NCBI GenBank assembly: GCA_041640595.1
Contig: JBEPZY010000009.1
Coordinates: 32,001-96,000 of the forward strand
Length of the DNA stretch: 64,000 bases
Reading direction: 5' to 3'
DNA from: Gemmatales bacterium
GTDB lineage: Bacteria > Planctomycetota > Planctomycetia > Gemmatales > HRBIN36
Position numbers and translations under genes: made by a program. Positions within the stretch are counted from its first letter, which is position 1. Each line of letters opens with the position of its first letter. The notes beneath the pieces were generated by a model. It was not told where the DNA came from and made no database searches. It worked only from the letters and a program-made list of their open reading frames with translations. Below, piece by piece: positions 1 through 64,000 of the stretch.

Positions 1-2768
1 GAAAGGTACCCGTAACCATCTGGAAACCGCCAGATATAACTCCCCTCCGCGAAAATCCGGTGATAGGTTTCGTCGCCGCCCAGGATGGGCTGGCCATTCT
101 CGTAGTAAGCGTAGAAACGGTAACCAGCATCCGGGTCCCAATAGGGGGTACGAAAATCGCGGTAATACATGACACCCCAGGCAGCGAGGTTATCATAGCG
201 TTCGATTCCAGCTCGCCGTACCGGCCCCCTGCCCGTGAACTCGTTTTCCATTCGCCCATAAACTTCGATAAACTCCATCGGATTCATATACAGGCTGGGA
301 GTATAGCTGAATATATAGCGGCCGAAAACCTTGGCGCGATCCTTTTGAAAGTTCGACCAGTCCGGTGATAAACTTCGCGAATATTGTGCGCCGATCTGTG
401 TCCGGGGTAGCGGGAAATGATCCCAGATCGCATCGGCGCCCACGCGGAAATCCTGATCATTCGGATCGTAAGCCAGGAACACGCCGCCGCGAACTTCCTG
501 CAATCTATAGATTCCCAAACGCAATCCCATATACGGCTGCTGTCCGAACGCCGGGTCCGTCAGTCCCGCCCACGGACCGAATGTAACCGCCCAGCTATCG
601 TAAGGCACAGTAAGGTCGGTTTCATCGAGATTGGTGTATAACGGCGTAAATCGCCAGCGAATCGGCGTGGGCCAGGTGTTATTAGCAGGATTGGCGTCGG
701 GAATAATTTGTTCAGGGTCCACGCTTATCTGCTGGGGAATGTCCTCCAGCTCGAGCACGATACGGTAACGGTTCGGGCCGATTGGTTCGACCAATCCAGG
801 CGGATCGCTTAGATCATAGTGCGATGCATCAGGGCGCAAAGGAATACGGTATTCGTGCGATTCTTTGCTCGGGAGAGTTATACCAATGGTGGTCGGCTCT
901 GTTCGGTTTCCTTTCTGCCGAACAGTAATTTCTACTTGATATTTCCGGCCACCAGTCCCAGGAAATTGCCGCAAAAGCTGCGGACACAAAATCGGAATGC
1001 TTAGACCTTGATCGGTTTCCCAAGTAACACGGACGTGCTCGATCGCCCAATCACTGATACCGACCTGGTAAAGCCAGTCATCGAAAAATTGTTGCCAGGA
1101 CTGACCAGTATAGGTTTCTAATTCTCGCTGGAAATCAGCCACGCGAAGGATGCGGAAATAATACCGGCGATAAATACTCCGAAAGAGATCAAAAAACGCA
1201 AGCTCGCCCAACCGGTTTTCGATCATTCCCAGGATTTTGCCTCCGCCGTCGTAGGTCATGCTGAACAAGGTCACCACGTGACCGTACCCAGGCAGGGGTT
1301 GAACGATAGGCGTTTGCTCACCGCGAGCCAGCGTGCCATAGTAACCGCTCAGGCGATAATCATTATAGCGAACATTAGGTGCCCAGCCATTTAACCAGCC
1401 CGGCAGATTAAGCAGGGTGAAATTAGGACCATATTTCTGGGCCATTCTCTTAGCGGTAAAATAGCTGACGACGCCTTCGTCCATCCAGGTTTCGGCGTAA
1501 CCGTTGGTGCCGACCACATTGTACCACCATTGATGTAAAGTTTCATGGCTGACTAAGTGGTCTAAATAACGTTCCGCGAATTCAGGAATACTGAACACAC
1601 GATGGTCAATCTGGATCAGGCCAGCACTTTCATTGCCATTCCACGGAAAATACGATTCGACGATATCAAATTCGTCGTAAGGATAAGGACCGAACCAGCG
1701 ATTATAGATAGCGATGGCCTCACAGGCATATTGTATGGCTTTTTTTGCCAGGTGTTGGTGTTCGGGAAAAGCGAGGACACGGACACGAATGCCGTCTGTC
1801 ACAGCGCTATACTCCTGAAAACGGTGACTGCATACTAAGCAGAAATCGCGTGCGGCAGGGCAGAATATAGTGGACTGCTTATAACCATTACCTAGTGGCT
1901 TCTCCTCGAGGATGCGGCCAGTGCTGGCGATTCGCTGGTTGTCTGGCAAAGTAATACGGACGTGATAGACTCCGGCCTCTTGAAAAAACGGTTGATGCCA
2001 GGGAATAAAGGGAGTGGGTTGCCAGCCGTTCTCGTCATAATAGGCAAGAACCGGGTACCAATTAGTAAGCATAGTGACGCCTTGATAATGTCCCCAGCGT
2101 CCTTGAAGTTGCGGTAACTGCAGGGTGTAATCCAGGATGACGGTTACCGACTCGCCTTGGGAAACTGGCGAGGGCAAGGGGATGACCAGCGCGGTCGGCA
2201 AATCAGGATGCCAGTGAAAGTCCAGGCGTTGTTCGCCGAGCCACACCTGATGAACGGTAAGTCGCTGCCCTTGGGAATCGAGAGCTTCGCGGTAAGCAGT
2301 GCGCAGCAATTCGAGCGTTTTAGCCAGCAAACTAAGCTCTTTCCCTTCAGCACGATAACGTGGGTAGGCATTGAACACCAGCTCGTGAGCAACTCGGCGA
2401 TGGCGGTTATGGAAGGTGGTGCGCTGGCGAACATGCACGCAGAGCTGGGTAAGGTCCAGGGCTATATCCAGCTCATAGCGTGGCAACCAGCTCGGGATGG
2501 TATAAGCCTCGCCGGATTCAGCCAGGGAGGACGAAGGCGAGCCGCAAGCCCAGGGGAGAAAGTCAAGTGCTGTGCCAAGCGCCAGGATCACTAAAAATGC
2601 CAGCCAGGCTGTTAGCGGCCATCGAGCAAAGAAATGCAAGGCACCGGTTTCTGGGCGCGCAAACCACCCACGGGCTGACCATAACAGCGCAGCCGAGCAC
2701 AAGCGGACAGAAACACCAGTCGTTGCAGGTGCTGAGGATAAGGGATTCGTTGTCGGAATACGCGGCAT
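1..2768 (-). CDS. M1-family (gluzincin) metallopeptidase with probable C-terminal Omp85/BamA-like beta-barrel; runs off the left edge
   Basis: Missing from the ORF track because no stop lies in the window. Manual translation of segments: ATG at 2768, hydrophobic segment (AWLAFLVILALG), in-frame HETLHQWWYNVVGTNGYAETWMDEG (HEXXH plus downstream E) near 1480-1550, and an aromatic beta-strand-rich C-terminal part (YYRDFRTPYWDPDAGYRF). Confidence 0.85.
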   Translation of the reverse strand, partial: MPRIPTTNPLSSAPATTGVSVRLCSAALLWSARGWFARPETGALHFFARWPLTAWLAFLVILALGTALDFLPWACGSPSSSLAESGEAYTIPSWLPRYELDIALDLTQLCVHVRQRTTFHNRHRRVAHELVFNAYPRYRAEGKELSLLAKTLELLRTAYREALDSQGQRLTVHQVWLGEQRLDFHWHPDLPTALVIPLPSPVSQGESVTVILDYTLQLPQLQGRWGHYQGVTMLTNWYPVLAYYDENGWQPTPFIPWHQPFFQEAGVYHVRITLPDNQRIASTGRILEEKPLGNGYKQSTIFCPAARDFCLVCSHRFQEYSAVTDGIRVRVLAFPEHQHLAKKAIQYACEAIAIYNRWFGPYPYDEFDIVESYFPWNGNESAGLIQIDHRVFSIPEFAERYLDHLVSHETLHQWWYNVVGTNGYAETWMDEGVVSYFTAKRMAQKYGPNFTLLNLPGWLNGWAPNVRYNDYRLSGYYGTLARGEQTPIVQPLPGYGHVVTLFSMTYDGGGKILGMIENRLGELAFFDLFRSIYRRYYFRILRVADFQRELETYTGQSWQQFFDDWLYQVGISDWAIEHVRVTWETDQGLSIPILCPQLLRQFPGTGGRKYQVEITVRQKGNRTEPTTIGITLPSKESHEYRIPLRPDASHYDLSDPPGLVEPIGPNRYRIVLELEDIPQQISVDPEQIIPDANPANNTWPTPIRWRFTPLYTNLDETDLTVPYDSWAVTFGPWAGLTDPAFGQQPYMGLRLGIYRLQEVRGGVFLAYDPNDQDFRVGADAIWDHFPLPRTQIGAQYSRSLSPDWSNFQKDRAKVFGRYIFSYTPSLYMNPMEFIEVYGRMENEFTGRGPVRRAGIERYDNLAAWGVMYYRDFRTPYWDPDAGYRFYAYYENGQPILGGDETYHRIFAEGSYIWRFPDGYGYL

Positions 2769-2929
2769 GAGTGTTCGAGTTTACGTCTGGCTCCCGGTGC
2801 CAGGCGAAACATAGCAGAGGACGAATGCCGGTCAATCGGAATCCGCTCATCCAGAAGCGAAAGGTGCTGCGCTATTTGCGATGCACGAACACAACTCGCA
2901 GGAGCAGCAAGTGTCTGTCTGCGTGGGTT

Positions 2930-3795
2930 GCATTGCGCCGCGCGGACCGTGCACAGCGAATAACATCCGGCGAATAACGACTGTTGAATCTGGACGGCGC
3001 GCATCAACTCGCCGTGGTTTGGGAGTCGCGCTTGCGGGGGCGATTCAGCACACAATCACGGCATACCTCGCCTGCAATTAAGAGCGGCGGGCGTCAGCCC
3101 GCCGTGGGTTCCGAAATCGCGCCGGCAACGGCGACCGGTTTTCGCGGGTGAATTACATTTGCACCGCACGTCCGGCTCCCGCACCACGGCTGGCTTACGC
3201 CAGCCGCTCCTGATGCACGACGTCGGTGCACCGAAAAAACCACATTCGCGGTGCACAATCGCTCGTTCTACAAGAGCGGCGGGCATCAACCCGCCGTGCT
3301 TCGGGAATCGCGATTGCGACGGCGAAGGGTTTTTGCGGATGGATTACATTTGCACCGCGCATTCGGCTTCCGCACCACGGCTGGCTTATCCCAGCCGCTC
3401 CTGATGCACGACGCCGGTGCACCGAAAAAACGATATTCGCGGTGCACAATCGCATGTTCCCAGGAGCGGCGGGCATCAACCCGCCGTAGCCGGCGAACCG
3501 AACCCAGTGCCGCGAGAATCACGCACCGTTGGCCGACCGTGCGATCCTGGAACAAAAGCGGTGCACGTTAGCCCACCGTGCGTCGCATTGCGCGGCGCGG
3601 ACAGTGCACGGCGAATAACGTCCGGCGAGTAACGACTGTCGAATCTGGAGCGGCGGGCGTCAACCCGCCGGGCCTTAGGAGTCGCATTTGCTGGTGCGAT
3701 TCGTTACACAATCACGGCATACCTCGCCTGCAATTAAGAGCGGCGCGCATCAACCCACCGTACTTTGGGAGTCGCGCTTGCGGGGGCGATTCCAC
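2930..3795. repeat. Cluster of REP-like palindromes (CCACGGCGGGC-N4-GCCCGCCGCTC family) in mixed orientation
   Basis: About 8 hairpin units near 2995, 3082, 3184, 3273, 3375, 3463, 3648 and 3738. Higher-order duplications (~2930-3080 vs ~3580-3740; ~3150-3300 vs ~3340-3490). Same family recurs at 55.3-56.1 kb. Confidence 0.85.
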
Positions 3796-3797
3796 GG

Positions 3798-3888
3798 CGT
3801 CATCAGACGCAAGGCTGGTCGCAGACACCTAGGGCCGGGAATCTCAGCTCAATGCGATCGGTCGTCATCAGACGGAGCGCTGGTTACA
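3798..3888. repeat. Direct repeat pair around a unique insert, period 65
   Basis: CGTCATCAGACGCAAGGCTGGTCGCA (3798) vs CGTCATCAGACGGAGCGCTGGTTACA (3863), 21/26 identical. Confidence 0.7.
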
Positions 3889-3927
3889 AGCGACCTTTGC
3901 GAAAAATTTTTTGCGAACAGAATTCTC

Positions 3928-4230
3928 CTGACTTATCCCCAGTTTTGACGGGAGCTCTGCTGGACGTAAGGCATGGGAATGATAACGGTTACTTCGGGTG
4001 GCTTTTTTCGGGGGCACCTTGAGCATGCAAGACCCGCCTGAGCTCCTTCAGGTTATTGGTAAAGGGCCGCCGACCGCCGAGCACGTGGTTGAAGTCGATC
4101 GCCTTGGCCGAAAGCCGGGATGATGCCGACGGGCGACGCTCGGAGCCGAAAGTGTCCGACCTTTCGTGAACGATTTACTAGCCAGGTGATACGAAAGAGC
4201 CCGCCTAATCAAAAACTGGGGATGAGTCTG
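3928..4230. mobile_element. MITE / non-autonomous IS derivative, copy 1 (IS4 family, IS50-like ends)
   Basis: Terminal inverted repeats CTGACTTATCCCCAGTTTTGA ... TCAAAAACTGGGGATGAGTCTG. Internal sequence homologous to 43052-43423. No transposase ORF and no clear target-site duplication. Confidence 0.8.
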
Positions 4231-4337
4231 TAGGTCCGGGGATTGAACTTAGGGTTGCCAGCACCTTATGAGTGAAGGCTGGGGGATGAGACGACTAAGG
4301 GAGTAGGTCGGGGGATTGAACTTAGGGTTGCGAGCAC
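4230..4337. repeat. CRISPR-like repeat-spacer-repeat (35 nt repeats, 38 nt insert, period 73)
   Basis: GTAGGTCCGGGGATTGAACTTAGGGTTGCCAGCAC (4230-4264) and GTAGGTCGGGGGATTGAACTTAGGGTTGCGAGCAC (4303-4337), 33/35 identical. Confidence 0.8.
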
Positions 4338-4590
4338 TCTCAACAACCAGGAGCCACAATAATTTATCGGTCGGGTACTTGAAGCAAATGTGCGAAGGAT
4401 AAAAGCCTGGCTTGAGCAAGGTGCTACGGGAAAATTAGAACTGATTGAGATATCTCCACAGCCCGTCGGTCTGGTTCTCGAAAGAGGTTGCGATAGACTA
4501 TTAGATGGGCACACGATAAAGGTGATTCTCGTGAAGGATGATAGGTCGGAGCTTGGCTACAAAATACTCACGGCCTTTGTGAATCCCTGA
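4303..4590 (+). pseudogene. C-terminal remnant of an RNase A-like polymorphic (CdiA-CT type) toxin
   Basis: Frame reads ...VASTLNNQEPQ*FIGRVLEANVRRIKAWL...IKVILVKDDRSELGYKILTAFVNP. The ASx / LxxN..I..WL / GY.ILTA[FY] pattern fits bacterial RNase A-like toxins. Internal stop, 5' end lost at the MITE, and directly upstream of a CdiI-like gene. Confidence 0.6.
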
Positions 4591-4627
4591 GCTGAGAGGC
4601 CTTACGGTCAGACCCGGAGGTAATGGC

Positions 4628-5011
4628 ATGAACTTGATTATGTACTGCCATCGCAGATGGCCTAACTTGTGTTCATTGATGACTATCTACTTTGGTCAAG
4701 ATTTTGTTGATTTCTTCGGGTCTCCGGAAGGGGCACTCCGTGCCATTTTCTACGGAACCCCAGATGAGGAATGGGCTCCCCTAAGTAAGGATGAGCTGTC
4801 GGCTGTCCTGCGAGAACTTGAGGAATTCATGGATTTCGCACGGGAGTATCTGCGCAAGCACCCAGAAAAGAAAGAAGATGTTGTGCTTGATATGCTTGGC
4901 TGCGCCTACAACACTTATGCGAGTGGTTTTACCCCCATGCAATGGCTGGAGTATCTTCGTAACCGTATACGGGAGCATCTGGAAAAAATCCAGAAGCAAG
5001 ACGCAAGCTAG
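4628..5011 (+). CDS. CdiI-like immunity protein (CdiI_2-type, partner of RNase A-like toxins)
   Basis: 127 aa with WPNLxxLxxxYFGQD motif and C-terminal GFTPMQWLxxLR. GGAGG RBS. Lower GC than flanks. Confidence 0.75.
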   Translation: MNLIMYCHRRWPNLCSLMTIYFGQDFVDFFGSPEGALRAIFYGTPDEEWAPLSKDELSAVLRELEEFMDFAREYLRKHPEKKEDVVLDMLGCAYNTYASGFTPMQWLEYLRNRIREHLEKIQKQDAS

Positions 5012-5130
5012 ATTAGAATTCGTACGAGCGTTTCCGATATTCCCAGGCTGATTTGTTCCCTCGAGAACAAAAACGCGCCGCGATTCTTCGCCAGCGATTT
5101 AGAGATCAGATCGGCTGGCAGTGGAGTTTA

Positions 5131-6429
5131 TCAAGGATTTTTGACGTCGTAGCAGTAGATGGTGTCCTGGTCGCGGATATAAAGGTGTCCGTTGGCCAGT
5201 ACAGGGTGTGGCCAGGTCGGGCGATCGCTGCGTTGCGGGAGCTTGAAACGACTAAGTTCGCGATAAGCTTTCGGAGAGGCCTCGACCAGGCCGACCACGC
5301 CGTTCTCACTAAGTACGAAAAGAAGTCCATCCGCATAGACAAGCGAGCCTTTGCCCACGCTGCGATCTTTCCACATAACTTCGCCGGTATCCCATTTCAG
5401 GCAAGTCAGAACGCTGCTATCGTAGCCATAGATATAGCCATCCACGAGGACGAACCCGCCGTGATGGTTTTTCAAGTTCTTGTTGAAGTAAACCTCCTCG
5501 GCCTTTCCGTCCGGCATCAAGCGTAATAAGGCGCAGCCGGTGCCGTAATCGGAACTATAGAAGATATGGTTGTCGTGGAAAACGGGCGTAGCGATGTTAG
5601 CAGTGCCGTTGGCCACTTTATTGTAACGCCAGAGAAAACGCCCGTCCTGGAGGCGACAGGCGTAGGCCCCGCGGCTGGTGAAAGTGGCGACCTGATCGAG
5701 ATCGCCAACGCGAAACAAAATCGGCGAAGCATAGCCTGCCGGCTCACGACCTTTAGTTGCCGGGTCTTTACTTGTCCAGACGGTCTTGCCGGTGTGTTTA
5801 TCCAGTGCCACCATAGTGGCCTTGTTACCGCCGGGGGTCACGATAACCCAGTTGCCGACTATAAGTGGCGATTCACTAATACCCCAGCCGATATTCGAGG
5901 CGTCAAATTCTTTCAAGATATTGATGCGCCAACGAACCTGACCATCGAGAAGCTGCAAACAGGTCAGGTCGCCATTAGCTCCCAGAGCGTAAACTAAGTC
6001 GCCATCAATGGTGGGCGTGCAGCGTGGACCATCCCCGTAGCTGTTATGATAAGCGTTGCCGCTAAGTGTGCGCCAAAGCTGTCGCCCGGTATGGACATCG
6101 AAACAAAGGATATATTCCTTCTCGTCCTTACCCTCTCCGAGGTTGCCCATGGTGAGAAGGCGCCCGCGGCTGATGCTGGGGCCGGAATAACCGCGACCGG
6201 CCCCCCGAGCTTGCCAGACCAGCCTGGGGCCATCTTTCGGCCAGCCCCGCAGGAAACCGGTCTCGCGCGATTTGCCGTTGCGTTCCGGGCCGCGCCACTG
6301 GGGCCAGTCGAATGCGTTTGACTGGTCTGGAGCAGGTGCCAGGGCGATGGAACGCGACGGACCTGGCAGAGTGAGTCCGATTACGACCAGGGCGAATAGA
6401 CACGCAGCAGGGACGCATAGTTTTCGCAT
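5131..6429 (-). CDS. PQQ-binding-like beta-propeller repeat protein (planctomycete BamB-like family)
   Basis: Signal peptide, DWPQWRGPERNG motif, repeated DxxTGxxxW propeller motifs, C-terminal WPHPVLANGHLYIRD. Confidence 0.9.
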   Translation of the reverse strand: MRKLCVPAACLFALVVIGLTLPGPSRSIALAPAPDQSNAFDWPQWRGPERNGKSRETGFLRGWPKDGPRLVWQARGAGRGYSGPSISRGRLLTMGNLGEGKDEKEYILCFDVHTGRQLWRTLSGNAYHNSYGDGPRCTPTIDGDLVYALGANGDLTCLQLLDGQVRWRINILKEFDASNIGWGISESPLIVGNWVIVTPGGNKATMVALDKHTGKTVWTSKDPATKGREPAGYASPILFRVGDLDQVATFTSRGAYACRLQDGRFLWRYNKVANGTANIATPVFHDNHIFYSSDYGTGCALLRLMPDGKAEEVYFNKNLKNHHGGFVLVDGYIYGYDSSVLTCLKWDTGEVMWKDRSVGKGSLVYADGLLFVLSENGVVGLVEASPKAYRELSRFKLPQRSDRPTWPHPVLANGHLYIRDQDTIYCYDVKNP

Positions 6430-6671
6430 GTTCTGGCTCCGTTGAGGGTGGAAGGTAAGACCCGCAGTCCGGTAGGCGTGTGGCTAAGGTGGCAGGGTCA
6501 GGGTGAAATGGCGTGGTGGGCGGCTGGTTATGCATACATAGTACGGAAACTGCGGCAACTGGACTAGACAACGTGCAGCATTGTCGGCATAAGCGGCGTG
6601 CTTCCGGGAGAAAGTGTGGGGGCACTAAATTTGGCTGGAATGGGGGCCAGCTTATGGGACACGGGGATAAC

Positions 6672-7454
6672 ATGCTGCCGCGACGACGTTGCTTGTCATC
6701 GAGGCGGGTATCCGAGACACTCGCTGCAGGCCTCGCTGTCGTTTGGTCGCTGTTGGCAAGCGCTGGTACATCCATCGGCTGGTCGGCGCCACCGGAATCT
6801 GGTTCGACAACGGCCCCTGTAACATCCAGAACTGCCGATGCGAACAAAACAACGGATCATGGGTTTTTGCGGCCGAGTGTGCGGCGTTCTGGCGGAACCG
6901 CTCCAGCCCAATCCGGCAACACGGCACGAGGCACGGATGAACGCGAAAGCATTGCCGCACGATTGCGACGAAGATTGGAAGTGTGCGATCGCATCAAGGT
7001 CATTGCACTGGAAACTGGTGATGCCCGGCTGGAGGCAGCAGCGAACGAAGTGGAAAACCTGATCTGGCAGTGGTACCTGGAAGAAAGCAGCCAGCGAAAT
7101 TCTGTTGTTCGCGGTCAATGGAACAGGTCGGCGGGCACCAGCTGGCAGCCCGGCAGCAGCTCCACCGTTCAGAGCTCGCAGGTGCCGTCTGCGGATGAAA
7201 ACGCATCCACTCCGCTGCGGTTAGCTAAACCCCAAACGGTGGAGCGGCCTGCTTCCGTCAGTAATAACGCAAGTGAGCGGCCCGCAATATCGCCGGCATT
7301 TCAGGAATTGCAACATCGTCTCGATCGCCGTGATGTCCACACCATCCGCGGCTCGTCGGCTGGCGATGTTGTTAGCCCGTTACGGTCCGAGGCACCCGCA
7401 AAAACGAGTTCGACAACACAGGGCAAGGCCGGTATGTCGGAGGAGTCGCCGTGA
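6672..7454 (+). CDS. Hypothetical exported protein
   Basis: ORF 6513-7454 with likely start 6672 (or 6654). Signal-like segment, helical core RRLEVCDRIKVIALETGD, low-complexity flanks. Confidence 0.55.
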   Translation: MLPRRRCLSSRRVSETLAAGLAVVWSLLASAGTSIGWSAPPESGSTTAPVTSRTADANKTTDHGFLRPSVRRSGGTAPAQSGNTARGTDERESIAARLRRRLEVCDRIKVIALETGDARLEAAANEVENLIWQWYLEESSQRNSVVRGQWNRSAGTSWQPGSSSTVQSSQVPSADENASTPLRLAKPQTVERPASVSNNASERPAISPAFQELQHRLDRRDVHTIRGSSAGDVVSPLRSEAPAKTSSTTQGKAGMSEESP

Positions 7455-7504
7455 TTTTTTCGCGGCAGGATGAGTGTAAGGGCTTCGGCGAAGACGCGAA
7501 AATC

Positions 7505-7882
7505 ATGTCGCGTCCGCATAGCGAACCCGCGCCAGCCGTCAACAATCGGCTCGGTTCGGTGAGGTTGCGGCAGATGAGCATTATTGCCGTCGCGCTCATC
7601 CTGGGAAGCTGGGGTTGTCAGAGCGTTTCCACGGGATTGCACGACCAGTTAGTACGGGGAAGCGCGGTCTCGCCAGAAGAAGAGCGGGAACAAGGTGTGG
7701 CCGGTTCGCGGTGGTGGACGAACTGGTTTGCGTGGCTGAAAAAAAGCGAAGCTGGTACCGCCTCGCCCGTTGCTTCGCCGCCCCCGGTTCAACCCGATCA
7801 GGTAACACCAGCGACCGCCTGGCACGTGTTGCAACAGTTGCGAGCCGAGGTCGAACGCGATCGCCAGAATCCGGGCGATTAG
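7505..7882 (+). CDS. Hypothetical lipoprotein
   Basis: Lipobox-like IAVALILGSWGC; follows the upstream gene closely. Confidence 0.55.
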   Translation: MSRPHSEPAPAVNNRLGSVRLRQMSIIAVALILGSWGCQSVSTGLHDQLVRGSAVSPEEEREQGVAGSRWWTNWFAWLKKSEAGTASPVASPPPVQPDQVTPATAWHVLQQLRAEVERDRQNPGD

Positions 7883-8102
7883 TTCTAGACAACCGCTGGA
7901 GCTATTGCAGGCATCCAGAGAATCAGGGCGAGCGAAGCAGCAGTGGCTGGGGTTTTGCGCAACTGTCCTGGCGGGGTTAGAAGGCCCCGCTACCTATGGT
8001 CGCCAGCTTCGGGGTCTCGACGAGCCTGGTGGCGCTGCTCATTGCAAAAGCCGCATGGCTGAAAGCAGCCGCCTCGCTGGTGCAAGGGCGCTGACTGTCC
8101 GA

Positions 8103-9365
8103 TTATTCGGTGCGCTTTGCCGCCGGAAAGATGCTGGCAACATTGTCATAGAGAATCTGTCGGGCCAGTTGCACAGCGTCCTCTTCCGACCAGCCGCGTC
8201 CGCGCACGTATTCCTCGGCAAGAACCTGAGCGAGCACCCGCCGAAACATGTTGAATTTCGGCAGCACGAATTCCAGCTTGTATGCATCGCTATAGTAGCC
8301 GATCAGCTTGGTTTTCGGCACACCCTGCAAGCGAACCGCCAGGTCCCGGGAGATGAAACCAGGTAAATTGCTGTACCACCAGTGCCCGCTGGCTACCACG
8401 TTGGGAAAAATCCAGCTGAAGGCGACCAATTCTGGATTCTGGCTGCTCGACAGCACCGAGACGCAAAAAACGACCCGCGGGAAAGCGTTGAAAAGCTCCC
8501 GATATTGCGACAGCGAGGTGCGCTGGTCGAACAAATCCTGACCCTGCGGAACACCGTGGCGGTACACTCCGCGCTGTACGCCGATCATCAGGTCGAAAGG
8601 CAAGCCGAAATCCTGGCAACATTCCGCGAGCGTCCAGAAAACGTAGCGGCTCAATTCGGGCGAAGGAGAATCAAGCCGCGGAAAAACGCCGGGTTCCGGC
8701 GGTAATGGTGTAAAATCCGGTGGCAGCGAAATCGCACAGGCACGCGCGCCATGCCGGACAAAGTGCTCAAAAAGCCGATCCAGAGCGTGGCGAAGTTGGC
8801 GAACCTCGCCGATTTCTATGCCGGTAGCCCGCGCCAGGCGCTGCCGCACTCCCTCCTGGTGCAGCCGAAACACCAGATCATCTGTTCGCAGGCACGGTAC
8901 GTAGAGCCGCGTATCGAAACCTTCCAGCGGATCGTCGAAGTCATTGGTGAGGAAAATTTCTTCGATGCGGCTGCGAGTCAGAACCTGTTTATCCCAGTCC
9001 GGGGCGGACATAACCAGTTCGGCCTTGTCCCACAGCCAATCCGCGTCTTCCGCGCTAATCCGCGACTTCGGAAAACCAAGAAAAGTTTGAGCAATTTCCA
9101 GCAACCAGCTTGCCTGCACCGTATTGTCAAAACGCTCCAGATAACGAAGCAAAACCCGGCATCGTTCCCGAGGGGGATAGTCCGGACGGAGCGGGTTGTG
9201 AGGCATTCCTGCGGAATGAGCTAATTCCGTGTAGTAGTGATAGCCGAGAATTTCATCCAGGCAGCGTGCCGCCGGCTGGTGAGGCGAAATGTGCGTGTGC
9301 GGATCGCGGATCGGAATTTGAGCAATTTGCTCATAGAGGCGGTTTGTCAAAGTGTCCTCGGGCAT
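8103..9365 (-). CDS. uxaC: Glucuronate/uronate isomerase-like amidohydrolase-superfamily protein
   Basis: IPIRDPHTH (DxHxH), GHWWY, YYSDAY and FRRVLAQVL...ILYDN pattern of uronate isomerases. Confidence 0.7.
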   Translation of the reverse strand: MPEDTLTNRLYEQIAQIPIRDPHTHISPHQPAARCLDEILGYHYYTELAHSAGMPHNPLRPDYPPRERCRVLLRYLERFDNTVQASWLLEIAQTFLGFPKSRISAEDADWLWDKAELVMSAPDWDKQVLTRSRIEEIFLTNDFDDPLEGFDTRLYVPCLRTDDLVFRLHQEGVRQRLARATGIEIGEVRQLRHALDRLFEHFVRHGARACAISLPPDFTPLPPEPGVFPRLDSPSPELSRYVFWTLAECCQDFGLPFDLMIGVQRGVYRHGVPQGQDLFDQRTSLSQYRELFNAFPRVVFCVSVLSSSQNPELVAFSWIFPNVVASGHWWYSNLPGFISRDLAVRLQGVPKTKLIGYYSDAYKLEFVLPKFNMFRRVLAQVLAEEYVRGRGWSEEDAVQLARQILYDNVASIFPAAKRTE

Positions 9366-9543
9366 TGCTCTTTTCTCCCATGGACCGAAAGACTATGCTT
9401 GGCGGCGGTCAAGACGCAAGGACGATGCAGGGAAGATAAGAACTTCGCTCCCCGGTTGCAAGAAGGCGCTGGCGCCAGAACTGGCCTGCGTTGCTGCGAC
9501 TGCTTGCTGGTTCTTAGCTTCCCCTACGACAGAAGGAGCAGGT

Positions 9544-10359
9544 ATGAGCCAGTCGCTGGCCGCTAGTTCAACGACAACGGAATACGTGCCTGTAGAAACA
9601 AGCGGTGGCGAAATCCTGCCGTTTCCATCACCGGCAAATTCTTCCCCTCCAGCTGACACTGGCCGGGAACCGGAAGCGCCACCCCATCAGTCCTACACAA
9701 CAGCGCAGGCTTTGGCAGAGTTTGAACGCTGGAGTCGCAGTTATGATCGGAGCTTTTTGCAATACCTTCTGTTTGAACCGACCCATCGTTTGCTGCTGGC
9801 GCAGCTGGCTCCCGATGTGCGGCGACTTCTGGACATAGGTTGCGGTACCGGAAAATTCCTCGCCCAGGTGGCAGAGTGTTTTCCCGAAACCGAGATTTTT
9901 GGGCTGGATTTATCTCCGGGCATGCTGGAACGGGCCAAACCTCGCTGTCAGCGTTACGGAGACCGTGTGCGACTGGTACGCGGCGACAGTGCGTGCCTGC
10001 CCTTCCCGGACAACTTTTTCGACGTGGTAACCTGCAGCCACAGTTTCCACCACTATCCCGATCAGCAACGGGTGATTTGCGAAATCTACCGGGTGTTACG
10101 CCCCAATGGACGCATGCTGCTGGTAGATGGAGACCGCGATGGCTGGTGGGGCTGGTTCATTTACGACATCTGCGTCACCTGGCTGGAAGGAGGCGTACAC
10201 CATTGCTCCGCAAAACGCTTTCGTCAGCTGTGCCAGTCGGCGGGGTTTCAACAACTGCAACAAATTCGCCGGGGCCGATTAGCTCCTTTCCTGGTCACCG
10301 TTGCCACCGCCATTAAGACCGCCCTGGAACTCGCCATGCCATTAAGTCGCGCCGCGTAA
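9544..10359 (+). CDS. Class I SAM-dependent methyltransferase (UbiE-like)
   Basis: LLDIGCGTG and LPFPDNFFDVVTC motifs; AAGGAG RBS before ATG 9544. Confidence 0.85.
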   Translation: MSQSLAASSTTTEYVPVETSGGEILPFPSPANSSPPADTGREPEAPPHQSYTTAQALAEFERWSRSYDRSFLQYLLFEPTHRLLLAQLAPDVRRLLDIGCGTGKFLAQVAECFPETEIFGLDLSPGMLERAKPRCQRYGDRVRLVRGDSACLPFPDNFFDVVTCSHSFHHYPDQQRVICEIYRVLRPNGRMLLVDGDRDGWWGWFIYDICVTWLEGGVHHCSAKRFRQLCQSAGFQQLQQIRRGRLAPFLVTVATAIKTALELAMPLSRAA

Positions 10360-10436
10360 AAAACCAACCGCCAGACCTGTTCACACGAACCGCGACCATG
10401 GGCAGTCACGCGCAACGCTTGCCCGAAACAACAACG

Positions 10437-10712
10437 TTACTTTCCCTGCCGTTCATGGGCGTCGCGGAGCAAATCCACGACTTCCTGAACGCTCGCCTCG
10501 GGTAGGCTTTTGCCCTTTCGCCGAAGTGTCTCGGTTACATGGATAACTGCATCGGTCATCCGCTCATGCGTTTCCTGAGAACCGCCATACAAAACGTAAT
10601 GCTCTCCGGTGGTTACGCGGATGTGGCCGTCCTGATTGTCCAGGCCGATACCAATCAGGCCGACCAGTTCCTGGGCTTTTCTTTTCTGCGACCGAGAAGG
10701 TTGTCGAGCCAC
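10437..10712 (-). CDS. Small conserved hypothetical protein
   Basis: 91 aa; GIGLDNQDGHIRVT and GGSQETHERM motif typical of PVC small proteins. Confidence 0.7.
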   Translation of the reverse strand: MARQPSRSQKRKAQELVGLIGIGLDNQDGHIRVTTGEHYVLYGGSQETHERMTDAVIHVTETLRRKGKSLPEASVQEVVDLLRDAHERQGK

Positions 10713-10800
10713 TGCTACGTCCCTTTATATTGTTGCCGTGCCGTTGACAATATATCCGACAAAACGGATGCCTGTCAACCCTGAGGGATTGTGTGGCTCG

Positions 10801-10898
10801 GACTTTCTGATTCCAGCCGCGAGATTCAAAGCCCGCCAATTTTCCGATCCAGCCATTGGCGCTTCTCCGGTTGCGAGTTTCTGATTCCAGCCGCGAGA
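10801..10898. repeat. Direct repeat pair, period 74
   Basis: GACTTTCTGATTCCAGCCGCGAGA (10801) vs GAGTTTCTGATTCCAGCCGCGAGA (10875), 23/24; weak partial copy at 10841. Confidence 0.75.
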
Positions 10899-10959
10899 GT
10901 AGCCGTTTTCCGTCGCGTAAGTAGATTGACCCGGGGTCAATCTCTCGGCAGCCATCACC

Positions 10960-11448
10960 ATGAGCCGAACCAGGTCCGAAACCCTGTTCGCGCCGGACGG
11001 TCGCTTGCGGCAGGAATATTTCACGCCGTCGGCCATCCGGGCACTGCGTGCGGCTTGCGACGCGGCCATGCGCACCGGCTGGCCCACCGTGCGCACTCCG
11101 CACTTGTTTATCGGTTTGCTCGAGGAAGCGGATGAACCGATAGCCCGCTGGCTAAGCCAAAACCAGCTTGATGCCGCCCGGCTCAGGACGGATTTCCTCG
11201 ACTGGTTCGATATGTCGGAGCAACTACCTGCCCGGCAAATTCACCTCCAGGCCGAGTGTTTCTCCGAACACCTGCGCCAGGCTCTGCAATTCGCCTATGA
11301 GCGTGCCCTGCAGCGGGGGGGTCCACCCATCACACCCGCGGATTTGCTGGCCGCGGTGTTTCTGTGCGAACCCAGCGTCGTTTGTGAATGCCTCCGGCGC
11401 GACGGCTACGACGTTGCTTCCTTCGTCACCAGCGTCAAGTCCATCTGA
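10960..11448 (+). CDS. Stand-alone Clp protease N-terminal (repeat) domain protein
   Basis: Two Clp_N repeats: FTPSAIRAL...VRTPHLFIGLL and FSEHLRQALQFAY...ITPADLLAAVF. Confidence 0.8.
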   Translation: MSRTRSETLFAPDGRLRQEYFTPSAIRALRAACDAAMRTGWPTVRTPHLFIGLLEEADEPIARWLSQNQLDAARLRTDFLDWFDMSEQLPARQIHLQAECFSEHLRQALQFAYERALQRGGPPITPADLLAAVFLCEPSVVCECLRRDGYDVASFVTSVKSI

Positions 11449-11773
11449 ACCGCGGACGGTAACGGCAATTCGTGCTGCGATTCTGCCGATAGCAGTTCTC
11501 CGGAACGGATCACGCCGGGCGGGTTTGCGAGTAAGACCGCACTGTCCTTCGTTCGGCCCTGCCACGTCCCGATCGGAAATCGAGTGCACTGAACTTGAGC
11601 CGTACCGTGGCGGCGTTTATCTTCTCCAGGTGCCCCAAAATCTGCCGAACACGGAGAATGCAGAACTTGCATCGGCAGGTGGCCACACCCGAATTCCTTG
11701 CCCACGCCAGATTCCACGTGCCCCGACTACCGGAACAATTCTCCTTTCCGACTACGCCACTTCGCCGGTGAAT

Positions 11774-14461
11774 TTAGCCATCTGCATTCCCGGTCGCGGT
11801 TGCGGCTGGAGTGGCGGCAGTTTCCTGGGTAGCGGCAAGGGTGCGAAGTTGTTCGGCCAGTTCGGGTGAAAGCTCGCTGGTGCCTCGACATTTCGGATAT
11901 CGGGAACAACCAAGGAAGAAACCACCCTGACGATTGGCGCGTAGCTTCATGGGCCCGCCACATACCGGACAGTTCTGGTCAATTTCCAGTTCCGGCACCG
12001 TAACTCTGGGCCGACGCGGATACAGCTGGGCCGCCTGTTCACGAAGATGCTCCGGCAGCGGCTGTGCATTACGGCATCTGGGATAAGCAGAACATCCCAA
12101 AAACGGCCCCCGCGGTCCGGGACGGATGACCATCGGGCTGCCGCATTTTTCACACTCGATTCCCGTGTCTGGCATCTCGATGGGCTCGCCCTGCTCGTTC
12201 ACGTTTTTGGTATTGCGACATTTGGGCCAGGCGGAACAGGCCAAGAATTTCCCGCGTTTTCCCTCTCGCAAAATCATCGGAGAGCCGCAGCGTTCGCAAA
12301 CATACTCGCTTTTTTGCGCCGTGATTACGGGTTGTCCCTGGGAATCCAATGTCATGGTAACCGGGCAGTCGGGATAACCGGAACAGGATAAAAACACGCC
12401 ACGCTTGCCACTTTTGCGCAGCATAGGCCTGCCACACTGCGGACAGGTATGTTCGGTGGGCTGGGCGGAGTCGGCTCGTTCGCCGTTGGACTTGACGTAA
12501 CGGCATTCCGGATACCGCGAACAACCGAGAAACTCGCCGGTCTTGCTGTAGCGGGTTACCAGTGGGGCACCGCACAGCGGGCAGCTCTCCTCAGACTCCT
12601 GTCCCTTGATCTTGGGCATCTTCGCCTCAGCCACCTTGAGGGCTTGGGAAAACGGTTCATAAAACTCGTTGAGCACGGCCCGCCAATCGGCCCGAGCGTT
12701 TTCGATGGCGTCCAGTTCCTCTTCCATGTGGCTGGTAAACTTCACGTCGAGGATTTTCGGGAAATGCTCAACGAGTAAGTCGGTAACCAGCATCCCCAGC
12801 GGGGTAGCATAAAATCGGCGATTCTTCTGTTCTACATAACCCCGTTGTTGGATCTTGCTGATGATGGTCGCGTAGGTGCTGGGCCGACCGATACCCTCTT
12901 TTTCCAACGTCTTGACCAGCGAAGCCTCGGTATAACGCGGAGGCGGTTGCGTGAAGTGCTGGGAAGCGAGCAACTCTGCACAGGCCAGTTGTTGCCCCTG
13001 CTCTAATGCCGGTAACAGTGCATCTTCCTGTTTGCCCACCGGTTGATACACGCGCCGGTAGCCGTCAAATCGCAGCACCTTCCCCTGGGCCTTGAGTAAT
13101 CCACGTTCGCCATCGGTGCTGGCTTCGATGGTTACGTTGGTAATATCGAAGCGGGCCGGTTTCATCTGGCTCGCCACGAAACGCCAGTAGATGAGCGAAT
13201 AAAGTTTTAGCTGATCCGGAGTCAGCCATGCAGCTACCCGGTCGGGTGTATAACTGAGGTCGGTGGGGCGGATAGCTTCGTGCCCTTCCTGAGCCGCTTT
13301 GCCGGATTGGTAAACGTTAGGAGCAGCGGGCAGGTAATCTTCGCCGTATTGCTGTCGGATAAACTCACGCACCGAAGCGAGGGCCTCGTCGGAAATCCGG
13401 ACGCTGTCGGTTCGCATGTAGGTGATGAGAGCTACCGGGCCTTCCGGTCCGAGTTCTACTCCTTCGTAAAGCTGCTGGGCCAGCCGCATGGTTTTTTCGC
13501 CGGAAAACCGGAAGCGAATGTTAGCCTGCTGCTGCAACGTGCTGGTGATAAAGGGCGGCGGAGGGGAATCGAGCCGTTCTTTCTGTTCCACGCTGACCAC
13601 AACAAATCGGGCCTTTTGCAAGGCTTGCGCCAGCTGGAACGCCTCCGATTCGTTGCGCAGATTAACCTTGGACTGCTGCCACTCGGTCAGCTCAGCCAGG
13701 AAGGTACCCTCCGGCGCTTCGCCGCGCTGAATGGGAGATGGCTCGGCCTCGGTGTCTTCAACCTCAGTTTCGTTTTCCTGCTTTGCTTTGCGAATCCGGA
13801 TGGGTGGAAGGCTGACGCTCTCCGCAGGCGATGCCCCTGCCGCCAATCCTTCGGCAGACCGAAGGGCTGCAAAAATCTTCCAGTATTCTTCGGGACGGAA
13901 CGCCTGGATTTCGCGTTCCCGCTCTACAATGAGGCGAACCGCAACGGATTGCACCCGGCCAGCACTGAGTCCGCCGCGAACTTTTCGCCGTAACAGCGGG
14001 CTGAGTTGATAGCCCACCACCCGATCGAGAAAACGCCGCGTCTCCTGGGCCCGAACACGGTCCATGTTAATCTGGCCAGGATGGGCAAAAGCTTCCTGCA
14101 CCGCCTTTTTCGTGATTTCGTTGAAGGTAACGCGACGCACACGCTCATCGGGCAAACCGAGCGCTTCTTTCAGGTGCCAGGCAATCGCTTCACCTTCCCG
14201 GTCCGGGTCCGGGGCGAGGAACACCAGCTGGGCCTTTTCCGCTTTCTTTTTCAGTTCAGCGAGGACTTCTTTGCGTTCGGGCAGGTTTTGATAGGTGGGA
14301 ACCCAGCCAGCCTCGATATCAATGCCAAAGCGCGACTTGGGCAGATCGCGGACATGCCCTTTGCTGGCCGCGACCTCGTATTCCGGCCCGAGATACTTGC
14401 TGATGGTCTTCGCCTTGGCTGGCGATTCCACGATCACCAGATGTTTCTTCCTCGAACCCAC
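11774..14461 (-). CDS. topA: DNA topoisomerase I with five C-terminal C4 zinc ribbons
   Basis: LVIVESPAKAKTI, DPDREGEAI, SAGRVQS, LITYMRTD (catalytic Tyr) and five CxxC...CSxxPxC repeats. Confidence 0.97.
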   Translation of the reverse strand: MGSRKKHLVIVESPAKAKTISKYLGPEYEVAASKGHVRDLPKSRFGIDIEAGWVPTYQNLPERKEVLAELKKKAEKAQLVFLAPDPDREGEAIAWHLKEALGLPDERVRRVTFNEITKKAVQEAFAHPGQINMDRVRAQETRRFLDRVVGYQLSPLLRRKVRGGLSAGRVQSVAVRLIVEREREIQAFRPEEYWKIFAALRSAEGLAAGASPAESVSLPPIRIRKAKQENETEVEDTEAEPSPIQRGEAPEGTFLAELTEWQQSKVNLRNESEAFQLAQALQKARFVVVSVEQKERLDSPPPPFITSTLQQQANIRFRFSGEKTMRLAQQLYEGVELGPEGPVALITYMRTDSVRISDEALASVREFIRQQYGEDYLPAAPNVYQSGKAAQEGHEAIRPTDLSYTPDRVAAWLTPDQLKLYSLIYWRFVASQMKPARFDITNVTIEASTDGERGLLKAQGKVLRFDGYRRVYQPVGKQEDALLPALEQGQQLACAELLASQHFTQPPPRYTEASLVKTLEKEGIGRPSTYATIISKIQQRGYVEQKNRRFYATPLGMLVTDLLVEHFPKILDVKFTSHMEEELDAIENARADWRAVLNEFYEPFSQALKVAEAKMPKIKGQESEESCPLCGAPLVTRYSKTGEFLGCSRYPECRYVKSNGERADSAQPTEHTCPQCGRPMLRKSGKRGVFLSCSGYPDCPVTMTLDSQGQPVITAQKSEYVCERCGSPMILREGKRGKFLACSAWPKCRNTKNVNEQGEPIEMPDTGIECEKCGSPMVIRPGPRGPFLGCSAYPRCRNAQPLPEHLREQAAQLYPRRPRVTVPELEIDQNCPVCGGPMKLRANRQGGFFLGCSRYPKCRGTSELSPELAEQLRTLAATQETAATPAATATGNADG

Positions 14462-14978
14462 AAACTTCCCTCCTGGATGCGCCCATCCTGCGGATGTTTA
14501 CGCTTAGTTGGGTAAAGAGCCGTCTCCTTCTGGCACGCTCCGACTTTCTGGACGTTCTGGTTGTTCGCCCGATAAGAGGCTTTTCCAGGGTGCTGGCGAC
14601 TTTGTAAGACCGCGTCAGGCTATGTACCAGGCAGGTTCCCTGGCAAGTTAATCAGCCCGAAGGAAAGCGGATTTACCCTGGGTTATGCGGCTTGGCCATT
14701 TTACGCCGCGGCTTTCGGAAAAAGCCAGTCCAGATTCCCAAACGGCCAGGCCCGACTACAATGCTGCTGCATGCTCGTCGGGCGACTATCTAAGCCATAG
14801 GACATAATGCGGACAAATGTCAAGTCGTCCCCTTGAGGCGACCGTGACCATCTCCTGGAAAAAGTCCTTTATCGGGAGCGGCTGGGGTCTGCCGCGGCGC
14901 GGAAACATCCGCCTTGGTAACTGCATTGCCGATTCACGGCGGGCTGGCGCTCTGGACTGATGCAAGCGAGGCATTGCC

Positions 14979-17876
14979 ATGGCTCTGGAAATTTTTGAAG
15001 TCTTTCGCCGGCGACAAAAGGTAATCCTGGCCTGGCTGGCAGTGCTGGCCATGTTTTTGTTCATCATCGGCGATGTTTTGATTGGCGTGCGGATGGGGCA
15101 TTACGGTCTGGGCTACGGTTTGCGGCGACTGTTTCACGACACCACCCTGGAAGAGCTGGAGGTCCTGCACGAACAACGCCAGGCAGCCCTTTCGTTTCTG
15201 GTTCGTGCCCGGTTCAGGGCGGACGAAATCCTGCGGCGGACCAAGTTTTCCAGCGGCGACCCCGAAAAGGATGAGACGCTCCGAAAAGAATACCAGCGCG
15301 AGTTGCGCACCGCCAACGATACTATGTGCGGCGATATTTTTCTGCGGGCTTATCAGTGGGCGCCGTTGGTACAACTGGGGCTGCCTCTGGACGTGGTCGC
15401 ATACGAATTTCCTCTGACAGCGGAAGGGTTGCTGGAATTCGCCTACTGGAAGGAACAGGCCAATCGCCTCGGGATCGTGATCGGCGCAGAGCTGATCCGG
15501 CAGGATTTTGAAAAGTTTACGTTCGGACTGCTGCCGGAGCAGGAATGGTATCGCTTACTGCAAGACTCGCGGATTGCCGCGGCTCCCAGCATCGTACTTG
15601 GCTGGGTGGCCGATGAAATTCGCGCCAGCCTGGCCAAACGCATTGTCGAAGGCCCAGGGCATAGCCGCGCCGTGCAACTCACCCCGCTCGACCTCTGGCA
15701 GGCTTATCGAGACCTCCGAACCGTCCTGCCGCAGGTTGGCATCACTTCACTGAGTATTGACGAGGAACGTTTCACCAAGGCCGTGTCTGAACCGGACGAA
15801 TCCCAGCTGCGGGCTTATTTCGACGAACACAAACTCCAGGAACCCGACCCCATGCGACCCAGTCCTGGTTTTCGCGTCCCCACTCGTTACCGTGTCGAGT
15901 TCGTGTACGCGGACTTCCGCTACGACCCGAAGGATCCCGCCAGGATTGGCGAAGCCTGGCCAGCGTATCGGCAAATGGTCGAAAGCCTGTTGAGCCTGGG
16001 CGGAGCTTTGCGCTGGACACCGGCGCTAAGCCTGGCAGGTGTTTTTGCACCTGCGGTTGTTCTGCCGCCTACGGAGCTGCCATTGCGAGCTTATGACCTG
16101 TACCGAACCAATCAGTGGCAACGCTATCGCATTGACGAAAACCTCGCCAGCTTTGCCCTGACCAATACGCCACTGGATCAGCGCGTCCATCATCACGGGA
16201 TATTGCCCCCCGGGACTGGCCCCTGGTTTATTCCTGGCGCCTCGGAGTGCGAACAGGCGACCCAACTGGTGTCTCGCGGACTGAATGCACTTACGGCTAT
16301 GCTTGGCGTAGCAGCACCGGTCGGCCTGCTGGCTTGGCCAGTTTCCATCCGCGCACCGCGAGCCGAGGCTCAAATGCTCGACCTGGCAGCCACCTTAGGC
16401 CGAACCGTTGCATCCACACTGGCGCTGGCAGCTCCCGCAGTTGCCAGCCGCGAACCGGTAAAGCTGGAAATGGTGATGGCAGCCAGTCTGGCGGGGCAAA
16501 TGGCTGGTCCGGTGATCCCTGTCACTGCGGTCGAGGCATGGCAAGCTGCCTTACGCGCTCCGATAAACTTGGAGACGGCTTCGGTGGCACCGGGTTACGC
16601 TGGTCTGGCTCTGACTGTCTGGGCGCCACCCCTGGCCGTGCCATTCGCCAGTGTTGCTTCCGAACTGGAAAACGAATACCTGCGCGGCGAAATTTCCAAG
16701 TTCGTTCATGGAGACCTGGAAACCTTGAAAAACGCTCTGGCCGAGTATCGGCAGGAATATCAAAAGGCCTACACCGCCTGGCGGAAATCTGCCAGGAGCA
16801 AGAGCCCGTTTGTTCCGCCTCCATTCAGCAAGACTAAACAGCCCATCGAGCAGTACGTGCAGAGTTTCTGCCAGCCGCGGGGTCTGCGTTATTTTCCGAT
16901 GAAAGAGCTACGCAGCCAGTACGAACTCATGCCGCGGCACAGTGGTGAGCTGGCCAAAATTTTGTATCCGCTTTATCTGGAAAGCAGGAATTTCCCACCA
17001 GGAACCCGACCGGCGGAAATCTGGAACCGGGAACTGGAATTCGCCCGGAAGTTGATCAGCGGGGAGGAATTCCTGATCCAGCCCGGCGCCAAACCCAAAC
17101 CCGAGGAAATCAAGGAGAGGGGAAGCTATTCCGTTTACGAACCGCGGTTTTTGATTCCGGGACAAAATGCGGCCCATCTGGCCATGATCTGGAAAGCCGA
17201 GGAAACCCCCGGTTATGTTCCCACTTTTGAAGAAGCGCGCGACCGTGTTGTTCAGGCCTGGCGACGCGAAAAAGCCCGGGAATTGGCTCGCCAGCACGCC
17301 GAACAACTGGCTGACCGCATTCGACAGCGTCGTCACGACAATCAGCGCCGCATCGAGGACATCTTGACGGAATTGAAAGGGCAGCCCGAGTTCGTGGAAC
17401 TTACCAGACTGGAAACTGTGGAATTGCGACGCTATGAATGGTTACCGCTTGGCTCACCGATTACCGGTCTGGAACCGGTGGCTCCAGGGCCAGTGCTCAG
17501 GCCGGTCTCTTCTCCACCGCTGGTTGATTATCCTGCCTCGGATTTTCTGCAGCAGGCTTATCAGCAACTGCGCGAACCAGGCGATGTCTGGATCACCACC
17601 AATCAACCCGCGGACAAAGTGTACATTCTGGTTCTCCTGCAACCTCGCCGGGAACCAACGCCGCAGGAATTCGAGGCAGATTACCTCAAACGGCCCTATA
17701 CCGACCGGATCAAGGTCAGGATGTCCACCTTCGAGTCGCAGACATTGGATGAATGGGTCCGCTCACAGAAGGTGAACGAACTCCGCCGACAATTCCATCA
17801 GTTTCTCCGGCAACGTTACCGCCTGGATGACGAAAAATATCGCCAGCTCGAAGACCTGACCCGCCGGTCTCGCTAA
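14979..17876 (+). CDS. Large membrane-anchored protein with SurA/PpiD-like N-terminus (planctomycete type)
   Basis: 965 aa. N-terminal FEVFRRRQK plus TM helix like PpiD/SurA_N; EPDESQLRAYFDEHK and PTFEEARDRVVQAW motifs. Confidence 0.6.
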   Translation: MALEIFEVFRRRQKVILAWLAVLAMFLFIIGDVLIGVRMGHYGLGYGLRRLFHDTTLEELEVLHEQRQAALSFLVRARFRADEILRRTKFSSGDPEKDETLRKEYQRELRTANDTMCGDIFLRAYQWAPLVQLGLPLDVVAYEFPLTAEGLLEFAYWKEQANRLGIVIGAELIRQDFEKFTFGLLPEQEWYRLLQDSRIAAAPSIVLGWVADEIRASLAKRIVEGPGHSRAVQLTPLDLWQAYRDLRTVLPQVGITSLSIDEERFTKAVSEPDESQLRAYFDEHKLQEPDPMRPSPGFRVPTRYRVEFVYADFRYDPKDPARIGEAWPAYRQMVESLLSLGGALRWTPALSLAGVFAPAVVLPPTELPLRAYDLYRTNQWQRYRIDENLASFALTNTPLDQRVHHHGILPPGTGPWFIPGASECEQATQLVSRGLNALTAMLGVAAPVGLLAWPVSIRAPRAEAQMLDLAATLGRTVASTLALAAPAVASREPVKLEMVMAASLAGQMAGPVIPVTAVEAWQAALRAPINLETASVAPGYAGLALTVWAPPLAVPFASVASELENEYLRGEISKFVHGDLETLKNALAEYRQEYQKAYTAWRKSARSKSPFVPPPFSKTKQPIEQYVQSFCQPRGLRYFPMKELRSQYELMPRHSGELAKILYPLYLESRNFPPGTRPAEIWNRELEFARKLISGEEFLIQPGAKPKPEEIKERGSYSVYEPRFLIPGQNAAHLAMIWKAEETPGYVPTFEEARDRVVQAWRREKARELARQHAEQLADRIRQRRHDNQRRIEDILTELKGQPEFVELTRLETVELRRYEWLPLGSPITGLEPVAPGPVLRPVSSPPLVDYPASDFLQQAYQQLREPGDVWITTNQPADKVYILVLLQPRREPTPQEFEADYLKRPYTDRIKVRMSTFESQTLDEWVRSQKVNELRRQFHQFLRQRYRLDDEKYRQLEDLTRRSR

Positions 17877-17951
17877 ACTGCCGGCCTTCGTGTGCTTGTC
17901 ATTGGGGCTGACGGGAACTCGGCGTGCAGTGGGTCAGCTTCCTGGCGGCGC

Positions 17952-18224
17952 CTAAAGATCGGTAAAGTCATCCAGGCGAGCTACGGCAACCACCTTGCTG
18001 CGAACAAGCACGACTCGTTTACGATTTCGCTTGATACCCGTGGTAACCGAGGAGGCGATATAGTTTTCACGTGTGGTGTCACTGTCGCGCATATCGTGCA
18101 GGTCAGCATCGGCCAGAATCAGATAGCGTTCATCCACCTGCTCGAGCCGACCGAGGCACACATACGGGCTCTCCATATCCACAATCACCATTTCGCCGAT
18201 AAGCTGCTCCAGCAAGTCGCCCAT
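17952..18224 (-). CDS. Sm/LSm-like protein
   Basis: Sm1-like LEQLIGEMVIVDM...LGRLEQVDERYLILADA and Sm2-like RVVLVRSKVVAV. Confidence 0.7.
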   Translation of the reverse strand: MGDLLEQLIGEMVIVDMESPYVCLGRLEQVDERYLILADADLHDMRDSDTTRENYIASSVTTGIKRNRKRVVLVRSKVVAVARLDDFTDL

Positions 18225-18240
18225 TGTGGCCTGATCTCCG

Positions 18241-18336
18241 TGGTAGCCATTCGAGTAGCTGTTAGCTCGACATGGCCTGACTAGCTGGTTACGGCCGCCG
18301 CTAGCTGGCAGCCATTCGAGTAGCTGTAAGCTCTAC
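18241..18336. repeat. Direct repeat pair (31 nt + 34 nt insert), period 65
   Basis: TGGTAGCCATTCGAGTAGCTGTTAGCTCGAC (18241) vs TGGCAGCCATTCGAGTAGCTGTAAGCTCTAC (18306), 28/31. Confidence 0.8.
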
Positions 18337-18342
18337 CGCAAC

Positions 18343-18457
18343 GAGCAACATTCCCGCTCTTCGATCCATCCTCTATGTCAGCTTGGAGCCTCTCCTTTGT
18401 GGAGACGCCCTCCGATCGGGGAGCTATATTCCCGCTTTTCAATCCATCCTATGCCAG
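18343..18457. repeat. Direct repeat pair (~38 nt + 39 nt insert), period 78
   Basis: GAGCAACATTCCCGCTCTTCGATCCATCCTCTATGTCAG (18343) vs GAGCTATATTCCCGCTTTTCAATCCATCCTATGCCAG (18421). Confidence 0.75.
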
Positions 18458-18701
18458 GCCAAGAGACCGTGTAGGTCGCCACTGGTTTGAACCAAGCCGG
18501 AGCGCGAACGGCAGTTGAGGCGAAAACGATTCTGCTCGATTAAGATGGCCGGGAAGACGGTGATTCACTGTACGAGACTTGGCCCGCCTGGGAGATTTGC
18601 ATGCCTAGAAGGTGCCAAAAGACCCGAAGACGTGTGGAACGTTTCCCGGTTCAGAAGTTTTCGTCAGGTGGAAGAGTTTTCGCAACAGGTAAGGCGGTGC
18701 G

Positions 18702-20492
18702 TCAGAAGTCTATTTTCTCAGGTGGCTCGGGTTTAGTTTCCGGTTTGGCTTTGTCGGGAAGTGCGGTTGGAATCTGGATAAGGAGATCGTCGCCGCGAGG
18801 CTGGTCCTCACTGGTGCGGCCACCGTCATCCTGGCCATTGGGACCCACGCTGTACAGAACGTATCCGCGTTCCGTGCGACGATAAATCGGTAGCTGGCCG
18901 GAAAATATGTCCTTGGGAACCGCCGGGATGTACTTCGGCGACAGGTCTTCCAATTTAGTCGGATACTGCCCCATTTCTGCTCGATACATTTCCAGAGCCA
19001 GGGCGATTTGCACCAGGTAGCCGGTCTGCTCACATCTATCTAAGGAGAGCTGCATTCGCTCGAACGCACGACTCATTAAACTCAGGAGCATGTAAACATT
19101 TCGCTGGACAAGTTTCTCACCAGGTTTCAACAAGACTACAGGCACATCGCCCAGACTCAACGCCGTCGCCTTTTCCATAGCTTTTTGCAGCTGCCTGGAG
19201 AGAGACTCATAGGCCTGATTACGGCGATTGCGGTCCGGTTCGTTCGCGGCAAGGGCCAGGCTGTCGTAGTATTGGTTGACCATGACAAGCATCTTTTTCC
19301 AGGGCAGGATCCGCTGCATCAAACGATGCTCCAGGGCAGGTAATACCCCGGGTCGCCGTGGCTCGCTGAGGAAAAAGTAGCCATGGCGGTAAAAAAATTG
19401 CACTGCATCAAGGGCTATGACCCGCTCACCCTGATCCACTATTTCCGCCAGGGGTCTGCGTGACGGCAGGTTTTGCAGGTCGTGGTAATGGCTGCGTAAG
19501 GTCTTGATGTCAGGATGCGTGGCTTCCAGATAGTGAACAATCGACCGATACGCGAGGTCCTCCAGGGCGACAGAAACCAGTGTGCTAATGAGCATAGGGT
19601 CTTTACCTACAATTCGCGCCAGACGCAGGACGGTCAGTATATCCTGCCAGGCCTGCTCGGTTTGACCTCGGGCACAATGCCACATGCTACGGGCCAAATA
19701 CGCTTGAGCCGCTTCCCGCAGTAACGGAATCTCCTGCAAATTATTGACGACGGCGAGAATAAAAAAATGCTGGCCATTGGATTCAGGGTTCACTATGGGT
19801 CGAAACCACTGTGGGCGCTGCGTTGCCTCGGCAATGATTTGCAAGGGCCTCTGATTGGCTTGTAACCATTGCGCAATCAGCGGAAAATCTTGCTGTTTCC
19901 AGGGCCGCCGGCAAGCCTGGCGGAGATTCGCATAGTGTTGCTTCCACTCGCCGTCTTGCTGCGGCTGCACTTTTTCGCGGATAAATGCCCCATAGGACAC
20001 GAAATATTCACCCTGGTCGGGCAACGGCTTGATACCGAGTTGTCGGAAAAACTCGTCGGGCAGCCGATCCTTAGTACCTGGTCGCGGCCCGAAGGCCTGA
20101 ATGAGCCGAACATAAGCATTTTTGTCGGGTTGCACACCCTTACGGAAATGAGCGTTCCAGGCGGCGACGTAATTCACATAACCGTCTTTGTCCAGCGGCT
20201 CGGTAAAATACGTGGTCTCCCTGCTGATTGGCCAGCTCGGCCCGCGGATCGGTTTTTCTTGGCCGGGCTTTGCCTGGTCTGGCTTTTTGGGTTGGTCAGC
20301 GGCTTTTTCTGCGGCAGGTTTACCATCGTCGCTCGATTTCGGCTTCTCACCTGCCGTTGGGTCTGCCGAGATGCCGAACAGCCATCCCATGTACAGTAGC
20401 GAACAGGCCAGCACTGTAATCAGCTGCCAGCCTGCGAGTTTGCAGTCCAATGCGTTGGCGACTCGATCCCCGCTTGTCCTGGGCCGGTGCAT
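18702..20492 (-). CDS. Planctomycete-specific exported helical protein with GspG-like C-terminal motif
   Basis: ISRETTYFTEPLDKDGYVNY N-motif and C-terminal LALEMYRAEMGQYP...DIFSG...YVLYSVGPNGQDDGG. Confidence 0.75.
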   Translation of the reverse strand: MHRPRTSGDRVANALDCKLAGWQLITVLACSLLYMGWLFGISADPTAGEKPKSSDDGKPAAEKAADQPKKPDQAKPGQEKPIRGPSWPISRETTYFTEPLDKDGYVNYVAAWNAHFRKGVQPDKNAYVRLIQAFGPRPGTKDRLPDEFFRQLGIKPLPDQGEYFVSYGAFIREKVQPQQDGEWKQHYANLRQACRRPWKQQDFPLIAQWLQANQRPLQIIAEATQRPQWFRPIVNPESNGQHFFILAVVNNLQEIPLLREAAQAYLARSMWHCARGQTEQAWQDILTVLRLARIVGKDPMLISTLVSVALEDLAYRSIVHYLEATHPDIKTLRSHYHDLQNLPSRRPLAEIVDQGERVIALDAVQFFYRHGYFFLSEPRRPGVLPALEHRLMQRILPWKKMLVMVNQYYDSLALAANEPDRNRRNQAYESLSRQLQKAMEKATALSLGDVPVVLLKPGEKLVQRNVYMLLSLMSRAFERMQLSLDRCEQTGYLVQIALALEMYRAEMGQYPTKLEDLSPKYIPAVPKDIFSGQLPIYRRTERGYVLYSVGPNGQDDGGRTSEDQPRGDDLLIQIPTALPDKAKPETKPEPPEKIDF

Positions 20493-20795
20493 GGCGAAAC
20501 CTCCACGGATTTTGCGAGGCCACGGTTTCTTGCGCAGGGTTTCTTTCAGGAGAACCGATTGGTTTGGCTGGTGGATTGTAAGCCGACTGCCATCCCCTGG
20601 TTAAATACGCCACGCTGCATGAGGCATTTTGTAAAAATAAGGGCGTTCAGTGGTCAACCTGCCATGACGACGGTGCACGTGGTGAAAGATTTCGACGCGG
20701 CGAGAATGTCGGCGTGGATTGATGTGCAAAAACGACCTTTTGGATGAGGCGGAGCGTCTAGGGCTTCGATGCAGTGAACGCGCCAGTTTAGATGC

Positions 20796-23087
20796 CTACA
20801 GGACGCTGAGCGGGTCTATATCGAGGGAAAGTTCGGCCGAGTCGGGCAGCGAGGTTTTTTCCAGGACCTGGCGTATCAAGCAGCTTCGCCAGGCGGGTTT
20901 GGGCGTGAGCACCAGGAGGTGGTATCGGTACAAGTTGCGCAAGCGATGTATCGGACAGGCAGCCGGGCCGAGTATCTGCGCGGCAACTGCGGGTTGACGT
21001 TGTTGCAGTTCTCGCAAAGCCTGGCGGAACCGTTCGGCCAGCAGTTGTGCCGCTTCTTGAGCGATTTGCTCTTGCGGACTGCGAACGACCAGCCGGGCCA
21101 GTCGGCCGAAAGGTGGATAACCCAGAGCCCGGCGATTCGACAATTCCTGCTCGGCAAAACGAGCGAAGTCGTGTGTTGCGGCCAGGCGAATGCAGGGATG
21201 GTCGGGGTTGTAGGTTTGGACAAGGACCCGGCCACCGCGTTCGCCACGACCGGTGCGACCGGCAACCTGTGCCAACAGCTGAAAGGTTCGTTCGGCAGCG
21301 CGGAAGTCGGGCAAATACAAAGCCGTATCGGCGTTCACCACACCGACCAGCGTCACGTTCGGAAAATCCAGGCCCTTGGCGATCATCTGCGTTCCGAACA
21401 GGATGCGAACCTCGCCACGACGGAATGCGTCCAGGACAGCGCCATATCGTGCTCCACGACGCATCACATCGCTATCCATTCGCCGAGCGGGGACGTCGGG
21501 AAAAAGTGTCGCCAGTTCTGCTTCCAGTTTCTGTGTACCCAGACCGTAATGGCGAATGGCAGGCAGGTCGCATTGCGGGCATCGGGCTGGGGGCGGTTGT
21601 TCATAGCCGCAATAATGACACACTGCCCGATCGGTATCCCGGTGATACGTCAGCGCCACGCTGCAAAAACGACATTGCACCACATAGCCGCACGCCGGGC
21701 AAAGGATATACGTGTCGAATCCGCGACGGTTCAGCAGCAGGATCACCTGGCCCCCTTCGCGCAAAGCAGTACGGATAGCCTCTTCCAGCTGGGGACTGAT
21801 GGCCCGAAAGCGACCGGGACGGGCATTCTCGTGCCGCATATCCACGATCTGCACTGGCGGTAACGGTCGGCCCTGAACCCGACTGGGCAGCGTGAGTAAC
21901 GTGTACCGCCCTTGCTGGACATTGTGCCAGCTTTCCAATGACGGCGTAGCCGAGCCCAGCACGACTGGGATGTTTTCGAGCTGTGCCCGTTTCACCGCCA
22001 CATCACGGGCGTGGTAACGCGGAGAAGTTTCCTGTTTGAAACTCGGCTCGTGTTCCTCATCCACGACGATCAGACCGAGCCGGCGCGTCGGTGCAAAAAT
22101 GGCGCTACGGGCACCAATGATCACATCAGCATCGCCGGCGGCAATCTGGCGCCAGAAGCCCGCCCGCTCGGGGTCGGCCAGATGACTGTGCAGGACGGCG
22201 ATACGCTGAAATCGGCTGCGAAACCGCTCGATGGTCTGCGGCGTCAGACTGATCTCCGGCACCAGCACAATCGCCTGACGTCCGGCAGCCACCACTTTCT
22301 CAATCGCCCGCAGATATACCTCGGTCTTGCCGCTACCAGTTACGCCGAACAGTAAAAACGCTTCAAACCGCCCGCTGCGGAGTGCCGTTTCGATAGCGGC
22401 CAGTGCAGCCGATTGCGCCGGGGTCAGTTCCACTGCCTGCCCGACCGGCTCGGCTTCCACCTGCGGCAGCACCGTGGGCAACCGTTGCCGCACAACACGT
22501 ACGTATCCTTTGCGGATCAGATTGCGAATCACGGTCGGGCTGGCACCGAGTTGACGCAGGCATTCCCGCATCTCGACCGGCTGGTGTGCCCGGACGAGCC
22601 ACTCGTACACAGTTCGTTGCCGGGGCGTTAGCACAGCACCGCCGCCGCTAGCCAGCGAGGGAGTAACTGCTTCCAGGAAAACCCGTTCCCGGGTGCCGGA
22701 ACGCAACCGTGCCGGTCGCGGGACCACCGATTGGAGAACCTCTCCCCACGGGCAGAAGTAATACTCACCGAGCCAGTGTGTCAGTCGTAGCAGGGCGGGA
22801 CTGAGCAACGGCTCGTCGTCGAGAATGCGGCGAATTGGTTTGGGTACAACCGGCGGCGGTTCGGAGGTCAGGCCAACACAATAACCTACCAGATTGCGGT
22901 TCCCCTTACCGAACGGTGCGACCACCCGTTTCCCCACCGAGATCTGCTGAGCGAGTTCATCCGGCACGGCGTAACGCCAGCTTTTACTTACTGGGCCAGG
23001 GAAAACCAGGTCTGCGAAAAGACTCCCACCCGTTCCCGACTCGTCAAAAAGTCCAACCTGTTCTGCCGGATGCCCGGAACTGGCCAT
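20796..23087 (-). CDS. priA: Primosomal protein N'
   Basis: GVTGSGKTEVY, VDEEHE, two CxxC zinc pairs and GTQMIAKGLDFP. Confidence 0.97.
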   Translation of the reverse strand: MASSGHPAEQVGLFDESGTGGSLFADLVFPGPVSKSWRYAVPDELAQQISVGKRVVAPFGKGNRNLVGYCVGLTSEPPPVVPKPIRRILDDEPLLSPALLRLTHWLGEYYFCPWGEVLQSVVPRPARLRSGTRERVFLEAVTPSLASGGGAVLTPRQRTVYEWLVRAHQPVEMRECLRQLGASPTVIRNLIRKGYVRVVRQRLPTVLPQVEAEPVGQAVELTPAQSAALAAIETALRSGRFEAFLLFGVTGSGKTEVYLRAIEKVVAAGRQAIVLVPEISLTPQTIERFRSRFQRIAVLHSHLADPERAGFWRQIAAGDADVIIGARSAIFAPTRRLGLIVVDEEHEPSFKQETSPRYHARDVAVKRAQLENIPVVLGSATPSLESWHNVQQGRYTLLTLPSRVQGRPLPPVQIVDMRHENARPGRFRAISPQLEEAIRTALREGGQVILLLNRRGFDTYILCPACGYVVQCRFCSVALTYHRDTDRAVCHYCGYEQPPPARCPQCDLPAIRHYGLGTQKLEAELATLFPDVPARRMDSDVMRRGARYGAVLDAFRRGEVRILFGTQMIAKGLDFPNVTLVGVVNADTALYLPDFRAAERTFQLLAQVAGRTGRGERGGRVLVQTYNPDHPCIRLAATHDFARFAEQELSNRRALGYPPFGRLARLVVRSPQEQIAQEAAQLLAERFRQALRELQQRQPAVAAQILGPAACPIHRLRNLYRYHLLVLTPKPAWRSCLIRQVLEKTSLPDSAELSLDIDPLSVL

Positions 23088-23178
23088 GCCTGAAATTGTC
23101 CTTCCCGATTCGGTTCAGCCGACCAGATTAGCACGTGATTCAGGCCTCGCAGCAGCGAGGAACACCGCCTGGCAGCAG

Positions 23179-24363
23179 TTACTGACTGGCGGCAGCAGTC
23201 CATAGAGTGCTATGCTGGCGCAATTGCCGTACCGTAGCAACTACCCGCTCAATCACCCAGTCAATTTCGGCTTCGGTATTGAACCGACCCAGCCCGAACC
23301 GAACGCTGGCATCGGCCTGCTCATCGTCCAGACCGATGGCTTTGAGGACGTGGCTCGGTCCTAAGCGGGCCGTTGTGCATGCCGAACCGGTACTGACGGC
23401 AATATCTTTCATCGCCAGCAACAGGGCCTCGCCTTTGACACCCGCGAAGCTGACGTTCAGATTGTTGGGCAGGCGCTGCTGAGGATGGCCGTTGAGGCGC
23501 ACTCCTTCCAGCTGTTGTTGCAAACCCTGCCACAGACGATCGCGGAGTCGGCGAAGGTACTGCGATTCCTGCGGCATCAATTCCTGGCACAGTCGGCAGG
23601 CTTCGCCGAGACCGACGATGAGCGGCACGGGCAATGTCCCGGAGCGCAGCCCGGATTCCTGACCACCGCCATCAATTTGGGGTTCCAGGCGCACTCGTTT
23701 GCCCCGTTTGCGGACAAATAGCGCCCCGATTCCTTTCGGGCCGTAGATTTTGTGCCCGGACAAGCTCAGCAAATCCACCTGCAATTCGTCCACGTGAACC
23801 GGAATCTTCCCGACCGCCTGTGCGGCATCCGTGTGCAGAGGCACGTTGCGTTCCCGGCAAATGGCGCCGATCTCCGCCAGGGGCTGGATGGTGCCGATTT
23901 CGTTGTTCGCCAGCATGACGCTGACCAGAATCGTCTGCGGTCGAATCGCATCGGCCACCGCTTGCGGGTCCACCTGGCCGTACTCATCCACTGGCAACAC
24001 CGTTACCTCGTAACCATCGTGTGCCAGACGCTTGCAGGGATCGAGAACCGCCTTATGCTCCGTGGCTACGGTGATGATGTGATTCCCTTTGTGCCGGTAC
24101 ATGCGGGCGACACCTTTGATGGCCAGATTGTTGCTCTCGGTAGCGCCGCTGGTGAAGATGATTTCATTTTCGCTGGCGCCGATTAATTCCGCGACTTGCC
24201 GTCGCGCTTGCTCGACCGCTTCGTGGGCTTCCGTGCCGAACCAGTGATTGATGCTGGCGGCGTTGCCGTATTTCTCCGTAAAATAAGGAAGCATCGCCTC
24301 GACCACCCGCGGATCACAGCGAGTCGTCGCATGATTGTCCAGATAAATCGGCAGGCGCACCAT
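23179..24363 (-). CDS. iscS: Cysteine desulfurase (IscS/NifS family)
   Basis: [29 protein letters not shown] (PLP Lys) and STGSACT (catalytic Cys). Start set at MVRLP (24363). Confidence 0.93.
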
Positions 24364-24519
24364 AGCGTGGCCCCTCAGCGGGCAATGGGCAACCCCTGGG
24401 GATTTCCCGACCCAACCGCGACCGCCCAGTCCCCGAACGAACCGGAAGCGGCTGCCCCTGGTGGCGGCGTGAGCGTGCCGGCAAAGGTCCGTCCGGTTCA
24501 AAAGTTCCATCGCAACCCG

Positions 24520-25311
24520 ATGCCTAAACACTGGCCCTGGGTTGCGGGAATGGTCGGGCTGATCGGGCTAATTGGTCTGCTACTTGTAGGCATTGTATGC
24601 CACGGCTGCCATTCACACGAGGAGGAATTGCGTTTGCGGGAGTTTCTTCCTTCGGCTTATGCTGCCGAACCGGTGCCGGCAACGGGTCAAATAACTGGCA
24701 TCGTTCGCTTCACGGGGACGATACCGCCGCCACGACGTGTGGAGACGAACGACGGCACCACCATCGAAATTGCTGACCTGCGTGTTGATCCGCAAACGAA
24801 AGGCCTCGCCGAAGTGCTGGTTTTCGTGGAAAATCCGCCACTTACCAAAAGCCCACCGCCGCGACAAGCCGCAGTGATTGACCAGGTCAACTGGCTATTC
24901 CGTCCGCGCGTGGTCGGCGTTGTGGCTGGTCAAGAGGTTCGTTTCGAGAACAACGATACCTGCAACCATTCGGTGCAGACGCAATCCAGTAATCCGACTA
25001 ACCAAATCAATGCTGCGGCTGGGCCGGGAGTGCCCATTATCCATCGGTTTGAAGCCCAGCGGGACCCGATTCCGGTAAGCTGCGCTTTGCATCCGTGGAT
25101 GCGGGCTTACCTGTTCGTTTCGCCTCATCCGTTTTTCGCGGTAACCGACGAGCGTGGCGAATTTGCTCTGCCCAAACTTCCGCCGGGTGAGTATCGCTTG
25201 CGCTGGCTGCATCCGATAAGCAGGCTGCAAACTCGTCGTGAGGTTACTGTAGCGGCCCAGACGACTGTGCGGTTGAACATCGTCTGGGATCGCCTGCCCG
25301 ATAGCCAGTAG
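24520..25311 (+). CDS. Exported carboxypeptidase-regulatory-like / cupredoxin-like domain protein
   Basis: N-terminal [31 protein letters not shown] and [13 protein letters not shown]. Confidence 0.8.
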
Positions 25312-25380
25312 CACCAGCGATTACCCCGACGGCTCCTGGACGCCCGACTGGTACGACGCGGATTTGTTGGGGGCTATATC

Positions 25381-25485
25381 GCTTATGGCCCGGAGCAGTA
25401 TCCAGGGCGCGTTTTTGCCATGTCCGTCTCATTGTAAGCACGGTGGCTTATACCACGCGGAGCAGTACCGGAGGCGTGTCTATGG
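25381..25485. repeat. Degenerate direct repeat pair, period ~65-67; second copy overlaps the stop codon of the CxxCH gene
   Basis: GCTTATGGCCCGGAGCAGTATCCAGGGCGCGTTTTTGCC (25381) vs GCTTATACCACGCGGAGCAGTACCGGAGGCGTGTCTATGG (25446). Confidence 0.6.
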
Positions 25486-28400
25486 CCCTTTGACGATCTG
25501 GGCTCGGGCCGGCGAACCAGGAACATTCTCCAGCAAGACACGCAAACCTTCATCTCCACGCAGGCGTTTGTTGATGAGGAACGTGAGCGTGTGCATCCCT
25601 GGCGAGACGGTGATGAGGGTTTCCGGAGCGACAGGCACTTCGCGGTCGTCGAGCCAGAGGGTCAGGCCAGTAGTCGAACTGAGGACCAGTTTGAGCTGGC
25701 CACCGGTGCCCACCTCCAGTTTCGTCTGCACAAGCGCCTCCGAAGCAGGACCGAGATCGCTCATCGGCAACTCACCCGAAACTTTGCTGTACACAGGCGA
25801 CCAGACAGCCGTCGGATCACGACTGAGCCGCGTGATCTCCGCACCGCTGAGGGAATTGCCGGTACGGTTGGGCGAAACTAGAACCCGCCAGGTACGGAAG
25901 ACGGCAATGTTCGGCGTGGCGAACGGGCCGGGCTTGCCGAGTTCGCTCACAAATCGGCACAGGTCGAGGAATTCCTGTCGTGTCATCTGGTCCACCAGAC
26001 CGGCGGGCATGATGGACGGGGCATCAGCCATTTCCTCAATTTCGGCAGTGGGAATCGTCAGGGTTTGCCGGGTCGCACCATCGCGGATGGTGACTTCCTT
26101 GGCGGTCTTGCCGGCCAGTACGCCGTGATAAATCTTGCCATCGCGCGTGGCAATAGTAACGCAGGCATACCCTTCGCGCACCGCCTTCTGCGGTAGCAGG
26201 ATCGATTCGACGATGTAATCCAGAGGCGAACTGGTACCGATACCTTCCAGGTCGGGGCCAACATGGGGCCCGGCCCCGGCAATGGCATGACAGGACTGGC
26301 AACCCAAATCCTTGCGACGAAAGACCAGCTCACCACGGAAGGGGTCGCCTTTGCTGCGGACTTCTTCGAGCAACTGTTTTATGTCAATTTTGGTCAGTTC
26401 TTTGCTCAGGTTGCTGCTACCGGCAGCACGGTTCAGCACTTCGTTCAGCGGAGCATGGGTTATCCCTGCGCTGTGAATGAAGCGAAGAGCGAGTTTGGCT
26501 GCGTCGGTGTGCAAAGCACGATTTTGCATTTCCCGGGCCAGCAAGTCGGGGCCACCCTTGCGTGTGAGCACGGCCTCCAGAGCGGGGGTCAGGTCAACCG
26601 TTTTGGGGTCTTGCGTGAGCAAATTCGCCAGGGCTACAGTAGCCCGCTGCAGGTCGGCACGCGCCAGGGTGGCAATAGCGGCCACGCGGAATTCGCTGGT
26701 CGGGCCAGTGCTTGCCAGCGGTTGCAGATATTCGACCGCGGTACGGTCCCCAAGCTGCAGGAGCGCTTCCCAGACGGCTTGCCGTACCAGCAACGGTAAT
26801 TGCTCCTGGCGAGCCAGCTGTTGCAGTGTGGGCAAAGCCGAGCGTTCCTGCCAGACCCCGACGAGTTTTGCCGCAGCCGCGGCGACTTGTGGGTGGGGCG
26901 ATTTGAGCAGCACCTCGATCCGGGTAGCCACCTCTCGCGGTTGTGCCCGGCGTAATTTCCAGGTCTCAGCCAGCACTTCCAGAATGCGTGCATGCAGATG
27001 GGGATCGTAATCCCGTCCTGCTTGCCGCAACAGTTGCACGAGCCGCTCGTATTCAAACACCTCGAAAAGCTCGTCCTGGTTACCCGAGCTGGCAATGAGC
27101 AGCAGAGTAGGTTCGAGGCGATCGGCAGGAATCTTCCCGGTTTTGAGCAAGGCCAGCAACGCACCGACGCTCTGGGCTTTGACTGCGGTGAGCACGGCCT
27201 GGATCCGCTGAGGCTTTCCATCGAAATTAAGCCGGCCCGCTTGAAATTCTGGCCACCAGTAATCGCGCAATGCCAGGGCGGTGTGGCGGAATGCGTAGTT
27301 CAGCGTGCGGTCCATTGGGAAATCGGCGGCACGGGCCACTAATTCCATGGCGCGAGCCTGCGGAATATAGCTCAACGCCACTACAGCCTCCATCCGCACC
27401 CGCGGGTGGGGATCGCTGACCAGCTCGCCGAGCCATTCCATAGCCTCCGACACCTGGATGTGCGATGCAGCTGGCGGGATGCCGGCAAGAGCATCGCTCA
27501 GCCAGTAGCGCAAAACGATGATCGCTGCGGCACGCGCTTCCGGTTTGCTTGAACGTAGCACGGAACGCAACAACTCCGGCTCGACTACATCTATCGTTTG
27601 GAATGCCCACAAAGCCTCCAGCCGATGATGTTCGTACTCCGGGTCCTGGCGATCCAGCCGGGCCACGAATCGCCGCAAGGCTTCCGCGATCTCGCTCTGC
27701 TTTTGCGGGTCGCTGGCACGATCGTAGAGAATTCGCCGCGCCATATCCCGGATGTAACCTTCCGGAGACTTCAATTGCTCCACCAGTTGTTCCACTGGCA
27801 GGTCATGCAGACGCGGACGGGGAAGCGGTTTCCGCCCTTTTTGGGTGATACGCCAGATGCGACCGTTGAGATGATCCCGGCGGGGGTCGCGGAATTCGTA
27901 CTGCATGTGGCCGATGATTTCCTGGAAGAAGTCCGCGATGTAGATCGCACCGTCGGGTCCCACTTTGACGTCCACCGGGCGGAAATATGGCTCGTTCGAG
28001 TTGATCAAGAGCGGTTGCAATTCCCGCGTAGCGAATCCGGCACCGTCGTCGCTGAACTCATAGAGATTGACGGTCTTGTTCTTAAACGCGTTGAGCACCA
28101 TCAGGCCGCGGTATTTTTCGCTGAAATGGCTGCTGTACAAAAACTCATTACCGCAGGCTTTCGGAGCCGGTGTACCGGGGGTGCGTTCCCGCGGCTTACT
28201 GGAAACGCAGCCGGGATTGAGATGCCAGATCCAACCCTGCGGCCCTTCGGTCAGAAAACACTGGCCCCACTTATCGAAAGCAAGGCCCCAGGGATTGGTC
28301 GCAGTGCCCACGTTGAAAAATCCCAACCGCAACTTTCGTGGTTGCAATTCAAACGTGCAACCGTCATCCATGCGCACTACGCCCCAGGGCGTTTCCACCT

Positions 28401-29103
28401 GCGTGTGCAAAAAGATACCCGAGAGCATGTGCAACCGACCATTGGGACTCCAGCGAAAGGCGCTGATGGCGTGGTGATTGTCTTCCGTGCCGAATCCGCT
28501 CAGCAAAATCCGCACTTCATCCGCACGCAGGTCGCCATCGGTGTCGCGCAGAAACAGTAAATCGGGCTGGTTGGCTACATACACCCCGCCGTCGCCGATG
28601 GCGATTCCCGTCGGCACATACAGCTTGTCGTAAAAAATCGTGCATTTGTCCGCGACGCCGTCTCCATCAGTGTCCTCAAGAACGCTGATGAAATCCATGT
28701 TCCTCTGCCCAGGCAACGCCTGCGGATACATTGGGGAATTGACGACCCACAGGCGATTATGGCTGTCCCAGGCCATGGCTACCGGATTAATCACCCACGG
28801 CGAGCTGGCAAAGAGATTCACCTCAAAGTCGGGATGCACAATGAAACCGCGACGCTGTGCGGCAGGATCGTGAACGCGATTGTGCGGGTAGAGCTTTTTC
28901 AGTTCGTCCCAAATCTTTTCCGGCGTAATGCCCGGGGTAACCGCTTGCGGCTGTGCTGGCCGGGCCGGGATCGCTACCCTCCTGCTATTAGCTTCGCCAG
29001 ACGGCGTGTTACCGGAACCAGGCCCAGGCGATCCCGGTTGCGCCATTCCCCAGGCGAAAACAATTCCCAGCACGATTGAGCTGAGCGTAGATTTCCACCA
29101 CAT
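25480..29103 (-). CDS. PVC-type heme-binding CxxCH protein (dehydrogenase-like propeller + HEAT repeats + cytochrome c)
   Basis: Start MWWKS with signal peptide; LEDTDGDGVAD, FRPVDVKVGPDGAIYIAD, HEAT repeats and CQSCH...VGPDL. Confidence 0.92.
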   Translation of the reverse strand: MWWKSTLSSIVLGIVFAWGMAQPGSPGPGSGNTPSGEANSRRVAIPARPAQPQAVTPGITPEKIWDELKKLYPHNRVHDPAAQRRGFIVHPDFEVNLFASSPWVINPVAMAWDSHNRLWVVNSPMYPQALPGQRNMDFISVLEDTDGDGVADKCTIFYDKLYVPTGIAIGDGGVYVANQPDLLFLRDTDGDLRADEVRILLSGFGTEDNHHAISAFRWSPNGRLHMLSGIFLHTQVETPWGVVRMDDGCTFELQPRKLRLGFFNVGTATNPWGLAFDKWGQCFLTEGPQGWIWHLNPGCVSSKPRERTPGTPAPKACGNEFLYSSHFSEKYRGLMVLNAFKNKTVNLYEFSDDGAGFATRELQPLLINSNEPYFRPVDVKVGPDGAIYIADFFQEIIGHMQYEFRDPRRDHLNGRIWRITQKGRKPLPRPRLHDLPVEQLVEQLKSPEGYIRDMARRILYDRASDPQKQSEIAEALRRFVARLDRQDPEYEHHRLEALWAFQTIDVVEPELLRSVLRSSKPEARAAAIIVLRYWLSDALAGIPPAASHIQVSEAMEWLGELVSDPHPRVRMEAVVALSYIPQARAMELVARAADFPMDRTLNYAFRHTALALRDYWWPEFQAGRLNFDGKPQRIQAVLTAVKAQSVGALLALLKTGKIPADRLEPTLLLIASSGNQDELFEVFEYERLVQLLRQAGRDYDPHLHARILEVLAETWKLRRAQPREVATRIEVLLKSPHPQVAAAAAKLVGVWQERSALPTLQQLARQEQLPLLVRQAVWEALLQLGDRTAVEYLQPLASTGPTSEFRVAAIATLARADLQRATVALANLLTQDPKTVDLTPALEAVLTRKGGPDLLAREMQNRALHTDAAKLALRFIHSAGITHAPLNEVLNRAAGSSNLSKELTKIDIKQLLEEVRSKGDPFRGELVFRRKDLGCQSCHAIAGAGPHVGPDLEGIGTSSPLDYIVESILLPQKAVREGYACVTIATRDGKIYHGVLAGKTAKEVTIRDGATRQTLTIPTAEIEEMADAPSIMPAGLVDQMTRQEFLDLCRFVSELGKPGPFATPNIAVFRTWRVLVSPNRTGNSLSGAEITRLSRDPTAVWSPVYSKVSGELPMSDLGPASEALVQTKLEVGTGGQLKLVLSSTTGLTLWLDDREVPVAPETLITVSPGMHTLTFLINKRLRGDEGLRVLLENVPGSPARAQIVKGP

Positions 29104-29254
29104 CACCGCTACTCCTGTTTCAGTAGGCAGGTCTGTTCGGGCGGGCTGTATTCTGATTCTACACGCGCCTCCGGCGATTGACCGGAAGCATGCAAGTGGT
29201 ATCTTACAATTTACTGGAAAATCGAGAAAGTATTTGCTCCAAGGAGACTCGCCC

Positions 29255-29413
29255 ATGTCCATTGTCCGAGTCGGTCTTTCGGAACATCGCAAATACGCCG
29301 AGGGGTGGGAAGCCATTTTCGGCAAAAAGAAGGCGTCGAAGAATTCCTCCCGCAACGCCAGCGCTGCGAGCAAGAAAACCAAAAAGTCCGGCAGCAAGAA
29401 AGCGAAAAAATAG
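29255..29413 (+). CDS. Small basic Lys-rich protein
   Basis: AAGGAG RBS; MSIVRVGLSEHRKYAEGWEAIFGKKK...KKAKK (52 aa). Confidence 0.7.
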   Translation: MSIVRVGLSEHRKYAEGWEAIFGKKKASKNSSRNASAASKKTKKSGSKKAKK

Positions 29414-29477
29414 CCTCGCAAAGCCGTTATCTGGCGGCATCACTCACGCCAGCGACTGACCCGGATTGCCACGGGCA

Positions 29478-30302
29478 ATGCACCTCCAGGAGAAGCCAGT
29501 AAGCCAGGACTGGACAGAAGAGCGAACGGAAGCGCCAGCGAGCTTCTCCATATGGGAGCTATTGCGTTCCATCATCCGATTCAGCTGGGGACGTCCGATC
29601 TGGAGCTGGCAAACCCTGGTGAGCTTGCTGCTGGTCGGGCTGGCCGCAGGTGCCGTGGTTGCCCATCGGGCGATACGCGGAGAGTGGGCCGAGCAGGAAT
29701 TTTTCTCCGAAGTGCTCCTGGGTGGATATGTTGGCTTCTTGTTGCCGGTGTTGTGTCTCAGTTTCGGTACGCAACTGGTGGGTGGTGCCTGGGAGGAAGG
29801 CTGGCTAATCTGGTTGCTGCTCAGGCCGATACCGCGGGGCCTGGTGTATGGGTTATTGCTGGCCGCAGCTGTTCCCTGGACGCTGGCGTTGACGCTCGGT
29901 GGTGCATTGCTTCTCGCAGCCCTGGCCGGGCATGCTACCTTTCGTGCCTGCTTATCCGTTTTGCTTCCGCTGACGATCGGCAGTGTGGCTTATCTGGCGT
30001 TTTTTGTTTGTCTGAGCGTCTGGCTCCGCCGTGCTGCCCTGGTGAGCATCGCTTACGTCTTCGTGGTGGAAAACGTCATCAGCTATCTGCCAGGCTGGAT
30101 CAATCGCGGCAGCATCAGTTTTTACATTCGCTCGCTGCTAATTGCTGACGGGCCAGTTCCGTTTGAAAATGACGCGATTTTGTCGCTGGTGCCCGTAAGT
30201 CCAACCGTAGCCTGGACGGGTCTGCTGATAATAACGTTCGCTTTCACCGTTGCAGGTGGTATGATTTTTTCGCGCCGGGAATACGTCGAAGGCAATCCGT
30301 AG
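29478..30302 (+). CDS. ABC-2 type transporter permease
   Basis: About 6 TM helices; WEEGWLIWLLLRPIPR (ExxxGTxxxLLxRP-like) and C-terminal FSRREY. Confidence 0.75.
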   Translation: MHLQEKPVSQDWTEERTEAPASFSIWELLRSIIRFSWGRPIWSWQTLVSLLLVGLAAGAVVAHRAIRGEWAEQEFFSEVLLGGYVGFLLPVLCLSFGTQLVGGAWEEGWLIWLLLRPIPRGLVYGLLLAAAVPWTLALTLGGALLLAALAGHATFRACLSVLLPLTIGSVAYLAFFVCLSVWLRRAALVSIAYVFVVENVISYLPGWINRGSISFYIRSLLIADGPVPFENDAILSLVPVSPTVAWTGLLIITFAFTVAGGMIFSRREYVEGNP

Positions 30303-30337
30303 CGGCGTGATCGTCGCCAGCCAGCGGCGGAAAACAA

Positions 30338-30785
30338 GTGGTCAGTGGCCAGCAATCAGTGGCCGGTGATCGGTGGTCAGTGGCTGGCAATCAGTGGCCG
30401 GTGATCGGTGACCGGTGGGCAGCAATCAGTGGCCGGTGATCGGTGGCCAGTGGCCGGCAATCAGTGGTCGGTGATCGGTGGCCAGTGGCCGGCAATCAGT
30501 GGCCGGTGATCGGTGGTCAGTGGCCGGCAATCAGTGGTCGGTGCTCAGTGGCCAGTGGCCAGCAATCAGTGACCGGTGATCGGTGGTCAGTGGCCGGCAA
30601 TCAGTGGTCGGTGATCGGTGACCGGTGGGCAGCAATCAGTGGCCGGTGATCGGTGGCCAGTGGCCGGCAATCAGTGGTCGGTGATCGGTGGTCAGTGGCC
30701 GGCAATCAGTGGTCGGTGATCGGTGGTCAGTGGTCAGAGGCCAGCGGTCGGTGGCCGGTGACCAGAGCTCGGTGATCGGTGGCCA
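30338..30785. repeat. Tandem heptamer array (CAGTGGC / CGGTGAT / CGGCAAT / CGGTGGT units)
   Basis: About 60 degenerate 7-mers; reverse-complement units at 30885-30991. Confidence 0.9.
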
Positions 30786-30878
30786 ACTGGGAGCGGTCAG
30801 CCGCGGGTGGACGGTGACCAGCGGTTCGTATCCAGCTTACAAGCGTAACCAATCACGCAGCAAGCGCCCAAGGCCATA

Positions 30879-30991
30879 TTCCCGGCAACTGGCCACTGAC
30901 CACTGATCACCGACCACTACTAGGGGCCACTTGTAACTGCCTGCTAATGACTTTTCCGGCAACTGGCCACTGACCACTGATCACTGACCAC
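30879..30991. repeat. Direct repeat pair (39 nt + 35 nt insert), period 74
   Basis: TTCCCGGCAACTGGCCACTGACCACTGATCACCGACCAC (30879) vs TTTCCGGCAACTGGCCACTGACCACTGATCACTGACCAC (30953), 37/39. Confidence 0.8.
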
Positions 30992-31028
30992 CGAGGGAAG
31001 GGGTCTTGCACAGACGGCGTCGTTCGAT

Positions 31029-31146
31029 AAACAGCCTGCAAATGCCCATTGGAAAGAAAGCGCACGAGTGACACCCTGGCGATCGGCGCCAGGTAGCCCC
31101 CAAACAAGCCGAAAATGCCATTGGGGAGAAAGCGTATGAGTGACAC
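31029..31146. repeat. Direct repeat pair, period 72; second copy contains the start codon of the next gene
   Basis: AAATGCCCATTGGAAAGAAAGCGCACGAGTGACAC (ends 31074) vs AAATGCCATTGGGGAGAAAGCGTATGAGTGACAC (ends 31146). Confidence 0.75.
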
Positions 31147-31867
31147 TCCGCCGCCAGCTGCCTGGCTCTTCCAGGACGTCGCGGATTTCGTCGAGCAAAT
31201 CCGCGCCGCACAGGGTCGCGTAGTGCCAGCTTCGGGAGGTTATCGCCCAGCCCAGTTGACGGTATGCATCAGTCGCGAAACCGGCAGTCGCGGTGGAACC
31301 ATTGCCCGCAAGGTGGCGCAGCTATTGCAGTGGGACTACTACGACCAGGAAAAACTCGAATATCTGGCGCAGGAGGCCCATCTCGAACAGGAACTGTGGA
31401 TGGGATTACCCGAGCAGGCTCGCATTTGGGCGGAAGAGCACCTGCGGCAACTACAACACGAAGGCCGGCTCAGTCAGCATACAACCATTCAGCAGCTGGC
31501 GCGAGCTTTGTTAGCACTGGGTTGTCGCGGACACGCCGTCATCCTGGGTCGGGGAGCGGGTTATTTGTTGCCTCCAGCCAGCACGTTACTGGTACGGGTT
31601 ATAGCGGACGTAGCAGACCGTGTTCGTTACATCAGTGAATTCCACCGCCTGCCCGAAGAACAGGCTCGGCAATATGTCCGTCAAACCGACCAGCAAAGAA
31701 TGGAATTTGTACGCACTCATTTTGGCAGGGATCCGACGGAGGTGCATCAATACGACCTGGTAGTGAACTCCAGTTTGCTCAGCGTCGAAGCTGCCGCTCA
31801 GGTCATTGCCCTGGCTGCCCGTTACAAAGAATCGCAGCTGGATGAGACCGGCAACGCGGAATCGTGA
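31136..31867 (+). CDS. Cytidylate kinase-like family protein
   Basis: TVCISRETGSRGGTIA, VILGRGA and YDLVVNS motifs. Confidence 0.85.
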   Translation: MSDTPPPAAWLFQDVADFVEQIRAAQGRVVPASGGYRPAQLTVCISRETGSRGGTIARKVAQLLQWDYYDQEKLEYLAQEAHLEQELWMGLPEQARIWAEEHLRQLQHEGRLSQHTTIQQLARALLALGCRGHAVILGRGAGYLLPPASTLLVRVIADVADRVRYISEFHRLPEEQARQYVRQTDQQRMEFVRTHFGRDPTEVHQYDLVVNSSLLSVEAAAQVIALAARYKESQLDETGNAES

Positions 31868-31870
31868 GGC

Positions 31871-32695
31871 TTGGCAGTGATGGATACCGCCCCGGTGGCA
31901 TTTGCGGTTTCGCGCTTACGCAGTTTTGCGCCGGAAGTGGCACTGGTGCTGGGTTCTGGTCTGGACGGGGTAGCCGCGACCATTTCAGCAAGCGGAAGTT
32001 TGCCCTATGGAGCAATCACTAACGGATGCACCACCACGGTACCGGGACACCCAGGCACAATAGTGTGGGGCACTTTAGCCGATCGGCGTGTTCTGATGTT
32101 TCGGGGCAGGTTTCACCGCTACGAAGGCCATGATCGGACGACCGTGTGCTGGCCGGTCATGTTATCGGCCAGTTTGGGAGTACGCCTGTTAGTGCTCACC
32201 AACGCGGCCGGTGGAATTCGTACCGATTTGCTGCCGGGCACATTGATGCTTGTGCGGGGCTGGATTGATTGGATTAACTGGGCTGGCCGCGAGCAACACA
32301 AACGGCTTCCGGTAGAGGACACAGTACCCGATTGGGCAGTTATTCATCCGCTGCCGATCGGAAAGGAGGTGACGTTGTTGGCAAAGGTTGCCGGGCAACA
32401 GGGTCTCGACCTCCGCGAAGGGGTGTTGGCAACGGTGAGCGGCCCCAATTACGAAACACCGGCGGAAATTCGCGCCCTGCGTGCTCTGGGAGCCGATGCG
32501 GTTGGCATGTCCACGGCCGCTGAACTGGCCTGTGCCTGTCAATTATCCCTGCCAGTCGTCGCAATTTCCTGTATCACCAATCGTGCGGCCGGCCTGGCGC
32601 CTGTGCGGTTGTGCCATAGCGAGGTATTGCAGCAGGCGTCGCAGATGGTGACTGCTCTATCAGGACTGCTGGCGGAATTTCTGCGGCACTGCTGA
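31871..32695 (+). CDS. Purine-nucleoside phosphorylase (family 2)
   Basis: VLGSGL, GRFHRYEG, TNAAGG, GPNYETPAE, ADAVGMST and ITNRAAG. Confidence 0.9.
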   Translation: MAVMDTAPVAFAVSRLRSFAPEVALVLGSGLDGVAATISASGSLPYGAITNGCTTTVPGHPGTIVWGTLADRRVLMFRGRFHRYEGHDRTTVCWPVMLSASLGVRLLVLTNAAGGIRTDLLPGTLMLVRGWIDWINWAGREQHKRLPVEDTVPDWAVIHPLPIGKEVTLLAKVAGQQGLDLREGVLATVSGPNYETPAEIRALRALGADAVGMSTAAELACACQLSLPVVAISCITNRAAGLAPVRLCHSEVLQQASQMVTALSGLLAEFLRHC

Positions 32696-32847
32696 ACATC
32701 GTGCTGGCAAGTTGCGCCTGGGTCCGCCCACCGGCTAACTGACTCGACTTGTTTATAGGTCGCTTTGCCGATGCTGGGTTGTTTCGCCGATGATTGATTG
32801 TCTCGCCGATGCCATCTGAACGTTGCGGAAGGCAGACTGCCCATTGA

Positions 32848-34392
<1,545 letters not shown>

Positions 34393-34526
34393 TGCCCGCC
34401 GCTTGGCTCCCCTCGGTCAGCAACCACGAAGGCGCGTAGACACCAAAACAAACTCGGTGTCCTTGGGATCGGCAATTTTCCAAGCCGCTAGGAAGAAAGA
34501 CACCGCTATGGTCAGGCCAGCGGTGC

Positions 34527-34997
34527 TTATTGGCGGCGGAACTCGAATTCTTTGTCGGTTTTGGGGATGACCACGACGTGGTACGGCTGGGTGAGTACCT
34601 GGATGGTAATGCTGCCCGGAGGCGGTGACGTTTCTTCTACGAAAACGAGCAGCTTATCAGCCTTCGCATCGTGCCTGATATCCCGAATGCGGATACTGTA
34701 ACCGCCGGTCGGTTTCGTGCCTGCAAACACCGCTACGACCGTCTGCTTTTCAAAATCCACCTCTGGCAAAGCCGGCTTGGGTTCAACATTGCGGTGGATT
34801 TTGGCCCATAAATCCGCCCAGGCTTTGGCGTCGCGGATGATTAGCTGCGCTGGCTTTTCCACTCCGCAATGGCTGCCTCTCCATTCCCGAAGGATGGAAA
34901 TTTTATCCGGCGTCTTTTCCTGGGCGTTCATCGGAGCGCACACCAGAGCTAGCGTAAGCAGTCCCGCCAGAGTCCGACTCACGGTTTGCATCGGCAT
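34527..34997 (-). CDS. Exported PrcB C-terminal-domain protein
   Basis: Signal peptide; PEVDFEKQTVVAVFAGTKPTGGYSIRI and QVLTQPYHVVVIPK. AAGGAG RBS. Confidence 0.85.
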   Translation of the reverse strand: MPMQTVSRTLAGLLTLALVCAPMNAQEKTPDKISILREWRGSHCGVEKPAQLIIRDAKAWADLWAKIHRNVEPKPALPEVDFEKQTVVAVFAGTKPTGGYSIRIRDIRHDAKADKLLVFVEETSPPPGSITIQVLTQPYHVVVIPKTDKEFEFRRQ

Positions 34998-35245
34998 TCT
35001 CCTTTGTAAGCACCCCGAGCATCGCGGCAAGTGAGCCGACCATCGTGATTTTTTAGCGGCAATGTTCGCGGGTTCGCCGTTTACTTTGCTATGACGAACC
35101 ACGCCAGCATAGCCAACCGTCGCGGTGCTGCGGACCGTCTCCGCTGTGCCTTAAGATATGACGAAGAAGCCCGGCGTGCGATCGCATGTTTGGACACGGT
35201 CGCCATTTCAGCCAGGCCTATCAAAAACTTTTTCGGCGGACAGAA

Positions 35246-36394
35246 TCAGGTGGTTACCACCAGGTTATCGCGGTGGATGGCTTCTTCGTAATGGTCGGGA
35301 CCAACGATTTCCGCAACGCGGTCGCTTCGCAAACCGCAAATCTTACGTAAATCAGCCGCGGCGTAGTTGGTCAATCCCCGGGCAAATTCCCTGCCCTCGG
35401 TATCCACGATGGCCACGACATCGCCTTTGTTGAAATTGCCGACGACGCGAACGATGCCGATGGGGAGAAGACTGCGTCCGCGCTTTTCGACAGCATCGCG
35501 GGCACCCGCATCCACAATGATTTTGCCCCGCGGTTGTGCTGCCCAGGCGATCCAGCGTTGCCGGGCACGCAAGATACCGCCGCGCGGTAAAAACAACGTA
35601 CCGACCGGTTCCCCGGCCAGGATCGCTTGCAAAATGCCGGGTTGCCGACCATTGGCGACAATAACACAACCGCCGGCAAGCGTGACCAGGCGGGCTGCCT
35701 TCAACTTGCTCTTCATCCCACCACTGCCGAGTTCACTGCGACCCTGACTGGCGGTCTGAAGCACACGCTCATCAACATCTTCGACCGTTCGGAGCAGTTG
35801 TGCCCCCGGTTCTGCCGGATCGCGGTCGTAAAGTCCATCTACGACCGTCAACAGCACCAGAAGCGGTGCCGGGATCAGATTGGTCACCAGCGCCGCCAGA
35901 TGATCGTTGTCGCCAAAACGAATTTCCGCCACGCTTACCGTGTCGTTTTCGTTGATTACGGGCACACAGTTAAGCTCGAACAGCGTCAACAGGGTGTTGC
36001 GAACGTTGAGATAGCGGACGCGATGATCAAAATCGCCGGCAGTCAGCAGCAACTGGGCGGCATGGTAGCCATAATGGGCGAAAGCTTCCTCGTAAACAGC
36101 CATCAGTGCGCTTTGACCAACAGCGGCGGCGGCTTGCAGGTAACGCAGGTCCTTCGGTCGCTGCTTCAATCCCAGCCGACCCATGCCTGCTCCGATGGCG
36201 CCAGAACTCACCAGCGCCACTCGCCGGCCTGTTTGCCGAACCTGGTGGATTTGTTCCGCCAGGTGTCGCACGCGCTCAGGATCAAGAATGCCCTGAGCAT
36301 CTGTCAGCACTTGCGTTCCCACCTTGACGACAATCGTCTGTGCCTCGGTCAGGACTTCCTGCCGGACCGGATCAATGGCGAATCGCTGTTCCAT
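35246..36394 (-). CDS. proB: Glutamate 5-kinase with PUA domain
   Basis: IVVKVGT, VSSGAIGAG, PVINENDTV, FGDND, GGMKSKL and PUA domain. Confidence 0.97.
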   Translation of the reverse strand: MEQRFAIDPVRQEVLTEAQTIVVKVGTQVLTDAQGILDPERVRHLAEQIHQVRQTGRRVALVSSGAIGAGMGRLGLKQRPKDLRYLQAAAAVGQSALMAVYEEAFAHYGYHAAQLLLTAGDFDHRVRYLNVRNTLLTLFELNCVPVINENDTVSVAEIRFGDNDHLAALVTNLIPAPLLVLLTVVDGLYDRDPAEPGAQLLRTVEDVDERVLQTASQGRSELGSGGMKSKLKAARLVTLAGGCVIVANGRQPGILQAILAGEPVGTLFLPRGGILRARQRWIAWAAQPRGKIIVDAGARDAVEKRGRSLLPIGIVRVVGNFNKGDVVAIVDTEGREFARGLTNYAAADLRKICGLRSDRVAEIVGPDHYEEAIHRDNLVVTT

Positions 36395-36646
36395 AGTCGC
36401 CGGGTTACTCCATGAAAGGTAAAAATCGTGTCAGGCCAGGCCGCTTCGGTTACCGTCTGGCTGCACGAATGCTCCTTCGGCAATTGCCATTCTATAGGCC
36501 CCGCCCAAACGCTTACTCGCAATGGCGCCAGCACTCCAAAACTTTTCGCGACGAATCGGGCGGAGTCTCGCCGTGCAACACGTCGCTATACCGCCGGGTT
36601 TTTCGACAGCGCACCAAAAGCGGTCGCCCAGCGGATCATGCTGGCT

Positions 36647-36831
36647 GTAACTGTTGCCGGCGGCCATAGATTGTGCGTTCCAGATGCGCACGGCCGTTGG
36701 TCAGTTACAAACCGAGGAGAGTAACTGTAGCCAGCGGCGATCGATTATGGGTTTCAGAACCTGGCACTGTCTATATATGTTCGGCAATTGCGGGTAACTG
36801 TAGCCAGCGGCGATCGATTATGGGTTCCAGA
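36647..36831. CRISPR. CRISPR-like mini-array: 3 x 38 nt repeats, 36 and 35 nt spacers; last repeat overlaps the 3' end of the M81 gene
   Basis: GTAACTGTAGCCAGCGGCGATCGATTATGGGTT(T/C)CAGA at 36721 and 36794 (37/38) plus a degenerate copy at 36647 (32/38). No cas genes nearby. Confidence 0.6.
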
Positions 36832-38287
36832 GCGGGTACATCGGCCGAATGCGGCGATATTGCAGCCGGCGGACATTTACCGTGGTCAGCCCAGGCGTAT
36901 CTACTTCGATGACCGTACCGGCAATGGGCATGTAGGCGGCCTTCCACGCGATCGCGCCTTTGACCACAATGATCCGCAATTGTCGCGGCTCAATTCCCAG
37001 GCAGGTCAATTGACCGAGACTGAATGGCGGATGGCGTTCGGAGGTCAGGACAAGGAGATTGCCGCCGTCCATTTCCAGCAATGCCGTCCAGCCCATGCGA
37101 TGCACTCGCATTCCGCCGTGCCGGGCTTCGCTTTCCTCGTAAGTGCCCGGATGCAATAACCGCACCCGACCGGTAACGGTGACCGGTGAGCCATGCCACG
37201 CATCCGTTTTGCCGCCTACGGTCAGCGTCAGGGTTGCCCCAGTTCCCGCCCGCTGGCATTGCTGCACTGCTTCCGGGTCATACAGGCAGACGAGACTCTC
37301 ACTGGCACCTTGCCTGAGCAATTCCGCCAGCAACACCGTACCATCAGCAGCCGAACCGCCTCCAACATTGTCGCCGAAATCAACGAGGATCACCGGCGTT
37401 CTGGTGGCGCTCAAGGCCTGGCGGACGGCTTCGGTAGCGTCGGGCAATTCCGCCTGCATGGCTGCTCGCTCGTTCCACAGCCGCTCGGATAGCTCCACCA
37501 CCAATCGCCGGGCCAAGTCGCGGTCGGCATCCGTAACCGCCAGAAAACTCGGTCCCATCTGGGGTACATCGGCATAGGGAAAACCGAGCAGGAAACTCAC
37601 CGCCAGCACGCCGGACTGTTGCTCCGCCGAACAAATAGCCTCGAAATAGGCCGCCAGGGGTGGCCGGGAAGTATCCTGTCGCGCCAGGGAAATGATCACC
37701 GGTGGTTTGGCTATCGCGGCTACCGGATGGATTTCCCCGCGCAGTTGGCGTAAAAGTAAACGCGCGGCTCGCCGACCACACTCATACTGATCCACATGCG
37801 GATTGGTGCGATAAGCTACCGCCAGCGGAGACAATTCGGTTATGGATTCCGGCAGGTTACCGTGCAGGTCGAACGTTACTGCCAGCGGAAAGTCCTGCCC
37901 GACCACCCGGCGAATCCGCCGCAACAACTCGGCATCGGCATCCGCGAAACGAGGCGTGACCATCGCCCCGTGCAGAGCCAGCAGCAACGCATCGTAACTG
38001 CCACCCTGCAATTGCCGGCATAAATAGTCCGCCACCTCCTCGAACAAACCATCGTCCACCGCGCCTCCCGGAGTGGCCCAGCCCAGGAACAACGGCTCAG
38101 CCTGGTAACCGCTTTCCTGCAATTCCCGCAAAAATCCCGCGATCTCGTGATGGGAATCGCCCCATTCACGGACCCAATCCGAACCGAAAACCAGCGTTTG
38201 CCGGGCGAACGCCTCCCGATCGGTGAGCCGCGGGTGAAAGGTGTTTGATTCGTGCAGAAAACCAGCCACCGCGATTCGTGCGGCCAT
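36818..38287 (-). CDS. M81 family metallopeptidase (MlrC-like)
   Basis: RIAVAGFLHESNTF, LALHGAM, DLHGN, YRTNPHVD and DNVGGG. Confidence 0.92.
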   Translation of the reverse strand: MAARIAVAGFLHESNTFHPRLTDREAFARQTLVFGSDWVREWGDSHHEIAGFLRELQESGYQAEPLFLGWATPGGAVDDGLFEEVADYLCRQLQGGSYDALLLALHGAMVTPRFADADAELLRRIRRVVGQDFPLAVTFDLHGNLPESITELSPLAVAYRTNPHVDQYECGRRAARLLLRQLRGEIHPVAAIAKPPVIISLARQDTSRPPLAAYFEAICSAEQQSGVLAVSFLLGFPYADVPQMGPSFLAVTDADRDLARRLVVELSERLWNERAAMQAELPDATEAVRQALSATRTPVILVDFGDNVGGGSAADGTVLLAELLRQGASESLVCLYDPEAVQQCQRAGTGATLTLTVGGKTDAWHGSPVTVTGRVRLLHPGTYEESEARHGGMRVHRMGWTALLEMDGGNLLVLTSERHPPFSLGQLTCLGIEPRQLRIIVVKGAIAWKAAYMPIAGTVIEVDTPGLTTVNVRRLQYRRIRPMYPLWNP

Positions 38288-38300
38288 GCTCAGCTCCAGC

Positions 38301-39116
38301 TTACGTCGTGTTCTGGCCCGGTGCGGTGTCGCCAAGCCAGTAAAGCAAGGTTTTCACTTCAAATGGCTTCAAGTCGGGCTTCAGGGAAAGCAGTCGCGCC
38401 ACGATACCGGTAAGATGAGCGGCTGCCCAGCTCGTGGCCAGGGTGTTCGCAAAAGGCCCGTAGTAAGCACGGCTATGGGCCTGGAATTCAGTAAACGTAT
38501 CAGGTGCGTAACGAAATTGCAGCGGGGCGGCGAGTTCTCCTTTACGCACCGACAAAAGCGGCGGGGTATGCATGGCAGGCCAGCTCAAAATCAGCGGATG
38601 ATCGTTATGCGCTGCCGCCACCAGAATCACATCGCGGCTGTAGCAAAATTGAAGCGCCTGCCAGAGGGCATAGCGTCGCGCCGGCGATTGCAAACGTTCC
38701 TCTGCCACGCCCAGGGAAATGTTGATCAGCTTGCACTGCCAGTGCGTCACCGACCAGTGCAATGCCTGAACCAGCTTTTCGACGGTGCAGTTTCCTGTAC
38801 CGCCAAACACATCTGCAGAAAAGAGCTGGACCCGGGGAGCTAGCTGCAAAATGATGTCTGCCACCGTGGTACCGTGAGTGGCGCTGTGCCGGCCGGAATA
38901 GGGCAAAACCTCACCCGCAGGGCCGAAAATGACGCCTTCGATCTTCGGTGGCTCATGGCCCCGCTCCCGGCAACGCCGGGCGATTAATTCGGTATCCACG
39001 CCCGTATCCACCAGGGCCACTTTTACCCCTGAACCATCCGCCGCCGGGTCGCGGAGGAGCCGATCCCGATCCAGCCGTTGGAACAGTTCCTTGAAAAAAT
39101 CGCCTGTGGACGCCAT
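38301..39116 (-). CDS. Short cytoplasmic S8 (subtilisin-like) serine peptidase
   Basis: Catalytic triad motifs VALVDTG, HGTTVA and ATSWAAAH; no signal peptide. Confidence 0.85.
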   Translation of the reverse strand: MASTGDFFKELFQRLDRDRLLRDPAADGSGVKVALVDTGVDTELIARRCRERGHEPPKIEGVIFGPAGEVLPYSGRHSATHGTTVADIILQLAPRVQLFSADVFGGTGNCTVEKLVQALHWSVTHWQCKLINISLGVAEERLQSPARRYALWQALQFCYSRDVILVAAAHNDHPLILSWPAMHTPPLLSVRKGELAAPLQFRYAPDTFTEFQAHSRAYYGPFANTLATSWAAAHLTGIVARLLSLKPDLKPFEVKTLLYWLGDTAPGQNTT

Positions 39117-39149
39117 GAGCGGAGAATGTAATAGTTCCGGCTCGGCCGA

Positions 39150-40457
39150 CTAATTACCGGAAGTCTGGCGGGTGCCATCTGGCAGTTCCAGCACTCGACT
39201 CAACAACTGCTCCAGCTGGTCGAGCAGTTGCCGGCAGAATTGCAACGCCGGTGGGCCATACCGTCGCAGCAATTCCCGCAATTGCCAGGCTAACTCGACC
39301 AGTTCGCGGGGATTTTCAGGAAATAATTCCGGCTGCTGAATCGCTTGCTGCAAGTGAGCCCAAACGGCTGGCTGCGCGGCGACGGTGACGCTCTGCGGAC
39401 TGGCAGCCGTACCGGCTTGCAGGGCGGCCTGGAGTGCCCGCCATACTGCAGCATGCAGTTGCCGCTCAGCAAGCAGTTGCTCCAGCACAGCTCGCGCCAG
39501 CTCCTGAAAATGACGCACCAGGGTTCGCTCTCGAGTACCCGGTTCACGTCGGCCCAGCGGAGTATCGAAAACTTCCAGCACCGCGGCCCGCGGTGGCTCC
39601 AGAGGCACGGGGACTACCACCACATTCTCGTGGGCCAGTTCGTAAGGTTGCAACGTGACCCCTGGCGGCACCATTTCTTTCAGGTTTGCGAGCACGCACA
39701 CTTCCTGCATCGCCAGCGCGGTTGCCGCCAGCGTCTCGGCAAACGGCACATTTGCCGTTTCCAGTCGCCGGCCTTCCATGTCGAACAGGTCCACGGAAAA
39801 ATCGGGGACATGAGCACGGTCGGAATTGCCCTGAGCATGCACTGCTGGAGAGTCCGAAGAGGCGTTGCTTGCCTCCATTTTGCTATGTCGAACCAGGAGC
39901 ACACCGTGTCGCGTTTCGAAAATATCCTGGCCGAACTGCAACAGTGCCCGCAATGATTCGCTCGGAGCGATACCGCTCGAAAGATCGCTGGTCGTCTGCA
40001 CAAGCGGCACAATTGCTTCCAGCGCCTGCTGAAACTGGCGCACTCGTTCCAGATGCTGACGCTCCCGCTTGGCCGGTCGAATTTGCTCCAGCTGTCGCCG
40101 AACCACCGCCAGCAAAGTTTCTCGTCGCAGGTCGCGGTTTTTGTCGAGGTAGTCGCGCACACCCATCCGCAACGCATCCAGCGGAGTTGCCTGGTGAGCG
40201 TAGCCCGTAACCAGAATCGCCACCACCTCCGGACAAAACACCCGCAAGTCTTCCAGCAACTGCAACCCGTTATTGCCCGCGCCAAGATTCCAATCCAGAA
40301 TCGCCAGGTCTATACTCCGCTGACTGGCGATTTGCAAAGCCGACTCCGCATCCCAGGCTTCTACCAGCTCACAGTCCGGATCGGCTCCCTGCAACCACTC
40401 GCGAAACGTCCGTCGCACTAATTCCTCGTCATCCACAATCAAAATGGTCTCAGCCAC
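39150..40457 (-). CDS. Response regulator with GAF-like output region
   Basis: ILIVDDE, LAILDW, VTGY and YLDK receiver motifs; C-terminal GAF-like region (VVVVPV...AVLEVFD). Confidence 0.8.
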   Translation of the reverse strand: MAETILIVDDEELVRRTFREWLQGADPDCELVEAWDAESALQIASQRSIDLAILDWNLGAGNNGLQLLEDLRVFCPEVVAILVTGYAHQATPLDALRMGVRDYLDKNRDLRRETLLAVVRRQLEQIRPAKRERQHLERVRQFQQALEAIVPLVQTTSDLSSGIAPSESLRALLQFGQDIFETRHGVLLVRHSKMEASNASSDSPAVHAQGNSDRAHVPDFSVDLFDMEGRRLETANVPFAETLAATALAMQEVCVLANLKEMVPPGVTLQPYELAHENVVVVPVPLEPPRAAVLEVFDTPLGRREPGTRERTLVRHFQELARAVLEQLLAERQLHAAVWRALQAALQAGTAASPQSVTVAAQPAVWAHLQQAIQQPELFPENPRELVELAWQLRELLRRYGPPALQFCRQLLDQLEQLLSRVLELPDGTRQTSGN

Positions 40458-40506
40458 GGCGCTGCCCTCTTCCGAGCCAGCCTGGCAGGAGGTGCGGACA
40501 CGCTGG

Positions 40507-41202
40507 CTAGGTGCGTTGTTCGTTCACCGAACCGTCGGTGTTCGCCGGCTGACTTGCTGATGTGGTCGTTTTCTCGTAAGCGGCACGGAAAACCGGTCGG
40601 CCCTGCTGGATGGCTTTTCGCTCAAAGTTGGTCATCCATTGCGGGTCTGGCGGAGGTGGCGGTGTCGCTGCGGGTTGCAGTTGTGTGTGTGTCCGCACCA
40701 ATTCCTGCATGACGGCGAAATACTCTTCCACGTCGCTGGCTATCCGTAATTGACCTCCCGGCTGCAGGATGCGCTCGGTGTGGCGGACAAAATCTTCCTG
40801 AAACAACCGCCTTTTGCGATGCCGACGTTTCCACCAGGGGTCGGGAAAATAGACATGCACCACCTGAACGCTTGATTCTGCAAAATAGGCCGGCAGAACC
40901 CGTCGGGCATCCCCGTGAATAAGCCGCACATTGGGCACCTGCCGTTTCGCTAGCCGCGTGGCCACGTATAGCACCAGCGCTTTGTCTATCTCAATGCCGA
41001 CATAGTTTCGCTCCGGGTGCGCGAGCGCCGATTGCAGCAGGAATCCCCCTTTGCCGAACCCCACTTCCAGTTCCACCGGATGCGGATTACCGAAAACGGC
41101 GGCGAAATCAAAAGGGCTCGGCGGGTCCTCCAGCGGGAGCAGATATGCGGCCAGTACTTCCAGGGGCAGGCGTTTATCACGCGGTACCAGTGTCCGACCC
41201 AT
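40507..41202 (-). CDS. trmB: tRNA (guanine-N7)-methyltransferase
   Basis: ELEVGFGKG, YFPDPWWKRRHRKRR and TNFERK. Confidence 0.95.
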   Translation of the reverse strand: MGRTLVPRDKRLPLEVLAAYLLPLEDPPSPFDFAAVFGNPHPVELEVGFGKGGFLLQSALAHPERNYVGIEIDKALVLYVATRLAKRQVPNVRLIHGDARRVLPAYFAESSVQVVHVYFPDPWWKRRHRKRRLFQEDFVRHTERILQPGGQLRIASDVEEYFAVMQELVRTHTQLQPAATPPPPPDPQWMTNFERKAIQQGRPVFRAAYEKTTTSASQPANTDGSVNEQRT

Positions 41203-41692
41203 GCTTTTTCTCCCTGAAAAATGGTACCCCGATGACTTCGCCTTCAAAGACCAACCGGCCGTTCACAAATCCCTGCGTTTCCGACTGGATCTGCAAGCGG
41301 TGAATGCGGGAGAGTTGTGCCACCAGCACTAACCGATCTCCTGGATACACAGGGGCCCGAAAGCGCACTCGCTCCAGGCCGCCAAACGCCAGGAAGTCCC
41401 CGGCAATCAGTTGCAGGTACCGGGCGTAAAAACCGCTCAATTGTGCCGCCGCTTCACACATCAGCACCCCAGGCATCAGCGGATAATCCGGCATGTGTCC
41501 GCGTAACCAGAACGGTTCCCGCGGAACATCGTAGTAACCGACCGCCAGGCGCTTTTCCGGATCGGCATACACCACCGCCGTCAGCATCTCCATTTCGTAG
41601 CGCTGGGGATTGTATTTGCGTATCTCCTCCAGCGTAAACACAGGTCGGCTGAAATCGAGCTGGCTGATGTCAAAAAGTGCAGCCCGCGGCAT
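41177..41692 (-). CDS. 3-hydroxyacyl-ACP dehydratase, FabZ/FabA family
   Basis: NPQRYEM, GHMPDYPLMPGVLMCEAAAQL and RFRAPVYPGD. Confidence 0.88.
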   Translation of the reverse strand: MPRAALFDISQLDFSRPVFTLEEIRKYNPQRYEMEMLTAVVYADPEKRLAVGYYDVPREPFWLRGHMPDYPLMPGVLMCEAAAQLSGFYARYLQLIAGDFLAFGGLERVRFRAPVYPGDRLVLVAQLSRIHRLQIQSETQGFVNGRLVFEGEVIGVPFFREKKHGSDTGTA

Positions 41693-42497
41693 GACCGCTC
41701 CTTATTTCAGGTCGCATTGCCAGAGGCATCGTCTCGAATCTGCCGAAGTGGCATCCCCGGCAATTTGTTCCGCACTCCGCAATTTTACACACCATCCGTG
41801 CACTGCTGGTGTATCCAGACGTTCCTTGCGGACAAACATCGGTGCGTTGAGCTGCCTTTTCAGCAAGGCGTGTCAACGAGCCTTTCGGTCGGCATGCAGC
41901 CCCGGCACTGACACCGTTGCTGCGACAATGCCGGCCAGCTCCCGTCGTGCCTCCGTTACTCCCCTGGACGCGACTCCTCCGAACCGTCCTCAAACCGCAC
42001 GCAGGCATTGCCAAACTTGCTCCGGTGTTTAGAATTGGTTTGCAGAATGGCGACAGGCACCCGGGCTAGGAAAACCAAAAGCTGACGCGGTGCCGCTCCA
42101 CATGGCGAACTTTGCCGCCCAGCTGCCGGGCTATCATCACCGCCTGCGTCCACCGTGTCTAATGCGGGGGATTTGTCAGGCGATAGCCGCCAGCCTGTCC
42201 CTTACAATGGAAATGCAGCACGCAAGCCACACTTAGCCCGGTCAACTTGGCGAGCTTGGCGGCTTTTATGCCTCCCTCGTCTGAGCCTCAAGGCCAGCAG
42301 CGGCGACTTTCCCGGGCAACGGCTGGTGCTGAACGGCTATCGTCAGGCAAGCCGAACGGCTGCTGAAACCGGACGCGCTGGTAGGCGGGAAAAGGCGATT
42401 GGCGATCGCTTCACCGCCTCCATCCCACGCCCTGACCCTCCGGAACGATAAAGAGCTCTGGGTCAAGAGAACCCCTACCCAGCCCCACGGGGACTTG

Positions 42498-42754
42498 GCA
42501 ACTAATCCGCCGAACAGCTCCATCGCCGCTACACCTTGCGCTGGGCTGGACTGAGACGCCAAGCCACGGCTGCGATTAGTCTGCCCTACGGCTCCAACGC
42601 CGCTTCATTCTATCGCAGCTAAGCGGCGACGCAGGCGGGACGTCCGCAACTAACCTGCCAAACCCTTTCAACGCCGCGCCGCTCCATCGGAGGTAGCCGG
42701 CGATGCGGAATTGACGCTTGCAACCAACGCGCCAGACGGCTCCAACGCTGCTAC
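42498..42754. CRISPR. Degenerate CRISPR-like array: 4 x ~35 nt repeats with exact 74 nt period, upstream of tRNA-Val
   Basis: GCAACTAATCCGCCGAACAGCTCCATCGCCGCTAC (42498), GCGATTAGTCTGCCCTACGGCTCCAACGCCGCTTC (42572), GCAACTAACCTGCCAAACCCTTTCAACGCCGCGCC (42646), GCAACCAACGCGCCAGACGGCTCCAACGCTGCTAC (42720). Confidence 0.6.
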
Positions 42755-42774
42755 TGGCTGGGATGCACAAACTT

Positions 42775-42848
42775 GGGCGCTTAGCTCAGCTGGTCAGAGC
42801 GCCACGTTGACATCGTGGAGGTCAGAGGTTCGAGTCCTCTAGCGCCCA
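42775..42848 (+). tRNA. tRNA-Val(GAC)
   Basis: GGGCGCT/AGCGCCC acceptor stem, D-arm GCTCAGCTGGTCAGAGC, anticodon loop TT-GAC-AT and T-loop GTTCGAGTC. CCA not encoded. Confidence 0.96.
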
Positions 42849-43051
42849 CTGGACGATTGTACACTAAGTGGCACGGAGTGCTAAGTAACGATACGGACGT
42901 AACTTGCGGTTGGCTGTTATTTTGGCAGTAGCGCTCTATATCGCTAGAAAACGCCGTTTGGTGCTGCGCTTTTTGCTGCGCCTGCATTTTTGCGCTCTGC
43001 ATTGTCAGAATTTGGTTGCCTTACCAGCTTGGGACACGCTGGCGCTCGGGG

Positions 43052-43423
43052 CTGAGTTATGCCCAGTTTTGACGGGAGCTCCGCTGGACGTCAGGCATGG
43101 GGAGGATAACGGTTACGTCGGACGGCCTGTTTTTCCGGGGGCACTTGGAACACGCAAGCCCCGCCTGTGCTTGCTCAGGTTTTAGCAAAGGTTTAGCACG
43201 CTTTCGGCATAATCGTGAATCTGGCGGCTGTTTGTGCTTCCTCAGGTTCTGGCAAAGGGCCGCCGACCGTTAGGCACATAGTTGGCTGCGGTCGGCTCGC
43301 CTGCACGCGGCAATGATGTTAGCACCCGGTGCGCGAGGCCGGAAAAATAAGAATTTTCGTAAGCTCTTGTCCGGGACTGTTTTTCGAAATCACCCGCCGC
43401 TATCAAAACTGGGGATGAGTCAG
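43052..43423. mobile_element. MITE / non-autonomous IS derivative, copy 2
   Basis: TIRs CTGAGTTATGCCCAGTTTTGA ... TCAAAACTGGGGATGAGTCAG; first ~130 nt clearly homologous to 3928-4060. Confidence 0.8.
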
Positions 43424-43705
43424 AGATTCACGCCGTGCTCAGATTCACGCCATATTCACCACGTAAACACCGGATGGAAGAATCGCGTCGGAAACTATGC
43501 TCGCCGAGCCAGGACGCACACAAGGCGTTCCAATCGCACATGGAAATTCAAAGGCCAGACCATAGATAAAGTCGCAGGTGAAAGGTTCACGTAGCGAACC
43601 GTGAACGGGCTGTTGGAGGATTGTATGGCAGGTGCGCACGACACTGAGGGGTCGCTGGAACTATTCGAGGAGCAAACGATGGCCAGCCTTGCGGGGCGGC
43701 ATGTC

Positions 43706-43812
43706 GAAACGGTGAGTGAAGCCGGGACGGTGAACCTGGCCCCGTGCCTGGCTCATCAGCCGGAGGTCGTGCTTTCGAGGGGAACGATGAGTGGGGCCGG
43801 GATGGTGAACCT
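43706..43812. repeat. Direct repeat pair, period 75
   Basis: GAAACGGTGAGTGAAGCCGGGACGGTGAACCT (43706) vs GGAACGATGAGTGGGGCCGGGATGGTGAACCT (43781), 27/32. Confidence 0.75.
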
Positions 43813-44200
43813 CACACAGAGCGGCGATGAGAATTGGCCAGGCTCGCGGTGGCCGTTACCTGCCGCCCGGAAGCAAACATGCAGAAATGGCTCGGATTTT
43901 CACGGTAGCTGCCAAAGAACGCCGCTTCTGGAAGGCGGAAAGCATGGCTGCGGGAGAAGGCCACGAGATGAAAGCGCCCATAGCTACGGTGCGGCAGGGT
44001 TATGCAAAGGCGATTGGTGTGAAGGAAGGAAATTGCCACGCGACAGAAAAAGCGGTGGCAGCGACCCAGCGTTGCTTTCGGAAGTCGAACGGCCTGGAGG
44101 CAACAAACAGCAGGGAGAAAAAATTAGCGGCAACAATTACCCGTTGTGTGTGCACAGTTCGCAAGGACAAAAGCGGGCGAGGTCGGCGAAAGTCTGGGTG

Positions 44201-47200
44201 ATGATGCTGGCCAGTCTGACGGTGAGCTGGGCGGTGCTCGCGTTGGTGTGGATCACGGTGATCGAGTGCAGGCCAGGCTGGGTTGGTGCCGCGCAGTCCG
44301 AACAAGGTGCAAAGGGTGACCAGGGACGCAAACCAGTCCGACTCTTCGCCGAGGCGGAAGATTTCCGGGTCACCTCCCCCGGCTGGGAGGTGGTGCCATA
44401 TCGGGAAAATTATTTCGCCTGTACATTTGCGATCACGTTTTTGTCGCGGATGGCAGCTCTGGGAGCGCCGGAGCAATTACCGCCGGGTCAGGTGGCGGTC
44501 GCGGAACAGGACATCCAGATTCCCTACGGAGACACTTACGAACTGCTGGTGCGTTACGAACAGCCGTACAACTTCTCCTGCGAGTTCACCATCGAAATCG
44601 AACAGCATGGCAAGGTGGTGGGTCGTTTCCTCTGTGGCCGGTTGACTGATCCGAAAATCTGGGCGTTCAACAACCACAAGCGTGAGCCGATGGTGCGCTA
44701 TACGTGGAGCGGGACGGATAACATCGTCTGGCAGCATCCCGGAGCGGTGAAACTGTCGGGGGGAGCGGCGAAGTTGCGGTTGTTAGCCACAGCCCAGCTC
44801 GACGAAGGCCGACCCCGTCGCAATGCCGCACGCCGGCATGTGGACGTCATCTGCCTGACCAACGACCGTGACGGTATGGAACGCCAGAAAAAGGCAGGTT
44901 ACCTGGAGTTCGACGGCTGGTTGGTGCAGGATGGCGACCTGTTTGTGCGGATCACCAACCCGGCCGACGCTCCGGCGCCAGTGGTGGTCGTGTTACCGCC
45001 CATGCAGGCCCAGCATTCGCCGTATTACGTACACGTCCGCGATTGGCCGACCACCACCGTGCTCAAGTCGGGTCGTGCTGTCTCAGCTACCGATTATCAG
45101 ATCGCCGGGCCGCGTTCTCAGCAAGTTCGGCCGGAATTGCTCGCACCGCTGGTGGAACTGCCCAAGGTCATACCGCCCGAGCAGTATTTGCAGCCCGGCG
45201 ACCGTTCCGGATGGGTTCCGATTGGTCAGTCGTGCGATGCCCTCAATTACGGCCAGTGGTGGGCTGAGGTACGTTATCCGCCGAAAACACCGAACGCTCC
45301 GCCGGCCGGCTCGATGTATCTCCGCTGGGAATTCGGCATACCGGACGGTCAAGGCGGCATTCGCGTTATCAAGGACATCACCATCCGCTGCGATGGCAAG
45401 GATCGGACGGAGTTCGGTTTCGACATTCCCGGGTGCATCCATCCCAATCCGACTCTGGCGGCGATCCTGAAACAACGATACTGGTTGCCGGAAATCCGTA
45501 CCCAGAAGGAAGCGTTACGCTGGCTTCTCGAGCAAGTCCGCAAGTTCCCGCAGGTGGGACGGGTGCCGGAGCGGTTGTTGATTTACGGAATCGAAGCGGG
45601 CAACACGGAAGAAGGCCGGCAATTGGGACTGGCCCTGGGAGACAATACTCGTTATCGCGGCCAGGGAAAGAAACGCGGCATGATCACGCATTGGCCCAAT
45701 CCCGACCTGAAATGGATCGAGCAACAGGTGGCCAAACGCCCCGGCGGTCTGGAAGATGTGCTCATTGTCAGTTACGGCGATGAGATTCACCTGCCTGCCG
45801 AAAAGATCACCGACCAGGAACTGGCCGACTGGCTCAAGGCTCGCGGTGTGGCTTACGATGGCCCCGTTCAGGTCGCCAAAGACCGGTCGCATCCGCTGTA
45901 CTACTACTCGCAACTGGCGGCCAAAGAGAAAGGCGGTGCTCGTTATGCCGCGGCCACGGCGTATTACAAAAGCAAAGGGGTGCTGACCGGCGCGAATTAC
46001 TCACCGCATGCCAACTTCCTGGTCAACGAGCTGGACTATATCCGCACGTTCAAGCTGCGGGCGATGAGCATGCCCTGGACGGAAGATTATGCCTGGCAGA
46101 TAGCGGAGTTCAGCCCGCAAGTCGTGGGGTATCTGCTCAGCGGTTTGCGAGCGGGGGCCAAATACGATCGCCTGCCCATGCACATGTACGTCATGCCGCA
46201 TTCGCCGGGCCAGATTCCCAGTGAGTTCCGCCAGAGTTTTTACTGTTCCATCGCCCACGGGGCCAAAATGATCAACTACTTCACCGCCACGCCTTTAGCC
46301 GTCGGTTACACGGAAAACTACGTGGACACCTACGACCTGGGCATGTGGCAGATGATCCACCGCTGCACGCATGAAGCGGGGATTTTCGAGGACTATGTGG
46401 TGGACGGCGAGGTTCGCCCCGCACGAGTCGGCTTGCTGCTGTCGAGCGTGGACGACATCATCACCGGCGTCAACAACTTCAGCCTGGCTTTGCACAACAA
46501 CGAGCGCAAAGCGATCTATTTCGCCCTGCGTCATGCTCAGGTGCCGGTGGATTTCCTCAGCGAGGATGATGTCATCGAAGGCAGGGCCCGCGACTATAAG
46601 GTCATCTACGTAACCCAGCAGTACCTGCACTCCCGCTGCATCGCAGCGTTGCAGAAATGGGTCGAGGCAGGCGGGACGCTGGTGGCCTTCTGCGGTGGTG
46701 GTTTCCGGGATGAGTTCCAGCGCGACAATCCGGCAGCGGTGCATCTTTACGGTGCCCGCAGCGGTCCCATCCAAACCGACCCGAACCTGGTTCCCAAATA
46801 CCTGCTCGGCCAGGCTAATTCGCCGTTCTTTGCCAAGCAGGATTTGCCGCTTTACGAACCGTGGGACTACGTGCAATGGAATCTCCGTCGGGCCAAGCCC
46901 TTCGCCACCGCACCGGCAGCACCGACCGATGGCAAAACAGCAGCCACAACCGCCGACAAAGCGAATGCTTCTGCCGCCGACGGGGGCGTCGAGCGTGTAC
47001 CCGTCATTGCCTGGAAACAACCGCTCACGGTAACAACAGGAACCGTGGTCGGCACGTTTCAGGACGGCAGTCCGGCAGTGGTTGTGCAAGCCCACGGTCG
47101 CGGACGCACCGTATTGTTTGCCTTTCTGCCGGGCCAGGCCTATCTGCGTAGCGGATTACCAGTGCGGCCAGTGGATCGGGGAGCCCACCCCGGCAGCTTT

Positions 47201-47551
47201 GCCCATTACCTGCCGACCGATATGGATCGGCATCTCCGCCGGCGTCTGGTGGATGATTTCCTGCCGGCAGACGATTCTTCGATCCGTCCGGTGCTGGTGG
47301 ATGCGGAATTGATCGAGACTACCTGCATTGACACGCCAGTCGTCAACGGCCGACCTGCACGTCTGGCCATTCCGTTGATCAACTGGAGTGGCAAGCCGGT
47401 ACCGCAATTGCACGTGCTCATCCGCGACGTGCAAAAAGTCAGCAGGGTGCGGAGTGTCGTTCACGGCGAGCTGAAGGCCACACCGTCACCGCAGGGTTTG
47501 CGGGTCACACTGCCGCTGGAAGTGGCCGACATGCTCCTCATAGACCGCTAA
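44201..47551 (+). CDS. Large exported glycoside-hydrolase-like protein with beta-galactosidase trimerisation (GH42 M / GATase-like) domain
   Basis: Signal/TM at the likely start MMLASL; YGDE motif; ARVGLLLS...IYFALRHAQVPVDFLSEDD...YKVIYV...WVEAGGTLV. Confidence 0.7.
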   Translation: MMLASLTVSWAVLALVWITVIECRPGWVGAAQSEQGAKGDQGRKPVRLFAEAEDFRVTSPGWEVVPYRENYFACTFAITFLSRMAALGAPEQLPPGQVAVAEQDIQIPYGDTYELLVRYEQPYNFSCEFTIEIEQHGKVVGRFLCGRLTDPKIWAFNNHKREPMVRYTWSGTDNIVWQHPGAVKLSGGAAKLRLLATAQLDEGRPRRNAARRHVDVICLTNDRDGMERQKKAGYLEFDGWLVQDGDLFVRITNPADAPAPVVVVLPPMQAQHSPYYVHVRDWPTTTVLKSGRAVSATDYQIAGPRSQQVRPELLAPLVELPKVIPPEQYLQPGDRSGWVPIGQSCDALNYGQWWAEVRYPPKTPNAPPAGSMYLRWEFGIPDGQGGIRVIKDITIRCDGKDRTEFGFDIPGCIHPNPTLAAILKQRYWLPEIRTQKEALRWLLEQVRKFPQVGRVPERLLIYGIEAGNTEEGRQLGLALGDNTRYRGQGKKRGMITHWPNPDLKWIEQQVAKRPGGLEDVLIVSYGDEIHLPAEKITDQELADWLKARGVAYDGPVQVAKDRSHPLYYYSQLAAKEKGGARYAAATAYYKSKGVLTGANYSPHANFLVNELDYIRTFKLRAMSMPWTEDYAWQIAEFSPQVVGYLLSGLRAGAKYDRLPMHMYVMPHSPGQIPSEFRQSFYCSIAHGAKMINYFTATPLAVGYTENYVDTYDLGMWQMIHRCTHEAGIFEDYVVDGEVRPARVGLLLSSVDDIITGVNNFSLALHNNERKAIYFALRHAQVPVDFLSEDDVIEGRARDYKVIYVTQQYLHSRCIAALQKWVEAGGTLVAFCGGGFRDEFQRDNPAAVHLYGARSGPIQTDPNLVPKYLLGQANSPFFAKQDLPLYEPWDYVQWNLRRAKPFATAPAAPTDGKTAATTADKANASAADGGVERVPVIAWKQPLTVTTGTVVGTFQDGSPAVVVQAHGRGRTVLFAFLPGQAYLRSGLPVRPVDRGAHPGSFAHYLPTDMDRHLRRRLVDDFLPADDSSIRPVLVDAELIETTCIDTPVVNGRPARLAIPLINWSGKPVPQLHVLIRDVQKVSRVRSVVHGELKATPSPQGLRVTLPLEVADMLLIDR

Positions 47552-47570
47552 ACTCGCTGGCTGAAAATGC

Positions 47571-47679
47571 AAGCCAGCATCTTTGGCGCCAGTGGTCTGC
47601 GAATGAAAGAGTGCTGGCTGGCACTGGGAGCCCAGGTGTGGCGGAAAGCCGGAGCATGAGCGCCAGTGCTCTCTGATTC
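47571..47679. repeat. Degenerate direct repeat pair, period 74
   Basis: AAGCC...GCGCCAGTGGTCTGCGAAT vs AAGCC...GCGCCAGTGCTCTCTGATT (GCGCCAGTG at 47586 and 47660). Confidence 0.45.
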
Positions 47680-47722
47680 CAATACGTCCTGGTGTCCGAC
47701 GGACACCGCATTAGCGTCGCCC

Positions 47723-48232
47723 TCAGGTCGGGCAAAGAATCACCGGCGGCGAAGCTGGCTGTACAGCATTCCCGGAAGCGGTTCTATTCGACGTGCTGGC
47801 GTTGCTCACCGGCACACTGCCTCGGACCGATTCGGTTACCGCGTGGGCGGTCAGCAACCGTTGCAGTTCGGTATCGCTCATCGCCCCTTCTCGCCGTAGC
47901 GCCTGCGTCTGTCCCCAGCGATCGCTGATGACCAGAGCTGGCAGGTTACGGACAGCGAAAGCCCGTGCCAGAGCCGCTCCGTATCCCCCATCGCTCGCAT
48001 TCGCATAAACGCAATGGAAGTGTTGTCTGGCCAGCTCCAGGCTCCTGGCCGACCAGCTTTCCCGAACCAAATTTTTCCAACCGCTGTCTCCTTCCCCGAT
48101 GACCACCAGAACCGGCTTGCCGTCTTGCCTGCACGCTCGCAAGGCCGCCCCGTAATCCCTGTTCCACACATCGTCCGATGGCGAGAGCGAGACGGCCAGC
48201 AATACCGTCATCCAGCCAGCTACAGGTTGCAT
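47723..48232 (-). CDS. Exported thioredoxin-like fold protein lacking CxxC
   Basis: AAGGAGGAG RBS before ATG 48232; WNRDYGAAL...GKPVLVVIG and LPALVISD. Confidence 0.65.
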   Translation of the reverse strand: MQPVAGWMTVLLAVSLSPSDDVWNRDYGAALRACRQDGKPVLVVIGEGDSGWKNLVRESWSARSLELARQHFHCVYANASDGGYGAALARAFAVRNLPALVISDRWGQTQALRREGAMSDTELQRLLTAHAVTESVRGSVPVSNASTSNRTASGNAVQPASPPVILCPT

Positions 48233-48459
48233 AGCTGCTCCTCCTTGTGGCATCCTCATTACCAGCGCAGACGACATAGCCTGCGCATCTTGAGGCATTG
48301 GTTTTAGCAACCCGAGGCCAACAGGGCAAACAAAATTTTGAAAAAGTTTCTGCTGCTTCCGCCAACCGCTGCGTTCATCGTGAAATTCCAAACTTGTTAT
48401 TCTCACCAAAACATCGCAAGTTAACTCGCCCACGGCTCATGCTTGTTCTCGCACATCGG

Positions 48460-48691
48460 CAGCAACGCATTGCCATCGGGCTACTCCGTCCAGTTGCGAC
48501 AAAATGCGGCAGGCGGCATGCGACCCCAATACAGCGACGCCTTGCCTTTGGTGCTACAGGGATAAACCACGTGCTGCTGCACTTGTCGGCAGCAATACAG
48601 CGACGCCCTGGTTTTCGTGCTACCCTAGCTGCGGCGAAATACGGGAGGCGGAACTCGAACGCCCACAGCGACGCCTTGGTTTTACTGCTAC
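48460..48691. CRISPR. Degenerate CRISPR-like array: 4 repeats ending GCTAC, periods 73/66/68
   Basis: CAATACAGCGACGCCTTGCCTTTGGTGCTAC (ends 48557), CAATACAGCGACGCCCTGGTTTTCGTGCTAC (48623), CCACAGCGACGCCTTGGTTTTACTGCTAC (48691), degenerate CAGCAACGCATTGCCATCGGGCTAC (48484). Confidence 0.6.
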
Positions 48692-49047
48692 CCCGGGCCG
48701 GGTCAGCGATAGATAGTGCAACTGTCCGGCGCCGCTGTATCGGACGCAAATCGCTGGGCGGCGCTGCGTGCTGGTTGTGGTCGCGGCAGGGAAAACCTTT
48801 TTGATCCGACGAATGCCAATCGCTGGGATCGCGAGCCACGTTCTGCCGGAAGTGTTATTGTGATATATGGCGTTTTTCACCGGGGCGTGTCCGAGCCAGG
48901 CCAGGTGCGGCGCCGCAAACTATTTCGCCGTGCCAACCCGAAAACACTTGCCCACTACCCTTTGAGTCTGGATACGGTCGTCTCGACGGCGATGCCGGTG
49001 ACTTCGTGCCTGCGTGAAAAGTCCGGCGCACAACGAAAGGACTGCAC

Positions 49048-50418
49048 ATGGAATCTCGCAATCAGCATTGGGCTATCCTCGGCGGTTTACTGGCCGGGGC
49101 TCTGGTGGGCCTGCTGGTCAACGTGTTCCGGGATACGCTAGACGCCACTGTAAGCTGGATACTGAACAAGGAGGTACAAGCTGTCGAGTGGGTGGTGGTT
49201 TATGTCGCCGAGCCCATCGGGCGAATTTTTCTCAACCTGCTACTGATGACCGTGGTGCCGCTGGTGTTTGCATCGCTCTCGGCTGGCATAGCGCAGCTCG
49301 GCGATTGGCGGCGATTGGGCTCTATAGGTCTGCGAACATTCCTGTTTTTCGCGCTCAGTATGACCATCGCCTGCATTACGGGATTGGTTCTGGTTAACTG
49401 GTTCGAGCCGGGCCGGGCCTTGCCTCCTTCCGTCCGTGAGGAACTTTTCGCTACGGCAAAGCGGACCGGCCCGGAAACGTCCCGAACAATGAGTGGGCAG
49501 CAGTCCCAGCCGAAAAGTGCTGGTGTTGCTCAAGATGGCCGCACTTCCGAAGCGCCGAAATTCGGTGTGGACTTTTTGATCGGACTGGTGCCGCGGAACC
49601 CCTTCCAGGCAGCGGTAGAAATGAACATGTTGCAGATAATCGTGTTTGCCCTGCTGGTGGGGGTCGCGCTTACCTTGCTTGCCGAGAGCCGCCGGCACTC
49701 GTTACTTTCGCTTCTGGAAGCGACCAGTGACCTGATGGTCGTGCTGATCGGTCTGGTGATGCGAATCGCTCCGCTGGCCGTGTTTGCGCTGCTGTTCGCC
49801 AGGACCGCCAGTTTCGGCCTTACCTACCTTCGACCGCTGGGGCAATACGTGCTGATTGCCTTGCTGGGTATGGCTGTTCATCTGCTGGTAACCATGAGCC
49901 TGCTGGTCTGGTGGCTGGGTAAGCGCAGGCCGTGGGATTTTTACCGACGAATCTGGCCGGTGATAGTAACGGCCTTTTCCACCAGTTCCAGCAATGCGAC
50001 GCTGCCGACCAGTTTGCGTACCGCTCAGCAAGAACTGGGCATTCCGCCGCAGGTGGCCGGGTTCGTCCTCCCCCTGGGAGCTACCATGAACATGAACGGC
50101 ACGGCTTTGTACGAGGGCGTCACGGTGCTGTTTCTGGCGCAAGTCTATTTCGGCACAAGTCCGGACTGGACAGCGCAACTGATCGTCATCGGTCTGGCTG
50201 TTGTTACTGCGATTGGCGCCGCTGGGGTACCCGGTGGTTCGTTACCCTTGCTGGCGACGGTGCTCACCGCCGTAGGCGTGCCCGGAGAGTACATTGGCAT
50301 GATCCTGGGCGTTGACCGTCTTCTCGACATGGCCCGAACAGTGCTCAACGTCGTCGGCGACCTCGTCACCGCTGTCTTTATAGCACGCAGCGAACAAAGC
50401 CATTCGGCCGGCCCGTAA
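49048..50418 (+). CDS. Dicarboxylate/amino acid:cation symporter (DAACS, GltP/DctA family)
   Basis: AFSTSSSNATLP, PLGATMNMNGTALY, GAAGVPGG and DRLLDMARTVLNVVGD. Confidence 0.95.
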   Translation: MESRNQHWAILGGLLAGALVGLLVNVFRDTLDATVSWILNKEVQAVEWVVVYVAEPIGRIFLNLLLMTVVPLVFASLSAGIAQLGDWRRLGSIGLRTFLFFALSMTIACITGLVLVNWFEPGRALPPSVREELFATAKRTGPETSRTMSGQQSQPKSAGVAQDGRTSEAPKFGVDFLIGLVPRNPFQAAVEMNMLQIIVFALLVGVALTLLAESRRHSLLSLLEATSDLMVVLIGLVMRIAPLAVFALLFARTASFGLTYLRPLGQYVLIALLGMAVHLLVTMSLLVWWLGKRRPWDFYRRIWPVIVTAFSTSSSNATLPTSLRTAQQELGIPPQVAGFVLPLGATMNMNGTALYEGVTVLFLAQVYFGTSPDWTAQLIVIGLAVVTAIGAAGVPGGSLPLLATVLTAVGVPGEYIGMILGVDRLLDMARTVLNVVGDLVTAVFIARSEQSHSAGP

Positions 50419-50500
50419 GCCCTGCCACAACTGCTTCCACCCGTTTGTGCCCTCCAGGCACTGTTGCCGGAAAAAACAAGTTTCTGCCTTTACCTGTCGC

Positions 50501-50555
50501 TTGACGCAACAGACAAAGCGGGTAGCATACGTAATGGGCGAACAGACAGAGCGGG
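50501..50555 (+). promoter_or_regulatory. Putative sigma70 promoter with two 15-nt direct-repeat operator candidates
   Basis: TTGACG (50501) - 16 nt - TAGCAT (50523); AACAGACAAAGCGGG (50508) and AACAGACAGAGCGGG (50541). Confidence 0.5.
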
Positions 50556-50642
50556 AGTTTGTTTGCCCCGACCGAAATGGTAACCTGGTGTGTGACGGGG
50601 ACACGCTGGACCAGGGTTTTCCTTATTGCGGGAGGCTTAGCC

Positions 50643-51569
50643 ATGCAAAACCGTTTCAAGCTCCGTCGTGCTTTTACCCTCATCGAATTGCTGGTGGTCA
50701 TCGCCATCATCGGATTGCTCATGGCCTTACTTTTACCGGCCATTCAACGTGTGCGGGAAGCGGCTAACCGGATGCGTTGCAGTAACAATTTGAAGCAGAT
50801 TCTCCTGGCCGTGCATAACTTGCACAACGATTACAACGTTTTGCCACCCTTTTCGGCTCCGTGTGCTGCTCAGGTCAACGTCAATCCTGGCTGTGCCATT
50901 AGCCTGGATGGTCCTTACAAAGGCTACAACTACACGGTGCATGCGTTCCTGCTGCCGTATATTGAATTGGACAACTTATACCGGCAAATGTCGCCCAACG
51001 GATACGGTGGCGGCCGATACTACGAGGTGATCCGTCTTTACCTGTGTCCGAGCGACCCTTCAGTAGCCGGCGGCAAATGCATGACCACTTACGGCGGCGC
51101 CAACAACTGGGGGGCAGCTTCGTATGGGGCCAATTATAACGTGTTCGGCTGGCACAATAGCAGCGCTGTACCGCGAGAAACGGTCATCCCCGCCAGCATC
51201 CCCGACGGCACGTCCAACACCATGTTTTTCACCGAGCTATATGGAACCTGCGGCTGGACAAACAATTTGAGCTTCGCCTATGGTAGCTTGTGGGCCGATG
51301 CCAATAGTGTCTGGCGGCCCGTTGTTTGTACGAACGTTTCCAATAAAAACCCAGCGAGTGGCTACACCAATTGCCTGATTTTCCAGGTGCAACCGCATTA
51401 TTTGCGGGATTGCGATCCAGCCCGGGCCCAATCGCCGCACACAGGTGGAATTAATGTCGCGCTGGGAGACGGTGCGGTACGTTTTGTTTCGGCCGGCGTA
51501 AGTCCGACCACCTGGGCCAATGCTTGCCATCCGGCCGACGGCAATCCGCTGGGCTCCGATTGGCAGTAA
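50643..51569 (+). CDS. DUF1559 prepilin-type N-terminal cleavage/methylation protein
   Basis: [40 protein letters not shown] and [16 protein letters not shown] (H-X9-DG). Confidence 0.95.
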
Positions 51570-51640
51570 CCCGTCCACGCGAACCAGGCCAGGCTAACGC
51601 GGTGAAGGAATTTTGCCGCTCTGGGGCAGGGGAAAAAGCT

Positions 51641-52054
51641 ATGCTGCGAACCGGCTGCTTGCTGCTATTGGGCGGTTTGCTGGGTTGCCTGGGATGTCAG
51701 CGAGTGGTGGTGTATATACCGCAGACGCAGGAGGTTCGTGGCGTGGTCTCGTATAAAGATGGCCGGCCGCTCACCGGGGGCGTGGTGGAGTTTCGTTACC
51801 TTCGCGACCCCTCTATTCGCGCTGTGGGCAAGATTGAGCCGGACGGAAGTTTTACTTTGGAAACGCTAGCCGGCGATCAGCGGGTTTCCGGGATACCTCC
51901 GGGACGGTACCATGTATCTATCGCCCCGCCGCCGGAAATGGGTCAAACACACTCCCCTTACGTGTTTCCCAGCGTGGAAATCGCTCCCAATCAGAAGGAA
52001 ATCCGTCTGGAATTCGAGGGGTTTCCCGTCAACAGCGACGAAGCACCAAAATAA
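51641..52054 (+). CDS. DUF1559-associated lipoprotein (carboxypeptidase-regulatory-like)
   Basis: Lipobox LLGCLGC; VRGVVSYKDGRPL...GKIEPDGSFTL...GIPPGRYHVSI. Confidence 0.85.
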   Translation: MLRTGCLLLLGGLLGCLGCQRVVVYIPQTQEVRGVVSYKDGRPLTGGVVEFRYLRDPSIRAVGKIEPDGSFTLETLAGDQRVSGIPPGRYHVSIAPPPEMGQTHSPYVFPSVEIAPNQKEIRLEFEGFPVNSDEAPK

Positions 52055-52055
52055 A

Positions 52056-52080
52056 CCAGGCCGCGTGATGGTTGGCCTGG
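52056..52080. terminator. Possible hairpin between convergent genes
   Basis: CCAGGCC...GGCCTGG stem right after the stop codon; weak U-tract. Confidence 0.3.
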
Positions 52081-52190
52081 CTCGCTTCTACCGTGCGATA
52101 CCGGTAACGTAAGCCAGCTGAAGAGTCCCGGAGAACCGGAGTCGAGAAACCTGGTCGCTGGCAAGAACCGTTCGGCAAGATGGTGCCGTT

Positions 52191-53516
52191 TCAGGCGACG
52201 CGGCGAAGCAGGAGAGTGGTGTTTGCCCCGCCGAAGCCGAACGAATTCGACGCGACAATCCGTAGCCGGGCCGGTCGGGCCTGATGCGGCACGTGACATA
52301 AAGCACATTCCGGATCGGGTTCATCCAGGTTGATGGTCGGAGGAATCGTCTGCCGTTGCAGGGCACCCAGGCAGGCAGCGGCTTCGAGAGCGGAAGCGGC
52401 GGTGACAGCATGCCCGGTCATGCTCTTGGTTGAGCTCACCGGGATGCGTGTGGCGGCTTCACCCAGGGCCAGGTGAATGACGCGCGTCTCGCAACGGTCG
52501 CCGACGGGTGTGCCGGGAGCATGGGCGTTGAGGTAATCAATGGCGTCAGGAGCGAGCTGAGCATCGGCCAGAGCTCTGCGCATGGCCTCTGCGGCCGGGG
52601 CAGGATCGCTGTTGGGAATGACCAGGTGGCTGGCATCGCTGGTCGCCCCGAAACCGATAATAGCCGCCAGCGGTTGAGCGCCGCGACGACGAGCGGAAGA
52701 CGAACTTTCTAACACGAACATCGCACCACCTTCGCCCATGACGAATCCGTCGCGACGGCGGTCAAAAGGTCGGCAGGCCGCCTGCGGCTGATCGTTACGA
52801 CGCGACAAAGCCCGCAGGTTGCCGAAACAGGACATGGCCAGGGGAGTCACGGGCAGATCGCAAGCCCCGGCCAGGCACAAATCCAGTCGGCGCGTGCGAA
52901 TCCAGTTGCGGGCTAATCCCAGGGCGTAGTTGCCGCTGGCGCAAGCGGCAGCCAAAGTGATGGTGGGGCCGCGCAAGCCGAGCCGTCTCGCTAATCGCTG
53001 TACCAGCGGTTCCCGCGGCACTTCGGCCTGTGCTGAGTCGCTCGCCAGCGGACTGGCTGGCGTCGGTATGTCCGAACCGCAACTGGTTTCTTTGCCGATA
53101 GCGGCCGGTTCCTGCGGATGCGGTATTTCGCACTTCTGGCCCGCCGAATGCGTAGCGAACCAGTGGCGTTCCCAGAAGTAGGGCCATTCTGCACCAAGAC
53201 CGCAAACCAGTCCGATTCGCAAACGATCACGCTGATGCCACAAATCGGCTTGCTGGAGAGCCTGCACCGCACACCACAGAGCCAGTTGCTCCAGCGGTGC
53301 GAGAGTTTGCCACTCCTCTAAGGGGATCACTTCCGGTCGAGGTATTTCGGTCAACTCGGCGGCGATCTGGCTGGGAAGTCCGGCGGCGGGCATTTTACTG
53401 ACCCGGCGAATGCCACATCGTCCCTGCAGCAAATTGTCCGTGAACTGAGCCAGATCGCAGCCCAGCGGTGATGCCAGACCGACACCCGTGATCCAGACCT
53501 CGTCGCGTGGACTCAT
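52191..53516 (-). CDS. Beta-ketoacyl-ACP synthase (FabF/KS-alpha-like)
   Basis: AAACASG (Cys), RDGFVMGEG, NAHAPGT, KSMTGH and SNSFGFGG. Confidence 0.92.
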   Translation of the reverse strand: MSPRDEVWITGVGLASPLGCDLAQFTDNLLQGRCGIRRVSKMPAAGLPSQIAAELTEIPRPEVIPLEEWQTLAPLEQLALWCAVQALQQADLWHQRDRLRIGLVCGLGAEWPYFWERHWFATHSAGQKCEIPHPQEPAAIGKETSCGSDIPTPASPLASDSAQAEVPREPLVQRLARRLGLRGPTITLAAACASGNYALGLARNWIRTRRLDLCLAGACDLPVTPLAMSCFGNLRALSRRNDQPQAACRPFDRRRDGFVMGEGGAMFVLESSSSARRRGAQPLAAIIGFGATSDASHLVIPNSDPAPAAEAMRRALADAQLAPDAIDYLNAHAPGTPVGDRCETRVIHLALGEAATRIPVSSTKSMTGHAVTAASALEAAACLGALQRQTIPPTINLDEPDPECALCHVPHQARPARLRIVASNSFGFGGANTTLLLRRVA

Positions 53517-54667
53517 GCTGCCTCCTCACGCCAGACGGAGAGCAATTGCTCGGCCTGGTGGAGCTTCCGCAACTCCAGCACGCCGACTTCCGGCAGATAC
53601 CAGCGAAAGACCATGAACTCTCTGGGATGACGTTCACCAGCAGGGCGATGTCGGGTCGCAGTGCCGGCAGCAGGCGAAGCATCCTCGGCAGGCGGAGCGG
53701 TCATGCTGACCGACGCGATCGGGGTGTGCAGGGCGCGCAACAGTGTTTCCATTTGCAGCGGTGTGCGCGGCGATTCGGATTCGTCCAGGATTCGCGGCCA
53801 GGTTTGCCATCGTAAAACGGCTCGGGGCGACAAACGGGCCGACGGGCAACGTTCGGAACACCTGAATTCTCTGGCACGATGCGGCGAATCCGTGCCGGGA
53901 CTTTGCTCTTCCCCGTTCGCCAGTTGCTGCTCGCCAGAACCTGGACATAACGAACCCGCTTCAGTGCTTCGTAGCTGGCTGGTAGATGCTTGTGGCTCTT
54001 CAGAGCTCATGCGGCAAACGGCCAGGGCCATCGCCAGGCAAACGGGAGCAGTAGCATTACTCAGGCCCAGTTCCCCTGGCAACGTTCGCCAGCCCGTGGC
54101 GACCAGCCAGAAGCCAGGAACCGGCTGCTGCACTGTTTCGAGCATACCGGCCAAAAGCAAGTCCACCAGTTGTCCCGGTCCGCCACCGACACCGTAATTC
54201 GGCCCGTGAAGACCGAGCAGCACGCTGAGCGACCCGGACAGAGAATGCAGGCAATGGTTGGGGATGAGATGCGGGGAAATGGCTCCGGGACCATCGAGGC
54301 TATAACGTTGCAAAGCGGCCAGTGTCGCTTCCTTGCCGAAATACTCAGGTGCTGCCAGCACACCCCAGCGCTCCGGTTGCGGCAACGGTGGCAGCTGTTC
54401 ACGAAGTTGCAGCGCCACTGCCAGAGCCGCCAGAGTTTGCTCGTCAGCATGACGCACAAAGGCATGGGGCAGCGGTTGACCGTCGGGTAATCGCAACTCT
54501 GTTCGCAGCTGTTGCAATTGCTCCAGCCCAAACGCATAGCTGCTCCAGCCGAGGATTCCCACCTGGATGGCCGAGTGGGGCAAGCGAATTGGAGAAGCTC
54601 GGCGGCGCACACCTTTCTCCTCGATTGACCCCATGTGCGGGGGATTTTGTCGGCAATTGCGGGCCAT
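53513..54667 (-). CDS. Ketosynthase chain-length-factor-like protein (truncated KS N-domain)
   Basis: ISPHLIPNHCLHSLSGSLSVLLGLHGPNYGVGGG; lacks the catalytic Cys; translationally coupled to ACP and KS. Confidence 0.7.
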   Translation of the reverse strand: MARNCRQNPPHMGSIEEKGVRRRASPIRLPHSAIQVGILGWSSYAFGLEQLQQLRTELRLPDGQPLPHAFVRHADEQTLAALAVALQLREQLPPLPQPERWGVLAAPEYFGKEATLAALQRYSLDGPGAISPHLIPNHCLHSLSGSLSVLLGLHGPNYGVGGGPGQLVDLLLAGMLETVQQPVPGFWLVATGWRTLPGELGLSNATAPVCLAMALAVCRMSSEEPQASTSQLRSTEAGSLCPGSGEQQLANGEEQSPGTDSPHRAREFRCSERCPSARLSPRAVLRWQTWPRILDESESPRTPLQMETLLRALHTPIASVSMTAPPAEDASPAAGTATRHRPAGERHPREFMVFRWYLPEVGVLELRKLHQAEQLLSVWREEAA

Positions 54668-54933
54668 CAGGCCGCCTGGGCTGCGGAAGCCTGTTGCAGT
54701 TTGCTTTGCAGCAGATCGAGCAAATCGCCCACTTTTTCCAAACGCTGCAACTCCTGGCTATCCAGGCGAATGTGGAATCGGTTTTCGATCTGCATGACCA
54801 GACTCACCAGGTCCACCGAGTCCAGCCCCAAACCTTCTTTCAACGTGACGCTGTCGTCCAGGCGATCGTAGCGTTGTCCTGTGTCCTGATAGAGCAACTC
54901 CAGCAATTCCTGGCGCAGTTGTGCACGATCCAT
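54667..54933 (-). CDS. Acyl carrier protein
   Basis: LKEGLGLDSVDLV (phosphopantetheine Ser); GGAGG RBS before MDRAQ. Confidence 0.9.
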   Translation of the reverse strand: MDRAQLRQELLELLYQDTGQRYDRLDDSVTLKEGLGLDSVDLVSLVMQIENRFHIRLDSQELQRLEKVGDLLDLLQSKLQQASAAQAA

Positions 54934-55140
54934 ACTCACACCTCCACACGGGGAGCGGGTTTGCCCAATCGGGTTGGGGTACATCCGAGGCGGGATAAGA
55001 ACGATTTTCCCGCAATCTGACAAGCCCAGTTGTGCGGACTGCTTCCCGAACAGCCAGAGTCATTGTCCCGCATGGCTCCATCTTCGGGTCACGATGGCCG
55101 ATGCTGTTGCAGGCCGGCTACGGTGATGCCCGCACGCTGG

Positions 55141-55236
55141 GTGTGTCCCTTTCCATCGCCGGGTTGCAAGCTTGGTAGAGCTCAGAGCAGCCATCACCAT
55201 CGAGCGTGTGTCCCTTTCCGTAGTCGGGTTGCAAGC
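55141..55236. repeat. Direct repeat pair (31 nt + 34 nt insert), period 65
   Basis: GTGTGTCCCTTTCCATCGCCGGGTTGCAAGC (55141) vs GTGTGTCCCTTTCCGTAGTCGGGTTGCAAGC (55206), 28/31. Confidence 0.8.
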
Positions 55237-55284
55237 GCGGACACTTGTTGCAGATATGCCTTTGCGATTCGCCAGGACGCTTCG

Positions 55285-56140
55285 TTGGCACGGCGGGCTG
55301 ACGTCCGCCGCTCCTGGTCGTGTGTGGGACTCCGCATTGCGAATCACGCATTTCGCGACGAACGAACGTCGTGCAACCAGGAGCGGCTGGCGTAAGCCAG
55401 CCGTGGTACGCGAACGTAGCCCGTCGGCGAAAGACGGTTGCATGTGCAGGTGCGTTACTTAACCACGGCGGGCTAACACCCGCCGCTCTTGGTTGTCGCT
55501 CCGGTCGTCGTCCAACATAGCGCGGTTGCAACCGCACAGCGCCCGGTTCAGCGAACCACGGCGGGCTGACGCCCGCCGCTCTTGGTCGTGTGTGGGACTC
55601 CGCATTGCGAATCACGCATTTCGCAGCAAACCAACGTCGTGCAACCAGGAGCGGCTGGCGTAAGCCAGCCGTGGTACGCGAACGTACCCCGTCGGCGAAA
55701 GACGGTTGCATGTGCAGGTGGGTTACTTAACCACGGCGGGCTGACACCCGCCGCTCCTGTTCGAATGTGCGTTTGTGCATCGCAAAAATCGTTGTTTCGC
55801 CGGCGGACGTCCGCACACCAATACAAGAGCGGGGGGCGTAAGCCCCCCGTGGCGCCAATGGACACGATTGTAATCCGGAGCCGTATGAGCCATAAACGAT
55901 TCTGGCGCTACGTTAGCCCCGTGGCGCTTATAAACGCGAATGCAACGGCAATCCGCACACACCATCGGCGGTCTGCTGACGAATGGCGCCGGTCTCTGCG
56001 GATGCGGGTTTGTCCACCCACGGCGGGCTAACACCCGCCGCTCTTGGTTGTCGCTCCGGTCGTCGCCGAACAGAACACGACTTCGACCGCACAGCGCCCG
56101 GTTCACCGAATCACGGCAGGCTAACGCCCGCCGCTCTTGG
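55285..56140. repeat. Second cluster of REP-like palindromes with an internal duplication offset by 268 nt
   Basis: About 9 units near 55288, 55381, 55463, 55556, 55649, 55731, 55827, 56018 and 56112; 55288-55490 nearly identical to 55556-55758. Confidence 0.88.
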
Positions 56141-56221
56141 TGGTGATGATCGCCGCTCATGGCGAAATCGTTTCCCGTTGCCAGCGCGGTACTCGCGCTT
56201 GCCTGGGAATATTGGCATCGT

Positions 56222-56312
56222 GACCGCTTTAGAGAATGAAGAGGACATTGATGATGCAGAGCAGCATGCGGGCCAGATGCAAGTCTCGACCGCTCTGGAG
56301 AGTGAAGAGGAC
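56222..56312. repeat. Direct repeat pair, period 66
   Basis: GACCGCTTTAGAGAATGAAGAGGAC (56222) vs GACCGCTCTGGAGAGTGAAGAGGAC (56288), 22/25. Confidence 0.75.
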
Positions 56313-56433
56313 CGCCCCGGTTGAAGTACGTGTTGGTTCTGAAACATTGGCCCAGCGTCTTGACGGGGCTGTGGGAGTCTGGTAGCATTACACAAACGGA
56401 AACGGGAAATCGAATCGGAGGGGAGCGGATAAG

Positions 56434-56484
56434 ATGGTGTGGCTGGCGCTGAGCCTGGGGCTATGCCTTAGCCTGCGGTCCTGA
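56434..56484 (+). CDS. Leu-rich leader peptide of a leuA attenuator (MVWLALSLGLCLSLRS)
   Basis: 16 aa with 6 Leu codons including rare CTA; GGAG RBS upstream; precedes a terminator and leuA. Confidence 0.75.
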   Translation: MVWLALSLGLCLSLRS

Positions 56485-56530
56485 CCGCAGGTCTCAGGCT
56501 CGGTTGCCATCGTGATGCTTGTGGAAATCG

Positions 56531-56564
56531 AAGCCCTGGGACCTGACGGGTTCCAGGGCTTTTT
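56531..56564 (+). terminator. Rho-independent attenuator terminator
   Basis: AAGCCCTGGGACC-TGACG-GGTTCCAGGGCTT followed by a T-run, between the leader peptide and leuA. Confidence 0.8.
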
Positions 56565-56708
56565 GATTTCTGGCTGGGGCAATGCGAGCGGTGGCGGTCG
56601 CTCCTGGCGAGAACACGATCGCTGTTTGCTGCCGGGACACCTGAACGCGGATTGGCTAATCTCCATTGCTCCGCGTGTATTTGCTGCCGCGAGGCAAAGG
56701 AGTCCGTC

Positions 56709-58283
56709 ATGGCTGAGAGCAATCGTGTGATTATCTTCGATACGACGTTGCGGGATGGGGAACAATCGCCGGGCGCCAGCATGAATCTGGAAGAGAAGCT
56801 GGAAGTAGCACGTGCCCTGCGTGATTTGCGAGTGGATGTCATCGAGGCAGGGTTTCCCATCGCGTCGCCTGGGGATTTTGAAGCGGTACGCGCCATCGCC
56901 GAACAGATCGAAGGGCCGATCATTTGTGCTCTGGCTCGCTGCCGAGCCGAAGATATTGACCGTGCTGCGGAGGCTTTGCGACCAGCAGCCCGCAAACGCA
57001 TCCACGTTTTCCTGGCCACCAGTGCCATTCATCGCGAGTTCAAGTTGCGGATGACCAAAGAAGAGATCGTCCGCTGGGCGGTAGAGGGGGTCAAACGGGC
57101 CAAAGAATACTGCGAGGATGTCGAGTTTTCTCCGGAAGATGCCGCTCGCACGGAGCTGGATTTTCTGTGTGAGGTTGTCGAAAAGGCGATCGAAGCCGGG
57201 GCCACGACCATCAACATTCCTGATACGGTTGGTTACGCCATGCCGCAACAGTACGGCCAGATTTTCCGCCACTTGCGGCAACACGTGCGGGGCATCGAAA
57301 AAGTGATCTTGAGCGCCCACTGTCACGACGATCTCGGCTTAGCGGTGGCCAACAGCCTGGCCGCTCTGCATGAGGGTGCCCGTCAGGTTGAGTGCACTAT
57401 CAACGGTATCGGGGAGCGAGCCGGAAACTGTGCTCTGGAAGAAGTGGTGATGGCCCTGAAAGTGCGGCAGGATTTCTTCGGTCTGACAACGCAGATTGAT
57501 ACGAAACGGCTGTATCCGACCAGCCGGCTGGTGTCCACGATTACAGGTTTGCAGGTGCAACGCAACAAAGCCATCGTCGGCCAAAACGCCTTCGCTCACG
57601 AAGCGGGCATCCATCAGCACGGCATTCTGGCACACCAGGCCACTTACGAGATCATGCGCCCGGAGGATGTCGGTCGCAGTTCCAGCGATCTGGTGCTGGG
57701 CAAGCATTCCGGTCGCCATGCCCTGCGAGCCCATGCCGAAAATCTCGGTTACCATCTCAGTGAGGAGCAACTCGACCGTGTTTTTGAGTCGTTCAAACGC
57801 CTGGCCGACAAGAAGAAAACCATTTACGACGCGGATTTGCAGGCGCTCATTGAGGGTATTTTGCACGATGGCCGACCGGAAATGTGGAAATTAGTTTCGT
57901 TCCACACCAGTGCCGGTTCGGGCGTGATTCCGACGGCAGCGGTCTGCGTACAGCGAGCGGATGGCCAGCAATTCCGGGATGCCGCTTGCGGTGACGGTCC
58001 CATTGACGCCGTCTTTCGCACGCTCATGCGGATCACCGGTTTGGAAGTGCAGTTACGGGATTTTCAGGTGCGTTCGGTGTCGCAGGGAGAAGATGCCCAG
58101 GGCGAGGCCCTTGTCGAAGTCGAACATCAGGGGCGATTGTATCGAGGACGGGCTACCAGCACCGACATTATCGAAGCCGGGGCTCTGGCTTTCCTGAGCG
58201 TGCTCAATCAAATTGCCTGGCGAACACAACCGGATAGCGGCGTGAATAAGAGCGAACGGCTTACCTCGATTCCCAGTCCGTGA
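56709..58283 (+). CDS. leuA: 2-isopropylmalate synthase
   Basis: IFDTTLRDGEQSPG, HCHDDLG, INGIGERAGN, AFAHEAGIHQHG and regulatory domain GDGPIDA. Confidence 0.97.
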   Translation: MAESNRVIIFDTTLRDGEQSPGASMNLEEKLEVARALRDLRVDVIEAGFPIASPGDFEAVRAIAEQIEGPIICALARCRAEDIDRAAEALRPAARKRIHVFLATSAIHREFKLRMTKEEIVRWAVEGVKRAKEYCEDVEFSPEDAARTELDFLCEVVEKAIEAGATTINIPDTVGYAMPQQYGQIFRHLRQHVRGIEKVILSAHCHDDLGLAVANSLAALHEGARQVECTINGIGERAGNCALEEVVMALKVRQDFFGLTTQIDTKRLYPTSRLVSTITGLQVQRNKAIVGQNAFAHEAGIHQHGILAHQATYEIMRPEDVGRSSSDLVLGKHSGRHALRAHAENLGYHLSEEQLDRVFESFKRLADKKKTIYDADLQALIEGILHDGRPEMWKLVSFHTSAGSGVIPTAAVCVQRADGQQFRDAACGDGPIDAVFRTLMRITGLEVQLRDFQVRSVSQGEDAQGEALVEVEHQGRLYRGRATSTDIIEAGALAFLSVLNQIAWRTQPDSGVNKSERLTSIPSP

Positions 58284-58397
58284 TCCATCGGTTCTTCCGA
58301 ATACGCGGCGGACATTGTCCGATACTGGTGGCCATCTACAATAGCGCGGGTGCCTGGCCGAATTTCTCCGGCAATACTTTGGCCATTCCAGGAGCAG

Positions 58398-59141
58398 ATG
58401 GCTGTGGAGAGTCGGGATAAATCGCCTTGCGAGAGTAATGTAGCTGAAACGGCCCGGCTCAAGGCCAGTGCTGACGCTGAGCTTACCGGAGCCGACTCCG
58501 AAGCCAGTGTTGGTGTGAACTCGACAAGCGAATCAGGCTCACCATTGGCTACTCGTGCTCAGGTGTTGCCGGGTGGCAAGGTGGACCTGGAGCGTATCGC
58601 CCGGGCGGTGCGCGAAATCTTGCTGGCGGTAGGCGAGAATCCCGATCGCGATGGACTGCGCGATACCCCGATGCGGGTTGCCCGTATGTATGCCGAGTTG
58701 TTCGGGGGTCTATACCAGGACCCGCGTTGCCATCTCGATAAGTACTTCGTGGAAAAATACGACGAGATCGTCCTGGTCAAAGGGATCAGTTTTGAAAGCA
58801 TGTGCGAACATCACCTGCTTCCGTTTCACGGCCAGGCTCACGTGGCGTATATTCCGAACGGCAAGATCGTGGGTTTGAGCAAGCTGGCCCGGGTGCTGGA
58901 ACTTTTGGCCCATCGGCCACAGGTGCAGGAACGGCTCACCGAACAACTCGCCGATCTGCTTATGCAGGAGCTTGAACCCAAAGGTGTGGCGGTGATTATG
59001 GAAGCTACTCACACCTGCATGACCATTCGCGGTATCCGCAAGCCGACCAGTGTTTGCACCACCAGCGCTATGCGGGGAGTGTTCAAGTCGAATCTCTCCA
59101 CCCGCACCGAACTGATGTCGCTGATTTATGGGTCGAAATAG
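58398..59141 (+). CDS. folE: GTP cyclohydrolase I
   Basis: GLRDTPMRVARMY, CEHHLLPF, GLSKLAR, QVQERLT and HTCMTIRG. Confidence 0.95.
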   Translation: MAVESRDKSPCESNVAETARLKASADAELTGADSEASVGVNSTSESGSPLATRAQVLPGGKVDLERIARAVREILLAVGENPDRDGLRDTPMRVARMYAELFGGLYQDPRCHLDKYFVEKYDEIVLVKGISFESMCEHHLLPFHGQAHVAYIPNGKIVGLSKLARVLELLAHRPQVQERLTEQLADLLMQELEPKGVAVIMEATHTCMTIRGIRKPTSVCTTSAMRGVFKSNLSTRTELMSLIYGSK

Positions 59142-59261
59142 GGCTGTTGCCTGGTGGTGCCGAACTGTCTCGGGTAGGCTAACGCTCGCCGACCTTGCGA
59201 AAAGACCGTGCCACAACAGGCCCGCACCGACCGCTTCCGGTTTCCTGGTAAGCCTGGCTCC

Positions 59262-60008
59262 ATGCTAGAGATCTTCGCTTTGCGATTGGCCGTGGGAATG
59301 CTGGTGGCGCTGCTGTTGCTGCCCGTACCGGAGGTACCCTCGCGTTTTTACCGTTTGCATTTGCTGATCGCCCTGGGATTGGTGACCCTGGCGGGGGTAT
59401 CGGCGGGCCAGAATGATAGTGCTGTGTACTGGTTCGGGCTGGGACTGGCCGGTGCGGGTTGCTTTGTGGGTACCTGGTTCTGGCTGGGGGAAGCGAATCG
59501 CCTGGGGTTGCTGCCCATTGTCCTGGCGGCCGGTGCAGGTATGCTGGCCCTTATGTCCGAAGCGATCGGCGAAGCAAGCCAGGTTTCGTCGCTCCTGGCG
59601 ATAAGTTTCGAGCATGCCAGCTCGGCCTTGCAGCTTGGTCTGGTGCTCACCGCTATGCTGCTGGGCCATTACTATCTGATTGCCCCGAGTATGACCACGC
59701 GGCCCCTGGTTCGGCTGACCGTGTTGTTGCTGGGAGCGATCCTGGCACGGGCGGTGATTGTCGCCAGCAGCGAGGTAGCATGGTTGTATAGCACAGCCGG
59801 CTCTGCTCGCGCTCCGGAACAATGGCTGTGGCTGGTCTTGCGCTGGCTGGGCGGAATTGTGGCGGCGGCAATGTTCAGCTTCCTGGCCTGGCGATGCGCT
59901 CGCCTGCGGGCCACGCAGTCAGCCACAGGAATCCTGTACGCGGCCGTCATTTGCACTTTCCTGGGTGAACTGGCCCACTTGCTGGTACATACGCGAACCG
60001 CTCCTTAG
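59262..60008 (+). CDS. Integral membrane protein (planctomycete family)
   Basis: About 8 TM helices; AMLLGHYYL and TQSATGILY motifs. Confidence 0.75.
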   Translation: MLEIFALRLAVGMLVALLLLPVPEVPSRFYRLHLLIALGLVTLAGVSAGQNDSAVYWFGLGLAGAGCFVGTWFWLGEANRLGLLPIVLAAGAGMLALMSEAIGEASQVSSLLAISFEHASSALQLGLVLTAMLLGHYYLIAPSMTTRPLVRLTVLLLGAILARAVIVASSEVAWLYSTAGSARAPEQWLWLVLRWLGGIVAAAMFSFLAWRCARLRATQSATGILYAAVICTFLGELAHLLVHTRTAP

Positions 60009-60057
60009 ACCGTACTCGCAAGCATGGGCTTCCTGCATACCGGCAGTGTCCCCGTAG

Positions 60058-60531
60058 GTGCGCCCTATGCGGATGGCGATTCCCTGCTCCCATTGCGGTG
60101 AAGTCTTCAGCACCACTGACGTAGATGCCCAGCGCTGGCGGTGTCCGAATTGCCAGCAGGAGATCCTTGCCCAAGCGGCGGGAGGCGGGGAAGTTTTGTC
60201 GCGCTGTCGGGTGTGCGGCAATGAACAGATTTACGTGCAGAAGGATTTTCCCCACAGCGTTGGCCTGACCATCGTGGCGGTCGCCATTGCTCTTTCCTGC
60301 GTGTTCTATTACTGGCACTGGCTGGTCTGGACGTGGGCGGTGCTGATCGGTTCGGTGCTGGTGGATGCGCTTGTGTACTGGTGGGTGGGGACAGTTAGAG
60401 TGTGCTATCGCTGCCAGGCCAGGTACTGGGGTTTTGCTCCCAATCCCCAGCACCATCCTTTTGAGCTGGAAATTGCGGAAAAATATCGCCAGGAACGGCT
60501 TCGCCGCCAATCTCTGTCCCGCTCAGGCTGA
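60058..60531 (+). CDS. Zinc-ribbon membrane protein
   Basis: CSHC, CPNC, CRVC...YVQKDFP, two TM helices, CYRC. Confidence 0.75.
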   Translation: MRPMRMAIPCSHCGEVFSTTDVDAQRWRCPNCQQEILAQAAGGGEVLSRCRVCGNEQIYVQKDFPHSVGLTIVAVAIALSCVFYYWHWLVWTWAVLIGSVLVDALVYWWVGTVRVCYRCQARYWGFAPNPQHHPFELEIAEKYRQERLRRQSLSRSG

Positions 60532-60769
60532 GCGAAAGTGCTGGCGACTCCCCCAGCCCCTGAACTTGAGTGTCCGCTGCGCCTGGACCGTTTTGCCAAG
60601 CAAACCGCCTTGCCAAGCACTGGCGTATCTGTTAGCAAAATCCCAACCGAGATCGGGAGTGCCAGCGATCCCGACAGGCTGACCCATGGCGGTCTCAATC
60701 ACTACTTACGCTACGGTAAGCGGCGAGCTGACGCTCACCGCTCTTGACGACCGAGACGAGGATGAATTC

Positions 60770-61651
60770 ATGGTACCCATAGACCTCAGCGGCAAAATCG
60801 CCCTGGTAACCGGCGTGGGGGATAACGAAGGTTTCGCCTGGTACATTGCCAAGGCATTGCAGGCGGCGGGATGCCGACTCATCTTCGCCTGTCACCCGCG
60901 AGTCTTTACCATCGTCGAGAGCATCCTCACCCGCGAGCAGGATGCTGAGTCGCGCATTCTCCCTTACGGTGCCGGGACGTTGCAGGTGGAGAAACTTCTG
61001 CCCTGTGACGTTCGTTTCGACACCATGCAGGATGTGGATGAAGCCACGCGGAACGATCGCCGTTACCAGCGTTTTGCCGACTATTCCATTCAGGGCGTCA
61101 TGGACGTGATCAGCCGCGATTATGGTGGCCTCGACATCCTCATTCATTCGGTGGCATTCAGTCCGGAGATCAAGAACATTCAACTGGAAACGAGTCGGCA
61201 GGCGTATTTGACGGCGTTGTCGGTGAGTGCTTATTCACTAACGGGATTATTGCGGCGAGCCTGGCCGCTCATGAAAGACCGACCGGGCGGGGCTTCGGCA
61301 GTGGCGTTGACTTATCTGGGTGGCGAACGGGTTGTGCCGCATTACGGGGGTGGCATGTCCGCTGCCAAAGCGGCTCTGCAAATTGACGCCCGACAGCTGG
61401 CGCACAACCTCGGCAAATACAATATCCGCGTCAATCTCATCTCGGCCGGGCCTTATGCCTCTCGTGCCGCTCGCGCCATCGGCGACATTCAGCAGATGAT
61501 CCAGTACGCTGCCCAGCGCAGTCCGTTACCGCGTCCCATTCAGCCAGAGGAAGTTGCCAATGCCGTTTTGTTCCTGTGCAGTCCGCTCGCCTCTGCTGTT
61601 ACCGGACAGATTTTGTACGTGGATTGCGGCTACCACATCATGGGCGTGTAA
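60770..61651 (+). CDS. fabI: Enoyl-ACP reductase (FabI, chlamydial/plant-like subtype)
   Basis: IDLSGKIALVTGVG, DILIHSVA, YGGGMSAAK (Y...K), ISAGP and TGQILYVDCG. Confidence 0.88.
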   Translation: MVPIDLSGKIALVTGVGDNEGFAWYIAKALQAAGCRLIFACHPRVFTIVESILTREQDAESRILPYGAGTLQVEKLLPCDVRFDTMQDVDEATRNDRRYQRFADYSIQGVMDVISRDYGGLDILIHSVAFSPEIKNIQLETSRQAYLTALSVSAYSLTGLLRRAWPLMKDRPGGASAVALTYLGGERVVPHYGGGMSAAKAALQIDARQLAHNLGKYNIRVNLISAGPYASRAARAIGDIQQMIQYAAQRSPLPRPIQPEEVANAVLFLCSPLASAVTGQILYVDCGYHIMGV

Positions 61652-61664
61652 AACGCTCGCCCGC

Positions 61665-61827
61665 CAATGCCCTTACCAGCACCGCACCAGATCAGTCCGT
61701 CTTCGTGCATGTGCATAGGGTGTGGAATGCCTGGTCGGCAATGTCCCTTACCAGCACTCCGCGGATTTTTGCCGGCAAACCAGCTCTGGGTGTCCACCAC
61801 CCGGCAACGGCTCTTATCCTCCGCGAA
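61665..61827. repeat. Degenerate 3-copy direct repeat, periods 74 then 66
   Basis: CAATGCCCTTACCAGCAC (61665), CGGCAATGTCCCTTACCAGCACTCCGCG (61736), CGGCAACGGCTCTTATCCTCCGCG (61802). Confidence 0.6.
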
Positions 61828-61940
61828 TAAACCGGCTGACTCGCACTCTCCGCACGCGGAACCGGGCCGCCCTCACTATGCGCGAGAAAGACCGCCCATA
61901 GCTTTCCAAACCGTGGCGGTGACGGCGAACCGCGCGGCTG

Positions 61941-62050
61941 GCGTTGCAGCAACAATCGGGCCGAGCGGTGCGGCCATATGACTAGGCGACGTGGAAAATC
62001 TCCCAGCGATTGCCTTGCAGCGACAATCAGCCCGAACGATGCAGCCAGAT
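61941..62050. repeat. Direct repeat pair (39 nt), period 71
   Basis: GCGTTGCAGCAACAATCGGGCCGAGCGGTGCGGCCATAT vs GCCTTGCAGCGACAATCAGCCCGAACGATGCAGCCAGAT, 31/39, mostly transitions. Confidence 0.7.
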
Positions 62051-62255
62051 TCGACGGCAGAACGCGCTGAGCAGCGAACAATCAGCAGTGGCCGACGCAT
62101 AACGAGCCGCGCGCAGCGTGTAGCGAAGGCCAGAACGTGCTGATGCTTCAGAATCCGCGAGTAGTGAACAAGCGATGGCGAGCGGGCATATGTAAGGAAG
62201 AGGCAGCAACGAGCGGTTGGCGAGCCACCATCAGCAACCGGCGAGCAGGCGAGCG

Positions 62256-63416
62256 TCAGTCGCAACGTTCGAAGATGGTGGCGATGCCCTGGCCGCCACC
62301 GATGCACATCGTGGCCAAACCCAACCGCGCACCCCGGCGTTGCATAGCGTGGATGAGCGTGGTGGTAATACGGGCTCCGCTGGCGCCGAGCGGGTGACCG
62401 ATGGCGATTGCCCCGCCGTGGACGTTGACCTTCTCCAGGTCGGCTCGCAACAAGCGCAGCACGGCGAGCGTCTGAGCGGCGAAGGCTTCGTTGATTTCGA
62501 TGAGGTCAATGTCCTCGAGGCGGAGTTTGGCGCGTTCGAGAGCTTTTTGCGTCGCGGGCACCGGTCCCAGTCCCATAACGGCGGGGTCGAGCCCGGCAAT
62601 GGCCATGCTGCGAATCCGCACTTTCGGTTGCAGGCCGAGTTCGCGGGCGCGATCCTCGGCCATCAGCAACACCGCCGCCGCTCCGACGTTAAGCGGACTG
62701 GCATTGCCAGCCGTGATGGTTCCGCCATCGGGCAGGAACGCCGGTTTCAGTGCTGCCAGCGCCTCCAGGCTGGTGTCGCGGCGAATGCCCTGGTCCTGGG
62801 TAATCAGCTTTTTGCTTCCGGATTCGTCCCGTCCCCAGGTCGGGACAATTTCATCGCGGAAATAACCCTGATCGGTCGCCGCTGCTGCCAGCCGATGACT
62901 GCGCAGGGCAAATTCATCCTGTTCGCGTCGGCTGATCTGAAACTTTCTGGCCAGAAATTCCGCGGTCAGTCCCATCTGAAACACCGCCGGGCTATGCCGG
63001 TAGTACAACCGCGGACTGGCGTCGAAGCCCTGTTCGAGCGGGCAATGGTGCATGTGTTCGACGCCGCCCGCGATCAGAATATCGTGGCACCCGGCCATAA
63101 TAGCTGCCGCTGCCTGATTAATCGCCTGCAGGCTCGACCCACAGTTGCGGTTGACGGTAACTCCGCCGATGGAAAGCGGCAGGCCAGCAATCAACACGGC
63201 CTGGCGAGCAATATCGTAACCCTGTTCGCGTTCCTGTTTGACGCAGCCCCAGTGGACATCTTCGACAAGCTCCGGCGGGATCGGCACGCGGTCGAGCAGA
63301 GCCTGTATGATGTGGGCAGACAGGTCGTCTGCCCGTACATCGCGGTAGTAACCCTTTTCGGGGTGAGCCCGGGCGATCGGGGTGCGCACTGCCGCTACGA
63401 TCACTGCCTGCCGCAT
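62256..63416 (-). CDS. Thiolase (acetyl-CoA C-acyltransferase)
   Basis: AVRTPI, NRNCGSS (Cys), TAGNAS, EINEAFA, GGAIAIGHPLGASG and MCIGGGQG. Confidence 0.95.
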   Translation of the reverse strand: MRQAVIVAAVRTPIARAHPEKGYYRDVRADDLSAHIIQALLDRVPIPPELVEDVHWGCVKQEREQGYDIARQAVLIAGLPLSIGGVTVNRNCGSSLQAINQAAAAIMAGCHDILIAGGVEHMHHCPLEQGFDASPRLYYRHSPAVFQMGLTAEFLARKFQISRREQDEFALRSHRLAAAATDQGYFRDEIVPTWGRDESGSKKLITQDQGIRRDTSLEALAALKPAFLPDGGTITAGNASPLNVGAAAVLLMAEDRARELGLQPKVRIRSMAIAGLDPAVMGLGPVPATQKALERAKLRLEDIDLIEINEAFAAQTLAVLRLLRADLEKVNVHGGAIAIGHPLGASGARITTTLIHAMQRRGARLGLATMCIGGGQGIATIFERCD

Positions 63417-63701
63417 GGTCTTCTCCCAGGGTCGCGGACGAAGCTGACGAAGCCGTCTTCGGCTGGGCTGAGCCACTCAGTTCGGCGAGCGATTCTGCAC
63501 TGCGGTCGGCTCTGCTTCGCGCGACCGAAAACCCAAGCGCGTGGCATCTCCGGCTCTGGTTACCATAAGCACCACCGCAGGAAACGCCAAGCACGCTCAC
63601 ACCAGGCGACGAAAAAATCCGCAGCCCTGGGCCGCTTGCCAGGTCCGCAAGGCGAGATGATGGGTATCTTGCAGGATGGCGGAAATGCGAGAATTTGACC
63701 G

Positions 63702-64000
63702 CTAGGGAGCGAGCGACCCGCGCACCTGGCGCAGGTTGTCTTCACTGACCTGGAAATAACCGCGTTGCACAGTTCCGTGGCGAATGATGAAGTAGCGCAG
63801 GGGCAGAAAGCTGGCCAGCTCGGGATGACGCAAAACGTAGGCCAGGTTGTCGTAGTTGAGCGTCTCCCATTGATGCAGGCCGATGAGGATGTCGCCGGGC
63901 TGGATACCAGCGCGCTCGGCGGGCGAATTCGGGGCGACGCTGAGCACTACCATGCCACCCCGTAAGCTGGCTTGCACTCGCTGCACCTGTTCCGCCGACA
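63702..64000 (-). CDS. C-terminal PDZ domain, probably of an HtrA/DegP-like protease; runs off the right edge
   Basis: GMVVLSVAPNSPAERAGIQPGDILIGL PDZ signature. Confidence 0.7.
   Translation of the reverse strand, partial: SAEQVQRVQASLRGGMVVLSVAPNSPAERAGIQPGDILIGLHQWETLNYDNLAYVLRHPELASFLPLRYFIIRHGTVQRGYFQVSEDNLRQVRGSLAP

What the first reader, a model, noticed from the sequence alone, without database searches (positions are those of the whole stretch)
3798..62050. Window-wide repeat-insert-repeat scars with two fixed periods: candidate natural neo-CRISPR loci from off-target spacer integration
SEEN: about 18 separate intergenic loci where a 25-45 nt local sequence recurs after a unique insert. 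Periods cluster at 65-68 (3798, 18241, 25381, 55141, 56222, 61736, 48557-48691) and 71-75 (4230, 10801, 30879, 31029, 36647 x3, 42498 x4, 43706, 47586, 48484, 61665, 61941), with one at 78. Repeats from different loci are unrelated. Several are demonstrably local chromosomal sequence: they include the M81 stop codon, the CxxCH gene stop, the cytidylate-kinase-like start codon, part of a toxin frame and heptamer-array units. Most have GT at one terminus (GTAGG, GTAAC, GTAGC, GTGTG, GTGGT, GTGTC, GTCCT, GTGCT). Copies show graded decay. KNOWN: Cas1-Cas2 duplicates a repeat-length target while inserting a fixed-length spacer, most CRISPR repeats start GT, and off-target integration creating new mini-arrays has been shown in E. 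coli overexpressing Cas1-Cas2. INFERENCE: two promiscuous adaptation modules (about 30+35 and about 37+37) have seeded the chromosome over long timescales, with insertions surviving mainly between genes. I am not aware of natural ectopic integration being described at this density.
Basis: partly seen in the sequence, partly recalled or inferred. Interest (0 to 1): 0.92.

Follow-up and report, generated by a model that had tools for sequence, protein, structure and literature searches.

The report
Hundreds of misplaced CRISPR spacer insertions
The scattered repeat-insert-repeat units are real and are best explained as scars left when the cell's two CRISPR spacer-inserting enzymes pasted spacers into ordinary DNA, an error known from laboratory work but fixed here hundreds of times in a wild genome.

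Summary
The window carries 16 strong two- or three-copy direct repeats at spacings of 65-68, 71-75 and 78 nt, plus some weaker ones. Random windows give 0.1 hits. Genome-wide, 330 locally unique pairs fall at 65-68 (140) or 72-76 nt (190), against about 2.6 per other offset.

The genome holds exactly two Cas1-Cas2 modules. A type I-B set sits beside an array of 30-nt repeats with a modal 36-nt spacer. An RT-linked set sits beside an array of 37-nt repeats with a modal 37-nt spacer. In the orphan loci, identity at the repeat offset forms a box about 30 or 37 nt wide, and the inserts are at random identity. They are therefore neither decayed tandem duplications nor a dispersed repeat family.

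Four further lines support spacer integration:
- One orphan insert is homologous to a real array spacer.
- Three orphan inserts copy the cell's own genes, each with the array's CCN PAM beside the source.
- A congener with only the RT-linked Cas1 has only the 72-76 class.
- Other wild strains carry extra units.

The mechanism is already known (neo-CRISPR, Nivala et al. 2018). The natural density, and two integrases acting in parallel, are the unusual part. This scan had already reached the same reading on other pieces of this genome.

The parts
3798..3884 (.). Orphan repeat-insert-repeat, period 65 (30-nt-repeat class), 19/22 identical; intergenic, next to palindromic elements
4230..4337 (.). 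Orphan unit, period 73 (37-nt-repeat class), 35-nt duplication 33/35, about 38-nt insert; the repeat contains a 10-nt stretch like the 3' part of the canonical 37-nt repeat
10801..10898. Orphan unit, period 74, core 23/24 (49 nt at 73%)
18241..18336 (.). Orphan unit, period 65, 31-nt duplication 28/31
18343..18450 (.). Orphan unit with outlier period 78, 30-nt duplication 26/30; class uncertain
25391..25484 (.). Decayed orphan unit, period 67, 20/27; the second copy covers the stop codon of the 1313-aa CxxCH-containing gene on the minus strand
30879..30991 (.). Orphan unit, period 74, 39-nt duplication 37/39 containing heptamer units, 35-nt insert; one wild strain (run X7) carries one more unit here (75 nt extra)
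31046..31153 (.). Orphan unit, period 72, 29/36; the second copy carries the ribosome-binding site and likely start codon of the cytidylate-kinase-like gene
36647..36831 (.). Three-copy orphan array, periods 74 and 73, 38-nt repeat (82% and 97%), two unrelated 35-36-nt inserts; copy 3 holds the last four codons and the stop of the M81 peptidase gene
42498..42757 (.). Four-copy, strongly decayed array of period about 74 just upstream of a tRNA gene; partly whole-unit similarity; one strain (X4) has 150 nt more here
43166..43258 (.).
43708..43812 (.). Orphan unit, period 75, 26/30, inside the 5' end of the 1316-aa open frame (in frame)
48527..48691 (.). Three-copy orphan array, periods 66 and 68, about 30-nt repeat (27/31, 26/29)
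55141..55236 (.). Orphan unit, period 65, 31-nt duplication 28/31
55845..55945 (.).
56222..56312 (.). Orphan unit, period 66, 22/25
61941..62050 (.). Decayed orphan unit, period 71, 31/39

Best explanation
The units are scars of off-target (non-canonical) spacer integration by the cell's own two Cas1-Cas2 integrases.

Each integrase normally attacks the two ends of the leader-proximal CRISPR repeat, on opposite strands, and joins a prespacer there. Gap repair then duplicates the repeat. When the complex lands on ordinary DNA, the same chemistry duplicates whatever lies between the two attack points. That stretch is about 30 bp for the type I-B module and about 37 bp for the RT-linked module. 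The duplicated copies flank a spacer of about 36 or 37 nt, giving units of 65-68 and 72-76 nt.

The scars survive mainly in non-coding DNA and then decay by point mutation. Some sites are hit again, giving 3-4 copies. Some units are amplified by recombination.

Shown here: the dimensions, the cognate modules, the unique inserts, homology to a real spacer, the PAM beside self-derived sources, the match between scar class and Cas1 repertoire, and the strain polymorphism.

Inferred: the chemistry itself, that most inserts are foreign, and that the scars are non-functional because their repeats do not resemble the canonical repeats.
For: (1) Two sharp peaks. 423 of the 750 pairs outside the canonical arrays have no far copy of their repeat. 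Of these, 140 lie at 65-68 nt and 190 at 72-76 nt. The other 93 spread over 36 other offsets, about 2.6 each. A Markov-1 genome gives 0 hits and a 40-nt block shuffle gives 3-21 per offset.

(2) Cognate machinery. There are two Cas1 and two Cas2. One set is Cas2-Cas1b-Cas4-Cas3-Cas5-Cas7 plus Cmr genes, beside 317+27 repeats of 30 nt with spacers of 35-38 nt (335 of 341; mode 36). The other is Cas2, RT and Cas1 beside 247 repeats of 37 nt with spacers of 35-39 nt (241 of 246; mode 37).

(3) Ruler. Mean identity at the repeat offset is about 0.9 inside a box of about 30 nt (65-68 class) or about 37-38 nt (72-76 class). It is 0.17-0.38 elsewhere, in the insert and the flanks (on the 126 of 140 and 143 of 190 pairs with a match of 45 nt or less). 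The most common length among the high-identity non-canonical pairs is 30 and 37 nt.

(4) The period distributions of orphans and arrays are alike.

(5) The insert at C2:174386 matches array spacer 184 at 31 of 36 positions, E = 2e-11.

(6) Array-A protospacers on contig C15 have a 5'-CCN PAM in 27 of 36 cases. Three 65-68-class inserts copy the cell's own DNA: 33/33 in an ORF, 33/34 in the 23S rRNA gene, 34/36 in an ORF. All three sources have NGG, which is CCN on the other strand, at the flank.

(7) A congener, G002, has only the RT-linked-type Cas1. It shows 9 orphans at 72-76 nt and none at 65-68 nt in 1.006 Mb. G003, with both Cas1 types, shows 3 and 6 in 0.597 Mb.

(8) Run X7 has one further 75-nt unit at 30952-30993. 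Run X4 has 150 nt more in the 42498 array.

(9) The first base of the repeat is G in 52% and 45% of strand ends, against 29% in the genome. Ends begin with GT in 24/122 and 19/102 cases, against 5.4% expected. This mirrors the 5'-GT ends of the canonical repeats.

(10) 153 of 269 pairs lie fully outside a crude ORF map, against 12.5% of random segments.
Against: - No empty site (a joint skipping one unit) was seen for any window locus among the joints shown for four runs. Seventeen joints were not shown.
- Intergenic DNA of the congeners is too diverged (68-75% in the genes) for a true orthologous empty-site alignment.
- Similarity of the target sites to the canonical repeats is weak: 6 loci share an 8-mer, against 2.5 +/- 1.6 at random, in each class.
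- About 260 of the 269 inserts have no identifiable source, and window bases 1-50000 have no match in the phage collection.
- 14 of 140 and 47 of 190 pairs have matches longer than 45 nt. These are whole-unit tandem repeats or amplified units, not simple integrations.
- One strain polymorphism, at 41943-41963, is 21 nt duplicated plus 36 nt new, 57 nt in all. It fits neither ruler.
- G002 is only 93% complete, so its missing type I-B Cas1 could be an assembly gap.
- The genome is a 42-contig assembly from a metagenome, and my gene map is crude.
Confidence: 0.9

Rival explanations
1. The units are ordinary tandem duplications of 65-76-nt segments, made by slippage or unequal recombination, in which part of each unit has decayed so that only a 25-45-nt core still matches.
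For: A minority of pairs do show whole-unit similarity: 9 of 140 and 33 of 190 have matches at least as long as the period. Examples are the tandem arrays at C5:155300-156330 and C8:39320-39900. In the 42498 array one match runs over 67 nt at 67%.
Against: For the other 126 and 143 pairs, identity at the repeat offset falls from about 0.9 to random level (0.17-0.38) at sharp edges. The box width is 30 or 37 nt, and the insert is as dissimilar as the outer flanks. Thirty-two pairs have perfectly identical copies around an unrelated insert. Slippage does not explain two fixed periods that equal the two CRISPR units, nor an insert that matches an array spacer.
Confidence: 0.02
2. The units belong to a dispersed repeat family (a MITE- or REP-like element) that carries an internal direct repeat.
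For: The genome does have such a family. Palindromic elements with internal spacings of 87-93 nt account for 201 of the 242 pairs whose repeat recurs at three or more other places. They lie beside some orphan loci in the window.
Against: The 330 pairs counted in the two classes have no other copy of their repeat anywhere in the genome. Their inserts do not match each other, except within a few locally amplified arrays. Several repeats are pieces of local genes.
Confidence: 0.02
3. They are remnants of, or functional, mini CRISPR arrays acquired horizontally from many different CRISPR systems, or regulatory crRNA-like mini-arrays, rather than integration errors.
For: Isolated and mini arrays are common in genomes, and some encode regulatory crRNA-like RNAs (listings and abstracts). 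A few orphan repeats resemble a canonical repeat end, for example C7:236291.
Against: This would need some 250 unrelated repeat types that all share just the two unit lengths of the resident systems. The repeats include resident gene ends and starts. They lack similarity to the canonical repeats that a resident Cas6 or effector would need. 237 of 252 loci have only two copies.
Confidence: 0.03
4. Another, unknown insertion process not based on Cas1-Cas2 inserts about 36-nt pieces with 30- or 37-bp target duplications.
For: No biochemical test of the Cas1-Cas2 pairs was possible. One polymorphic insertion has odd dimensions, 21+36 nt.
Against: The dimensions coincide with two resident arrays in both repeat and spacer length. 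One insert is homologous to an array spacer. The array's PAM stands beside the self-derived sources. A congener with one Cas1 type has one scar class. No third peak exists.
Confidence: 0.03

Closest known systems
Neo-CRISPR loci from non-canonical spacer integration by type I-E Cas1-Cas2 in E. coli (Nivala, Shipman and Church 2018, Nat Microbiol). The paper was not held. It is known to me by recall and through passages in bioRxiv 10.1101/148544, PMC9456107 and PMC6698737.
   Same: A repeat-length stretch of ordinary chromosome is duplicated around a spacer-length insert. The sites are unrelated to each other. New mini-arrays can grow from them.
   Different: There, the integrase was over-expressed in the laboratory, and natural evidence was called circumstantial for two other species. 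Here, about 250-330 fixed scars lie in one wild genome. They come from two different modules, type I-B and RT-linked. They have a decay series and vary between wild strains.
[quoted passage not shown] 2020, CRISPR J). Not held. Cited in PMC13142298 for off-target spacer acquisition as one of three origins.
   Same: Arrays distant from cas genes that may arise by off-target acquisition.
   Different: From recall, those arrays were found with CRISPR detectors and mostly have recognisable CRISPR-type repeats. The loci here mostly have two copies of arbitrary local sequence and would escape such detectors.
In vitro off-target integration by Pyrococcus furiosus Cas1-Cas2 (PMC6698737, passages)
   Same: Full-site integration into non-CRISPR DNA, with spacing set by the integrase. 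A 30-nt repeat system related to type I-B/III-B.
   Different: There, the off-target sites shared sequence features with the repeats. Here, similarity to the canonical repeat body is weak, and only a terminal G/GT preference is clear.
Ectopic spacer acquisition in Streptococcus thermophilus and S. mutans type II-A arrays (PMC7999890, PMC5338259, PMC8265633; listing and abstracts only)
   Same: Spacer insertion away from the leader-proximal repeat.
   Different: Those events are inside a genuine array, at genuine repeats. These are outside any array.
RT-associated CRISPR adaptation modules (recalled: Silas et al. 2016; structural preprint 10.1101/2020.10.18.344481 seen as a listing)
   Same: Cas2, a group-II-intron-like RT and Cas1 beside a 37-nt-repeat array. 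One 72-76-class insert resembles 23S rRNA (25/27), as would be expected for uptake from abundant RNA.
   Different: Off-target scars of such a module have not been described in any paper my four searches found. Here the RT is a separate gene.

Membership tests
Off-target Cas1-Cas2 integration scars (neo-CRISPR) | The duplicated target has the length of the cognate CRISPR repeat | tested here: met
   The identity box is about 30 nt for periods 65-68 and about 37-38 nt for periods 72-76. The canonical repeats are 30 and 37 nt.
Off-target Cas1-Cas2 integration scars (neo-CRISPR) | The insert has the length distribution of cognate spacers and is unique | tested here: met
   Orphan periods 65/66/67/68 = 24/60/38/18, against array spacers 35/36/37/38 = 36/165/108/26. 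Orphan periods 72-76 = 22/50/54/50/14, against array spacers 35-39 = 12/81/99/38/11. The inserts are unrelated except in amplified arrays.
Off-target Cas1-Cas2 integration scars (neo-CRISPR) | Cognate cas1 and cas2 are present in the genome | tested here: met
   Two Cas1 and two Cas2, each pair beside one giant array.
Off-target Cas1-Cas2 integration scars (neo-CRISPR) | The inserts come from the same pool and selection rules as real spacers (shared protospacers, PAM) | tested here: met
   One insert is homologous to array spacer 184 (31/36). All three self-derived inserts of the 65-68 class have the CCN PAM beside their source. The numbers are small, and most inserts have no known source.
Off-target Cas1-Cas2 integration scars (neo-CRISPR) | An empty site (one copy, no insert) exists in relatives or other strains | tested here: inconclusive
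   In congener G002 the M81 gene end is single, with no 72-76 repeat beside it, but the intergenic DNA cannot be aligned. In four wild-strain assemblies the window loci are present, and no empty-site joint was among those shown. Extra units in other strains were seen instead.
Off-target Cas1-Cas2 integration scars (neo-CRISPR) | The scar class follows the presence of the matching integrase across genomes | tested here: met
   G002 (only the RT-linked-type Cas1 found): 0 and 9 orphans in the two classes in 1.006 Mb. G003 (both types): 3 and 6 in 0.597 Mb. G000: 140 and 190. The samples are small and the assemblies incomplete.
Off-target Cas1-Cas2 integration scars (neo-CRISPR) | Direct demonstration that these integrases make such products | not testable with these tools
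   This needs in vitro or in vivo integration assays.
Canonical CRISPR array | Units share a conserved repeat that the resident Cas6 and effector recognise | tested here: not met
   The orphan repeats are unique local sequences. They resemble the canonical repeats barely more than random DNA does.
Canonical CRISPR array | Transcribed and processed into crRNAs | not testable with these tools
   None of the 20 runs that hold the stretch is on record as RNA.

The most novel reading that the evidence does not exclude
In this planctomycete lineage, two integrases with relaxed target fidelity act as a standing mutagen of non-coding DNA; the counted scars alone would amount to roughly 0.5% of the genome (my arithmetic). 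On this reading the scars are an uncensored fossil record of what the integrases capture. That record includes self-derived spacers, from the 23S rRNA gene and from ordinary genes, which would be lethal in a functional array. Some scars are still acquiring units in wild strains, so the birth of new CRISPR arrays can be watched in nature.
Probability: 0.4. Interest if true: 0.88.

Novelty: new member of a known kind. Interest (0 to 1): 0.76.

Why it matters
Off-target spacer integration has been shown in vitro and in E. coli over-expressing Cas1-Cas2. Whether it matters in nature is an open question (passage in 10.1101/148544).

This genome offers a natural data set of some 250-330 events from two different integrases. 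Such a set can address several questions:
- the in vivo ruler lengths (30 and 37 bp) and the terminal G/GT preference;
- what a type I-B module and an RT-linked module capture when selection against self-targeting is absent;
- how new arrays may start;
- how much CRISPR adaptation costs the host genome.

It also warns that CRISPR detectors and repeat annotators will miss or misread such loci.

Tried and rejected
- Megablast of window 1-25000 and 25001-50000 against the phage collection found no match. Bases 50001-64000 were not searched. Single spacers need a 28-nt exact word, so this search is weak.
- Of the 269 orphan inserts searched against the whole genome, only about nine had convincing matches. 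On inspection of eight of them, two were copies of the whole locus or paralogous repeats, not protospacers (C2:223826, C4:333879).
- k-mer sharing between orphan repeats and canonical repeats is only weakly enriched.
- I looked for a third scar class near 57 nt, after the 21+36-nt strain polymorphism at 41943. None was found.
- Laying four runs on window 30001-50000 showed no joint that skips exactly one unit at a window locus among the joints listed. Seventeen joints were not shown, and contigs drop rare variants.
- An orthologous intergenic comparison in the congeners was not possible. The genes are only 68-75% identical and synteny is broken.
- The papers of Nivala et al. 2018 and Shmakov et al. 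2020 are not held. What I say of them rests on recall and on passages in papers that cite them.
No clear toxin ORF overlaps 4230-4337. Only a CdiI-type immunity gene lies at 4628-5011.
- The orientation of orphan loci could not be set in general, so no leader-like motif was sought.

Full report
**The observation**

The repeat finder lists about 18 two- or three-copy direct repeats in the window, with start-to-start spacings of 65-68 or 71-78 nt. I ran my own scan of all offsets from 40 to 120 (ungapped local score >=14), leaving out the heptamer array at 30303-30848. It finds 16 pairs: seven at 65-68 nt, eight at 71-75 nt and one at 78 nt. The only other hits are three pairs at 90/93 nt, which belong to a dispersed palindromic element. 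Twenty Markov-1 random windows gave 0.1 hits on average.

Four are too weak to call: 47586, 48484, 61665 and 61736.

Independent assemblies of other samples carry the same structures. X2 record 3 spans 30704-36750 with one differing letter. X4 record 12 spans 34534-41963. The loci are therefore not assembly artefacts.

The repeats are pieces of local sequence:
- The third copy of the 36647 array holds the last four codons and the stop of the M81 peptidase gene.
- The second copy at 25458 covers the stop of a 1313-aa gene with a CxxCH motif.
- The second copy at 31118 covers the likely start of a cytidylate-kinase-like gene.

**The whole genome**

The window is G000:C9:32001-96000, in a 4.45-Mb, 42-contig assembly. 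I counted gapped direct repeats (at least 21 of 24 matches) at every offset from 10 to 400. The histogram has sharp peaks at 65-68 (64, 247, 159, 52) and 72-76 (66, 142, 172, 100, 32), with their multiples.

Much of this signal comes from two real, very large CRISPR arrays:
- C8:1-21084, continuing at the end of C10, has 317+27 repeats of 30 nt. Its spacers are 35-38 nt in 335 of 341 cases, with a mode of 36.
- C1:359745-377939 has 247 repeats of 37 nt. Its spacers are 35-39 nt in 241 of 246 cases, with a mode of 37.

A small third array with a variant 30-nt repeat lies on C20 beside Csm genes.

After removing these arrays, 750 pairs remain in the offset range 55-99. I searched each repeat against the genome to split them. 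423 have no other copy anywhere, 85 have one or two, and 242 have three or more.

The 87-93 peak comes almost wholly from repeats with copies elsewhere: 187 pairs in the three-or-more group and 22 in the one-or-two group, against 17 with no other copy. This is a REP/MITE-like palindromic element.

The unique group holds 140 pairs at 65-68 nt and 190 at 72-76 nt. The remaining 93 pairs spread over 36 other offsets.

A Markov-1 random genome gives no hits at all. Shuffling 40-nt blocks within 2 kb flattens the profile to 3-21 per offset.

**Anatomy**

I took the pairs whose match is at most 45 nt long: 126 of 140 and 143 of 190. The mean identity at the repeat offset is about 0.9 inside a box and falls to 0.17-0.38 outside it. 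The box is about 30 nt wide in the 65-68 class and about 37-38 nt wide in the 72-76 class. The insert between the copies is as dissimilar as the outer flanks. This excludes decayed whole-unit tandem duplication for these pairs.

Among the high-identity non-canonical pairs, the most common duplication length is 30 nt in one class and 37 nt in the other.

The orphan periods follow the spacer-length distributions of the arrays:
- 65/66/67/68 = 24/60/38/18, against spacers 35/36/37/38 = 36/165/108/26.
- 72-76 = 22/50/54/50/14, against spacers 35-39 = 12/81/99/38/11.

The 269 pairs chain into 252 loci: 237 with two copies, 13 with three and 2 with four. Thirty-two pairs have identical copies. The others decay down to the detection limit.

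Three loci combine one unit of each class on the same local repeat.

The pairs with longer matches are mostly whole-unit tandem arrays. One example is a repeat-spacer1-repeat-spacer2 block amplified about four times at C8:39320-39900.

**The machinery**

The genome has exactly two Cas1 and two Cas2 genes.

Beside the 30-nt array lie Cas2, a type I-B Cas1 (TIGR03641, 425 bits against a cut-off of 304), Cas4, Cas3, Cas5 and Cas7, followed by a Cmr (III-B) operon.

Beside the 37-nt array lie Cas2, a separate group-II-intron-like reverse transcriptase and Cas1, with no effector genes.

Both canonical repeats end in the same 11 bases, which include the common 8-nt tag ATTGAAAC (the tag's role is recalled, not tested). 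One Cas6 and the Cmr complex could therefore serve both arrays. This is inference.

**Links between orphan inserts and real adaptation**

- The insert of the period-68 locus at C2:174386 is homologous to spacer 184 of the 30-nt array. It matches at 31 of 36 positions in nearly the same register, E = 2e-11.
- Thirty-six protospacers of that array lie on the 9.6-kb contig C15. There is a strand bias of 31:5, and a 5'-CCN PAM in 27 of 36 cases.
- Three inserts of the 65-68 class copy the cell's own DNA. One matches 33/33 inside a 406-aa ORF on C1. One matches 33/34 inside the 23S rRNA gene. One matches 34/36 inside a long ORF on C3. In all three the source is followed by NGG, which is CCN on the other strand.
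- In the first case, counting four ambiguous bases as spacer gives exactly 30+37 nt, and the PAM then directly abuts the source.
- One 72-76-class insert resembles 23S rRNA (25/27). That would fit uptake from abundant RNA by the RT-linked module, but it is a single weak case.
- Apart from one 20-nt partial hit, no spacer of the 30-nt array matches the chromosome outside C15 and that orphan locus. Self-derived spacers therefore seem to survive only where they are harmless. The numbers are small.

**Site preference**

I pooled the 5' ends of both strands. The first base of the duplicated segment is G in 52% (122 ends) and 45% (102 ends), against 29% in the genome. Ends begin with GT in 24/122 and 19/102 cases, against 5.4% expected. 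Loci with GT at one or both ends number 24 of 61 and 18 of 51.

The canonical 30-nt repeat starts with GT on both strands, and the 37-nt repeat on one strand. Otherwise the sites barely resemble the canonical repeats.

The scars lie mainly in non-coding DNA. 153 of 269 pairs are fully outside a crude ORF map, against 12.5% of random segments. 70 are inside, against 77%. They also cluster: 47 neighbouring loci lie less than 500 nt apart, against 21 +/- 4 for random placement in non-ORF DNA.

**Relatives and strains**

Among three congeners, G002 (93% complete) has only a Cas1 of the RT-linked type. G003 (78% complete) has both types.

In 1,005,972 nt of G002, the only repeat pairs between offsets 49 and 82 lie at 72-76 nt. 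Nine are orphans and two belong to its own 37-nt-type array. None lies at 65-68 nt. Given G000's class ratio, nine of nine in one class has a probability of about 0.007.

In 596,775 nt of G003, three pairs lie at 66-67 nt and six at 72-74 nt.

In G002 the M81 gene end is present once, with no such repeat downstream.

Twenty runs from 15 studies of hot-spring and mat metagenomes hold window bases 30001-40000. In contigs of four of them the window loci are present. In addition, X7 has one more 75-nt unit at the 30879 locus, and X4 has 150 nt more in the 42498 array. Units are therefore still being added in the wild. No empty site was seen among the joints shown.

**Conclusion**

The chemistry, with staggered attacks one repeat-length apart followed by gap repair, is inferred from what is known of Cas1-Cas2.

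The kind of event is known from E. coli over-expressing Cas1-Cas2. A citing preprint calls the natural evidence circumstantial for two other species. Off-target acquisition is also listed as one origin of isolated arrays.

Four full-text searches found no report of a natural genome with such a density, or of off-target scars from an RT-linked module. The two key papers themselves could not be read.

Earlier notes of this scan on other pieces of the same genome reached the same reading. I had formed mine before seeing them, and I tested the shared claims myself.

Noticed in passing
window 30303-30848: A long tandem array built of 7-nt units in a 35-nt super-period (11.3 copies at 88%). It lies directly upstream of the 30879 orphan locus, whose repeat contains the same heptamers. 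Other strains show rearranged joints here.
   Followed up: no
window 2995-3792 and 55461-56144: Palindromic REP/MITE-like elements occur in pairs 90 or 93 nt apart. The family accounts for 187 of the 242 pairs whose repeat recurs at three or more other places. They often lie beside orphan spacer scars.
   Followed up: partly
window 41943-41963: Three wild strains (X4, X7, X8) carry 36 extra letters flanked by a 21-nt duplication, 57 nt in all. This fits neither ruler, and no genome-wide class near 57 nt exists.
   Followed up: partly
G000 contig C15 (9585 nt; L114): A small co-assembled contig is hit by 36 protospacers of the 30-nt array, mostly its cas-proximal spacers. There is a 31:5 strand bias and a CCN PAM, which looks like primed adaptation against a plasmid or virus.
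   Followed up: partly
G000:C5:166219-170885 (L111 4220-8886): The 23S rRNA gene spans 4667 nt against a 2925-position model, so it probably carries an insertion of about 1.7 kb.
   Followed up: no
G000:C8:39320-39900: A repeat-spacer1-repeat-spacer2 block of 148 nt is tandemly amplified about four times. This looks like an orphan two-spacer array copied by recombination.
   Followed up: no
G000:C8:21408-21507: A perfect 34-nt duplication with period 66 lies about 320 nt beyond the end of the 30-nt array, between the array and the cas genes. It is an integration into the presumed leader region.
   Followed up: no
window 4628-5011: A CdiI-type immunity gene (PF18593, E = 3.5e-12) has no recognisable toxin gene upstream. 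It sits in an intergenic stretch full of repeats.
   Followed up: no
window 42776-42849: A tRNA-like gene (read by eye, not run through ARAGORN) lies just after the four-copy decayed array. Depth is very high here in all runs.
   Followed up: no

What the first reader, a model, noticed from the sequence alone, without database searches (positions are those of the whole stretch)
36647..36831. Three-repeat mini-array built from the 3' end of a protein-coding gene
SEEN: the 38-nt repeat contains the last codons and TAA of the M81 peptidase (minus strand ...TGG AAC CCA TAA...). It recurs twice downstream of the gene with 35 and 36 nt unique spacers. The gene-distal copy is the most decayed (32/38 vs 37/38). 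INFERENCE: two successive integrations at one site; this is the clearest case that the repeat began as ordinary chromosomal sequence. Read-through from the M81 operon would transcribe it.
Basis: partly seen in the sequence, partly recalled or inferred. Interest (0 to 1): 0.8.

Follow-up and report, generated by a model that had tools for sequence, protein, structure and literature searches.

The report
Misplaced CRISPR spacers at gene end
The tiny three-repeat array behind this peptidase gene is most likely a scar left when one of the bacterium's own CRISPR spacer-inserting enzymes twice pasted foreign DNA into the end of an ordinary gene, one of nearly three hundred such scars in this wild genome, which together show how new CRISPR-like arrays can start from plain chromosomal DNA.

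Summary
Confirmed. The repeat is best read as 37 nt (36647-83, 36721-57, 36794-830) with unique 37- and 36-nt spacers. It holds the M81 stop codon, whose position is conserved in three related species, and occurs nowhere else in the genome. It is one of about 282 unrelated repeat-spacer-repeat units. Their periods (65-68, 72-76) copy the genome's two true CRISPR arrays: a 30-nt repeat with type I-B Cas1, and a 37-nt repeat with a Cas2-RT-Cas1 module. The units are mostly intergenic, resemble the canonical repeats in exact register, have empty paralogous sites in 19 cases, and some spacers match a CRISPR-targeted element or 23S rRNA. Best explanation (0.88): two off-target Cas1-Cas2 integrations, far apart in time, probably by the RT-linked module, tolerated because the gene-proximal copy keeps the stop. 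Thirty units overlap a stop codon this way, so this is not a unique case. The array drifts at neutral rate between strains; no Cas6 handle, spacer target, leader polarity or processed RNA was shown. The scan reported this phenomenon before, in other windows of this genome and in other genomes. Known from laboratory work; I found no paper on such a natural load.

The parts
36794..36830 (-). Gene-proximal repeat copy, 37 nt; its first 13 nt on the minus strand are the last codons and TAA of the M81 gene
   Evidence: identical in strains L025 and L026
36758..36793 (-). Younger spacer, 36 nt, unique, source not found
   Evidence: searches negative; 2 of 36 differences in L025
36721..36757 (-). Middle repeat copy, 36 of 37 identical to the proximal copy
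   Evidence: 2 of 37 differences in L025
36684..36720 (-). Older spacer, 37 nt, unique, source not found
   Evidence: 2 of 37 differences in L025
36647..36683 (-). Gene-distal repeat copy, 31 of 37 identical to the proximal copy, stop codon decayed
36818..38335 (-). M81 metallopeptidase / MlrC-family gene whose 3' end supplied the repeat
   Evidence: orthologues 72-84% identical end at the same position
35246..36394 (-). proB-like gene (amino-acid kinase + PUA), co-directional and downstream of the array
   Evidence: same gene order in L027
36744..36773 (-). Sigma-70-like consensus match (10 of 12): the -35 box lies in the younger spacer, the -10 box in the middle repeat, pointing to proB; a weak lead only
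   Evidence: 1 found, 0.4 +/- 0.6 expected in shuffles

Best explanation
The array is a scar of off-target CRISPR spacer integration. A Cas1-Cas2 integrase of this cell, most likely the stand-alone Cas2-RT-Cas1 module that serves the 37-nt array on contig C1, took the 37 bp around the M81 stop codon for its repeat because the ends resemble it. It joined a 37-bp prespacer at staggered sites 37 bp apart, and repair duplicated the target. Much later it hit the gene-proximal copy again and added a 36-bp spacer. Both events left the gene intact, because the upstream copy always keeps the stop, so they drifted to fixation and now decay like ordinary intergenic DNA. SHOWN: geometry, host origin of the repeat, two integrase modules with matching repeat and spacer sizes, a genome-wide class with in-register motif likeness, empty paralogous sites for other members, neutral-rate drift. 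INFERRED: that Cas1-Cas2 did it, which module did it, the order of events, and that the array has no function.
For: (1) 380 of 497 unique-sequence spaced repeats fall at periods 65-68 (178) or 72-76 (202); periods 45-63 hold 23 in all; shuffles give 0-1. The canonical arrays have the same period spreads. (2) Exactly two cas1 and two cas2 matches exist, one pair beside each array: type I-B cas1/cas2/cas4 plus III-B cmr on C8, and cas2, RT, cas1 on C1. (3) With boundaries set by the duplication alone, 93 units per class match the canonical repeat better than shuffles, and only in register (9.76 vs 8.41 +/- 0.23 of 30; 11.71 vs 10.74 +/- 0.23 of 37). (4) An orientation-free block test gives two different signatures. 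The 30-nt class (n=117) is enriched at positions 1-3, 11-15 (z 8.9), 18-22 (z 7.3), 23-30 and the last two leader bases. Positions 11-15 and 18-22 are the anchor motifs that type I-B integration needs in Haloarcula (PMC4872114, abstract and discussion read). The 37-nt class (n=128) is enriched at its ends (30-37, z 8.5) and not in the middle, and the M81 repeat matches 5 of the first 8 and 4 of the last 8 bases. (5) 19 of 282 units have a paralogous site with a single copy and no insert; I discount 3 of the 19. (6) 256 of 307 scored pairs are intergenic against 19% of random sites; 30 units overlap a stop in the gene-proximal copy against 5 overlapping a start. (7) Off-array spacers match contig C15, which 35 canonical I-B spacers also target, and 23S rRNA and single chromosomal sites. 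One off-array spacer matches a canonical spacer at 31 of 36 on the opposite strand. (8) Congener G001, where only the RT-linked Cas1 was found, shows 8 units at periods 73-76 and none at 65-69 in 214 kb. (9) Array divergence to strain L025 is 6 of 184, against 7 of 252 in the rest of the gap, 19 of 725 at third codon positions and 11 of 1450 at first and second positions.
Against: No empty allele of this site was found: L025 and L026 carry the full array, no joint skipping it was among those shown for four runs (6 further joints were not shown), and the syntenic gap of L027 is shorter (318 vs 423 nt) but does not align. Neither spacer has a source. Likeness of this repeat to the canonical one is weak on its own: 5.4% of random 37-mers reach 14 matches, and the orientation posterior is only 0.76. 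With 30 nt anchored at the 3' end, each class matches both canonical repeats about equally because they share the tail, so module assignment rests on length and block pattern. Only 2 of 5 traceable 30-class spacers show the CCN motif seen for 28 of 36 canonical matches on C15. G001 is 87% complete, so a missing I-B Cas1 is not excluded. No integration was tested biochemically.
Confidence: 0.88

Rival explanations
1. Same origin, but the array has been put to use: read-through RNA from the M81 operon is cut into guide or regulatory RNAs, or the spacer-repeat junction now acts as a promoter for proB.
For: Fixed in three assemblies; co-directional with M81 and proB; a 10-of-12 sigma-70-like match is formed across the younger spacer and middle repeat and its two boxes are unchanged in L025.
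Against: Divergence equals the neutral rate. The last 8 bases match the canonical handle at only 4 of 8 and the canonical hairpin is absent; the array folds no better than shuffles (z -0.84). Best genomic matches of the spacers (24-25 bases) equal those of shuffled spacers. No Rfam family above threshold. The promoter match has 0.4 expected by chance.
Confidence: 0.08
2. A non-CRISPR process (replication slippage, recombination repair, or an unknown small mobile element with a long target duplication) made the units, and the size match to the arrays is coincidence.
For: Units cluster in low-coding regions rich in REP-like palindromes. A few catalogue entries are plain tandem duplications or coding repeats, and 33 of 282 units are paralogous copies or internally amplified.
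Against: Two sharp period peaks match two different arrays. Inserts are unique, show no conserved end bases and some come from a CRISPR-targeted element. In-register anchor and leader motifs are not predicted by slippage. Transposon and casposon target duplications are 4-15 bp (PMC4872114 discussion).
Confidence: 0.03
3. The array is the decayed remnant of an old canonical or mobile CRISPR array that happened to overlap the gene end.
For: Repeat and spacer lengths are CRISPR-like; a separate small array with another 30-nt repeat exists on contig C20.
Against: The repeat begins in coding sequence whose stop position is ancestral; it occurs nowhere else; its copies are 84-97% alike to each other but only 35-38% alike to the canonical repeat; hundreds of other units each have their own repeat.
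Confidence: 0.01

Closest known systems
Non-canonical (off-target) spacer integration giving 'neo-CRISPR' loci in E. coli type I-E (Nivala, Shipman and Church 2018, Nat Microbiol 3:310; PMC5832444 not held, so seen only through passages of citing papers PMC7054753, PMC11788318, PMC6698737 and bioRxiv 10.1101/148544)
   Same: Spacer-sized DNA inserted outside the array; new array-like loci arise from chromosomal sequence.
   Different: There it needed overproduced Cas1-Cas2 and was rare; bioRxiv 10.1101/148544 calls natural frequency unclear, with circumstantial evidence in two other species. Here about 280 events are fixed in a wild lineage, come from two integrases (one RT-linked), and some sites were hit two or more times.
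In vitro non-CRISPR integration by Pyrococcus furiosus Cas1-Cas2 (PMC6698737, abstract and passages read)
   Same: Full-site integration at repeat-length spacing into sites only partly like the repeat (43% there, 38% for the M81 site), with likeness at the borders.
   Different: Plasmid substrates in vitro; 30-bp repeat; no fixation in a genome.
Type I-B repeat anchor motifs of Haloarcula hispanica (PMC4872114, abstract and discussion read)
   Same: The genome's 30-nt class is enriched at the same positions (11-15, 18-22, leader junction).
   Different: Applies to the sister 30-nt class; the M81 array belongs to the 37-nt class, which is enriched at the ends instead.
RT-Cas1-Cas2 integrases (Thiomicrospira Cas6-RT-Cas1, bioRxiv 10.1101/2020.10.18.344481, passages read) and HU-dependent fidelity in Thermotoga type III-A (PMC13769266, abstract read)
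   Same: Type III-linked integrases attempt many off-target sites; RT lies beside Cas1 here.
   Different: RT and Cas1 are separate ORFs here; in vitro full-site events there were mostly on target (12 of 14). This genome has two HU/IHF-family genes like its congeners, so loss of that factor does not explain the load.
CreTA and related ectopic-repeat regulatory RNAs (PMC9458426, abstract and passages read)
   Same: One or two spacer-like segments between non-canonical repeats outside the array.
   Different: Those repeats descend from the CRISPR repeat, keep the Cas5 handle and lie at cas loci; this one descends from a gene end, lacks the handle and lies on another contig.

Membership tests
Canonical CRISPR array | Direct repeats separated by unique spacers of near-constant length | tested here: met
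   3 x 37 nt, spacers 37 and 36 nt
Canonical CRISPR array | Repeat is the cognate repeat of a cas system in the genome | tested here: not met
   14 of 37 matches to the 37-nt canonical repeat; found only at this locus
Canonical CRISPR array | cas genes or a leader adjacent | tested here: not met
   Flanks are the M81 and proB genes; cas1 and cas2 lie on contigs C1 and C8
Canonical CRISPR array | 8-nt 3' handle and hairpin for Cas6 processing | tested here: not met
   4 of 8 handle bases; canonical stem absent; array fold z -0.84
Canonical CRISPR array | Growth polarised at the leader end | tested here: inconclusive
   Fits at this locus (posterior 0.76), but across multi-copy units 17 of 34, 18 of 31 and 15 of 30
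Canonical CRISPR array | Processed crRNAs and interference | not testable with these tools
   Only contig-level RNA data
Off-target Cas1-Cas2 integration (neo-CRISPR) | Repeat-length duplication of pre-existing host sequence | tested here: met
   Repeat includes an ancestral stop codon; length equals the canonical 37 nt
Off-target Cas1-Cas2 integration (neo-CRISPR) | Insert of the integrase's spacer length | tested here: met
   36 and 37 nt are the modes of the canonical 37-nt array
Off-target Cas1-Cas2 integration (neo-CRISPR) | Target partly resembles the canonical repeat in register | tested here: met
   Strong for the class; weak for this site alone (top 5.4% of random 37-mers)
Off-target Cas1-Cas2 integration (neo-CRISPR) | Matching integrase encoded in the genome | tested here: met
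   cas2, RT and cas1 directly upstream of the 37-nt array
Off-target Cas1-Cas2 integration (neo-CRISPR) | Empty pre-integration allele | tested here: inconclusive
   Found for 19 of 282 units as paralogues; not found for this site
Off-target Cas1-Cas2 integration (neo-CRISPR) | Spacer traced to a protospacer | tested here: inconclusive
   About 9 other units traced; none for these two spacers
Off-target Cas1-Cas2 integration (neo-CRISPR) | Cas1-dependence shown by experiment | not testable with these tools
   Needs biochemistry or genetics
CreTA / regulatory ectopic repeats | Degenerate descendant of the CRISPR repeat that keeps the handle, next to a cas locus | tested here: not met
CreTA / regulatory ectopic repeats | Spacer partly complementary to a host promoter | tested here: not met
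   Best genomic matches equal those of shuffled spacers
Transposon, casposon or MITE footprint | Shared insert termini and a short (4-15 bp) target duplication | tested here: not met
   Inserts unique, end bases near background; duplication 37 bp

The most novel reading that the evidence does not exclude
This lineage is a natural array nursery. Two integrases, one RT-linked, have seeded hundreds of host-derived proto-arrays; preferred sites are hit again and grow (at least 32 units with three or more copies, where about 0.1 re-hits would be expected if non-coding sites were chosen uniformly). Those placed at gene ends, like this one, are transcribed for free by read-through, so some may already yield guide or antisense RNAs, or new promoters, and are real intermediates in the birth of new CRISPR arrays and repeat types.
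Probability: 0.12. Interest if true: 0.85.

Novelty: new variant of a known kind. Interest (0 to 1): 0.62.

Why it matters
How new CRISPR arrays and repeats arise, and how much damage Cas1-Cas2 does to its own chromosome, are open questions studied mostly with overexpression or in vitro. Here a wild genome keeps about 280 datable events from two integrases. The set recovers, without any experiment, the anchor motifs known for type I-B integration, and gives a first target profile for an RT-linked Cas1 module (ends matter, middle does not). It also shows the filter of selection: coding hits are purged, gene ends are tolerated. This locus is a clean teaching case of a repeat born from a stop codon and hit twice, but by itself it looks like a neutral scar.

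Tried and rejected
Leader-side polarity across multi-copy units: no signal (17 of 34 and 18 of 31; 15 of 30; all thresholds p > 0.4), though orientation calls are weak. Orientation against transcription: none (37-nt class 29 of 58 in co-directional gaps; 12 of 17 for stop-overlapping units, p 0.14). Free EM motif search gave only weak motifs; the PWMs were seeded with the canonical repeat and are circular, so I do not count them as evidence. One search used the 37-nt repeat off by one base; one search repeats it correctly. Spacer sources: blastn of the array against 50,697 phage records gave one chance 25-nt hit; an exact 20-nt primer from the younger spacer found 0 matches in viral contigs and 0 in species genomes; the older spacer was not searched in those two collections; both were scanned against the own genome at chance level. 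Relatives of contig C15 were not found with one protein query, and 0 of 9 of its proteins hit PHROGs. Loss of HU/IHF as the cause: rejected, two genes as in congeners. Rfam: nothing above threshold. RNA run X16: flat contig depth, no information on transcription or processing. Literature: six searches found laboratory and in vitro work but no report of a natural genome-wide load; subscription papers are mostly not held and Nivala 2018 could not be read. No supplements were read. Gene calls are my own hexamer-scored ORFs (3032 genes), not a curated annotation. Rows dropped before counts: 2 rows inside canonical arrays (309 to 307); 33 of 282 units flagged as paralogous or internally amplified for the non-paralogue tests; four overlapping or amplified C2 entries.

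Full report
OBSERVATION. The three copies and two unique spacers are as described. The M81/MlrC gene ends on the minus strand at 36818, inside the proximal copy. The unit is better read as a 37-nt repeat (36647-83, 36721-57, 36794-830) with 37- and 36-nt spacers. In that register it starts and ends with the same two bases as the genome's 37-nt CRISPR repeat and scores 14 of 37, against 10 and 11 one base to either side. The stop is ancestral: orthologues in L027, G002 and G001 end at the same P-L-x-x-x-stop. The repeat occurs nowhere else in the 4.45-Mb assembly (next best 25 of 37). Strains L025 and L026 carry the same array; the syntenic gap of species L027 has no repeat and is 318 nt against 423, but is too diverged to align as an empty site.

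IT IS ONE OF MANY. The window is G000:C9:32001-96000. A scan for spaced direct repeats found 497 pairs with unique, non-simple sequence; 178 have periods 65-68 and 202 have periods 72-76, while the 19 periods from 45 to 63 hold 23 in all, and three shuffles gave 0, 1 and 1. Repeat lengths centre on 30 and 37 nt respectively. After chaining there are 282 distinct units, 249 of them not paralogous or internally amplified; 36 of the 249 entries have three or more copies, four of which overlap or are amplified entries on C2. The window alone holds ten. The genome has two large canonical arrays with exactly these dimensions: a 30-nt repeat with periods mostly 65-68 (316 + 24 copies on C8 and C10) and a 37-nt repeat with periods mostly 72-76 (246 copies on C1). 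It has two cas1 and two cas2 matches, one pair beside each: type I-B cas1, cas2, cas4, cas3, cas5, cas7 with III-B cmr genes on C8, and cas2, a reverse transcriptase and cas1 on C1. Spacers of the C1 array overlap each other on the same strand in 71 pairs and on opposite strands in 3 (10 and 5 for the I-B array), as expected if the RT module often captures RNA (inference).

EVIDENCE FOR CAS1-CAS2. With boundaries fixed by the duplication alone, 93 units per class match their canonical repeat better than shuffles and only at shift 0. An orientation-free block test shows the 30-nt class enriched at positions 1-3 (z 5.2), 11-15 (8.9), 18-22 (7.3), 23-30 (6.8) and the last two leader bases (1.70 vs 1.12 +/- 0.08), and not at 4-10 or 16-17. 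Positions 11-15 and 18-22 are the anchors that type I-B integration needs in Haloarcula (PMC4872114, abstract and discussion read); partial symmetry of the repeat means those two blocks are not independent. The 37-nt class is enriched at 1-3, 4-10 and 30-37 (z 3.6, 3.2, 8.5) and not at 18-29. Two signatures point to two enzymes, and the M81 repeat has the end-weighted pattern. Nineteen of 282 units have a paralogous site with one copy and no insert; two are plain tandem duplications and one matches poorly, which leaves 16. Canonical I-B spacers hit contig C15 in 36 rows (35 spacers), 28 with CCN upstream; off-array spacers hit C15 (32 of 37 with CCG; a paralogous pair at 31 and 30 of 36), single chromosomal sites (34 of 36 with CCG; 36 of 37), and 23S rRNA (35 of 36; 31 of 36). 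In congeners the same units occur at lower density: G001 has 8 at periods 73-76 and none at 65-69 in 214 kb (one may be a decayed canonical repeat), G003 5 in the two bands in 168 kb, G002 3 in 311 kb, G004 none in 120 kb, against about 87 per Mb here. G001 and G002 showed only the RT-linked Cas1, G003 both, but they are 78-93% complete and filters differed slightly between scans.

WHY A GENE END. 256 of 307 scored pairs are intergenic where 19% is expected. Thirty units hold a stop codon in the gene-proximal copy and five overlap a start. A target duplication across a stop leaves the gene whole, so such events survive selection; this is the simplest reason for the M81 case. One other example, C7:236291, is still 37 of 37 identical.

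HISTORY AT THIS SITE. Neighbouring copies match at 30 and 36 of 37, and the middle copy shares the proximal copy's state at all six sites where the distal one differs. So the first event is old (about 16% divergence, the modal age of the class) and the second recent but older than the split from L025. The second event took the gene-side copy, which is the leader side if the minus-strand orientation is right (posterior 0.76), but leader polarity is not a rule across units. A second hit in exact register shows site preference: with about 290 events over about 1 Mb of non-coding DNA, uniform choice predicts about 0.1 re-hits (my arithmetic). Other sites still vary among strains: runs X3 and X10 show an extra 75-nt unit at 30952-30993, three of four runs show a 36-nt insert with a duplication of at least 21 nt at 41943-41963, and L025 has its own three-copy unit after thiC. 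These are suggestive only.

FUNCTION. None shown. Divergence to L025 is 6 of 184 in the array, 7 of 252 in the rest of the gap, 19 of 725 at third codon positions and 11 of 1450 at constrained positions; L026 is identical here and uninformative. The handle and hairpin are absent, the spacers have no target above chance and no source. A sigma-70-like match spans the younger spacer and middle repeat towards proB, at a chance level of 0.4. RNA data could not test read-through.

WHAT IS KNOWN. Off-target integration is known from E. coli overproducing Cas1-Cas2 (Nivala 2018, seen only through citing passages), from Pyrococcus in vitro at a site 43% like the repeat, and from RT-Cas1 and Thermotoga systems in vitro. 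Six searches found no report of a natural genome-wide load, within a library that lacks most subscription papers. It works like a neo-CRISPR; it is not a member of canonical arrays or of CreTA-type repeats. I reached this reading before consulting the scan's notes; those notes report the same phenomenon in other windows of this genome and in other genomes. The label 'planctomycete' comes from those notes and was not tested here; holders of the sequence are mostly hot-spring and mat metagenomes.

VERDICT. Real; a twice-hit off-target Cas1-Cas2 scar built from a stop codon (0.88), most likely neutral; a new natural variant of a known laboratory phenomenon; interest 0.62, carried by the genome-wide record rather than by this locus alone.

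Noticed in passing
window 4230, 10804, 18241, 30882, 31046, 43166, 43708, 48527, 55141: Nine further repeat-spacer-repeat units of the same two size classes in this window; 48527-48691 has three copies, and 43163-43259 has single-copy empty paralogues elsewhere.
   Followed up: partly
window 41943-41963: Three of four public runs carry a 36-nt insert with a duplication of at least 21 nt that the window lacks, so the window may hold the empty allele.
   Followed up: partly
window 30952-30993: Runs X3 and X10 show one extra 75-nt unit at this array; it lies beside a simple tandem repeat, so caution.
   Followed up: partly
window 34364-34533 versus L025:3310-3976: Strain L025 has a different segment about 500 nt longer after thiC, with REP-like palindromes and its own three-copy unit (periods 73, 74).
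   Followed up: partly
window 30232-30861: Long tandem repeat of 35-nt period built of 7-nt units; much shorter in L025.
   Followed up: no
window 2987-3800 and 55289-56145: Clusters of a REP-like palindrome; genome-wide its density tracks low coding density and the density of the spacer scars, dividing the genome into rich and poor regions.
   Followed up: partly
G000:C15 (L024): A 9.6-kb contig targeted by 35 canonical I-B spacers, mostly leader-proximal; weak family-B polymerase hit and a matrixin domain, no PHROG match, no relative found; probably an undescribed small virus or plasmid.
   Followed up: partly
G000:C7:236291-236401: A perfect 37-of-37 off-array unit that ends in the full canonical 8-nt handle and also overlaps the stop codon of a gene without Pfam match; the best candidate for a processable, young neo-array.
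   Followed up: partly
G000:C1:356211-377935: Stand-alone cas2, RT, cas1 module with a 246-repeat array whose spacers overlap strongly on one strand; conserved in three congeners.
   Followed up: partly
G000:C2:174386 and C8:12341: An off-array spacer and a canonical I-B spacer cover the same sequence on opposite strands (31 of 36), so both came from one invader.
   Followed up: partly
G000:C10:64660-65230 and C20:1210-1581: A transposase-like segment (label from my reading, not scanned) abuts the distal end of the I-B array and itself carries a scar; a small contig holds a short array with a third, AT-rich 30-nt repeat, possibly from another organism.
   Followed up: no
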